Assembly: GCA_964651795.1 (NCBI GenBank)
Contig: CAZYWD010000001.1
Location: 1-27,815 of the forward strand
Direction: 5' to 3'
DNA from: an uncultured Muribaculaceae bacterium
GTDB taxonomy: Bacteria; Bacillota_I; Bacilli_A; RF39; UBA660
Length of the DNA: 27,815 nt
Shown: positions 1 to 27,815 of the stretch, one piece after another
How positions within the stretch are numbered: position 1 is the first letter of the stretch
Layout of the letters: every line of letters begins with the position of its first letter
Notes under the pieces: model-generated
Told to the model about the DNA's origin: nothing
Database searches by the model: none
The model's input: the letters and a program-made list of their open reading frames with translations, nothing else
Position numbers and translations under genes: made by a program

Positions 1-2
1 CG

Positions 3-80
3 GATGGAGATAACTTTCCATTACTAGGAAAAGTTATATATATAGATCCCGGACACGGAGGATACTTCTTAACCAGATAA
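3..80 (+). pseudogene. cwlD: 5' part of an interrupted CwlD-like N-acetylmuramoyl-L-alanine amidase (Amidase_3); runs off the left window edge; host-derived up to nt 55, then reads into the element and stops
   Basis: Frame from nt 3 reads DGDNFPLLGKVIYIDPGHGGYFLTR* (TAA 78-80). PLxGKxIYxDPGHGG matches the start of the CwlD catalytic domain (B. subtilis LPLSGKIIYLDPGHGG, recalled). Not in the ORF track. Confidence 0.8.
29..80. other. Left attachment junction (attL-type hybrid site); predicted crossover dinucleotide CA at 54-55
   Basis: Element-side arm TAACCAGATAA (70-80) is a 10/11 inverted match to TTATTTGGTTA (27737-27747) at the other end; after joining, the symmetry axis falls on CA 54-55. 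Confidence 0.85.
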
Positions 81-113
81 ATTAAAACTATCAAAATGTC
101 TTATATTACAACG

Positions 114-141
114 AAAATCATATTATAAAATATGATTTTTT
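114..141 (+). terminator. Weak AT-rich hairpin that may stop host-gene transcription entering the element
   Basis: AAAATCATATT (114-124) / AATATGATTTT (129-139), 4-nt loop, short T run, 34 nt after the truncating stop. Confidence 0.4.
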
Positions 142-214
142 AATTTTAATTTCTAATAATTGATCCATTTTATGATGTGGTATTTGTCTTTTGTCATAAA
201 AATATGAAAAGGAG

Positions 215-1111
215 ATGAATCTTAGCATGAATAGTAAAAAGAAATTAAAAGTTGGAACATTTTTTAGTGGTATTGGTTCGCCCGAAAAAGCACTTGAGAG
301 ATTAAAACAACAAAAATTACTAAAAGAATATGAAATAATGTTTTTTTCTGAAATAAATGAAAATGCAGTAAAGAGTTATTGTGCAATCCATGGTGTAGAT
401 AATAGCCTAAATTTAGGAAGTATTACTGAAATTAAAGGCAGTCAGTTGCCTTATTGTGATTTATGGATTGGGGGTTTCCCTTGTCAAGATATTTCCAATG
501 CAGGAAAAATGAGAGGATTTGAAAATAATAGTCTAACAAGATCATCCCTTGGATGGGAAATGATACGCTTAATTAAAGAAGTAACAAGGAAACCCAAATA
601 TGTTATATTTGAAAATGTAGCTAGTATCACAAATAAGAAGTTTATCAAAACATTAAATTTTTTCAAAGAAGATTTGATGAGTTTAGGGTATAAATTGTTT
701 GATAATGTACTAAATGCTATAGATTACGGAATACCTCAAACTAGAAAAAGGTATTTTTTAATTGCAATTCTTGATGAAAATATAAATTTTGAATTTCCTA
801 TTAAAGAGGAATCTATAGTTAAATTAAAAGATTTTTTAGATACAAGTGTCGAAGAGCAATATTATTTAACCGATGAAAGCTATGATGATATTGGGGGAAA
901 TATACGCGAATTTACTAAAATCGGTAATACTTGTGTCAAGTACCAAATTGATATGAAAAAATACAATTCAGGTGGTAAGTGTGGAATTGATAAAAGTAGT
1001 AAATTTGTTCAAACTTCTAGAATTTTTTCTGAATATGGTTATGCACCAACATTAACTGCATCTAATACGGCAGATAACTGTAAAATAGCTGTAGAAAGTG
1101 AGAAAAGATAA
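215..1111 (+). CDS. DNA (cytosine-5)-methyltransferase, large part (motifs I-VIII plus target-recognition region); start may be ATG 227
   Basis: Motif I FFSGIG, catalytic GGFPCQDIS, ENV, PQTRKRYF, PTLTAS; lacks motifs IX-X. SD AAGGAG at 209-214. Confidence 0.93.
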   Translation: MNLSMNSKKKLKVGTFFSGIGSPEKALERLKQQKLLKEYEIMFFSEINENAVKSYCAIHGVDNSLNLGSITEIKGSQLPYCDLWIGGFPCQDISNAGKMRGFENNSLTRSSLGWEMIRLIKEVTRKPKYVIFENVASITNKKFIKTLNFFKEDLMSLGYKLFDNVLNAIDYGIPQTRKRYFLIAILDENINFEFPIKEESIVKLKDFLDTSVEEQYYLTDESYDDIGGNIREFTKIGNTCVKYQIDMKKYNSGGKCGIDKSSKFVQTSRIFSEYGYAPTLTASNTADNCKIAVESEKR

Positions 1112-1113
1112 AT

Positions 1114-1299
1114 ATGAGGATAAGAAAAATTACTCCAAATGAAGCATGGAAACTAATGGGTTTTGATGAGTCTGATTATGAAAAAGCAAAGTTAGTTAAT
1201 TCTAAGTCCTCACTATATCACCAGGCAGGTAACTCAATTGTTGTAAATGTCATATATGAGATATTAAAAAAATTATTATCAAAATTTAATAAACAGTAA
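1114..1299 (+). CDS. DNA (cytosine-5)-methyltransferase, small part (motifs IX-X)
   Basis: RKITPNEAWKLMGF (motif IX) and LYHQAGNSIVVNVI (motif X); starts 2 nt after the upstream stop in a different frame; SD-like AAAGTGAG upstream. Confidence 0.9.
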   Translation: MRIRKITPNEAWKLMGFDESDYEKAKLVNSKSSLYHQAGNSIVVNVIYEILKKLLSKFNKQ

Positions 1300-1350
1300 T
1301 TAATAATATTCTAATATAAAAATTGTCTTTTTAAATTAACTAATTCTAAA

Positions 1351-1396
1351 TGATTAAAAAGATTAGTATTTTTTAATGATACTAATCTTTTAATCA
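1351..1396. terminator. Probable bidirectional intrinsic terminator between convergent genes
   Basis: TGATTAAAAAGATTAGTAT (1351-1369) / ATACTAATCTTTTAATCA (1379-1396), near-perfect with one bulged A. Confidence 0.65.
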
Positions 1397-1530
1397 ATTT
1401 AATTTTAATGTTGCAGTAAATAACAACAATTATAGGTAATTGTCTCAAGTTATTTTAGATAATGGTATAACTTTTTCAATGTGGATATAAGATAATTATT
1501 TCAATTAATTAATATGTTTTTATCTAATTA

Positions 1531-1896
1531 TTAAAGATATTTGGATACCAACTTTATTTCATCAGAATTTTTATTATACTTGAATATAATATTTTTATAT
1601 TGCATTTCATACATATTATAAATATAATCAGTTCCACTTAAGTTATTTTTATAGTTAGGCAAATTTAAATAATTATCCATATCTTCAAATAAATATGAAA
1701 TATGTAATTTTTTTTTGTTTTCTGTATATATTTTTAGTTTAACCTTTTTCTTATCTAATCTTATTATGTAATTGTCTAAAACATTATTATTTAATAACTT
1801 TAATAAAGAATCAATGTTATTTACTGTTTTAGAATTAAGTATGATTTTCTTAATTTTTCTTTTCTTAATAATAAATAATAGTTTATTGATCATCAT
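1531..1896 (-). CDS. Hypothetical protein (121 aa, Lys/Asn-rich)
   Basis: Strong SD AGGAGG 3-6 nt before ATGATG on the minus strand; divergent from the XRE gene; no recognisable motif. Confidence 0.65.
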   Translation of the reverse strand: MMINKLLFIIKKRKIKKIILNSKTVNNIDSLLKLLNNNVLDNYIIRLDKKKVKLKIYTENKKKLHISYLFEDMDNYLNLPNYKNNLSGTDYIYNMYEMQYKNIIFKYNKNSDEIKLVSKYL

Positions 1897-1927
1897 AAAC
1901 CTCCTAACAAATTATATATATAATTAA

Positions 1928-1985
1928 ACCACTAAAGTTGTTGGTTGTAAATAGTTTTAAAAAATCATACCATAATGTTGTTGGT
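1928..1985. promoter_or_regulatory. Divergent control region with two ACCA-N9/10-TGGT boxes (candidate XRE operators)
   Basis: ACCACTAAAGTTGTTGGT (1928-1945) and ACCATAATGTTGTTGGT (1969-1985), both containing GTTGTTGGT, directly before the XRE SD (GGAGG). Confidence 0.5.
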
Positions 1986-1999
1986 ATGGAGGTTTTATA

Positions 2000-2326
2000 A
2001 TGGAATTGAGACAGGTTTTTAAAAATAATGTTATTTATTATCGCCAAAAATTAAAAATATCTCAAGAGACACTAGCTGAATTATCAAATATAAGTACCAA
2101 TTACATTGGTGAAATCGAAAGAGGAAATAGAAAAGTAACAATAGATACAATTGAAAATATAGCAAAAGGATTGAATATTGATCCAATAAAACTGTTAGAA
2201 AAAAGAAAAAAAAACTTAAGAGTTCAAAAGTCGATATATTTTAAAATATATCGACTTTTTATTTTTTTGAAAAAACTTTTTGAAAAAATACAATTAATTT
2301 ATGTGTTGGAAATATTTAAGATTTAA
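2000..2326 (+). CDS. XRE/Cro-C1 helix-turn-helix regulator; domain ends near residue 70 and the C-terminal tail is probably not genuine
   Basis: YRQKLKISQETLAELSNISTNYIGEIERGNRKVTIDTIENIAKGLNI is a typical HTH_3. One fewer A in the A9 run (2206-2214) would stop it at TAA 2217-2219, just before a terminator. Confidence 0.88.
   Translation: MELRQVFKNNVIYYRQKLKISQETLAELSNISTNYIGEIERGNRKVTIDTIENIAKGLNIDPIKLLEKRKKNLRVQKSIYFKIYRLFIFLKKLFEKIQLIYVLEIFKI
2226..2268 (+). terminator. Perfect 34-bp palindrome plus T-tract (intrinsic terminator)
   Basis: AAAAGTCGATATATTTTAAAATATATCGACTTTT (2226-2259) equals its own reverse complement; followed by TATTTTTTT. Confidence 0.7.
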
Positions 2327-2376
2327 TGGTATACTATAGATACTAATACATGCTGTAGTAGTGGAAATGGCAAAAT

Positions 2377-2404
2377 TTGACAAAAGTTGAAAAAATGCTA
2401 TAAT
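2377..2404 (+). promoter_or_regulatory. Consensus sigma-A promoter for the HAD-acyl-CoA synthetase/plsC unit
   Basis: TTGACA (2377-2382), 16 nt, TATAAT (2399-2404) with extended TG at 2396-2397; ATG 25 nt downstream after SD GAGGGG. Confidence 0.8.
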
Positions 2405-2428
2405 ACACACCTATAAAGAGGGGATTTT

Positions 2429-4873
2429 ATGAGAAGAGTCGGTTTTGACATTGATGGGACGCTTACCAATTTTGAGAAGTTCGTATTTAGCCATGCTGTA
2501 AATTATATGAAAAGAAAATATAATATGAATGTTGTTAATTCGGATGGGTATGATGTCGATAAAGCTTTTGATATAGAAAATCAATTAATCGAAAGAGGAT
2601 ATTCAAAAGAAGAAGCAAATTTAAAAGCAACAGAAATATTGAATACTTTTTGGGAGAAGTATTATCCAGAATATATATTAACTCCATTTAGGGATGGGGT
2701 TAAGGAAACTATCAATCGACTATATGAAGATGGTAACGAAATTTTTATAATTTCATCAAGAAAAAAATCAACTGAAAATACACCTAAAGGAAAATTTGTA
2801 AAAGGGTCGATTAGTTTTCAACTTTTATTTAATCAAATAAAGTATCATCATCTTTTATTATTTGAAAATGATGAACAAAAATTACAAGCTATTAAAGATA
2901 ACTATATTGATATAATGGCAGACGATAAACCTGAATTATTGAGTAAAATAGCTGAATTTACAGATGCTGTTTGTATCAATAGTGCATATAATATTAAATT
3001 CAATTTACCTAATAATGTAAAAAGAGCTAATAATTATGTGAATAACGAGGTGTATGACATCATTAGCTCTATAATAAAAGAATCTAACGAGCCTATTTTA
3101 GATTCAGATTCATTAATTACTGGTGTTCCATCGATAGATAAATTGTGGTTAAGAAACTACACTAAAGGAGATTTAAAATGGTCATTACAAAAAATGTCAC
3201 CATATGATAGAATGACTAAAACAAACGCAAGTTTTAAAAAATATAAAATTACATCTTACTATAAAACTCCTATTATTAATGAGGAATTTACAAAAAAAGT
3301 TAATGATTGTGCAAAAAAATTAAATGCTGATGGAATAATAAAAGGTGATATTGTTCCATTGTTAGTTGTCAATACGCCAGAAACAGTGATAATGATTACA
3401 GCACTTATGAAATTGATGGTAACGATAGTACCAATTTCACCAGCTGATTCAACCATATCTATTGAAAATAAGTTATCTAAACTTAATTCAAAAAAACAAA
3501 TTAAAGTACTTTATATTGCTAATCATTTTATTGCTAAAGAAAATCAATTTGCAACTGATAAGATTAATCCGATAGTAGAAAAATTAAATATTAATAAAAT
3601 AATATATTCATCAGTTGAAGATTCAATGCCATTAAAGGAAACTATTGGATATAAAATAAAAATAAATAATAGAAAACCATTATTAAACGATAAATATATT
3701 TCTATGAATAATTATATTGCATCAGGTAATAAAATAGAAAATGATATTGATTTAGAATATAAAAATGATTATACAGCAGTTATTATTTATACTGGTGGGA
3801 CAGTCCAAACTAAAGGTGTTATGTTATCACCTGATAATCTTGACGCCGAGATTAGACATTTCTTGAATACTAGAATTGGAATAAAAAGAAATGAAAAAAT
3901 ATCAGGGATTTTACCATATGATCATATTTATGGTTTATTAATTAATTTGATTGTTCCGATTGCTAAAGGGATGGAAGTTGTTCAAAGACCAAAACCAGAA
4001 AGAGAAAAATTAGATGAACTTATTGTAAAAGAAAAAGTAAATTATTTTGCTACTATCCCAGTTTTATTAAATGAAGTGTTGAAAAACAAAAAAATATCTA
4101 AATCAACATTATCACATGTAAAGCAGGTATTTTCTGGGAGTGAAGCCATTTCTGATACATTATTAAAACAAATAAAAGATTTCTTTGCTGAACGAGGAGC
4201 AGATATAAATATTATTGATGGATATGGTGCTTCAGAGTTGACAGCGATGTGTTTAGAAAATGGAGTGCCTATAATTAGTGCAACACCTAAAATAGTGGGT
4301 TTAGAAACTGAAAAAGAATTAAGTTATAATAAAGTTGGGGAATTATGTATATCTGGTGATACAGTAATGCAGGGATATTTTGATAATGAAGAAAAAACAA
4401 AAGAAGTACTTAAAATACATGAGGATGGTAAAGTATGGTTACATACTGGAGATTTAGCTTATATAGATGAAAAAGGTAAAGTAGTTCCACAAGGAAGAAT
4501 TGATCAGGATATTATAAAAGTAAATAGTCAAATGGTTAATTTATTTGCCATTAGTAAAATGATAGAAAAACATCCTTGTGTGCAAAAATGTATTGTAATG
4601 AAATATCCATCTGAAAAAAAAGGAACAGTTCCAGTAGCATTTATTGAAATAAATCAAGATTTTATAGACGATGAAAATATTAAAGATTCAATTATAAAAT
4701 TATGTCAAAAATCTTTAACATACTATGAAATACCAGAAAACTTTATATTTATTAATAATATACCATTAACAACGCGTGGTAAAGTAGACAGAAATAAATT
4801 GTTAGAAGTATATGATAATGAGGAAAAAGAAAAAGTAATGATAAAACAAAGAGTAATCACATATTCTAAATAG
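2429..4873 (+). CDS. Fusion of an N-terminal HAD phosphatase (5'(3')-deoxyribonucleotidase-like) and an AMP-binding long-chain acyl-CoA synthetase
   Basis: HAD motif I FDIDGTL, motif II ISSR, motif IV ADDKP. ANL motifs YTGGTVQTKG, GYGASE, WLHTGDLAYID, GRID, PLTTRGKVDR. Confidence 0.85.
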   Translation: MRRVGFDIDGTLTNFEKFVFSHAVNYMKRKYNMNVVNSDGYDVDKAFDIENQLIERGYSKEEANLKATEILNTFWEKYYPEYILTPFRDGVKETINRLYEDGNEIFIISSRKKSTENTPKGKFVKGSISFQLLFNQIKYHHLLLFENDEQKLQAIKDNYIDIMADDKPELLSKIAEFTDAVCINSAYNIKFNLPNNVKRANNYVNNEVYDIISSIIKESNEPILDSDSLITGVPSIDKLWLRNYTKGDLKWSLQKMSPYDRMTKTNASFKKYKITSYYKTPIINEEFTKKVNDCAKKLNADGIIKGDIVPLLVVNTPETVIMITALMKLMVTIVPISPADSTISIENKLSKLNSKKQIKVLYIANHFIAKENQFATDKINPIVEKLNINKIIYSSVEDSMPLKETIGYKIKINNRKPLLNDKYISMNNYIASGNKIENDIDLEYKNDYTAVIIYTGGTVQTKGVMLSPDNLDAEIRHFLNTRIGIKRNEKISGILPYDHIYGLLINLIVPIAKGMEVVQRPKPEREKLDELIVKEKVNYFATIPVLLNEVLKNKKISKSTLSHVKQVFSGSEAISDTLLKQIKDFFAERGADINIIDGYGASELTAMCLENGVPIISATPKIVGLETEKELSYNKVGELCISGDTVMQGYFDNEEKTKEVLKIHEDGKVWLHTGDLAYIDEKGKVVPQGRIDQDIIKVNSQMVNLFAISKMIEKHPCVQKCIVMKYPSEKKGTVPVAFIEINQDFIDDENIKDSIIKLCQKSLTYYEIPENFIFINNIPLTTRGKVDRNKLLEVYDNEEKEKVMIKQRVITYSK

Positions 4874-4895
4874 CAAAAAAAAGGGGGGAAAAAAG

Positions 4896-5666
4896 ATGAA
4901 TATAAATATAAATATTAAAAAGTTTTTAACAGAAAATATTTATAGACTAGTCAAAATTCCTGTTAAACCATGTGTAATTTCAAAATATAAACCAATTATT
5001 TTAAATAAAGAATTAGTACCGGATAAAGAGTCAATAGTATTTGCTCCAAATCATAGACAAACAAATGATGCATTTTTGATGTTTTCATCAATTGATAAAC
5101 CGGTTCATTGGATGGCATTAAAAAGGTTTTTTACTGGTGAAGATAGTATTTTTAATAATAATAAAAATCCAATTCTTTGTAAAATGACAGCATTGGTATT
5201 TAATGGTATAGGTGCTGTTCCGATTATAAGAGATCAAGACATTGATAAATATCCAAATCAAGATAATAGTATATCACTAAAAGAATTTGATATGTATTTA
5301 AAGTTAAAAAGTAGTATAGGAATATTTCCGGAAGGAACAACAAATAAAGAACCAGAAAAGCAAAATTTACTTTCTCCAAAAAAGAGTGCATTTTATTTTG
5401 CTAAGGATAATAATTCTTATATTCAACCAATATCAATTACATGGATACCAAAAAGTTTGAATATTCAAAATAGGGCAATTATAAATTATCGTCAACCGTT
5501 TAAATCAACAGAAATGAATGTTCAAGAAATGATTGAATGTTGGATACAATCTGTAAATGAAGGATTAGAAGAGAATAAACAAATCGTTGAAAATTTGAAA
5601 AATTTAACTGAAATAGTTAATGTAAAAAAAGAATCAAAGAAACTAGAATTAGTTTTAAGAAAATAA
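4896..5666 (+). CDS. plsC: 1-acyl-sn-glycerol-3-phosphate acyltransferase family (lysophospholipid acyltransferase)
   Basis: NHRQTND (NHx4D), GAVPIIR, IFPEGTTN, K-SAF motifs. Confidence 0.9.
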   Translation: MNININIKKFLTENIYRLVKIPVKPCVISKYKPIILNKELVPDKESIVFAPNHRQTNDAFLMFSSIDKPVHWMALKRFFTGEDSIFNNNKNPILCKMTALVFNGIGAVPIIRDQDIDKYPNQDNSISLKEFDMYLKLKSSIGIFPEGTTNKEPEKQNLLSPKKSAFYFAKDNNSYIQPISITWIPKSLNIQNRAIINYRQPFKSTEMNVQEMIECWIQSVNEGLEENKQIVENLKNLTEIVNVKKESKKLELVLRK

Positions 5667-5699
5667 AAAGTGTATTCTTTTTATTTTTTTTACCAAATA

Positions 5700-5728
5700 A
5701 TGACAATTTTTTTTATTCATGATACAAT
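5700..5728 (+). promoter_or_regulatory. Sigma-A-like promoter for the hybrid kinase
   Basis: ATGACA (5700-5705), 17 nt, TACAAT (5723-5728) with extended TG; supports a start at ATG 5766 rather than GTG 5670. Confidence 0.6.
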
Positions 5729-5765
5729 ACTGTTGTGTAGTATTTATATGAAGGGCGGATTAAAA

Positions 5766-8624
5766 ATGCATTTAAGTTTTTTGTTATTAGCAGGCAGTTT
5801 GTTTTATGTAGTACTAATTGGAATTTTATATTTTATTAAAAAAAGAATTAAATTAATTGAAAATAGAATTTATGAAATTATTATTGGAACATCTATTATA
5901 GGAATAATCTTAGATTTTATAGGAATTTATGCGAATTTGAATTTTCCAGATACTAGTATAATTAGATGGTTAATTGTCAAACTTTATTTCTTATATTTAT
6001 TATCAATAGTATTTCTATTAACGTTCTATATTTTCTTTTCTGTCGTGAGTGATTTAGAAAAGACTGAAAAAGTAAAGAAAAGAATTAAGATAGAATTTAA
6101 TTTATTGATAACAACTTTTGCACTTTTTATAATATTAAATTTTATGTTACCATTTAGTTATTACAATGATGGGGATATTATTTATGTATATGGTGCTAAT
6201 GCTTATTTTCTGTATGGTGTTACGGGATTTACGATGCTTTGTTGGCTTATATATATAGGATTTAATTTTAAAAAGATTACTCCTAAAAAGTATTTACCAA
6301 TAATTGCTTTTGTATTAATAGGAGCACCAGTTGCTTATGTACAAATGATGCATCCAGAACTGCTATTAGTTACAGCACTGATATCTTTTATTGTTGTATT
6401 TATGTATCACACTATTGAAAATCCAGATTTAAAGATAATGAATCAATTATCTTTTGCAAAAGAACACGCAGAAAAGGCTAATCGTGCTAAATCTGAATTT
6501 TTATCTAGTATGAGTCATGAAATTAGAACACCTTTAAATGCGATTGTTGGATTTAGTGAGTGCATTAAAACTGAAAAAACATTAGAAGAAGCACAGAAGG
6601 ATGCTGATGATATAATTATGGCCAGTCAAAATTTACTAGAAATAGTAAATGGTGTTTTAGATATTTCTAAGATAGAAGCTAATAAAATGGAAATAGTAAA
6701 TAATAATTATCAGCTATTACCTCATTTAGAAAATTTAGCAAAATTGATAATACCAAGAATTGGTGAAAAACCAATAGAATTTATTACTAAATTTGCACCA
6801 GATATTCCGGCAGTAATGTATGGTGATCTTGGTAAAATCAAACAAATTATTACAAATATTCTAACAAATGCTGTAAAATATACTGAAAAAGGGCAAATAT
6901 ATTTTAATGTAAATTGTATTAATGAAAAAAATGTGTGTGATTTAATAATTTCAATAAAGGATACTGGGCGTGGTATCAAAAAAGAAAAAATAGACACTCT
7001 CTTTACGAAGTTTAATAGATTGGAAGAAGATAGAAACACAACTCTTGAAGGTACAGGGCTTGGACTAGCAATTACAAAATCTCTTGTAGATATGATGGGT
7101 GGAAGAATTGTGGTTCAGACTCAATATGGAGAAGGATCTAATTTTATAGTATATTTAAAACAACAAATAATTCAACTTCATGGCGGGGAAGAAAATCAGC
7201 ATATAGTAGAGGAAGATGAAAAACTAGATTTTTCAAATTTCAAAGTTTTATTAGTTGATGATAATAATTTAAATTTAAAAGTAGCAAATAAAATTTTAAA
7301 GGAATATAATATTGATACTGTATTAGTAGAAAGTGGTAGTCAAACAATTGAATTAATAAAAAAAGGAGAAAAGTTTGATTTAATTTTATTAGATGATATG
7401 ATGCCAAAGATGAGTGGCGTTGAAACATTACAGAATTTAAAACAAATAGAAGCATTCAATACTCCAACTGTTGCATTAACAGCAAATGCTTTATCAGGAA
7501 TGCGAGAACATTATTTAAAATTAGGCTTTAATGATTATTTAGCTAAACCAATTAATAAAGAAGAATTAAAATTAGTGTTAAAAAACTATTTAAAAGTTAA
7601 TAATTCTCCTACTAATTTAAAGACAAATGAAGGAACAATACAACTGGTTTTAAACATTAATTCTATTCCAGATAGTCAAGAGAAAAATAATCAAATTGAA
7701 ATGAAAGATTATAGTAATAAAAAAGTATTAATAGTTGATGATAACAAATTAAATATATCAGTTGCAAGAACATTTTTAAAACCATACAACTTTATAATAG
7801 AAGCGGTGCTAAGTGGGAATGAGTGTATTGAAAAAATAAATCAAGGAATAAAATATGACTTAATATTTATGGATTCTATGATGCCAGGAATGGATGGTAC
7901 AGAAACATTAAATAGACTAAATCAAATTCCTAACTTTAATACTAAAGTAATAGCTCTTACAGCTGATGCTGTAGAGGGAGCAAAGGAAAGATTTTTACAA
8001 GCGGGATTTAATTCTTATATATCAAAACCAATAAATAAAAAATTATTAGATGAAGAAATAAATAGATTAATTGGAAATGATTCAATTAAAAGTGATAACA
8101 GTAAGGAATTTCCGAAAGAATGGTTAGATATGAGTAAACCACCAAGTGAAATAAATGTTAATTCAGTTGATGAATATACACCTAATAATCAATTTTCATC
8201 AGTATATATAACTAAACAATCTAATGATAAAGACATAAATATTAATATTTCAAATTCTATAAATATTGGCAATGTAGATTATCTAAAACAAAATGGAATA
8301 GATGTGGATCATGGAATAGAGCTTTTAGGGGATATGGAGATGTACAATGACACTCTGAAAGAATTTATGCAAGAGATAAACGCAAGAGTAGATAAGTTAA
8401 AATTATATAAAGAACAGTCTGACATGCCTAATTATTCAATTGAAGTACATGCTTTAAAAAGTGACAGTAAGTATTTAGGATTTACAAAATTAGTAGATTT
8501 AGCATTTAATCATGAACTAAAAAGTAAAGAAGAAAACGTTATATATATTAATGAAAATTTTTCTAAATTAATTCAAGAATTAGAAAAAGTTTTAATCGTA
8601 GTAAAAGAATATATAAATTTATAA
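5766..8624 (+). CDS. Membrane-bound hybrid sensor histidine kinase: multi-TM sensor, HisKA, HATPase, REC, REC, Hpt
   Basis: About 7 hydrophobic segments; H-box MSHEIRTPLNAIVGF; N/G boxes ILTNAVKYT, DTGRGI, GTGLGL; two REC domains (VDDN...DDMMP...KPI and VDDN...DSMMP...KPI); Hpt VHALKSDSKYLG. Start moved to ATG 5766 (SD AAGGGCGG). Confidence 0.92.
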   Translation: MHLSFLLLAGSLFYVVLIGILYFIKKRIKLIENRIYEIIIGTSIIGIILDFIGIYANLNFPDTSIIRWLIVKLYFLYLLSIVFLLTFYIFFSVVSDLEKTEKVKKRIKIEFNLLITTFALFIILNFMLPFSYYNDGDIIYVYGANAYFLYGVTGFTMLCWLIYIGFNFKKITPKKYLPIIAFVLIGAPVAYVQMMHPELLLVTALISFIVVFMYHTIENPDLKIMNQLSFAKEHAEKANRAKSEFLSSMSHEIRTPLNAIVGFSECIKTEKTLEEAQKDADDIIMASQNLLEIVNGVLDISKIEANKMEIVNNNYQLLPHLENLAKLIIPRIGEKPIEFITKFAPDIPAVMYGDLGKIKQIITNILTNAVKYTEKGQIYFNVNCINEKNVCDLIISIKDTGRGIKKEKIDTLFTKFNRLEEDRNTTLEGTGLGLAITKSLVDMMGGRIVVQTQYGEGSNFIVYLKQQIIQLHGGEENQHIVEEDEKLDFSNFKVLLVDDNNLNLKVANKILKEYNIDTVLVESGSQTIELIKKGEKFDLILLDDMMPKMSGVETLQNLKQIEAFNTPTVALTANALSGMREHYLKLGFNDYLAKPINKEELKLVLKNYLKVNNSPTNLKTNEGTIQLVLNINSIPDSQEKNNQIEMKDYSNKKVLIVDDNKLNISVARTFLKPYNFIIEAVLSGNECIEKINQGIKYDLIFMDSMMPGMDGTETLNRLNQIPNFNTKVIALTADAVEGAKERFLQAGFNSYISKPINKKLLDEEINRLIGNDSIKSDNSKEFPKEWLDMSKPPSEINVNSVDEYTPNNQFSSVYITKQSNDKDININISNSINIGNVDYLKQNGIDVDHGIELLGDMEMYNDTLKEFMQEINARVDKLKLYKEQSDMPNYSIEVHALKSDSKYLGFTKLVDLAFNHELKSKEENVIYINENFSKLIQELEKVLIVVKEYINL

Positions 8625-8714
8625 AATTATTTTAATAATTAACGTATTATTTTTTGAGTTATAAAAAGGATTATGATAGTATGAATAAAAAATTATGTAA
8701 TTATGTATATTTTT

Positions 8715-8761
8715 GGAAGTAGTAAAAAGGCATTAAGCCATCTTTTCTGCTTCCTTTTTTT
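8715..8761 (+). terminator. Terminator-like hairpin plus T7 tract immediately upstream of the ugd SD (kinase terminator or attenuator)
   Basis: GGAAGTAG (8715-8722) / CTGCTTCC (8747-8754) outer stem, inner AAAA/TTTT and GGC/GCC pairs, T7 at 8755-8761; only 7 nt separate it from SD AAGGA. Confidence 0.6.
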
Positions 8762-8773
8762 GAAATGTAAGGA

Positions 8774-10099
8774 ATGATGATGTATATGGATTTTAAAAAA
8801 ATTACTGTTGTTGGAGCTGGATATGTAGGATTAATAACTGGTCTATGTTTAGCCAAAGTAGGTCATAATGTTAAAATACTAGAGACTTCGAATGAAAAGA
8901 TAGAAAAATTAAAAAAAAGAATCTCTCCAATTAAAGAGGCTAAGGTGGGAGAGTTTTTAAGCGATAAATCTCTTAAAATAGAATTTTATGATGATCAATA
9001 TTTAGCTTACTCTAATACAGATATAATTATATTGTGTGTTGGTACTCCACAGAAAAAAGACGGATCAGCTAATTTAAAATTTATTTATGATGCTTGTGAA
9101 AAAATAGTTAATTACATAACTAAAGATTGTATAGTAATTATAAAATCTACTGTTCCTGTTGGAACAAACGATCTAATAGATTCTTATTTTAAAAGTAAAA
9201 ATATCAACTATAATATCACGATAGTAAGCAATCCAGAATTTTTATCACAAGGTACTGCTATATATGATACTTTTAATGCTTCACGGATAGTAGTAGGGTG
9301 TAATGATGATTATTCTAAGGAAGTTATGAAACAATTATATAAACCCTTTACGGATTCTCCATATAATATTCCACTATTGATTATGGATAGAAAAAGTGCG
9401 GAATTAGTGAAATATGCATCAAATTGTTTTTTAGCACTTAAAATATCATACATTAATGAAATAGCTAATTTATGTGATGCTTTAGACGTAAATGTAGATA
9501 ATGTTATTGACGGAATGAAATATGATACTAGAATTGGCAATCAATTTTTACGCCCGGGAATTGGTTATGGTGGAAGTTGCTTTCCAAAAGATACTAATGC
9601 ACTTCTAGATGTTGCAAAACACAATAATATAGAATTAAAAACGATAGATGCATGTATTCAGGTTAATGAAAATCAAAAATTGAAATTAATAGAAAAGATG
9701 CTTTCAAATGATGTTAGCTTAAATGGAATCAATATTGGAATATTAGGATTAAGTTTTAAAAAGAATACAGATGATATTCGAGAGTCACCAGCAATTGATA
9801 ACATTGAATATTTGTTGGAAAAAAATGCTTATATCACAGTTTTTGATACAATGTCAGTAGATAATATAAAGAAAGTTTTTGGAGAAAAAATTAACTATGC
9901 AAACGATCTTGATGACTTATTAAATAAGAAAGATATAGTTCTTATCTTAAATGACAATTATAATTTAGAAAATTTAACAATAAAGAAAATTAAGCAATTA
10001 ATGAAAAGTCCTATTATATATGATGGTCGAAATTGTTTTGATCCAAAAATAATGAAACAAAATGGAATAAAATATTATTCTATAGGAAGAGGTGTTTAG
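8774..10099 (+). CDS. ugd: UDP-glucose 6-dehydrogenase (start may be 8780 or 8786)
   Basis: GAGYVG, CVGTP, IKSTVPVGT, SNPEFL, KYASNCFLALKISYINE, GYGGSCFPKD, FKKNTDDIRESP, YDGRN. Confidence 0.95.
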   Translation: MMMYMDFKKITVVGAGYVGLITGLCLAKVGHNVKILETSNEKIEKLKKRISPIKEAKVGEFLSDKSLKIEFYDDQYLAYSNTDIIILCVGTPQKKDGSANLKFIYDACEKIVNYITKDCIVIIKSTVPVGTNDLIDSYFKSKNINYNITIVSNPEFLSQGTAIYDTFNASRIVVGCNDDYSKEVMKQLYKPFTDSPYNIPLLIMDRKSAELVKYASNCFLALKISYINEIANLCDALDVNVDNVIDGMKYDTRIGNQFLRPGIGYGGSCFPKDTNALLDVAKHNNIELKTIDACIQVNENQKLKLIEKMLSNDVSLNGINIGILGLSFKKNTDDIRESPAIDNIEYLLEKNAYITVFDTMSVDNIKKVFGEKINYANDLDDLLNKKDIVLILNDNYNLENLTIKKIKQLMKSPIIYDGRNCFDPKIMKQNGIKYYSIGRGV

Positions 10100-11797
10100 A
10101 TGGAGCGTAATGTATTAATCGATAAACTACAAGAACATATTATTAATAAAACCTGTGCAGAATTTGCAATCTTTGAGCTGGATAAAAATAAAATAAAAGA
10201 TAAAATTTCATATACTAAGTTTTATAATGAAGTTAAAAACAGGGGCGAAAAATTTAAAAGAATTGGTTTAAATAAAAGATGTTGTTTGCTATATTTACCT
10301 GCTGGTGTTGATTCGGTAGTAACTATATATGCCTGTTTTTATGCAGGGATAGTTCCTATTATAAAAACAATTGGAGAGTCTGTTGGGCAAGAAAAAATAG
10401 TAAATCAATTTCATGAAACAATAAATGATTTTTCGTTTATTGGAGCAGTTATTACAAATTTTGGAGAAGCATATTTAGAACAAATATGTGAAGAACGTTC
10501 TATAGCCTATATTAATACTAAAAAATTAGATGAAATCCCAAAGCTGGTAATTAAAGAACTTTCTTTTGATGATGCAGATATGATTATGCTAACTTCTGGA
10601 TCAACTAAAGCATCTAAAGGAATAAAACTTACTTTTGAGCAGTTAGAACAAAATATAATCTATTGTAAAAATATTTGGAATATTACTAATAAGTCAATTG
10701 GTTTAACTTGGATGCCTCATTCACATATATATGGAATATTAACAGGATTAATGATTCCATTATATACAGGAAGTACATCTTACGTAACAAGTCCAAAAGA
10801 TTTTTCAGATGATTGTAGTGTTTGGATAAGAAATCTTTCATTATATAGGATAACGCATACGCATGGAGCAGCATCTAATTTTGCATTAAAAAATAGTGTT
10901 ATTTTGTATGATTCAATGAATAAAAAAGATTTAGATCTTTCAAAATTAGAAGTGTTATCATTAGGTGGAGAGGCAGTTAATATTAATTTGCTTGATGAAT
11001 TTTATAATACATTTAATAAACATGGCTTGAAAAAAAGTTGCTTACTTCCAAATTGTGGAATGTCAGAAATAGCTGGGCTGTTAAGTGGAGTGGCTATTGG
11101 TGAAGAATTAGTAGTATTAAATTTAAATCAAGAAAAATTAAAAAATAATGAAATTGTTGAGAGTACAGATTCGGATAATTATCGAATTATCAGTGTTGGA
11201 AAAGTTCAAACAGATGAAGTTTTAATTTTGAAGCCAAATGAATATGAGAGCTTTGAGGATTTGAAAATTGGTGAAATAGTTATCTCTCCACCATCATTAA
11301 GCAATGGTTATGTTTCTGAATCGGATAATAGTAGTTTTGAATATTTACAAATAAATAATGAAAAACGAAAATTTTATAGAACGGGTGATTTAGGATTCTT
11401 ATTTAAGAGTAATCTGTTTATAACTGGTCGTATTAAGGAAGTTATTAAAATTAACGGAAAGAATATGTCACCTTATGAGATTGAAAGTTGCATAAACACT
11501 AATTTATCAAATGGACTTTTGGGTAATAATGTCGCCTTTTCAATTATAAAAAATTTCCAAGAAGAATTAGCAATTTTTCAAGAAGTGAGTGTATCTATGC
11601 CCCTGTTTGAAAAAGAACGGTTAAAAAAACAAATAATTGAAATTCTTTATACAAATTTACAAATTAAAGTAAAAAACGAAAATCTTATTATTTTAGATAA
11701 TACCAAAATTCCTAGAATGACAAATGGAAAAATAAGTCGTTTGGAATGTAGAAAAAAATATGATGAATTATTAGAAAGTGTGGTAGGGGTTGATTAA
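10100..11797 (+). CDS. Fatty acyl-AMP ligase-like adenylate-forming enzyme
   Basis: LTSGSTKASKG, WMPHSHIYG (cf. FAAL WLPxxHDMG), CGMSE, YRTGDLGF, ITGRIKEVIKINGKN, IPRMTNGKISRLECR. Confidence 0.8.
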   Translation: MERNVLIDKLQEHIINKTCAEFAIFELDKNKIKDKISYTKFYNEVKNRGEKFKRIGLNKRCCLLYLPAGVDSVVTIYACFYAGIVPIIKTIGESVGQEKIVNQFHETINDFSFIGAVITNFGEAYLEQICEERSIAYINTKKLDEIPKLVIKELSFDDADMIMLTSGSTKASKGIKLTFEQLEQNIIYCKNIWNITNKSIGLTWMPHSHIYGILTGLMIPLYTGSTSYVTSPKDFSDDCSVWIRNLSLYRITHTHGAASNFALKNSVILYDSMNKKDLDLSKLEVLSLGGEAVNINLLDEFYNTFNKHGLKKSCLLPNCGMSEIAGLLSGVAIGEELVVLNLNQEKLKNNEIVESTDSDNYRIISVGKVQTDEVLILKPNEYESFEDLKIGEIVISPPSLSNGYVSESDNSSFEYLQINNEKRKFYRTGDLGFLFKSNLFITGRIKEVIKINGKNMSPYEIESCINTNLSNGLLGNNVAFSIIKNFQEELAIFQEVSVSMPLFEKERLKKQIIEILYTNLQIKVKNENLIILDNTKIPRMTNGKISRLECRKKYDELLESVVGVD

Positions 11798-11798
11798 G

Positions 11799-12692
11799 AT
11801 GAAACGAGTTAGAACAATAACAGAAGATGGTATTAATTTGATTGGAATTAATTATATTAGTAAAGAAAATAATACCGAGTGGTGTTTGATATTTCCTGGA
11901 GTTGATGGAAATATTATAACGAATGATTTTATAGATAAACTCGGAAATTTTATAACTACTAAAGGATATAATTTTTTATGTTCTCATACAAGAGGTGCAT
12001 TTCAAATAATTAGTAGTAATTCTGCTTCAGAAAACGAAACTGGAAAAACAATTGGGTCAGCTTTTGAAAATTTTGATGACTGTATTTATGATATAAATGC
12101 TTGGATAGATTATGCTATTCAAAATGGTGCTGAAAATATAAATATAATATGTCACAGTCATGGATGTAATAAAATAATTTATTATCTTAGTCAAGACAAA
12201 TCAAGATACTCATATATCAATAAGGTTATATTTTTGTCTCCCCTAGATTTAATAACAAGAATGAATAAACGTAGAGAAGTTATTAATTTAATCGAAACAG
12301 CAACAAAGACAATCAAAGAAAACAAATATCCAGAATTAATAAACTGCGGTTTCTTTTATAAATCAAGTTCTAGTTTTCTAGATATGATGACCAATAAGAA
12401 TGTTGATAATTTTCCTTTTATGAGTGAAGATAATAAGCCGTTCTCAATGTTTAACTCGATTGAAAAAGATAAATTTATTATATATGGAGAGAGCGAAAAA
12501 AAATATTTAGATAAATTCAACGATAAAATGAAAATGATAGATAAAAATTTCTTAAAAGGTTTTTATATTATTAATCAAGCAAATCATATTTATCAGGAAA
12601 AAGAAGATGTATTATGTAATTATGTAATTTCAATTTTAACAAATAATATTGAAAATTTAGAAAATTTATTAGAAGGTAATTATGAATTTTAA
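11799..12692 (+). CDS. Alpha/beta-fold hydrolase or acyltransferase (DUF1749-like)
   Basis: Nucleophile elbow ICHSHGCN, oxyanion region FPGVDG, C-terminal ANH. Start ATG 11799 preferred (SD AGGGG) over TTG 11790. Confidence 0.75.
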   Translation: MKRVRTITEDGINLIGINYISKENNTEWCLIFPGVDGNIITNDFIDKLGNFITTKGYNFLCSHTRGAFQIISSNSASENETGKTIGSAFENFDDCIYDINAWIDYAIQNGAENINIICHSHGCNKIIYYLSQDKSRYSYINKVIFLSPLDLITRMNKRREVINLIETATKTIKENKYPELINCGFFYKSSSSFLDMMTNKNVDNFPFMSEDNKPFSMFNSIEKDKFIIYGESEKKYLDKFNDKMKMIDKNFLKGFYIINQANHIYQEKEDVLCNYVISILTNNIENLENLLEGNYEF

Positions 12693-13473
12693 AAAAATAA
12701 AATTTAGTGCTATTAATGATGAAATTGAAGAAACTATAGAAGATCAGGTTAAGTTATTAAAACAATTAAATATTGAATTTATTGAACTTAGAAAAATAAA
12801 TAATAAATATTTGCATGAATTAACACCTAATGAAGTGAAAACTATCTTTGATATATTAAGTCAAAATAAAATGACAGTATCTGTACTTGATTCACCATTA
12901 GGTAAAAAAGATTTTAGTAAAGAAAGATTTTGGAAAATATTTAATATATATTTAGTTTTATCCCAGCAATTTAAATCTAAATATATTCGTATCTTTCCAA
13001 TAAATGATAATCTTGAGAATAATATAAAAATTATGCAAAAAATGTCAAATATTGCAAAAGAGCATGATGTAATTTTGCTTGTAGAAAACGAGAAAAATAC
13101 ATTGACAGAAAAAGCAGATGTAATGCTAGATTTACTTAATAAAGTTAATGAAGAAAATGTACAAATGTTATTTGATGTAGAAAACTTTTATTTTTGTGAA
13201 GAAGATATGATAAAATCGTATGAGATGTTAAAAAAATTTGTTAAATGTATTCATTTAAGAGATTTTGACAAAGATAAAAATTTATACACAGTAATAGGTA
13301 ATGGAACACTAGATATTGATTATTTTATGAATTTGATATTGGATAATATAGATTTAAATAATTTATTTGTATCTTTTGAAACCCATTTGCCAATGAATAA
13401 TTTTGAAAAAAGTAAAAGAGAGTTGTTTATAGAAAATGTCAAAAATTGTAGAAAGTTTAGGTGGTATGAATGA
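12682..13473 (+). CDS. Sugar-phosphate isomerase/epimerase (xylose-isomerase-like TIM barrel)
   Basis: FSAINDEI...IELR, metal ligands LVENE, FDVEN, IHLRD, SFETH. Confidence 0.82.
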   Translation: MNFKKIKFSAINDEIEETIEDQVKLLKQLNIEFIELRKINNKYLHELTPNEVKTIFDILSQNKMTVSVLDSPLGKKDFSKERFWKIFNIYLVLSQQFKSKYIRIFPINDNLENNIKIMQKMSNIAKEHDVILLVENEKNTLTEKADVMLDLLNKVNEENVQMLFDVENFYFCEEDMIKSYEMLKKFVKCIHLRDFDKDKNLYTVIGNGTLDIDYFMNLILDNIDLNNLFVSFETHLPMNNFEKSKRELFIENVKNCRKFRWYE

Positions 13474-14939
13474 CAATTAATTTATATGCAAAAATAGAAG
13501 AGTTAGTAGAGCGGTTAAAGGTAAAAATTGATAGTAATTATAAGATTGAACATAACAGTAATGATAATATTATTCTTATTAGTAACAATATTAATATCAT
13601 AAAAATTAATTATAGAATGTGTGATTTGCCGATAAGAAGTTTTTCAAACCCTGTTTTTGCAAGTCAAAAGTATATATTACAAATTTCAAATAATAATAAT
13701 AGTTTACATGAAATATTTAATACAATTATTAATACATGTAACGAATATTCTGATGAGGAAATAATGGCAATTTTAAATGACATGCCTATTGCTGGTGATT
13801 ATTCCAAAGCCAATTCATCAGCTTTATCTGGAGTTGCAATAATTTGGAGAGATCATTTTTTGGAAGAAAATATAGGTTTGTTAAATGGTTTTGTTAACAT
13901 GGGTATTTCAAGAAATGATATTATGGCTTTAGATAAAGGCGATCAAACAAAACACCAAAATCAAATAAGAGCAACTTTTAAAAAGATGGGATTTATTGTC
14001 GATATATTAGATAACTCTGTTATAAATGATGATAATAAAATTGGACCTGAAGCTGATAAGATATACAATTTTATTGAAACTCGTAAAGATAAAAAAGTAT
14101 TAGTAATAGATGATGGGGCAATTGTATCAAAAATTTTAAATAATAAATATTATGATAATGTTAAAGCAATAGTAGAATTAACTGAAATGGGTTTGAGAAG
14201 AATTAGTCATTTAGAAAATGGGCTATTGTATCCTGTTTTAAACATTGCTAAAACTAATTTAAAGAGAAATATTACCTATCCAGAAATTGCAAATTCAATA
14301 TTTATAAGAGTTATTGAATTAATTGGTGGAGAAAAGTTAGTTGGACGATCTATATTGCTTTGTGGTTATGGGGATATGGGAGAAATATTAGCAGATAGAT
14401 TTAGAGCATTTGGTATTAGAGTAATTATTTACGATCCAGACATTATGAAATTGATTGTATCGGGGGAAAAAGGATATACTACCTACGATGATATTTTAAC
14501 TGCTGTAGTTGAAGAAAAACCAATTTTGGTAATAGGTGCTTCTGGGTACAAAAGTATAACGGATGAGGTGGTGAGAAGCCTACCAAATAATTCTTATGTT
14601 ACAGCCGGAGCAACTGCTGATTTATCTATATTTCTTGAATATGAAAAAGATCAAAATATTGAATTTAGAAGAGTTAAAAATTATGGAACTCAATATAGAA
14701 TAAATAGTAAATTTGTTACAGTACTAGGTAATGGAAGATCGGTTAATCTATTTGATTCTGAAGCAATACCTAATAAGGCAAATGATATATTCAAGGCAGC
14801 TATCCTAGTCACTTGTAATCAGGCAATTAACAGTAAAGAACATTTAAAAAATCAATTAGATGTTAATATTGTTGAATATTGGATTAATAAATCAGGCATC
14901 TTAAATAGTTATTATAATATGTATTTAAAAAGAAAATAA
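13470..14939 (+). CDS. Divergent S-adenosylhomocysteine-hydrolase-like NAD-binding protein with an extra N-terminal region
   Basis: IDDGA, VELTEMG, PVLNIAKTNLK, Rossmann GYGDMG, YDPD, GNGRSVNL, in SAHH order. Confidence 0.75.
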   Translation: MTINLYAKIEELVERLKVKIDSNYKIEHNSNDNIILISNNINIIKINYRMCDLPIRSFSNPVFASQKYILQISNNNNSLHEIFNTIINTCNEYSDEEIMAILNDMPIAGDYSKANSSALSGVAIIWRDHFLEENIGLLNGFVNMGISRNDIMALDKGDQTKHQNQIRATFKKMGFIVDILDNSVINDDNKIGPEADKIYNFIETRKDKKVLVIDDGAIVSKILNNKYYDNVKAIVELTEMGLRRISHLENGLLYPVLNIAKTNLKRNITYPEIANSIFIRVIELIGGEKLVGRSILLCGYGDMGEILADRFRAFGIRVIIYDPDIMKLIVSGEKGYTTYDDILTAVVEEKPILVIGASGYKSITDEVVRSLPNNSYVTAGATADLSIFLEYEKDQNIEFRRVKNYGTQYRINSKFVTVLGNGRSVNLFDSEAIPNKANDIFKAAILVTCNQAINSKEHLKNQLDVNIVEYWINKSGILNSYYNMYLKRK

Positions 14940-14941
14940 GG

Positions 14942-15469
14942 GTGGTGTTTAAAATAATATCATATCAATCTGATAAGTTTAAATTTAATTTTAGAGTTGC
15001 TATAGTTATATTAACTATGGATGGACTTAATATTTTAATTCATAAGAAACAAAATTCTGATTTCTGGATGCTTCCTGGTGGAAGGGTTGAGGAATTAGAA
15101 AATTCTAAAGATGCGATAATTAGGGAAACTAGAGAAGAATTAGGAATAAATATAAATCCTGTATTAAAAACAATATCTGAAAATTTTTTTGAATTAGAAA
15201 ATGTACAATATCATGAAATTTGTTTTTATTATAAAAGTATTAGTGATATAAAAAAAACAAACTATGAACAATTTAATGGTTTAGAAGGGAAATATTATAT
15301 TTTTAAATGGATCAAGATTTCGGAAATTAATAATTACTTAATTTATCCTAGTTATCTTGTGGAAATGCTAAAAGATAGCTCAGGACAAATAGTTCATAAA
15401 ATTGACAATAAGTTAGGAGGTTTTAATAAAAATGAAGGACATGCATATACACGTACGAAAAGGAATTGA
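14942..15469 (+). CDS. NUDIX hydrolase
   Basis: Nudix box GGRVEELENSKDAIIRETREELGI. Confidence 0.93.
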   Translation: MVFKIISYQSDKFKFNFRVAIVILTMDGLNILIHKKQNSDFWMLPGGRVEELENSKDAIIRETREELGININPVLKTISENFFELENVQYHEICFYYKSISDIKKTNYEQFNGLEGKYYIFKWIKISEINNYLIYPSYLVEMLKDSSGQIVHKIDNKLGGFNKNEGHAYTRTKRN

Positions 15470-16097
15470 AGATGTTGAAATCTTGCAACAATATGTAATT
15501 AAATGTATTAATTGCAATTTAACTGAAGTACTTTTATTAGATCATGGCAATAGAATATCTCCAAAACATCAAGCAGTATTATATAACGATGATGTAATAA
15601 TCAAATTTAAGAAAAATATAGATAAAGTAAGAAGAGAATATCCTAATATAAAAATAAATTATGGCATAGAGATAGATTTTTCATATGATAACGATTTTAG
15701 AAAAGAAACTCTAAACTTAATACAAATAGGTAATTTCGATTATGTTATTGGTGCAATTCATAGTATTCAATTTACCGATGGATTAGATTATTTTAAAGCG
15801 ATTTTAAATATGATTGAAAATTACCCAATAGATATTATTGGACATATAAAGTTGCGTGATGATTGGGAAAAATATAAAGTGATACTTGAAGAAATTGTAA
15901 GTAAAAGTAGTCAAAAGAAAATTATGATTGAAATAAATACTAGTGATAGATCAATTTGGAATTTGGAACAATTACAATTTATGCTCGATTTATTTAAAAA
16001 GTATAATAATGAATTTACAATCGGATCAGATGCTCACAGTATTGATGAAATAGGTTATAAGGTTGAAAAAACACATAAGTTGTTAAGGAAGATATAA
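15432..16097 (+). CDS. PHP-domain phosphoesterase (histidinol-phosphatase-like)
   Basis: DMHIH, LDHG, GIEID, IGAIH, IIGH, IEINTS, GSDAH; SD AGGAGG. Confidence 0.88.
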   Translation: MKDMHIHVRKGIEDVEILQQYVIKCINCNLTEVLLLDHGNRISPKHQAVLYNDDVIIKFKKNIDKVRREYPNIKINYGIEIDFSYDNDFRKETLNLIQIGNFDYVIGAIHSIQFTDGLDYFKAILNMIENYPIDIIGHIKLRDDWEKYKVILEEIVSKSSQKKIMIEINTSDRSIWNLEQLQFMLDLFKKYNNEFTIGSDAHSIDEIGYKVEKTHKLLRKI

Positions 16098-17134
16098 TGG
16101 AGTTATATATATTACATGCAGGATTAACACATCCGAGTCCTTATATTTATAATTTATATAATGAACTTAAATCATACGAGGATATTGAAGTTACTGTAAA
16201 GCCAAATTTACCTGAATATGCATCACCCAAAACTGGAATAATTTATTTTAATCGATTAAAGAGATTCTATGATAGTAAAGATATGAAATCTGCTTTAGAG
16301 TTTATTGAAAAAATAAAAATTATTAAGAGTAAAGGTTGGAAGATTGTTTGGACAATCCATACTTTTTTTCCAATTGATAGAAATATTACTGATGTTGATG
16401 AGTTTATTGTTAGAGAGTTTATCAATAATACTGACTTATTATTTACACTAACTGAATATATGCAAGACTCAATAAAGAAAAATTATAATAGAGAATCAAT
16501 TGTTCATTATATGGGAATTAACGCACTAGATAATCAATTTAATAACGATGTAGTAAATTTAAATTTCTTACCTAACAATGCTTTTCTATTTTCTTTTGTC
16601 GGGAATATTTATAAATATAAAATGGTTGAGGAAATTATATCAAACTTCAATAAACTTAATAATCCAAACAGTTTTTTATTGATAGCAGGTTGTGAAGCAT
16701 CAAATAGCAAAACTAATGTCGATGATTTGATAAAAACAAATAAAAACATAATACGTATACCATTTTTTATTGGTGATCGAGATTGGAATAAAATTATTGA
16801 AAGAACAAATGTATTTTTGAATATTTATAATTTAGATTTACCTGCTTTTAAACATGGTTTTTTTCCATCCAATTGTGTAAAGTTATCTTCTTATAAAAGA
16901 TGTGTTATTTCTCCTAAAAGTCCAATAATAGAAGAATTAATGGATAATAATGCTTTGCTACTTTATGATTTTAGAGATCCTAATGGTCTATATAATATTA
17001 TGAAGTTTTCATTAGAACACAAAGAAATGATAAAAAATAGAGAAGAGCTTATAAAAAATGTTAGTTATAGTTGGAAAGAAACTACAAAAATTTTTGTTGA
17101 AGGATTAAGAAAGTTGGATATAAATGAAGAATGA
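16097..17134 (+). CDS. GT-B fold glycosyltransferase, GT4-like
   Basis: KIVWTIHTFFP, FVGNIYKYKMVEEII, LLIAG; resembles GT4 enzymes of the GumI type (recalled); the EX7E region is degenerate. Confidence 0.7.
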   Translation: MELYILHAGLTHPSPYIYNLYNELKSYEDIEVTVKPNLPEYASPKTGIIYFNRLKRFYDSKDMKSALEFIEKIKIIKSKGWKIVWTIHTFFPIDRNITDVDEFIVREFINNTDLLFTLTEYMQDSIKKNYNRESIVHYMGINALDNQFNNDVVNLNFLPNNAFLFSFVGNIYKYKMVEEIISNFNKLNNPNSFLLIAGCEASNSKTNVDDLIKTNKNIIRIPFFIGDRDWNKIIERTNVFLNIYNLDLPAFKHGFFPSNCVKLSSYKRCVISPKSPIIEELMDNNALLLYDFRDPNGLYNIMKFSLEHKEMIKNREELIKNVSYSWKETTKIFVEGLRKLDINEE

Positions 17135-17933
17135 AAAAACGGTAAAGGTAAATTATAGTATAATTAGTAGGGGTACAGAAAAATACAATAATCATGGTTA
17201 TATGGGAGTAAGCGAGATTGCTAATAATAGTCAATATATTTTAAATATAGATCATGGTATATTGGAAAGTGAAATTAATGATCAAATATTAATTTTTAAA
17301 GGTGGTTATTCAATATATAATATAGCATTCACAAGGTTTGAACTAATAACAGCTATAATGTATAAACATAACAAACTTAATTTTGATGATAAAATTGTTA
17401 TTTTTGGTTTAGGAAATATTGGGATTAGTTGTCTTGTGTATTTGTTAGATATGGGATATCAAGATATAACAGTAGTTGTTAAAGAAGAGAAAGAATTCTT
17501 TTCAAAATTAAAAATATTAAAAGAAAATTACAAGCAATCAAATGTGAACATTCAATTATATAACAATTATTTAGAGAATAATTTTACTCAAAATATTTAT
17601 ATTGATACAACTGGTAGTTCAGATGTCTTAGAGAAAATTTTTAATAGTATAAAAGTAAATAGTACTATTGTTATATTAAGTACGCCTAGAAATAGTGCAT
17701 TTAAAATAGATCCGTTGTTAATAAATCGAGAAAATTTAAAAATATATGGAGGACACGAATTAAATGGAATAGATAAGGGTTTAAGACAGCAACTTTTTGA
17801 AGAATTATTAAGAAAAAATGAATCAAAACTATTTTTGGAAAGTATTGTTTCTATTCATCAATATAGTGAAGAAATTTTAAATAATATTTTAATACATAAA
17901 CAAAATTTTATTGATGTATTAAAATATGAATGA
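17124..17933 (+). CDS. Shortened MDR (zinc-type alcohol dehydrogenase-like) oxidoreductase
   Basis: YSIISRGTE, GYMGVS, Rossmann IVIFGLGNIG, IDTTG; 269 aa. Confidence 0.65.
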   Translation: MKNEKTVKVNYSIISRGTEKYNNHGYMGVSEIANNSQYILNIDHGILESEINDQILIFKGGYSIYNIAFTRFELITAIMYKHNKLNFDDKIVIFGLGNIGISCLVYLLDMGYQDITVVVKEEKEFFSKLKILKENYKQSNVNIQLYNNYLENNFTQNIYIDTTGSSDVLEKIFNSIKVNSTIVILSTPRNSAFKIDPLLINRENLKIYGGHELNGIDKGLRQQLFEELLRKNESKLFLESIVSIHQYSEEILNNILIHKQNFIDVLKYE

Positions 17934-17948
17934 TAGTGGGAGGTATGT

Positions 17949-18788
17949 ATGAAAGAACCATTTGATCTTCATGTTCATTCAACTTTATCGGATGGGTTGA
18001 AAACAAGACAGGAGTTATTAGAGTATGCAAAAAAATTAAAATTCAAGGCCCTTAGTTTTGCAGATCATAATGTTAGCGGAATTGAAGGATGGAATGATTT
18101 AGTTAATCAAACTGGAAATATGATTTTAATACCTGGTATTGAAATTGATTGTGGTATTCCAACTAGAATGCATATTTTGGGGTATTACTTAACCGATGGT
18201 AATAAGCTCGATAAAACATTTCAAGAAAATAATATGGAAAATGAATATAGATGTAGAGAGGTAATTAAAAATCTAAATCGATTATACAATTTTAATATAA
18301 CAGAAAAAGATATTGATAAATTTAAAAATGTATATTTGACAAAGAGGGATATTATATCTATCTTATTTGATAAAAAAATTATAAATGATGTTTATGAAGC
18401 AACATGCAAATATATAGGTGAAAAAACACCAGATTATATTCCTATGAAAAAAATGACTGCAAAAGAAGCTATTAATTTAATCAGAGATAGCGGAGGAATT
18501 CCAGTTTTAGCCCATCCGGTTACAATTTATAGGGATAAAACAATAGAAAAGTTTGAACCACTACTTAAAGAATTAATTAATTATGGATTGCTTGGCTTGG
18601 AATTAGTAAATCTTCGAGAGGGAACTTCTTTCTTTGAGTATTTTTTATTAATGGCAAAAAAATACAAATTAATAACAACAGCAGGTTCAGATTTTCATAG
18701 ATTTGAAAGAGATACTTTTGGTGTAAATATGGAAGCAGACGATTTATTATACCCACTAGTAGAACTAGGAAAGAGTAATAAAAGATGA
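17949..18788 (+). CDS. PHP-domain protein (TrpH/YciV-like phosphoesterase)
   Basis: DLHVHSTLSDG, ADHN, GIEID, HILGY, GGIPVLAHP, GLE, AGSDFH. Confidence 0.9.
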   Translation: MKEPFDLHVHSTLSDGLKTRQELLEYAKKLKFKALSFADHNVSGIEGWNDLVNQTGNMILIPGIEIDCGIPTRMHILGYYLTDGNKLDKTFQENNMENEYRCREVIKNLNRLYNFNITEKDIDKFKNVYLTKRDIISILFDKKIINDVYEATCKYIGEKTPDYIPMKKMTAKEAINLIRDSGGIPVLAHPVTIYRDKTIEKFEPLLKELINYGLLGLELVNLREGTSFFEYFLLMAKKYKLITTAGSDFHRFERDTFGVNMEADDLLYPLVELGKSNKR

Positions 18789-19588
18789 TTAAGACAGCAT
18801 ATTTAATAAAAAATACTATATTATTTATAGAAAATAATATAGTAGAATACGATGACCAAATTAATTCTAGAATGGTAATGTTTGATGAGGTAGAATATAA
18901 AAATGATATAAAAAATTATATAATATTGAATTATGATTTTGTTAATGTTAATATAAATAGTGTAGTATATAAAATAAATAAAAAACTAGAAAAAACAGAT
19001 TTGTTTCCATTATTAAATAATGTAATTTCAAATATTATTAATGATGATAATAATATTTATATGCATTCAAGTATAATTAGTAAGAATGGACAAGGTATTT
19101 TACTTATTGGTGATTTTGGTCAAGGAAAAACAACGTTAGGATTGATTGCAGAAAAATATGGTTATGATATTAACTCTGCAGATCAAAGTTGGCTTACGAC
19201 TATAAATAAAAAGTTAATAATGACTAAAGGATCAAGATATTTAAAATATGAAACTAAGGAAAATTTATTGAATAAAGAAAAAACAAATCAACCTATTGAG
19301 ATAAAAAAAATACTTTTATTATATGGATTGTGTGAAAACGGAACTGTTGAAGAAACACCTATAAATAATAATCAACATATAATAAAAAAATTATTTCCTT
19401 ATGCTAATTGGCATAGCAGTATTCCTTTATTTACTGATAATCAAATGCTGTATGTTAATAGTTATTGTATTAAATCATTTTTAGAAAAATTAATTGAAAG
19501 CAACACCACGACCTCAATAATAAGAGGTGATGTTAATAATATAATGAAATATTTAAAAAGAAAAGAAGAGGAGAATATATTATGCTAG
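18785..19588 (+). CDS. HPr-kinase-related P-loop kinase
   Basis: MHSSII...ILLIGDFGQGKTT...SADQ follows the HprK-related pattern (H...GxxGxGKS/T...DD). Confidence 0.65.
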   Translation: MIKTAYLIKNTILFIENNIVEYDDQINSRMVMFDEVEYKNDIKNYIILNYDFVNVNINSVVYKINKKLEKTDLFPLLNNVISNIINDDNNIYMHSSIISKNGQGILLIGDFGQGKTTLGLIAEKYGYDINSADQSWLTTINKKLIMTKGSRYLKYETKENLLNKEKTNQPIEIKKILLLYGLCENGTVEETPINNNQHIIKKLFPYANWHSSIPLFTDNQMLYVNSYCIKSFLEKLIESNTTTSIIRGDVNNIMKYLKRKEEENILC

Positions 19589-20610
19589 AAAAAAGTGTTT
19601 TTACCGAAGAAACAATAAAAGAAGTATTAAACCAATTATATGCTATTAGAGAAGTACAAAACATCAGTAAGATAGAAAGAGGAAGTGCTAATATATATGA
19701 AATAAAAACAAATTTAAATCATTATATATTAAAAGAATTTCAGTCAAGATATAGTTCAGAAGAAATAAAAAAAGAAATAGATGTAATAAATCATTTAAAT
19801 AAAAAAGGTATTGCAGTTCCTGTGTATGTGATGACTAAAAATGGTGATTATAGTTTTATATACGAAGGAAAAACTGTAATATTACAAGAATTTATTGAAG
19901 GATATACTATTGAACAAAATTCTGGCAATTATGATCAGACAATTGAATCAGCGAAAAATTTAGCCTTGATAGTAAAGGCATTAGAAGATTTTTCATATCA
20001 GTTACCGGGTGGTATTGTATCTAATTGGTATAGTGAAGCTACATTTGATAGTAGTATTAAGAAATATAAGGATTTAATGTCTTTAATTCCTCAAGATGAA
20101 ATTGGGAATAAAATTAAAGCAGATTTTGAAGAAAAAATATCTATGATTGAAGATATTAAAAAGAATCTTAATACCTCAGAGATGGATAAAGTGACATATA
20201 AAAATACTCATGGTGATTACAGTATGATGCAATTTATTTATAAAGATGGAAAAATTAATGCGACAATTGACTTTGTAGCTGCATCATATATGCCAATTGT
20301 ATGGGAAATTGTTAGGTCATATAGTTATATTGATAAAGATTGTATAGAGGGTAATTTTAATATGCCTCATTTCATTGACTACGTCAAAGAATTTAATAAG
20401 TATGTTGAATTAAATGATTACGATTTAAAATATATGGTATATATTTATTTAGTGCAATTAGTTAACAGCAATTATGGATACAAGCAATATATATATGATA
20501 ATGAAAAAGTTGATCTACTTAATTTTGGATTTCTTCGCACTAAAATTTGTAGATATTTATATAATAATGCAAAGGAAATTTCTGATAAATTAATAGAAGA
20601 ATTAAGATAA
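19582..20610 (+). CDS. APH / homoserine-kinase-type II phosphotransferase
   Basis: YILKEF (ATP Lys), Brenner motif THGDYS, IDF. Confidence 0.85.
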   Translation: MLEKSVFTEETIKEVLNQLYAIREVQNISKIERGSANIYEIKTNLNHYILKEFQSRYSSEEIKKEIDVINHLNKKGIAVPVYVMTKNGDYSFIYEGKTVILQEFIEGYTIEQNSGNYDQTIESAKNLALIVKALEDFSYQLPGGIVSNWYSEATFDSSIKKYKDLMSLIPQDEIGNKIKADFEEKISMIEDIKKNLNTSEMDKVTYKNTHGDYSMMQFIYKDGKINATIDFVAASYMPIVWEIVRSYSYIDKDCIEGNFNMPHFIDYVKEFNKYVELNDYDLKYMVYIYLVQLVNSNYGYKQYIYDNEKVDLLNFGFLRTKICRYLYNNAKEISDKLIEELR

Positions 20611-20613
20611 ATT

Positions 20614-21600
20614 ATGAAAGATGTAATAATAATAGGGACAGGAAAAGCAGCACATTTACACTATAATTCATATAAAAAAATAACTAATTTAGGTAAACTT
20701 TATTTTGTAGATAAATATAAAGTTAATTCTAAATTTTTGGACTATGATATATACGAAAGCATTGATGAAGTGTTAACTACTAATAATATAAATGTAAAAA
20801 ATGTAATAATAGATGTCTGCACACCACGATCTCAGTTTGAAACCATTATTGACAAATGTATGAGCTTATCATTAAATAATATAATTGTGGAAAAGCCTTT
20901 TATTGTGTCAAGTAATTATTTTGACAATAAAGAAGATTTAAATATAAGGATGATTGAAAATTATTTGTATTCTAAAATAACAACTTTTTGTAAAAAATTT
21001 ATATCAAAAAACAATCTGAAAATAAATTCAATCTATAGTAATTTTTCTAAAAATAGAATAGTAGATAGCGGGAATGGTAGGGCAATGCATAATAATTCTA
21101 TACCTACAGTTTTTGAAATAGAAATGCCACATCAAATTTATTTGACAAATTATTTTGTTGATAGTGATACTAATATTAATGTTAGATATATTGATTCCAA
21201 AGCTATGATAATAGATGATAAAAAATTAAGTAGACACGGATATGGAATTATTTTTGCAGACAAAAATAATACAAATATTATTTATGAGAGTGATCTTACT
21301 AGTAATACTCTACAAAAAAAATTAATACTAGTCTGTAATAATGGAATATCAATATCGTTAGAATATATTCTGTATGATCTTGATATGAATAAGATTAAGG
21401 ATGGGACAATTGCCATTTTTCAAAATAATAAATTAATAAAACACTATATAATTGATGAGGATGATATGATGTTTTATTGTATACAGGAATATTATATAAA
21501 ATTATCAAATAATGAGAAGTTTTATAGCTCAAAAAAAGATATTGTTGATTTTTCTACTGAGATAAATAGATATATAAATTATGCGAGTTTAAATGACTAA
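20614..21600 (+). CDS. Gfo/Idh/MocA-family NAD(P)-dependent oxidoreductase
   Basis: IIGTGKAA, IDVCTP, IIVEKP, EMPHQI. Confidence 0.8.
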   Translation: MKDVIIIGTGKAAHLHYNSYKKITNLGKLYFVDKYKVNSKFLDYDIYESIDEVLTTNNINVKNVIIDVCTPRSQFETIIDKCMSLSLNNIIVEKPFIVSSNYFDNKEDLNIRMIENYLYSKITTFCKKFISKNNLKINSIYSNFSKNRIVDSGNGRAMHNNSIPTVFEIEMPHQIYLTNYFVDSDTNINVRYIDSKAMIIDDKKLSRHGYGIIFADKNNTNIIYESDLTSNTLQKKLILVCNNGISISLEYILYDLDMNKIKDGTIAIFQNNKLIKHYIIDEDDMMFYCIQEYYIKLSNNEKFYSSKKDIVDFSTEINRYINYASLND

Positions 21601-22612
21601 TGATAATTATTTTTTTAGTATAATTGTAACTGTATATAATAATTCGAAATATATTGAAAAATGTTTAGATTCAATAATTCCTTATTTAAAATCAAATTAT
21701 GAACTTATTATTGTTAATGATGGTTCGACAGATAATAGTTTAAAACTATGTAAGGAAAAAATTAAAAATATTTCTAATTGCTCAATTATTAGTCAATTAA
21801 ATGGTGGTGTTTCATCAGCTCGTAATGTTGGTATAAAATCATCAAGTGGAGAATATTTGATTTTTATTGATGGAGATGATTGGATATTTGGGAATGTTTT
21901 TTGTGAGTTGGAAAGATGCATATCAAACGCAAACCCTGATTTTGTATTAATGAATACAATAAAATATATTGAAAAAGATAATAATTATATAGTTGAAAAA
22001 ATGTTTTTTCCCGATGATTTACAGCTTGTTGAAAAAAATTTATATAATTTGATAAATAATAAAGTTTTTGGAAGGGCATGGCGTTTTATAGTATCAAAAA
22101 AATTAATTAATAAAGAGGTGCTTTTATTTCATGAAGGATTAATTTTTGAAGATGAAGAGTGGTCAATAAAATTAGTTTTATCTTCTCGAAATATGTTGTA
22201 TTTCAATCAAAATTATTATGTGTATCGCAAAACCAATAATACAATTACATCCTCAAAAACATTTGAAAAATACTTAGATTTATTAGAAATTACTATTTCC
22301 AGTTATAACTGGTGTCTAGAACGTGATCTGACTATTAATCAAAAAAGGTATTATAGAAAATTATTATTTAGATGTATCAGAAATATTTATGGAAGTTATA
22401 CAAAATTTTCCAATGAACAAAAAAAATATATTAAGAAATGGAATAAGGGACATCAAGATATTATAAGCGATATATTGTTATGTAATTTATCACTTTTCTT
22501 TCTAGCAAAATTTATAAGTCCTATATATTTGTTTAAACTATACAAAAGCATAAAACATAGACATACTAAAAAAGACTATATACGATTAGAAGAAAGTAAA
22601 GAAGTAATATAA
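21593..22612 (+). CDS. Family 2 glycosyltransferase
   Basis: SIIVTVYN, VNDGSTD, NGGVSSARNVG, FIDGDD, FED. Confidence 0.93.
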   Translation: MTNDNYFFSIIVTVYNNSKYIEKCLDSIIPYLKSNYELIIVNDGSTDNSLKLCKEKIKNISNCSIISQLNGGVSSARNVGIKSSSGEYLIFIDGDDWIFGNVFCELERCISNANPDFVLMNTIKYIEKDNNYIVEKMFFPDDLQLVEKNLYNLINNKVFGRAWRFIVSKKLINKEVLLFHEGLIFEDEEWSIKLVLSSRNMLYFNQNYYVYRKTNNTITSSKTFEKYLDLLEITISSYNWCLERDLTINQKRYYRKLLFRCIRNIYGSYTKFSNEQKKYIKKWNKGHQDIISDILLCNLSLFFLAKFISPIYLFKLYKSIKHRHTKKDYIRLEESKEVI

Positions 22613-22650
22613 AAAGCAAAAGAAAATTAATTCTTTTGCTTTTGTTTTTT
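22612..22650. terminator. Bidirectional intrinsic terminator between the 14-gene operon and the nucleotidyltransferase
   Basis: Perfect 13-bp stem AAAAGCAAAAGAA (22612-22624) / TTCTTTTGCTTTT (22631-22643), loop AATTAA, T-rich tail. Confidence 0.85.
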
Positions 22651-22653
22651 TAG

Positions 22654-23421
22654 TTAGGCTAACTTTATTCTATAATTAGTAAGGTTTAATTGTGTTGTTT
22701 TCGTTATATAATTAAAAATTGAAATAATAATACTTATTTTTTCAGCATTATTTAAATGCTCATCAATTGCTTTCAAATACAAATCAACAAATTCTTTTTC
22801 AGGAATAGTTTTATGAATTGCATTTCTATATCCCTTTGTGTCGGTATATAATTTATATACTTTGTTGGATGTTAATTTTGTAAACCCTTGCATTTGATGA
22901 TAAAGCCTTTGAATTTTTTCAATGGTTATATGATAAAAATGATTAAAATAAGGGTTACTATTTTCTAACATTTCTTGAAGTTGACATATATAATCGTAAA
23001 TTACTGTTAGTCTTTCTTCAATTTTTTCAATACTAATTTCAGGAAAGGGAAGAGAAAAGCACTCCTTTATATGTTCTTGAAGTTTTATTATTTCTCCATT
23101 TCTATCATAAATAATTTTTCCATATCCAATAATACTTAACAAAGCATTATCCTGATTTTTAAAATCTTTTGGTACGCTATTATAAATATAATCTAACGAT
23201 TTTTCTATATAATCAATTTTCATACCATCTATAATAGTCGAACCTTTTATAACCATAAAGTTAACACAATTTTTATATATTATATGCAAGTCTAAATCTG
23301 ATTTATCAGTATTAAATCCAGTAGAAAAACTTCCATATAAAACAATGCCTTCAACATTATCATTATTAAGGTAATCCATTTTTTGAATAAATTTATTTAA
23401 AATTTTATTGTAGTCTAACAT
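22654..23421 (-). CDS. Pol-beta-superfamily nucleotidyltransferase with a helical C-terminal domain
   Basis: LYGSFSTGFNTDKSDLDL (GS...DxD) and IDY. Start ATG 23421 preferred (SD AAAGGTGG). Confidence 0.85.
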   Translation of the reverse strand: MLDYNKILNKFIQKMDYLNNDNVEGIVLYGSFSTGFNTDKSDLDLHIIYKNCVNFMVIKGSTIIDGMKIDYIEKSLDYIYNSVPKDFKNQDNALLSIIGYGKIIYDRNGEIIKLQEHIKECFSLPFPEISIEKIEERLTVIYDYICQLQEMLENSNPYFNHFYHITIEKIQRLYHQMQGFTKLTSNKVYKLYTDTKGYRNAIHKTIPEKEFVDLYLKAIDEHLNNAEKISIIISIFNYITKTTQLNLTNYRIKLA

Positions 23422-23448
23422 AAATATTTCCACCTTTTATTAATGATT

Positions 23449-23478
23449 ATTATATAACATAGTATTAAGATGTGTCAA
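23449..23478 (-). promoter_or_regulatory. Sigma-A promoter for the nucleotidyltransferase
   Basis: Minus-strand TTGACA (23478-23473), 18 nt, TATAAT (23454-23449). Confidence 0.65.
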
Positions 23479-23524
23479 CAAATAGCTATCTTCATTGCAT
23501 AATAAAAAACTGATATCATCAGTT

Positions 23525-23764
23525 TTAATCATCAAAATTCTGTTCAAATAAGTTACTGTCAAAAAATTCTTTAAGTGTAATATTCAAGGTTTTACAAATT
23601 TTATAAATTATATACGAACTGGGATTTGCAACTTTGTTATTCATGATTCCACATAAAGTAGAATTTGAAATACCACTCAATTCTGCCAGTTTATTTTGAG
23701 AGTAATTTCTTTCTTCACATAATTCCAATATACGTTTGCTAACAGCATTTCTAAAAAGTATCAT
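23525..23764 (-). CDS. XRE-family HTH regulator (79 aa)
   Basis: RILELCEERNYSQNKLAELSGISNSTLCGIMNNKVANPSSYIIYKICKTLNITLKEFF. Start ATG 23764 with SD GGGTGG, rather than 23854. Confidence 0.9.
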   Translation of the reverse strand: MILFRNAVSKRILELCEERNYSQNKLAELSGISNSTLCGIMNNKVANPSSYIIYKICKTLNITLKEFFDSNLFEQNFDD

Positions 23765-23821
23765 ATCTACCACCCATAACAATTTTAACAAAATAAAAAC
23801 AATAAAGTTTACGGATATCCG

Positions 23822-23850
23822 TAGACTTTTTGCAATTGATATGTTATAAT
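23822..23850 (+). promoter_or_regulatory. Sigma-A-like promoter facing 23977, divergent from the XRE gene
   Basis: TAGACT (23822-23827), 17 nt, TATAAT (23845-23850) with extended TG. Confidence 0.55.
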
Positions 23851-23976
23851 ACAAATATGTTAATTTATAACTTATTAATTTATAATTATATGAAAATTAA
23901 CAAAATAATTAAGAGAGTAGTTGTTGGTTGTAAATATCTAGCAGTGCTCTCTTTTTGATTTAAAGGAGGTTTTAAA

Positions 23977-24519
23977 ATGTATAATAAGTTATTACTGGAA
24001 TTTGATAATTTACTCAATGATGAAGCGAAAAGAATAGCAACAATAATAGAGAGTCTATACAAAACTATAACTTTTGAAAAGATTGACTTAGCTAAACTAG
24101 TAAGAAAAAATATTAAACAGGAATTTACATATTATTGGATAGATATAGAAATACGAGTATTTAATTTGTTATTTGATAATGAAAAAGACTATTTAAAAGA
24201 AAAATGTGATAGTGAAAAAAATTTGAAAAAATATGCATTATGGTGTAAAAGAGAAATGAAATCTAAAGACCACTTAAAAGGAGCTGATAGACTAGCTGAA
24301 ATTATAATTGAATTATATCAACAAAACGATGATATAAAAATTAATCTTATAACTTTATTGGCAGATAATATGAATGAATTATTCCCTGAACATAATGATT
24401 GTGTAGATGCGAGAACAACTATTTTGTATTTGCAAAAGGAGATAAGAAAGAAAGGGTATATTATAAGTTCTCTTTCACCTTTTCATTTGTCTAAAAAAAC
24501 AATCAAAAGTTATTTATGA
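23977..24519 (+). CDS. Hypothetical protein (180 aa)
   Basis: Strong SD AAAGGAGG; no recognisable motif. Confidence 0.75.
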   Translation: MYNKLLLEFDNLLNDEAKRIATIIESLYKTITFEKIDLAKLVRKNIKQEFTYYWIDIEIRVFNLLFDNEKDYLKEKCDSEKNLKKYALWCKREMKSKDHLKGADRLAEIIIELYQQNDDIKINLITLLADNMNELFPEHNDCVDARTTILYLQKEIRKKGYIISSLSPFHLSKKTIKSYL

Positions 24520-24741
24520 ACTAACAAAAACTGTATATTATTTATATTATAAAATAGTAAAGCAAATATTATAATAAAAAAATGTTTGAACTTCAAACAT
24601 TAATTTGGATATTTGGCGTCTACTCGTGCTGGAAGATTTTTGGAAATCAATTAGAGTACATTTCAACAATAGAAAAAGAGAAAGTTCAAGAGTATTATAA
24701 AAATAAAAATTTATAGTTAAATAATAGGAAAGGCGAATATT

Positions 24742-25020
24742 ATGTTGAATAAAGAAGCAATTAAGAATCATCTAAATTATTTGAAAAACAATAAATTTTC
24801 AATGGAATTTTATATTGCATTATTACTTTATGATATGTCAATAGTGGAATCTAACAAAGTTATAGATAAAAACATTTCATGGAATATACAAAAAATGTTT
24901 GATGACATGTATAAAAAAGATTTAAGAGATAAAATTAAACAAAATAAAAATCTAAAAAATAAAAAAATAGAAAAAAGTGTAAATGAAACTAAAGAAATTG
25001 ATTTTGAGGTAGATGTATGA
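24742..25020 (+). CDS. Hypothetical protein (92 aa) translationally coupled to the sortase
   Basis: SD AGGAAAGG; ATGA overlap with the next gene. Confidence 0.65.
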   Translation: MLNKEAIKNHLNYLKNNKFSMEFYIALLLYDMSIVESNKVIDKNISWNIQKMFDDMYKKDLRDKIKQNKNLKNKKIEKSVNETKEIDFEVDV

Positions 25021-25760
25021 GAAAAATTGAAAAAATAGTTTTCATACTTTTTTTATGCCTCTTTTGCTTTTCTTTATATAATTATTTAAATAGTTATCAC
25101 TATTTAAGATTAGAAAATAAAGTTCAAAATGAGTTGATTGAAATTGCAACATCTGATGAATTATCTGTTATAGAAGGAATAAATATAGAACAGACTTCAA
25201 AAATAAACTTTGAAGAACTAAAAACAATTAACAAGGATGTAGTTGGATGGATAAAGATAGATGGAACAAATATTGATTACCCTGTTGTACAATCCGATAA
25301 TAATAGTTATTACTTAAAACGTAATATATATAAAGAATATAGTCCTTATGGTACAATTTTTATTGATGCTACTTCTAGTTTAAATTTTAGTGATAATAAT
25401 ACTTTTATATATGGACACAACACATTAAATCGTTCGATGTTTGCAGATATTAAAAAGTATATGAATAAAGAATTTTACAAAAATAATCATGCTTATCTAT
25501 ATACGCCTACTAAAAATTATAAAATTGAAATTTTTAGTGCTTATTACGATGATGCAATGTCTGATTCATATATTTTAAAATTTAATAATGATTTAGATTG
25601 GATTAATTATTTAGATATAATAAAATCTAAAAGTTTTTATAAAACAAATGTAGAGGTTAATGTGAATGATTCAATTATAACTTTGTATTCTTGTAGTTTT
25701 GAAAAAAGTAATAATAAAGATAATAGGTATTTTATTCATGGTAAGTTAATAGAAATATAA
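25017..25760 (+). CDS. srtB: Class B sortase
   Basis: N-terminal anchor; INKDVVGWIKIDGTNIDYPVVQ, YGHN (His), TLYSC (Cys), RYFIHG (Arg). Confidence 0.92.
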   Translation: MRKIEKIVFILFLCLFCFSLYNYLNSYHYLRLENKVQNELIEIATSDELSVIEGINIEQTSKINFEELKTINKDVVGWIKIDGTNIDYPVVQSDNNSYYLKRNIYKEYSPYGTIFIDATSSLNFSDNNTFIYGHNTLNRSMFADIKKYMNKEFYKNNHAYLYTPTKNYKIEIFSAYYDDAMSDSYILKFNNDLDWINYLDIIKSKSFYKTNVEVNVNDSIITLYSCSFEKSNNKDNRYFIHGKLIEI

Positions 25761-25860
25761 ATTTTTTTATTGAATATATTTAAAATAGGATTGCTTTGAA
25801 TTGATGTTTTAATTAAGATTTATAAGATAAGGTTCAAAAATAATTAAAGGGGGAATCAAA

Positions 25861-25983
25861 TTGAACAATTCTTTCAAAGTGAAAAATATTTTTAAAAACA
25901 TTGATAATAATGATAAATTAAAGATTCAAGAGGTGTTTAATTTAAAACTTTTAAAAATAATAATCTTGTTAGAAAAAATATAG
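25861..25983 (+). CDS. Unannotated 40-aa ORF upstream of the recombinase (candidate recombination directionality factor)
   Basis: SD AAAGGGGGA (25846-25854), TTG start, MNNSFKVKNIFKNIDNNDKLKIQEVFNLKLLKIIILLEKI*, TAG 25981-25983; too short for the ORF track. Confidence 0.6.
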   Translation: MNNSFKVKNIFKNIDNNDKLKIQEVFNLKLLKIIILLEKI

Positions 25984-25997
25984 AATTTTAATATGGG

Positions 25998-26026
25998 CTG
26001 AAAAAAATACTATCATATGCTATAAT
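25998..26026 (+). promoter_or_regulatory. Extended -10 sigma-A-like promoter for the recombinase
   Basis: TG-C-TATAAT (26018-26026), weak -35 CTGAAA 17 nt upstream. Confidence 0.5.
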
Positions 26027-26085
26027 AAATATGTTGTGCATATTAGCGTTTTGATAGTTATTACAAATTAAGGAAGGTAATAACT

Positions 26086-27687
26086 ATGAAGAAAAAGGTA
26101 GGTGTTTATTGCAGGCTGTCAGAAGAGGATCGAATTAAAGACCATATTTCTGACGAAAGTGAAAGTATTCAAAATCAGAGAAATATGCTCTTAAAGTATG
26201 TTTATGATAATGAGTGGGATTTATATGATGTTTATGTTGATGAGGATTATTCTGGAGCAGGTGTAGAAAGACCGGATTTTAACAGATTAATTGCCGATTG
26301 TGAAAATGGAAACGTAAATATTGTTATTTGTAAAACTCAGTCTAGATTTTCAAGAGATATGGAAGTAATTGAAAAATACTTGCATAATAAATTTGTAGAG
26401 TGGCGAGTAAGGTTTATTAGTTTATTAGATAATGCAGATACCGATAATAAAGGAAATAAAAAGGCAAGACAAATTAATGGACTTACCAATGAATGGTATT
26501 TGGAAGATTTATCTGAAAATATTAAAGGAACTTTATTGTCAAAAAAGAAAAGAGGAGAATTTACTGGTAGTTTTGCACCACTTGGATATATGAAAGATCC
26601 AGTTGATAAAAATCATTTAGTAATAGATCCAATTGCAAGTAAATATATTAATAAGATATTCAATCTATATAAACAAGGATATGGATATCAAAAAATCGTA
26701 AAACAATTGAATAAAGAAGAAATACCAAGCCCTTATGAGTACAAAAAAATGACGGGTAGCAATTTCAAAGTAATTAATTGTAAACAAAAATCATCTTGGA
26801 GTATAGATACTATATCAAAAATATTGAGGGATGAAGTTTATATTGGAAATTTAGTACAAGGGAAAACAAGGCATATTAGTTATAAGAATAAAAAATCTAT
26901 AAAAGTTCCAAAAGATGAATGGATAAAAGTTGAAAATACACATGATAAAATAATCGATTTAGAAACTTGGAATATTGTTCAACTTAGACTTGGGAAAAAT
27001 CTAAAAACTCAAAAAGGGACAGAAAAAGTTCATATTTTTTCAGGGAAAGTTTATTGTGAAAAATGTGGAAAAATATTTTGTAAAAATACAGGGCTCACTT
27101 CTACTGGAAAAGTACATTATTTGGAATGTAAGAGTAGGAGAAACGGGCATCGTGATTGTAATAATACTCGCGCAATTCGTTTTGATTATTTGGAGAAATG
27201 TATTATAGATTCTATGAATTGTTTACTAAAGCAATATTATAATGAATCATTACTAAATGATAATTACAAAAATTTAAAAAGCAAATCTAATCAGACATTT
27301 TTGAAAATAGAAATATTGCAAAAAGAACAAAATGTCATACAAAATCAAAAAGAAAAAAAACAAAGATATTATGAAAAACTTTATGAGGATAGAGTAGATG
27401 AAGTGATTACTGATAAAGAATTTAGAGACTTTAGAAAAAAATATAGTGAAGAAATAGAAAAATTAGAGAATAGGCTATTTCAAATAAATAAGGAAATAGA
27501 AGAACTTTCACAAAAAAAACAAAATATAAAATCGCAGGATAAAATACTCAGCAAATATAAACACATTGATAAATTAAATAGAGAAATTATTGATGAATTT
27601 ATTGATAGAATATTAGTTGGAGGGTTTGATGAAGAAACAGGACAACGATATCTTACAATTGAATGGAATTTTGAATTTTATGAGTAA
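26086..27687 (+). CDS. Large serine recombinase (resolvase catalytic domain, recombinase domain, zinc ribbon, coiled coil)
   Basis: VYCRLS (catalytic Ser12), YVDEDYSG, RPDFNRLI, KTQSRFSRD, APLGY, zinc ribbon FSGKVYCEKCG...LEC...C, C-terminal coiled coil; SD AAGGAAGG. Confidence 0.97.
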   Translation: MKKKVGVYCRLSEEDRIKDHISDESESIQNQRNMLLKYVYDNEWDLYDVYVDEDYSGAGVERPDFNRLIADCENGNVNIVICKTQSRFSRDMEVIEKYLHNKFVEWRVRFISLLDNADTDNKGNKKARQINGLTNEWYLEDLSENIKGTLLSKKKRGEFTGSFAPLGYMKDPVDKNHLVIDPIASKYINKIFNLYKQGYGYQKIVKQLNKEEIPSPYEYKKMTGSNFKVINCKQKSSWSIDTISKILRDEVYIGNLVQGKTRHISYKNKKSIKVPKDEWIKVENTHDKIIDLETWNIVQLRLGKNLKTQKGTEKVHIFSGKVYCEKCGKIFCKNTGLTSTGKVHYLECKSRRNGHRDCNNTRAIRFDYLEKCIIDSMNCLLKQYYNESLLNDNYKNLKSKSNQTFLKIEILQKEQNVIQNQKEKKQRYYEKLYEDRVDEVITDKEFRDFRKKYSEEIEKLENRLFQINKEIEELSQKKQNIKSQDKILSKYKHIDKLNREIIDEFIDRILVGGFDEETGQRYLTIEWNFEFYE

Positions 27688-27736
27688 AAAATTATATATT
27701 ATATATACAAATTATATAAAGGAAAAGAATATATTA

Positions 27737-27788
27737 TTATTTGGTTACTTATGTACCCTCACATGGTGGATTAGATCCAGGTGCTATG
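27737..27788. other. Right attachment junction (attR-type hybrid site); predicted crossover dinucleotide CA at 27762-27763
   Basis: Element arm TTATTTGGTTA (27737-27747) is the inverted partner of 70-80; the host amidase frame resumes after it. Confidence 0.85.
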
Positions 27789-27815
27789 TATCAATCTGTA
27801 ATGGAAAAAGATATT
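27762..27815 (+). pseudogene. cwlD: 3' continuation of the interrupted CwlD-like amidase (runs off the right window edge)
   Basis: CAT GGT GGA TTA GAT CCA GGT GCT ATG ... GAA AAA GAT ATT = HGGLDPGAMYQSVMEKDI, the Amidase_3 segment containing the second zinc ligand (Glu in EKD). Confidence 0.8.

Follow-up and report, generated by a model that had tools for sequence, protein, structure and literature searches.

The only detectable gene encoding a CwlD-type spore-cortex amidase in this host is split by an integrated element of 27,708 bp, and the integration itself is solidly established. The window, an entire contig of the assembly (C1; 27,815 nt), carries the two halves of the gene in its first 55 and last 55 nucleotides. 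The explanation that we consider best, and to which we give an even chance, is that the island sits at the His codon of cwlD and would be excised in the sporulating mother cell in the manner of skin, SPbeta and gin.

The split gene and its identity

The pieces of the gene and the junctions are placed as follows (window coordinates unless a contig is named).

1..55, + strand: final stretch of the cwlD 5' piece, coding for ..DGDNFPLLGKVIYIDPG and including the first two letters (CA) of the His codon
Contig C129, L001:3-125, - strand: rest of the cwlD 5' piece, with the start codon and signal/anchor peptide
46..69, + strand: attL, GATCCCGGA-CA-CGGAGGATACTTC
56..27763, + strand: integrated element, 27,708 bp, its boundary ambiguous within the shared ACA
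27753..27778, + strand: attR, GTACCCTCA-CA-TGGTGGATTAGATCC
27762..27815, + strand: start of the cwlD 3' piece, HGGLDPGAMYQSVMEKDI..
Contig C97, L002:2886-3428, - strand: remaining 162 codons of the cwlD 3' piece

Nucleotides 3-56 translate to DGDNFPLLGKVIYIDPGH followed by GGYFLTR and a stop codon, and nucleotides 27762-27815 to HGGLDPGAMYQSVMEKDI. In reverse complement, contig C129 ends with window positions 1-55 and contig C97 begins with positions 27761-27815, each by an exact 55-nt overlap. Deletion of nucleotides 56-27763 and joining of the flanks of these two contigs gives an open reading frame of 221 codons with no stop. The break point is the His codon of the GHGG motif, which is kept at both junctions (CAC at attL, CAT at attR). 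The only dinucleotides common to the attL/attR pairs of this genome (G000) and of two relatives (G010 and G009) are CA (54-55) and GG (57-58), and the likely crossover dinucleotide is CA. Much of this had been proposed by a first-pass annotation of the DNA. Its serine-recombinase element splitting a cwlD-like gene is borne out by the recombinase at the element end and the gene halves at the contig ends, its break in the His codon of a zinc-binding motif by the presence of that codon at attL and attR, and its scarless frame after removal of 27,708 bp by the 221-aa product and by natural empty sites, which contain the predicted attB, GATCCCGGACATGGTGGATTAGATCC, letter for letter.

The intact protein of another sample of the same species (P0002) matches TIGR02883 (spore_cwlD) over model positions 1-189 of 189 with 218.0 bits, which is 3.5 bits below the curated cut-off of this NCBIfam equivalog (221.55 bits); as the next-best family reaches only about 70 bits, we name the protein CwlD-type. 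The 3' piece alone scores 196.6 bits against the same model. The best PDB chain is 7RAG_B, the germination-specific amidase CwlD of C. difficile (139.5 bits, E 1.5e-39), followed by another amidase at 71.5 bits. CwlD is required for muramic-delta-lactam and for the germination of spores, and CwlD proteins are recognised by an N-terminal hydrophobic anchor, a single Amidase_3 domain, a length of about 220-240 aa and the metal-binding motifs GHGG..E and H.NAE. The joined product has 221 aa, a hydrophobic N-terminus and Amidase_3 over the rest, and its GHGG, EKDINL and SIHLNA motifs match those of 7RAG_B residue for residue. The CwlD-type assignment is thus well supported by sequence comparison, and the cwlD-like amidase expected by the first-pass annotation was recovered with TIGR02883 as by far the best profile and 7RAG as the closest structure.

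The host genome is small (about 1-1.4 Mb) and encodes spoIVA (705 bits), spoVAD (390 bits), spo0A and sigK, and its relatives carry sigE-like genes and sigK. Among the host genes that the earlier annotation wanted to see, spo0A and sigK were found in G000 and a sigE-like gene in relatives. For pdaA (TIGR02884, cut-off 298 bits), which encodes the partner deacetylase of CwlD, the search gave nothing beyond polysaccharide deacetylases of a generic kind, with scores of about 100 bits. A search of the genus gave no SleB. In C. difficile and B. subtilis cwlD is under sigmaE (mother-cell) control (PMC3789822, PMC517825), and by analogy with these two species the interrupted frame would be of the mother-cell-expressed sporulation type. 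Moreover, all ten of the ten species compared, split alleles included, share a conserved box upstream of cwlD, CATATA(A/T)T, which is of the mother-cell -10 type.

Content of the element and its recombination module

The element contains the following genes.

215..1111, + strand: C5 cytosine DNA methyltransferase (DNA_methylase 165 bits; TIGR00675)
2000..2326, + strand: Cro/CI-type HTH regulator
2429..22612, + strand: cargo operon(s) of envelope glycoconjugate or glycolipid type, with HAD-AMP-ligase fusion, acyltransferase, hybrid histidine kinase (5670-8624), UDP-glucose 6-dehydrogenase, fatty acyl-AMP ligase, DUF1749 hydrolase, TIM-barrel enzyme, NAD-binding enzyme, NUDIX, two PHP proteins, GT1, APH-like kinase, GFO oxidoreductase and GT2
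22654-23433, - strand: nucleotidyltransferase
23525-23854, - strand: second HTH regulator
25017..25760, + strand: sortase-domain protein
25861..25983, + strand: 40-aa frame with a strong ribosome-binding site, AAAGGGGG, of a conserved small-ORF family
26086..27687, + strand: large serine recombinase (LSR), 533 aa, with Resolvase, Recombinase, Zn ribbon and DUF4368 domains

Biosynthesis genes of envelope or glycolipid type take up about 20 kb of the element. Pfam and PHROGs searches of the reading frames revealed no gene for capsid, terminase, tail, portal or lysis functions, and no Mob or relaxase domain in any frame; judged by this gene content, the element resembles neither a phage nor a conjugative element. 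The window was also searched for Rfam families and for repeats, with nothing relevant found.

By its domains, the recombinase at the right end is an intact four-domain, TnpX-like LSR (PF00239 74.5 bits, PF07508 84.4, PF13408 31.2, DUF4368 34.7). The best solved relatives of its catalytic domain are a C. difficile conjugative-transposon recombinase, TP901-1 integrase and TnpX. In at least 40 loci, a member of the small-ORF family immediately precedes a recombinase of this clade. A model of the complex between the LSR and the 40-aa protein scored 0.65 against 0.00 for the best control, a mark reached by 51 of 78 solved complexes and by 2 of 108 mismatched pairs, and on this modelling the small protein probably binds the recombinase. 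It is a candidate accessory or directionality factor; neither Pfam nor PHROGs places it, or the uncharacterised frames of the element, in a family. A sigma-70 promoter scan gave no more sites than shuffled sequence, no sporulation-type promoter was identified for the LSR or the small ORF, and no conserved promoter was seen upstream of the latter.

Relatives, empty sites and the search for excision products

At least four other species of the lineage (G010, G009, G014 and L094) have the gene split at the same His codon, by elements whose LSRs are 44-49% identical (44-52% over the wider set of relatives). Among 48 related loci, an Amidase_3 piece starting at the His codon follows the LSR in 32-35 (about 70%), and the targets comprise both CwlD-type and LysM-type Amidase_3 genes. 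As LysM amidases outside CwlD are also hit by this clade, what is targeted may be no more than a conserved DNA motif; the 26-bp target is conserved because it encodes the catalytic motif. Sister species and numerous further Firmicutes have this codon occupied by the same LSR/40-aa module with quite different cargo, sister elements carrying an FtsK-like ATPase plus Rep, or phage-like regulators. In G010 and G009 no second cwlD-like copy was detected. The split copies show no decay, with all frames open and dN/dS values (0.07-0.33) in the range of pairs of intact genes.

The empty-site relatives that the first-pass annotation had suggested looking for do exist: three other samples of the same species have an uninterrupted frame and exactly the predicted attB. 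The joined product differs by one residue from P0002, and the joined flanks are 99.63% identical to the empty-site contig of P0002 over 5,425 nt, gap-free; the predicted attB recurs in two further empty sites. These sites encode Thr where both occupied alleles encode Ile, and their flanks differ by about 0.4%, so that they look like co-resident other strains and not like excision products. In run X1 the depth is 55 at the flanks and 22 at the element (about 40% of loci carry it), which fits a strain mixture and not rare mother-cell events. The contigs of run X4 showed no empty path.

No attP junction was seen, the window contig and the Logan contigs being unbroken where an attP path would branch. 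Pattern scans of JGI metagenome contigs and IMG/VR gave no match for attP, and since the attB/attR control pattern likewise gave none, the collection scanned does not include this species and its attP negative says nothing. Internal joints in the run data were rejected, as they have sides of 20-23 nt and are noise from other organisms or from AT-rich repeats. For the smaller element of G010, the sequencing runs had shares of at most 0.17, too low for joints across the whole element. The circle expected by the earlier annotation was not recovered, and its proposal of developmentally timed excision found no direct evidence, either of excision in this strain or of sporulation timing.

Possible explanations and known systems

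In the preferred explanation a non-phage, non-conjugative 27.7-kb island has entered the His codon (CAY) of GHGG through site-specific recombination by its serine recombinase, leaving cwlD in two inactive pieces as long as it is in place. Precise recombination between attL and attR would restore cwlD with no scar. The recombinase and its small partner would carry this out in the terminally differentiated mother cell, where cwlD would be expressed, and the forespore chromosome would keep the island. In the suggestion of the first-pass annotation, such a split might keep the large cargo under selection. So far, each LSR element in a sporulation gene that was put to the test has proved to excise in the course of sporulation (PMC4191935, PMC5595907, PMC10747680), and by analogy the skin/SPbeta/gin mechanism is the most likely way for a split cwlD to be tolerated in a spore-former. 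The element would belong to the sporulation-gene intervening elements, which interrupt a mother-cell-expressed sporulation gene, carry an LSR, restore the reading frame on precise excision and are excised in the mother cell only, with a directionality factor under sporulation control. That it is excised, under control of the 40-aa protein and in time with sporulation, is something we infer, and a developmental role has about even chances. A broader reading, tentative and somewhat below an even chance, would have a TnpX-like clade, each member with its tiny partner, specialised on the GHGG-encoding DNA of sporulation-type Amidase_3 genes. The germ line of spore-formers with small genomes could then carry elements of any content, which would be removed from the mother-cell chromosome at each sporulation, and cwlD would be a gene put together during development. 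For some relatives this would mean a LysM amidase made up of three pieces, interrupted at two different catalytic motifs.

The island may also be an ordinary site-specific mobile element for which GHGG-coding DNA is only a reliable landing site, a reading whose chance we put just under even. In that case cwlD would be inactivated, any excision would serve transfer or loss of the element with no sporulation timing, and carriers would survive because bioreactors or wastewater make little demand on germination from spores. The LysM targets, the mobilizable or replicative look of the sister elements, the polymorphism between strains and the missing attP all agree with this; moreover, TnpX-type recombinases can excise without a directionality factor and need no developmental one (PMC5704250), and DUF4368 LSRs are typical of a multi-targeting clade (PMC10083194). 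Such an island does not readily account for a split that several species have kept while both pieces stay free of decay and a second cwlD copy is lacking, for the sporulation gene set retained in so small a genome, for an element nearly unchanged in at least four studies from 2019 to 2025, or for the sporulation-linked excision of all experimentally tested analogues. A (defective) prophage of the skin or SPbeta type is very improbable: its two Cro/CI-type regulators and integrase match phage families, but the virion structural and packaging genes are not found and the cargo is biosynthetic, and we rejected it. An artefact, in which the element contig was wrongly joined to the amidase fragments or came from another organism, is more improbable still. 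The assembly is a metagenome-assembled genome (159 contigs, completeness 52%) in which the contig ends fall exactly at k-mer-length overlaps. Nevertheless, an independent Logan contig from another run (L095) shows this LSR-attR-cwlD junction too, with 1,472 nt aligned at 100% identity, a contig of run X4 crosses attL and extends 68 nt further into the flank, the GC content of the element (about 24-25%) equals that of the genome, and the same architecture lies inside long contigs of G010 (425 kb) and G009; binning error was rejected on these grounds. A circular-contig artefact was excluded, since the order in which the gene halves stand does not fit one.

A literature search found no paper naming cwlD as a target of such elements. 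Should excision prove to be sporulation-timed, cwlD would be added to the genes that DNA rearrangement restores (sigK, spsM, spoVFB, spoVR, gerE and yabG), none of which so far encodes an enzyme of the cortex or of germination, and large non-phage metabolic islands could be said to use the intervening-element niche. If it is not timed, the case still documents how a widespread clade of motif-targeting recombinases disrupts germination genes in spore-formers that have not been cultured. The recombinase, its 40-aa partner and the 26-bp target form a compact, testable integration/excision unit.

Tn4451 and Tn4453, integrative mobilizable elements with TnpX (PMC5704250), share the recombinase type and DUF4368 tail with the element described here, and their excision as circles is possible without a classical directionality factor. 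However, Tn4451 has many insertion sites with a GA core and a Mob gene; the present element has no mobilization gene and is strictly site-specific, and one codon being targeted across species, the relaxase/Mob and low target specificity of a Tn4451-like element are not seen. The yin element in yabG of Clostridium botulinum (PMC10747680) is likewise an intervening element in a sporulation gene, with integrated and excised forms found, but it is prophage-like, known from a single strain and has another target. The gin element in gerE of Bacillus cereus ATCC 10987 (GirC and the 42-aa GirX; PMC5595907) is also not a prophage and interrupts a mother-cell sporulation gene. It has an LSR with a very small motif-less partner gene, a likeness to the present pair (about 40 aa) that is one of size and not of compared sequence, and its precise excision restores the reading frame as is predicted here. 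The two differ in target (gerE and cwlD), in the far larger 27.7-kb biosynthetic cargo and the TnpX/DUF4368 type of the present LSR, and in that excision and its timing are proven for gin and presumed here. In skin (sigK; SpoIVCA of B. subtilis, CD1231 with the directionality factor CD1234 of C. difficile; PMC5025042) and SPbeta (spsM; SprA/SprB; PMC4191935, PMC5499854), LSR elements split mother-cell-expressed sporulation genes as would be the case here, and the germ line keeps the element. These two are (defective) prophages, whereas the present element has no phage genes, its target is a catalytic-motif codon of an enzyme, and the same LSR clade hits paralogous amidases too.

The split gene and its natural empty sites

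The two ends of the window, which is the complete contig C1 of the source assembly, each hold a fragment of the amidase gene, nt 3-56 translating to DGDNFPLLGKVIYIDPGH, with a stop 8 codons further on, and nt 27762-27815 to HGGLDPGAMYQSVMEKDI. Each end overlaps exactly, over 55 nt, another contig of the same assembly (788 kb in 159 contigs, 52% complete, about 24% GC). One of these, C129, carries the 5' part of cwlD with its start codon and hydrophobic N-terminus, and the other, C97, carries the other 162 codons. These overlaps indicate that the assembly graph branched exactly at attL and attR, the junctions between element and gene. In-silico removal of nt 56-27763 (27,708 bp) gave a 221-aa ORF without a stop, in agreement with the first-pass annotation, which had proposed that the element splits a cwlD-like amidase and that its clean excision rebuilds the frame.

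A protein search with the 3' piece of cwlD recovered three 221-aa proteins that are 99% identical to the query. One of them, from a different sample, differs from the predicted joined ORF by one residue, and its contig (L019) shares with the split locus both the upstream neighbours (a SAM methyltransferase, an HTH protein and a 52-aa ORF) and the downstream ones (Abi_2, a TtcA-like protein and a cation ATPase). This contig is 99.63% identical to the in-silico excision product over 5,425 nt, gapless, and its junction is exactly GATCCCGGACATGGTGGATTAGATCC. Two more empty sites with the same junction reading were found in Logan contigs from other runs. The attB predicted at first pass is therefore present exactly in three empty-site relatives, all of the same species. 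Moreover, the junction of recombinase, attR and cwlD was found in an independent contig from another run, with 100% identity over 1,472 nt, which together with the natural empty sites indicates that the insertion is real and polymorphic within the species. Integration of the element and its exact reversibility can be regarded as nearly certain.

The attL sequence is ggaCAcGGaGGATac, attR is tcaCAtGGtGGATta and the empty sites read ggaCAtGGtGGATta. The only dinucleotides common to the attL/attR pairs of the source MAG and of two related genomes, G010 and G009, are CA (nt 54-55) and GG (nt 57-58). As all three empty sites have T/T at positions 56 and 59, CA would be the simplest crossover dinucleotide. 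A near-identical element in a wastewater run (X4) has the attL CAtGGtGGATac (T56/T59) instead of CAcGGaGGATac, which could reflect crossing over in another register or an element with a variant arm.

Gene content and a candidate partner protein

The organization of the element is as follows.

Features of the element (coordinates in the window)
Left end of the element: Dcm methylase and HTH regulator
About 20 kb, right of the first HTH regulator: biosynthetic and sensory genes in the same orientation
Within this cargo: HAD-adenylating enzyme fusion, acyltransferase, hybrid histidine kinase, UDP-glucose dehydrogenase and fatty acyl-AMP ligase
Within this cargo, further: hydrolase, NUDIX and PHP proteins, kinase, oxidoreductases, GT1 and GT2
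Opposite strand to the cargo: nucleotidyltransferase and second HTH regulator
Between the second HTH regulator and the 40-aa ORF: two ORFs without an assigned family and a sortase
25861-25983: 40-aa ORF with a strong RBS
26086-27687: large serine recombinase (LSR), 533 aa, with Resolvase, Recombinase, zinc-ribbon and DUF4368 domains

Domain and family searches of the ORFs of the element, PHROGs included, found no phage structural, packaging, lysis, relaxase or conjugation genes. The GC content of the element equals that of the genome, and almost the same element recurs in metagenomes from bioreactors and wastewater, in at least four studies (2019 to 2025). The nearest solved relatives of the LSR are the recombinase of a C. 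difficile conjugative transposon, the TP901-1 integrase and TnpX.

The 40-aa ORF has no family in Pfam or PHROGs. A homologue (53% identical) occupies the same place in G010, and with a profile made from these two ORFs members were detected in at least 40 loci, their ends lying about 70-100 nt upstream of the recombinase. Complex prediction with LSR residues 160-533 gave 0.65 (best control 0.00). Among solved complexes 51 of 78 attained this mark, and among mismatched pairs 2 of 108. The predicted contacts involve LSR residues 364-376 and 507-531, in the DUF4368 tail, and residues 3-14 of the small protein, whose own fold is uncertain in the model. This modelling supports, short of proof, binding of the 40-aa protein to the LSR. 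The gin element encodes a comparably small protein, GirX (42 aa; PMC5595907), and on this model the 40-aa protein may act as a directionality factor. Excision without such a factor is also possible for enzymes of the TnpX type (PMC5704250).

Many related loci (L022, L037, L049 and that of G010 among them) also share a conserved mini-ORF of the MIKIGGYSL type, about 9 codons long and with AAGGAGG as a strong RBS. It lies about 60-100 nt before the small ORF and may act as a leader peptide or in translational coupling. The window copy is without it.

Sporulation genes of the host and the possible timing of excision

The intact protein scored 218 bits over the whole TIGR02883 model (spore_cwlD), narrowly missing the curated cut-off of 221.55, with the next family at about 70 bits. 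Among solved structures the closest is that of CwlD from C. difficile, a germination-specific amidase (7RAG_B, 139.5 bits; next amidase 71.5), and the GHGG, EKDINL and SIHLNA motifs are identical in the alignment. In line with the identity first proposed, we call the split gene CwlD-type. Of the sporulation genes named at first pass, sigK and part of spo0A were found in the source MAG, along with spoIVA (705 bits) and spoVAD (390 bits), and near-complete relatives have spo0A, sigK, a sigE-like gene and spoIVA. For pdaA only generic deacetylases were matched, and no SleB was found in the genus.

Genomes of the host lineage (the source MAG and G001-G019) have about 0.9-1.4 Mb and about 24% GC and nonetheless keep spo0A, the sigE-like gene, sigK, spoIVA and spoVAD, being unusually small for apparent endospore formers. 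The NCBI titles of related MAGs are 'uncultured Bacilli/Mycoplasmatota/Tenericutes'. The sigK gene of the source MAG spans two contigs (C50 and C21) with an exact 55-nt overlap inside the gene, which is intact when joined. The assembly graph thus branched there too, and this branch could be a strain variant or a further intervening element in part of the population.

We consider the chances that excision is timed by sporulation to be about even. Several observations count for a skin-like cycle. The cwlD gene is under sigmaE (mother-cell) control in C. difficile and B. subtilis (PMC3789822, PMC517825), and a CATATA(A/T)T box of the -10 kind used by mother-cell sigma factors (PMC3789822) lies 7-8 nt before the cwlD RBS (AGGTG) in all 10 species compared, split alleles included (L001, L019, L004, L006-L010, L013-L015), the surrounding AT-rich DNA being otherwise unconserved. 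In addition, no second copy of cwlD was found in G010 or G009, the frames of the split copies are open with a dN/dS of 0.07-0.33, not above that of intact-intact pairs, and the experimentally studied analogues all excise in sporulation (PMC4191935, PMC5595907, PMC10747680). Other observations count against such a cycle or are neutral to it. In one metagenome run (X1) the flank contig has a depth of 55 and ends at nt 55, and the element contig has a depth of 22 and starts at nt 26; about 60% of the loci there therefore take another path from nt 56 on, consistent with the attB sequence. At a residue that is Ile in both occupied alleles the empty ones have Thr, and the flanks of the two forms diverge by about 0.4%; most simply the empty alleles would belong to co-resident strains. 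No attP branch, the junction of an excised circle, interrupts the element contigs (the window contig and those of Logan), and scans for attP patterns gave no match and were uninformative, as the scanned collection is without this species.

The same codon in relatives and comparison with known elements

Within the genus cwlD is split at the same His codon in G010 (element of about 6.2 kb), in G009 (about 8 kb) and in a sister species (L094), and the same was found in G014, from another genus, with intact genes in eight other genomes of the family. The LSRs of these four loci are 44-49% identical and lie beside the cwlD 3' piece; the cargo is wholly different from element to element. That of G010 (L013, G010:C1:187500-199000, about 2740-9000) encodes a sigma-70-family factor (219 aa) and GcrA/HTH, HTH_36 and Bro-N proteins; that an element in a sporulation gene brings its own sigma factor may deserve attention. 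In G009 the element encodes an FtsK-like ATPase together with a rolling-circle Rep (Rep_ORF2/G2P), by which it looks integrative mobilizable or replicative. Its recombinase (L014, G009:C33, 7918-10008) has 696 aa (a 697-aa open frame in another reading), and its match to the window LSR is broken between residues 302 and 312, indicating an insertion of roughly 100-160 aa.

When one genome per species was scanned, 74 loci with related recombinases came up, and 48 of them had enough downstream sequence to be counted. An Amidase_3 fragment starting at the GHGG His codon lies 15-60 nt downstream in 32 of these 48 by tblastn, and in 2-3 more by eye. Some of the targets are CwlD-type, the 3' piece alone scoring 172-212 bits on TIGR02883, and others are Amidase_3 proteins with LysM. 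The break at the same codon in both types marks this as a motif-targeting recombinase clade. This is worth noting, as recombinases with DUF4368 are as a rule grouped with the multi-targeting ones (PMC10083194).

Many LysM-type targets have a second frame break directly after the second metal-binding motif H(I/L)NAGG(G), at L043:4655-4915 and about 14 other loci (L021, L022, L024, L034-L036, L038-L040, L045, L047, L051, L066, L073), where intact relatives read GGGDGAEVIY. In L043 the break is followed by small ORFs and two Dcm methylases. The pattern suggests another hotspot of insertion, which would leave these genes in three pieces.

The first-pass annotation was unsure whether cwlD had been reported as a target, and full-text literature searches returned no paper tying it to an intervening element or a recombinase. 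The targets known from reviews are sigK, spsM, spoVFB, spoVR, gerE and yabG. The present element would work like the intervening elements of these sporulation genes. In form it comes closest to gin, as both are non-phage and encode an LSR together with a very small partner, and its own LSR belongs to the TnpX type. New here are the great size of the biosynthetic cargo, the finding of natural empty sites in the same species and the evidence for occupied and empty forms together in one sample.

Follow-up and report, generated by a model that had tools for sequence, protein, structure and literature searches.

Anatomy of the operon

Fourteen co-oriented ORFs were present on the + strand at positions 8774 to 22612 of the window, which is the whole 27,815-nucleotide stretch of DNA analyzed, and this was exactly the number given by the first-pass annotation (Table 1). 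The junctions between these ORFs consisted of nine overlaps of 1 to 38 nt and four gaps of 0 to 15 nt. An earlier limit of 15 nt for both overlaps and gaps held for the gaps but not for the largest overlap, which was the 38 nt shared by the NUDIX gene and the first PHP gene. Both gene ends at this overlap look real from the sequence, because the PHP HxH motif occupies residues 5 to 7. The hairpin at the operon end was the sole + strand terminator-like site within positions 8400 to 23600, as expected from the single terminal hairpin previously described, and was common to the operon and the convergent downstream gene. Catalytic motifs were intact in the Ugd, NUDIX, HprK-like, APH, Gfo-like, TIM barrel and hydrolase products and in both PHP products. 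Judged by these sequence features, the operon of 14 genes is genuine and intact. No RNA run was found to contain this DNA.

No flippase (Wzx), polymerase (Wzy), ABC exporter, priming transferase, aminotransferase, PKS/NRPS module or carrier protein was found to be encoded in the window, in agreement with the first-pass annotation, and its exclusion of a standard capsule or PKS/NRPS cluster was supported. A clear membrane-spanning architecture was absent from all 14 products, the single hydrophobic segment being located at the C terminus of the GT2 enzyme (residues 290 to 314).

Table 1. Coordinates and family assignments of the operon genes, the terminal hairpin and the convergent neighbor
Feature	Length (aa)	Position	Strand	Supporting evidence
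g01 Ugd, NDP-sugar (UDP-glucose-type) 6-dehydrogenase	441	8774..10099	+	three UDPG_MGDP_dh Pfam domains, E 1e-27 to 1e-51
g02 FAAL-like acyl-adenylate-forming enzyme	565	10100..11797	+	Pfam AMP-binding 2.4e-27
g03 DUF1749-type alpha/beta hydrolase	300	11790..12692	+	Pfam DUF1749 3.5e-7
g04 xylose-isomerase-like TIM barrel, core	263	12682..13473	+	Pfam AP_endonuc_2 56.9 bits vs cut-off 31.1
g05 divergent SAH-hydrolase-fold NAD enzyme, core signature gene	489	13470..14939	+	Pfam NAD domain 4.6e-10
g06 NUDIX hydrolase, variable member	175	14942..15469	+	Pfam NUDIX 1.5e-10
g07 PHP phosphoesterase, HisJ-like, core	221	15432..16097	+	Pfam PHP 4.5e-12
g08 GT4-like GT-B glycosyltransferase, type A accessory	345	16097..17134	+	Pfam Glycos_transf_1 weak, 1.9e-4
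g09 truncated MDR/Zn-ADH-like NAD(P) dehydrogenase, core	269	17124..17933	+	weak Pfam/NCBIfam signals, GLGNIG at 95
g10 PHP phosphoesterase, nucleoside-bisphosphate-phosphatase/RNase RNM type	279	17949..18788	+	Pfam PHP 8.2e-7
g11 HprK-like P-loop protein, core	267	18785..19588	+	Walker A GDFGQGKT; weak Hpr_kinase_C/ScmC signals
g12 APH-family kinase, core	342	19582..20610	+	Pfam APH 9.9e-10
g13 Gfo/Idh/MocA-like oxidoreductase, core	328	20614..21600	+	Pfam GFO_IDH_MocA 9.4e-5
g14 GT2 glycosyltransferase, type A accessory	339	21593..22612	+	Pfam Glycos_transf_2 2.2e-28
Terminator-like hairpin, bidirectional, operon end		22612-22643	both	13-bp stem, T-run on each strand
Pol-beta-type nucleotidyltransferase, convergent	259	22654..23433	-	Pfam Polbeta/NTP_transf_2

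Enzyme families encoded by the operon

Nearly all of the domain calls of the first-pass annotation stood when Pfam, NCBIfam, motif and Foldseek evidence was considered, with the HprK-like, MDR-like and GT4-like calls being weak and under curated cut-offs throughout. The Ugd protein scored 409 bits against TIGR03026 (cut-off of 190) and had the catalytic-Cys motif GGSCFPKD at position 266, while its best equivalog, TuaD, was matched at 426 bits, under the cut-off of 700. Of the 10 low-GC loci, counted with the window, 8 had a Ugd gene in linkage with the core.

The SAHH-fold protein has an N-terminal extension of ∼90 aa, and its score against TIGR00936 was 65.6 bits versus a cut-off of 497.6. 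A confident AF2 model (pLDDT of 89.3) exhibited the two-domain SAHH fold, and the top Foldseek matches were all SAH hydrolases, aligned over ∼400 columns with 17 to 20% identity and TM values of 0.6 to 0.7. Comparison of orthologues and alignment to SAHH identified invariant GYGDxG and DDG motifs and invariant residues E236 and K265. This protein keeps the NAD site of SAHH together with its Asp/Glu/Lys positions, but four SAHH substrate-pocket positions are lacking, among them the adenine-contacting His.

The TIM barrel protein, present in eight further low-GC loci, had profile matches to Art22, AsbF, IolI and ketose 3-epimerases and an E135/D165/H191/E233 set that was invariant among eight orthologues. 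The g07 PHP protein, whose HxH motif is N terminal, scored 64 bits against TIGR01856, under the cut-off, and had orthologues of 47 to 58% identity in seven loci; g10 matched the NCBIfam 3',5'-nucleoside bisphosphate phosphatase family at 2e-29 (103 bits; cut-off of 400), with orthologues in L009, L010, L011 and the type B loci. No Pfam match under 0.001 was found for the MDR-like protein, whose Atlas features pointed to Zn-dependent alcohol dehydrogenase clusters; it is orthologous to the C-terminal half of a PHP+Glu_dehyd_C fusion, and its counterpart in L018 also adjoins a SAHH-fold gene. Atlas features placed the HprK-like protein with ScmC/HPr(Ser) kinase clusters (0.96 to 0.97), and its orthologues were free genes in seven loci and TIM fused in L011, with a weaker match in L017. 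The APH kinase retained K51, E65, H210-G-D212, Q217 and D230-F231, which were invariant in 11 orthologues or paralogues. Its orthologues in seven loci had 40 to 65% identity, and distant copies were HprK/PEPCK-like fused in L011, frameshifted in L017 and of 20 to 21% identity in Streptomyces. Invariant GxGxxA, EKPF and FSKNR..S...R motifs were detected in the Gfo-like protein.

Among the remaining products, the closest solved relatives of the FAAL-like protein were all FAALs (3kxw at 5e-48, FAAL domains of PKS, FadD32 and FadD23). NCBIfam FAAL subfamilies were matched at ∼180 to 190 bits, under their cut-offs, no AMP-binding_C Pfam match was found, and orthologues of ∼31% identity were present in L002, L003 and L010. 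This gene has no carrier protein partner in the cluster, and an exporter is likewise absent. The DUF1749-type hydrolase had an invariant HSxG elbow (H122-S123-x-G125) and an invariant N265-H266 pair, with orthologues in L002 and L003 and a truncated copy in L009. An intact Nudix box occupied residues 47 to 68 of the NUDIX protein, for which an orthologue was detected in L011 (37%); the L004 and L007 NUDIX genes matched more weakly, and none was found in L002, L003, L009 or L010. The GT4-like protein had no PDB sequence match, even by profile search. Its AF2 model was weak (pLDDT of 65), so that the ranking among GT4 enzymes depends on that model, and the top Foldseek matches were all GT-B/GT4 proteins, consisting of GlgM, MshA, SenB and BshA, which act on small acceptors, and PimA, a lipid-acceptor enzyme. 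Both glycosyltransferases had orthologues in L002, L003, L009 (split) and L010, the L010 copy of the GT2 gene being a fusion.

A modular and sporadically distributed cluster family

Comparison with nine further low-GC loci defined a core of TIM barrel, SAHH-fold, PHP, truncated MDR, HprK-like, APH and Gfo-like genes, usually accompanied by Ugd. The seven core genes co-occurred, in shuffled order, in L002, L003, L009, L010 and L011 and in the type B loci L004 to L008, and most of them were present in the more distant L017. A reduced form was observed on the three Streptomyces plasmids examined: HprK-like, TIM, APH and SAHH-fold genes on L014 and L015, a Gfo domain being joined to the SAHH-fold domain in both, and HprK-like, TIM and SAHH-fold genes on L013, the TIM and Gfo correspondences being weak at the profile level. 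Six types of natural fusion joined core members: TIM+SAHH-fold (P0063 and P0121), SAHH-fold+Gfo (Streptomyces L014, P0134, P0149 and P0154), PHP+MDR (484 aa, type B loci), HprK/PEPCK-like+APH (L011), HprK-like+TIM (L011) and GT2+Gfo (L010).

The FAAL, DUF1749 hydrolase, GT4-like and GT2 genes were missing from two of the three cluster variants, the NUDIX and second PHP genes varied among loci, and the type B and Streptomyces variants had no glycosyltransferase at all. No dedicated flippase or polymerase was found in any compared locus. Gene content thus defined shows that the cluster is modular rather than one invariant unit, with a core of seven to eight genes conserved across phyla and a tailoring set, formed by the four genes named above, that is lineage specific. 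The earlier treatment of all 14 genes as one unit therefore held for the core and not for the tailoring or variable genes, while co-conservation of the genes, whose absence was to count against the first-pass annotation, was found both in low-GC loci and on Streptomyces plasmids. A second HprK/PEPCK-like gene, present in all nine other low-GC loci, was absent from the window, so that the operon here might yield another product, or no end product at all. No characterized pathway or paper matching the cluster was found, consistent with the statement of the first-pass annotation that the combination was not recognized, and by gene content the operon belongs to a previously undescribed cluster family represented in Firmicutes and, on plasmids, in Streptomyces.

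The SAHH-fold gene was detected in none of 40 relatives and none of 398 sampled genomes of the phylum. A serine recombinase gene lay downstream of the operon and likewise in L003 (50% identity). The convergent nucleotidyltransferase gene is possibly linked to the cluster: a 50% identical orthologue lies immediately 3' of the GT2 gene on the same strand in L009, and the gene was absent from most loci. The cluster is sporadic. It may be a specialized, mobile trait and the operon horizontally acquired, a judgment that shares the evenly balanced confidence given below to the best explanation as a whole.

Alternative explanations and the proposed pathway

An envelope decoration, such as a uronic-acid glycolipid or teichuronic-acid-like surface glycan transported by the general lipid carriers and export machinery of the host, would account for the presence of Ugd, two glycosyltransferases and a FAAL in one operon, for the hydrophobic segment of the GT2 enzyme and for PimA among the fold matches. 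The best NCBIfam names (TuaD, TuaG at 2e-15 and TuaC at 3e-5) and a walled host, with Mur ligases, PBPs and a sortase gene 2.4 kb downstream, point the same way. However, every Tua match was far under its equivalog cut-off, a priming transferase, flippase, polymerase, ABC exporter and LCP ligase were absent here and in all related loci, variants retained the core without a glycosyltransferase, and a patchy mobile distribution would be unusual for a structural envelope component. We consider this explanation unlikely. Peptide or protein phosphoglycosylation, in which the HprK-like enzyme phosphorylates a Ser/Thr hydroxyl and transferases add sugar to the phosphate as in phosphorylated and phosphoglycosylated lasso peptides, was rated the least probable reading. 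All characterized non-HPr enzymes found in the HprK family phosphorylate peptide Ser residues, and in pseudomycoidin a nucleotidyltransferase adds hexoses after phosphorylation (PMC8498205); the nucleotidyltransferase linked to the cluster in the window and L009, and the proximity of g11 in Atlas features to ScmC, from a peptide-modification cassette, are in keeping with such a role. Most loci nevertheless have no nucleotidyltransferase, a precursor peptide, RiPP recognition element and lasso or radical-SAM maturase were absent from all loci, and fusion of the L011 HprK-like domains to a sugar-type TIM barrel and an APH kinase suggests small-molecule metabolism.

Dismantling or inactivation of an external nucleoside, glycoside or aminoglycoside-like compound by a catabolic, salvage or detoxification island is highly improbable: the operon and most related loci have no transporter, substrate-binding protein or pathway regulator, Ugd, the glycosyltransferases and the adenylating enzyme are anabolic, and paired kinases and phosphatases typify biosynthetic routes through phospho-intermediates. 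These points outweighed the location on mobile DNA, the inclusion of antibiotic-inactivating enzymes in the APH, NUDIX and Pol-beta families, the resemblance of kinase, isomerase, dehydrogenase and phosphatase sets to sugar and inositol catabolism, weak TIM barrel matches to IolE/IolI/IolO and one family member, P0039, that carries a class II aldolase domain as a fusion. An anti-phage or inter-bacterial module acting through a nucleotide-derived toxin or nucleotide depletion was likewise given very little credence. Mobile islands of the family adjoin DNA methylase, HTH regulator, MNT-like nucleotidyltransferase and RhuM/Fic genes, one relative lies beside a Cap15 gene, and remoter members of the SAHH-fold family are fused to a STAND-like ATPase, HTH_17 or PRTase-CE, the last discussed in a retron survey (PMC13712802). 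These fusions were, however, confined to distant members (E of 1e-27 to 1e-37) outside the clade of the window; PADLOC matched nothing except a generic NUDIX, no phage record contained the SAHH-fold gene, and a pathway of 10 to 14 enzymes that includes Ugd and glycosyltransferases does not resemble known defense systems.

The best explanation, to which we give about an even chance, is that this is an intact, horizontally acquired operon for a specialized small-molecule glycoconjugate and a member of an uncharacterized modular cluster family. The observation underlying the first-pass annotation was confirmed, and its interpretation was partly supported. The reading as a coherent anabolic operon was supported; the acylated, phosphorylated sugar, cyclitol or nucleoside that it proposed is a putative product. 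Beyond the family-level assignments, we infer the enzymatic steps as follows. A well-supported first step would be production of a UDP-uronic acid, most likely UDP-glucuronate, by Ugd. The core may then rebuild a scaffold of the sugar, cyclitol or ribosyl type in repeated rounds of four reaction types. The APH-like and HprK-like kinases would phosphorylate it, and the Gfo-like, MDR-like and SAHH-fold enzymes would oxidize it with NAD. The TIM barrel would catalyze a metal-dependent isomerization, epimerization or dehydration of a keto sugar, and the PHP enzymes would remove phosphate; in some variants, the NUDIX enzyme would also cleave a nucleoside-diphosphate linkage. A small molecule, not a polymer, is the probable product of the core, since variants exist without the tailoring set or any glycosyltransferase. 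In lineages with that set, the scaffold would be glycosylated by the GT4-like and GT2 enzymes and acylated by the FAAL-like adenylating enzyme together with the DUF1749 hydrolase/acyltransferase, and the acylated glycoside would remain in the cytoplasm or membrane or exit by a non-dedicated route. The SAHH-fold enzyme would most likely use tightly bound NAD for transient oxidation beside a C-H bond, such that a beta-substituent, plausibly a kinase-installed phosphate, is expelled or exchanged. This chemistry would be that of SAH hydrolase and of AgmF, an SAHH-type enzyme that binds NAD tightly and is not a hydrolase (PMC8599513), but acting here on a substrate other than adenosine.

Operon anatomy and conservation of a core gene set

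The plus-strand ORF listing comprised 14 ORFs across the operon, encoding in order a UDP-sugar 6-dehydrogenase (Ugd), a FAAL-like adenylating enzyme, a DUF1749 hydrolase, a TIM barrel, an SAHH-fold protein, a NUDIX hydrolase, a PHP phosphoesterase, a GT4-like protein, an MDR-like protein, a second PHP protein, HprK-like and APH-like proteins, a Gfo-like dehydrogenase and a GT2 glycosyltransferase. Nine junctions overlapped and four had gaps of 0 to 15 nt. The first-pass annotation had described overlaps or gaps of at most 15 nt, which was correct for most junctions but not for the NUDIX/PHP overlap, which at 38 nt lies slightly beyond that description. The single terminal hairpin that it had reported was recovered as the only plus-strand terminator-like hairpin within positions 8400 to 23600. 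Most of its domain labels were also upheld by Pfam, NCBIfam, PDB and fold searches. At the family level, motifs were intact for the UDP-sugar 6-dehydrogenase, FAAL-type adenylating enzyme, Ser-His hydrolase, metal-type TIM barrel, NAD-binding SAHH fold, NUDIX hydrolase, two PHP phosphoesterases, two kinase-type proteins, two Rossmann dehydrogenases and two glycosyltransferases. Ugd scored above the NDP-sugar dehydrogenase cut-off and carried the motif GGSCFPKD, and the nearest solved relatives of the adenylating enzyme were all fatty acyl-AMP ligases. Evidence was weaker for the MDR-like label (based only on a PHP-fused orthologue matching Glu_dehyd_C and on Atlas features), the HprK-like label (an invariant P-loop, marginal HprK matches and ScmC-like features) and the GT4-like label (a weak Pfam match, and GT-B/GT4 folds from a model with a pLDDT of 65). 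The Pfam/NCBIfam scan took in all window ORFs of at least 80 aa and, as previously claimed, detected no flippase, polymerase, exporter, priming transferase, aminotransferase, PKS/NRPS module or carrier protein in the window. No multi-pass membrane protein was present among the operon products.

Coordinates of features in the window and in related loci
Feature	Locus	Position	Strand	Remark
HAD+ANL fusion, PlsC-like acyltransferase and hybrid histidine kinase genes	window	2429-8624	+	upstream of operon
14-gene operon	window	8774-22612	+	
TIM/SAHH-fold junction	window	13470-13473	+	4-nt overlap
Terminator-like hairpin	window	22612-22643	+	
Pol-beta-type nucleotidyltransferase gene	window	22654-23433	-	convergent on operon; 50% identical orthologue in L009
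Two ORFs and sortase gene	window	23977-25760		downstream of operon
Sortase gene	window	25017-25760		
Large serine recombinase gene	window	26086-27687		at contig end
DUF1749 hydrolase gene	L009	7715-8290		truncated
HprK/PEPCK-like paralogue	L009	9011-9979		between TIM and SAHH-fold genes
GT4-like gene	L009	12120-13150		split in two
GT2 gene	L009	17602-18622		split in two
Pol-beta-type orthologue	L009	18636-19406		directly downstream of GT2, same strand
Ankyrin-repeat protein gene	L003	15720-17222		500 aa; after cluster
Serine recombinase gene	L003	18834-20447		50% identical to window's; about 3 kb past GT2
Cap15-like gene	L018	221-760		immediately before SAHH-fold gene
Type B cluster	L004	934-12804		no glycosyltransferase
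Compact eight-gene variant	L011	5829-15202		

More than 120 metagenomic homologues of the SAHH-fold protein (47 to 62% identity) were detected, and a profile search against a library clustered at 50% identity (1.84 billion representatives) returned 113 family representatives at an E value of 1e-30 or below. Neighbourhoods were compared gene by gene for a sample of these homologues. Type A loci, consisting of the window, two loci from uncultured Bacilli MAGs (L002 and L003), L009 and L010, had a gene set of Ugd, FAAL, DUF1749 hydrolase, GT4-like, TIM, SAHH-fold, MDR-like, PHP, HprK-like, APH, Gfo-like and GT2, in an order that was shuffled from locus to locus. The nearest relative of the window cluster was L009 (63% identity), which is collinear with it. 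Decay was apparent in L009, with lesions in the hydrolase, GT4-like and GT2 genes and intact core genes. Type B loci (L004 to L008) were found in Clostridia-type MAGs on contigs of 12 to 664 kb and had the order 195-aa unknown protein, NUDIX, APH, PHP, 354-aa HprK-like, TIM, SAHH-fold, PHP+MDR fusion, HprK-like, APH, Gfo-like, SDR and Ugd, with no glycosyltransferase. In L011, the core was compressed into eight genes by HprK/PEPCK-like+APH and HprK-like+TIM fusions, while a more distant locus of 35% GC (L017) still linked Gfo-like, two HprK-like, APH and SAHH-fold genes.

All seven core genes (TIM, SAHH-fold, PHP, MDR-like, HprK-like, APH-like and Gfo-like) were present in the window as one co-oriented block. 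The same set occurred in L002 to L011, and a partial set occurred in L017, L018 and Streptomyces plasmids. Furthermore, six independent natural fusions joined core members: TIM+SAHH-fold (as in P0121), SAHH-fold+Gfo, PHP+MDR, HprK/PEPCK-like+APH, HprK-like+TIM and GT2+Gfo. The synteny and fusions countered the possibility, raised with the first-pass annotation, that the genes are not co-conserved, and together they provided strong evidence that the core members act in one pathway. Other genes were less constant. The presence of NUDIX and of the nucleoside-bisphosphate-phosphatase-like PHP varied among loci, and the FAAL, DUF1749 hydrolase, GT4-like and GT2 genes travelled together and only in type A. 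A longer HprK/PEPCK-like paralogue (approximately 310 to 355 aa) was detected in nine related loci (L002 to L004, L006, L007, L009 to L011 and L017), and the window was the only one of ten low-GC loci without it. The TIM/SAHH-fold junction that holds this paralogue in L009 is an overlap in the window, and a search with the L009 protein did not find it elsewhere in the genome, which is 53% complete.

Properties of the core proteins

The 489-aa SAHH-fold protein gave an AF2 model with a pLDDT of 89.3, and the top 50 Foldseek matches were all SAHH or SAHH-like (about 400 aligned columns, TM scores of 0.6 to 0.7 and 17 to 20% identity). Both domains of the SAHH fold were present, including an NAD-binding Rossmann domain (GYGDMG at position 299), and about 90 aa at the N terminus formed an additional domain. 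Scores for canonical SAHH, a family represented by TIGR00936 and by PF05221 plus PF00670, fell far short of the equivalog levels, at 65.6 bits versus 497.6 for TIGR00936 and 59.5 versus 275 for NF004005. The pocket was compared by HMMER alignment to the cyanobacterial SAHH 7zd8 and by inspection of the invariant columns of 30 homologues, using the positions that we take to define it in human numbering (Asp131, Glu156, Lys186, Asp190/Asn191, His301 and His353). The NAD site GYGDxG, DDG, the Glu of ELTEMG (E236) and Lys265 were retained, so that equivalents of Asp131, Glu156 and Lys186 were kept, but the remaining positions were invariantly replaced: the FDN Asp/Asn by T-Y270, the His of GHFD within G-A-T382-A-D and the adenine-contacting His of HPS within I433-P-N. 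Identity as a canonical SAHH was rejected on both the scores and the pocket. The pocket replacements, low identity and extra N-terminal domain indicated that the substrate is probably not adenosine-like. Though no canonical SAHH, the protein probably works chemically like one, and we read it as a putative tightly NAD-bound enzyme that would transiently oxidise a sugar-type alcohol of a non-adenosine substrate.

A precedent for such chemistry is AgmF of angustmycin biosynthesis, an SAHH-type dehydratase that does not hydrolyse SAH and was shown experimentally to dehydrate a ketohexofuranosyl nucleoside via bound NAD, i.e., a non-hydrolytic sugar reaction within a biosynthetic cluster (PMC8599513). 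The two-domain fold, NAD-binding GxGxxG, DDG Asp, Glu (ELTEMG versus EETTTG) and catalytic Lys equivalents are common to AgmF, SAHH and the SAHH-fold protein; however, AgmF, with 34% identity to a canonical SAHH (PMC8599513), is much nearer to that enzyme than is the SAHH-fold protein. Some distant members of the SAHH-fold family (P0191, P0260 and P0264; E values of 1e-27 to 1e-37) were fused to PRTase-CE, a STAND/AAA-type ATPase or HTH_17, architectures closer to conflict or defence proteins than to metabolic enzymes. In L018, the gene before a 40%-identical SAHH-fold gene was Cap15-like (CBASS effector type).

The HprK-like protein had an invariant P-loop, GDFGQGKT. Matches to HPr kinase were weak (16 bits versus 240 for TIGR00679 and 13.5 versus 33.3 for PF07475), PDB profile matches to HprK had E values of 0.015 to 0.06 and Atlas features pointed to ScmC/HprK at 0.96 to 0.97. 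In relatives, this domain forms fusions with a TIM barrel or an APH kinase, which suggests a small-molecule substrate; this would be new for the HprK family. The APH protein exceeded the PF01636 cut-off (39 bits versus 23.2) and had invariant K51, H210-G-D212 and D230-F231. The loop Asn of HxDxxxxN was an invariant Gln (Q217), with HGDxxxxQ present in all 11 orthologues and paralogues of the alignment (A6). A PDB sequence search with this protein detected only a marginal homoserine kinase match. The TIM barrel scored above the PF01261 gathering cut-off (56.9 bits versus 31.1), and E135, D165, H191 and E233, invariant in eight orthologues, presumably correspond, judging by their order and spacing, to the metal-binding tetrad of ketose 3-epimerases. 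The Gfo-like protein had invariant GxGxxA/G and EKP motifs, a PF01408 score just below the cut-off (23.5 bits versus 24.0) and a PDB profile match to the Gfo-family structure 3hnp (1.6e-4).

Genomic setting, distribution and mobility

The window spans an entire contig (27.8 kb) from a genome bin of 788 kb that is 53% complete and has 24% G+C, and its composition fits that of the bin (GC of 24.7% versus 23.7%; tetranucleotide correlation of 0.90). No terminal repeat was common to the contig ends, and hence the contig was not read as a closed circle. The host is walled, with Mur ligases and PBPs present. The SAHH-fold gene was detected in none of 40 relatives (32 of high quality) and in none of 398 high-quality genomes sampled across the phylum, and phage records contained no homologue. 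Matches to the window DNA were obtained in bioreactor and wastewater metagenomes of several studies, with no RNA run among them.

A C5 methyltransferase gene is located at the end of the window opposite the large serine recombinase. Related recombinases lie a few kilobases beyond the cluster, on its downstream side, in the window as well as in L003, suggesting that a related integrative element carries the cluster as cargo. An ankyrin-repeat protein gene was also observed after the cluster in L003. The position of the Pol-beta-type nucleotidyltransferase gene in L009 indicated that this gene may be a functional member of the cluster and not an unrelated MNT or resistance gene. The upstream genes for a HAD+ANL fusion, a PlsC-like acyltransferase and a hybrid histidine kinase were rejected as cluster genes, being unlinked to the cluster in every other locus examined, and thus appear to be separate cargo. 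Two ORFs without a Pfam match (180 and 92 aa) and a sortase gene lie downstream of the operon and may represent a small module for surface proteins carried by the same element.

SAHH-fold homologues of 30 to 32% identity were encoded by nine Streptomyces plasmids, which were the only plasmid matches. Those of NBC_01724 and NBC_01216 had a 907-aa SAHH-fold+Gfo fusion preceded by HprK-like, annotated AP endonuclease (TIM) and APH kinase genes, and on the S. clavuligerus plasmid (L013) the HprK-like and TIM genes likewise precede the SAHH-fold gene, which here encodes 568 aa. In profile-profile comparisons, the HprK-like neighbour matched with 46% probability, in the P-loop region only, and the Gfo-like protein matched weakly (13% probability) with a common motif, FxKxRxxDSxxGR. 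No match was obtained for the TIM neighbour, whose label derives from the record annotation (L014 and L015) or Pfam (L013).

Proposed chemistry and comparison with known systems

In the proposed scheme, Ugd would supply UDP-glucuronate and the core would convert a sugar, cyclitol or ribosyl precursor via cycles of phosphorylation, oxidation, isomerisation and dephosphorylation. The reaction of the SAHH-fold enzyme would be a redox-neutral elimination or exchange, for which a phosphate installed by a kinase is a possible target, and in the lineage of the window two glycosyltransferases and the FAAL/hydrolase pair would decorate the product. A small-molecule product is favoured, with about an even chance of being correct, over an envelope glycan or glycolipid, which is unlikely: type B and Streptomyces variants have no glycosyltransferase, and export or polymerisation genes were present in no locus.

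Peptide phosphoglycosylation is a less likely reading, modelled on HprK homologues that phosphorylate lasso-peptide precursors and, in pseudomycoidin clusters, neighbour a nucleotidyltransferase (PMC8498205). The HprK-like protein resembles these and HPr kinase in its P-loop, in weak Hpr_kinase_C/ScmC similarity and in the adjoining nucleotidyltransferase gene; however, its scores are far under the family cut-offs, and no HPr-type or peptide substrate gene occurs near the operon. Also less likely is a catabolic or detoxification island. A Gfo-type Rossmann protein with EKP and an AP_endonuc_2 TIM barrel recall myo-inositol and keto-sugar enzymes (IolG; IolE, IolI, IolO and ketose 3-epimerases), but these matches are weak (E values of 1e-5 to 1e-8), no further iol genes, transporter or regulator are present here and the context is anabolic. 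The idea of a conflict system, again less likely, derives from the fusions to PRTase-CE or STAND-like ATPases in distant members of the family.

Overall, we tentatively propose a joint reading of the small-molecule pathway, as a credible but not a probable account. The core, with one or two HprK-like P-loop kinases, an APH-like kinase of the HGDxxxxQ type, PHP phosphatases, an SAHH-fold enzyme with a non-adenosine pocket, a TIM isomerase and two dehydrogenases, linked by the six fusions, would form a new pathway common to Bacillota and Actinomycetota. This would be the first case of the HprK family acting on small molecules, the SAHH-fold enzyme would catalyse a kinase-primed, NAD-dependent elimination or rearrangement and the product would be a previously unknown sugar- or nucleoside-derived scaffold, glycosylated and acylated by this mobile element. 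If true, this is an orphan pathway comprising seven or more enzymes, common in metagenomes and absent from the sampled reference genomes and the literature searched, with three families in unexpected roles: an SAHH fold without an adenine pocket, an HPr-kinase-like protein in sugar chemistry and an APH protein with an altered catalytic loop. The compact eight-gene L011 and the natural fusions would then be a good start for heterologous expression and in vitro reconstitution. Should this model hold, the occurrence of the core on large Streptomyces plasmids (0.34 to 1.8 Mb) and, in bioreactor bacteria, on an element with a serine recombinase suggests that the trait is specialised and transferable and does not belong to housekeeping metabolism.

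A literature search on the gene combination found no matching paper, which is absence of evidence only. When ten cluster proteins were scanned with PADLOC, a generic NUDIX match was the sole result, and a known defence system was rejected. The first-pass view that this is not a standard capsule or PKS/NRPS cluster was borne out when the defining features of each were checked and found to be absent. A FAAL-primed PKS/NRPS or lipopeptide cluster was rejected, as the FAAL-like protein stands alone and the window has no PP-binding, KS or condensation domain. A tua or Wzx/Wzy/ABC surface-polysaccharide cluster was likewise rejected, with no priming phosphoglycosyltransferase, flippase/ABC exporter or polymerase/chain-length protein in the window. 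The operon resembles tuaABCDEFGH of Bacillus subtilis in combining a TuaD-like Ugd, a TuaC-like GT4-like protein and a TuaG-like GT2, a set that implies UDP-glucuronate supply; however, it lacks the TuaA priming transferase, the TuaB flippase, the TuaE polymerase and TuaF, only 4 of its 14 genes correspond to a tua gene and all tua matches are far under the equivalog cut-offs.

Mycothiol MshA/MshA2, bacillithiol BshA, maltose-1-phosphate GlgM and sucrose-phosphate synthase/phosphatase represent GT4-plus-phosphatase routes with phosphorylated acceptors. The nearest predicted folds of the GT4-like protein are MshA, BshA, GlgM and SenB, and the operon also combines glycosyltransferases, kinases and dedicated phosphatases. 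However, this fold model is of low confidence, the protein has no detectable sequence similarity to these enzymes (a profile search of PDB sequences found nothing) and the SAHH-fold, TIM, Gfo-like, MDR-like and HprK-like acceptor-forming enzymes are unrelated to those pathways. We classify the cluster as a biosynthetic operon of the sugar/nucleoside-tailoring kind, with a core that is uncharacterised and spans phyla.

Follow-up and report, generated by a model that had tools for sequence, protein, structure and literature searches.

A 40-residue protein encoded upstream of a large serine recombinase is a candidate recombination directionality factor for an element that splits cwlD

The window analysed here, a stretch of 27,815 nucleotides, is contig C1 of a 788-kb assembly (53% complete, 23.7% G+C) of an uncultured bacterium of the RF39 lineage. 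The cwlD pieces, the sortase-domain gene, the small gene and the recombinase gene described below lie on its forward strand. Near its right end is the gene of a 533-residue large serine recombinase (LSR; 26086–27687), in which a domain search recognises Resolvase, Recombinase, zinc ribbon and DUF4368 domains. Most relatives of this LSR carry the label of uncultured Bacilli, and the host is probably a gut bacterium. Directly upstream lies a small gene (25861–25983) that starts with TTG, encodes 40 residues and ends with a TAG at 25983, exactly 102 nt before the recombinase ATG at 26086. It is preceded, at a spacing of 6 nt, by the Shine-Dalgarno (SD) sequence AAAGGGGGA (25846–25854), and a G-rich SD at equal spacing is kept across the family of related small genes. 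As an estimate of chance, only 12 reading frames of 35–55 codons with an SD occur in the 788-kb genome. The SD, start codon, product length and gap, from which a sequence-only reading had proposed this frame as a recombination directionality factor (RDF), are all exact in the sequence. A start at the in-frame GTG at 25879 was rejected, as SD spacing and family alignment both favour the TTG. The neighbour upstream, a co-directional gene with a sortase domain match, occupies 25017–25760.

The small protein is basic (4.8 kDa, pI 9.8). Hydrophobic residues alternate at positions 5, 7 and 11, the alignment has a helical pattern at 22–37, and the overall arrangement is a predicted beta-strand at about 5–12 followed by a helix at 16–39. 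Modelled alone with AlphaFold, the protein is a single helix (16–39) with a loose N-terminus. Its earlier description as amphipathic holds as the alternating strand pattern plus the helix.

The element that carries both genes interrupts the sporulation gene cwlD, and precise joining of its flanks restores the reading frame. Positions 1–52 are the last part of the 5′ portion of the cwlD-type amidase gene. This gene begins on contig C129, whose overlap with the left end of the window is 55 nt. The 3′ piece starts at 27761–27815 and goes on in contig C97, again with a 55-nt overlap. Two ACA cores, attL at 53–55 and attR at 27761–27763, define an element of 27,708 bp. The central dinucleotide is most likely CA (54–55), the first two bases of the histidine codon of the GHGG motif, and the reconstructed attP arms are symmetric at 15 of 30 positions about CA versus 7 of 30 about AC. 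The left end of the window enters the GHGG motif and the right end resumes it. Since the insertion falls in this histidine codon, the split gene cannot give an active enzyme; the histidine is one that we take to be a zinc ligand (Amidase_3).

Rejoined at the ACA core, the flanks from C129 and C97 form an intact 221-residue frame with a hydrophobic N-terminus, 55–75% identical to intact orthologues of the genus and family and with a downstream neighbour in common with them; the proposed split of cwlD is real. On TIGR02883 (spore_cwlD), the 3′ part by itself reaches 196 bits, which is under the cut-off of 221.55, as are most intact relatives, while amidases other than cwlD score at most 81 bits. 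In two other genomes of the genus (L098, L100), the corresponding cwlD site is occupied by a related LSR with its small gene. In the literature searched, we found neither cwlD as an interrupted gene nor a cwlD-interrupting element. Across 100 loci, the flanking genes fall into rough classes that include LysM amidase (33), cwlD (13), ABC ATPase (8) and collagen-like genes (5).

Pfam recognises no phage or relaxase gene among the reading frames of the element. A C5 DNA methylase gene is split over two adjacent frames at 215–1299 (Pfam positions 3–232 and 274–323). At 24742–25760, a 92-residue frame overlaps the sortase-domain gene, with no obvious sortase substrate nearby; the pair is possibly left over from a conjugative or pilus module. 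Both contig breaks around the element coincide with the ACA core to the exact base, as expected of a de Bruijn graph if reads of an empty attB site are present, which hints at such reads. The assembly holds 43 overlaps of this 55-nt kind, so an element-free strain explains the hint as well as excision does. At another break, between contigs C114 and C153, a LysM-amidase gene that is itself intact is divided right after the GHGG histidine codon, the preferred site of this LSR clade, a hint that the sample also contains an allele with this site occupied.

The 40-codon frame is a real, conserved and selected gene that is tied to this LSR clade, which comprises 173 clusters at 50% identity. Members of the family are 33–51 residues long, have a G-rich SD and lie directly upstream of the LSR. 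The small gene is found there in 58 of 58 loci with upstream DNA (among L001–L059), one copy being frameshifted, likewise its LSR; it was not found upstream of the LSR in L060. In 44 of 44 further loci with LSR identity of at least 43%, a few of them duplicates of earlier loci, the best six-frame match of the locus is just upstream of the LSR. A six-frame profile search upstream of LSRs at most 38% identical gave no family member. Conservation upstream of related recombinases, one of the checks suggested with the original proposal, is thus positive, and it holds in the reverse direction: 25 of 26 whole-genome matches to the small-protein profile precede an LSR, the single exception being the second-weakest match, in another family. 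Among distant library matches, six of eight precede an LSR; one is followed by an apparent IstB fragment, and one lies on a contig that ends 142 nt on. With an HMM built from the relatives, the window's own copy left out, the small gene comes out on top when all 10,742 six-frame pieces of the genome are scored, with 18.7 bits (E 6.7e-4) against 11.8 for the runner-up.

Fifteen disjoint close pairs give a pooled dN/dS of 0.40, with 90 of 246 changes synonymous versus 20% expected (p ~1e-9). Small-protein identity tracks LSR identity (Spearman 0.72, across kin that are not independent). In the family alignment, K29, L30, I34 and E38 are conserved together with the strand-plus-helix hydrophobic pattern. 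The start codons are ATG in 30 members, TTG in 12, GTG in 6 and ATA in 4 (n = 52; locus L004 left out), and the weak ones suggest low translation. Small gene and LSR overlap in some loci and are up to about 300 nt apart in others.

The family is without a name in Pfam, NCBIfam, PHROGs and PDB. No family in the first three covers any of 32 members, the best matches (E ~0.02) being to single members, and a PDB profile search with the family returned one irrelevant match (E 4.1) and no match to SprB. The small protein has no ESM Atlas match at ≥0.9 and no match in GenBank phages; a fold search gave no Z ≥5, 40 residues being too short for it to inform. A mainly phage origin was set aside, as LSRs of this clade occur on only two viral contigs.

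The lack of any common sequence makes RDFs difficult to find, and most LSRs are without a known RDF. In spite of lacking a common fold, known RDFs all bind DBD2 at the coiled-coil junction (PMC12286644), as is likewise seen in the SPbeta Int-SprB structure (PMC11722253). We modelled one candidate among the small reading frames of the element, the 40-residue protein, in complex with LSR residues 308–533. The model scores 0.78 versus 0.01 for the best control, a mark that 58 of 80 solved pairs attained but only 2 of 110 mismatched ones; at least 88% of contacts are common to its runs, with a partner pLDDT of at least 83. In the predicted complex, residues 6–12 of the peptide pair as an extra beta-strand with the last strand of the LSR (523–527), residues 23–30 pack on 380–385 and 504–505, and a helix face formed by F26, N27 and L30 rests on the segments leading into and out of the coiled coil (380–397 and 487–505). 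This places the modelled interface at the DBD2/coiled-coil junction, the coiled coil itself (398–486) being outside the named contacts. The sequence-only reading had called for a model with the coiled-coil domain; the result is positive, but the predicted contact is with DBD2 and the coiled-coil-flanking segments and not along the coiled coil. The predicted interface of the LSR is more conserved than the other residues of 360–533 (0.62 versus 0.52, p 0.006).

The LSR profile matches the recombinase of the solved SPbeta Int-SprB complex at E 4e-29. Because a structure of that complex exists and its recombinase is a homologue, the model may partly recall a known pose, and what it shows is likeness to the known RDF pose rather than binding. 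Of 11 predictions tested in a published virtual pulldown, 4 were not functional RDFs (PMC12286644). Taking linkage, selection and model together, we consider the 40-residue protein to be the cognate RDF of the adjacent LSR with a probability of roughly 0.8, acting in the manner of Skr, GirX or SprB but with no significant sequence likeness to SprB.

The logic of an excision switch is itself well known from skin, gin and SPbeta. The likenesses to Skr, GirX and CD1234 given here rest on their published descriptions. Skr of the Bacillus subtilis skin element is likewise the product of a small, previously unannotated frame that lies immediately before the LSR gene in the same orientation, on an element that also splits a mother-cell gene. 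Skr has 64 residues, and its gene overlaps spoIVCA by 101 nt in the order skr-spoIVCA and shares its sigma-E promoter (Suzuki et al., PMC6957869). In contrast, the protein described here has 40 residues and a separate gene, a probable second promoter precedes the LSR, and the target is cwlD instead of sigK. GirX of the B. cereus gin element, a 42-residue RDF of GirC proven in vitro (Abe et al. 2017, PMC5595907), is of near-equal length, has no known motif, is often unannotated and belongs to a non-phage element in a sporulation gene; however, its gene lies apart from girC on an element in gerE, whereas the small gene here adjoins the LSR. In the Clostridioides difficile skin element, a sigma-A promoter drives the LSR while the small RDF, CD1234, is under separate control, and the promoter layout seen here fits that logic. 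CD1234 is a protein of 72 residues with an acidic pI of 5.5 and a mapped sigma-E/SpoIIID promoter (Serrano et al. 2016, PMC5025042), unlike the basic 40-residue protein (pI 9.8), whose gene has no recognisable sigma-E box.

SprB, the RDF of SPbeta SprA (PDB 9DXD series; PMC11722253), shares the strand and C-terminal helix, while its dispensable N-terminal helix is absent from the 40-residue protein. Comparison with SprB (SPbeta YotN) gives no BLAST match and an hhalign probability of 1.8% (P 0.027, not significant); this alignment, itself not significant, lays residues 5–32 without gaps on SprB 23–50 with strand and helix in register. SPbeta is an active phage, whereas no phage gene is recognised in the element here. 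The sprB gene is at the right end of the linear SPbeta record, beside the att site and presumably at the opposite end from sprA, whereas the small gene here stands before its LSR.

Between the small gene and the LSR, the promoter-like motif noted earlier is confirmed as a sigma-A-like extended −10 site, CTGAAA-17-TATAAT with an extended TG (25998–26026; 10 of 12 matches), which is probably a separate promoter for the LSR. Sigma-A-like sites in this AT-rich stretch are near chance (9 versus 5.5 ± 2.6 in shuffles), but 29 of 38 relatives have TA[TC]AAT no more than about 42 nt from the stop of the small gene, versus 159 of 661 background windows. Upstream of the small gene itself, neither visual inspection nor motif counts revealed a canonical sigma-E or sigma-K promoter. 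The gene is without a CATA-type mother-cell −10 box and has only TTTATAAGAT (25819–25828), a possible variant −10 box that is uncertain; TTTATA at that distance is found in 13 of 58 relatives versus 45 of 458 background regions.

In L003, L008, L010, L011, L017 and their kin, a conserved SD with a mini-ORF of about 6–11 codons and an internal GGAGG lies about 45 nt before the small gene. The mini-ORF ends with TTTATAG or TTTATAA just before the small-gene SD, and a role in translational control or as a promoter is possible.

The timing of expression is where the original proposal, that the frame is a switch restoring cwlD, stands only in part. The RDF idea is well supported and the split of cwlD is real, but sporulation-specific expression meets the missing CATA box and a sortase gene after which no terminator was found before the small gene. 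The same two observations favour a different regime, in which the RDF would be expressed by a mobility or stress programme of the element through read-through, as in xis-int, with cwlD restored incidentally or the spores of the carrier germinating poorly. The co-directional upstream gene, which in many relatives ends about 60 nt before the small gene, also suits this, as do the 39 of 58 non-redundant upstream regions without CATA within 30 nt of the SD. Set against it, CATA is found 3–30 nt before the SD in 19 of 58 family members versus 48 of 458 background regions, a pattern noted post hoc among kin that are not independent, and a CATA −10 box precedes cwlD in 13 of 15 relatives and in the host's own copy. 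The host has a mother-cell programme: it encodes SpoIVA above cut-off, a Spo0A-like fragment and a sigK-like gene over two overlapping contigs, and the RF39 order is predicted to sporulate (PMC10868615). The absence of recognised phage or relaxase genes also counts against a mobility programme. Finally, cwlD is sigma-E controlled in C. difficile (in B. subtilis it is transcribed in both cells) and is required for a germination-competent cortex, and there should therefore be selection for timed excision. On balance, we regard sporulation-timed expression of the small gene as plausible and slightly favoured, and expression by the mobility programme as rather unlikely.

Binding may also occur without a change of direction. 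The peptide could then be an inhibitor that holds the element in place or a cofactor for both reactions; likeness in binding site alone does not set function, some of the partners predicted in the published pulldown blocked recombination or left it unchanged (PMC12286644), and near-universal linkage suits an obligatory subunit as well. However, the tested small binders of the DBD2 junction from comparable elements (SprB, Skr, CD1234 and GirX) all promote excision, and a separate LSR promoter after the small gene suggests no fixed ratio of the two proteins, so that we find this reading improbable. Even less credible is a leader or regulatory frame that tunes LSR expression, or a frame conserved through an overlapping promoter, with the protein irrelevant. 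The TTG, GTG or ATA starts of 22 of 52 members, the overlap of the small-gene 3′ end with the −35 region of the LSR promoter in many relatives and a dN/dS that is merely moderate could be read in this way, but the conserved residues and hydrophobic pattern lie away from the promoter overlap, the gap to the LSR varies widely, and the predicted complex is strong and specific.

If the 40-residue protein is the RDF, then by analogy with the SPbeta Int-SprB structure it would restrain the coiled-coil hinge from the DBD2 junction, which would block attP × attB and allow attL × attR recombination. The latter would excise the 27.7-kb element and rebuild cwlD. Its own sigma-A-like promoter would probably give low-level expression of the LSR, and the small gene, whose start codon is often weak, would be the regulated input of the switch. 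Its activation in the sporulating mother cell, which we favour only narrowly, is the weakest inferred step.

At 40 residues, the protein would be about the smallest RDF form, near SprB minus the dispensable helix, and its family supplies a candidate cognate RDF for a whole LSR clade. Such candidate LSR–RDF pairs lend themselves to reversible integrase tools and to tests of the hinge-restraint model. If the proposal is true, cwlD joins the genes rebuilt by excision during sporulation, in an uncultured lineage with reduced genomes. We would give even odds to the wider picture, in which a widespread family of minimal strand-plus-helix RDFs of 33–51 residues, some with ATA starts, serves a single clade of LSRs in uncultured gut Bacilli. 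The targets of this clade would be cwlD and LysM amidases, at their zinc-histidine codon, as well as ABC-ATPase and collagen-like genes; cwlD would be developmentally rebuilt, and more than 100 LSR–RDF pairs would be at hand.

Several minor observations concern other loci. In the host assembly, the intact sigK-like gene is broken between contigs C50 and C21 by a 55-nt overlap starting at AAATGA in the ENEILMH codons, which we take to be the insertion site of the B. subtilis skin element; a skin-like element may be present there in a co-occurring strain. In L002, L037, L039, L043, L050 and L058, ATA comes after a strong GGAGG and the usual start codons are all missing; these members probably initiate at ATA. 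Longer LSRs (630–690 residues or with an N-terminal extension) in L051, L055–L060, L190 and L219 retain the small gene, except in L060, and several of these loci are inserted in collagen-like genes. In L064, L065, L068, L070 and L073, with LSRs 27% identical, a different 55-residue frame with a strand-then-helix look and no score with the small-gene family HMM lies at the equivalent position.
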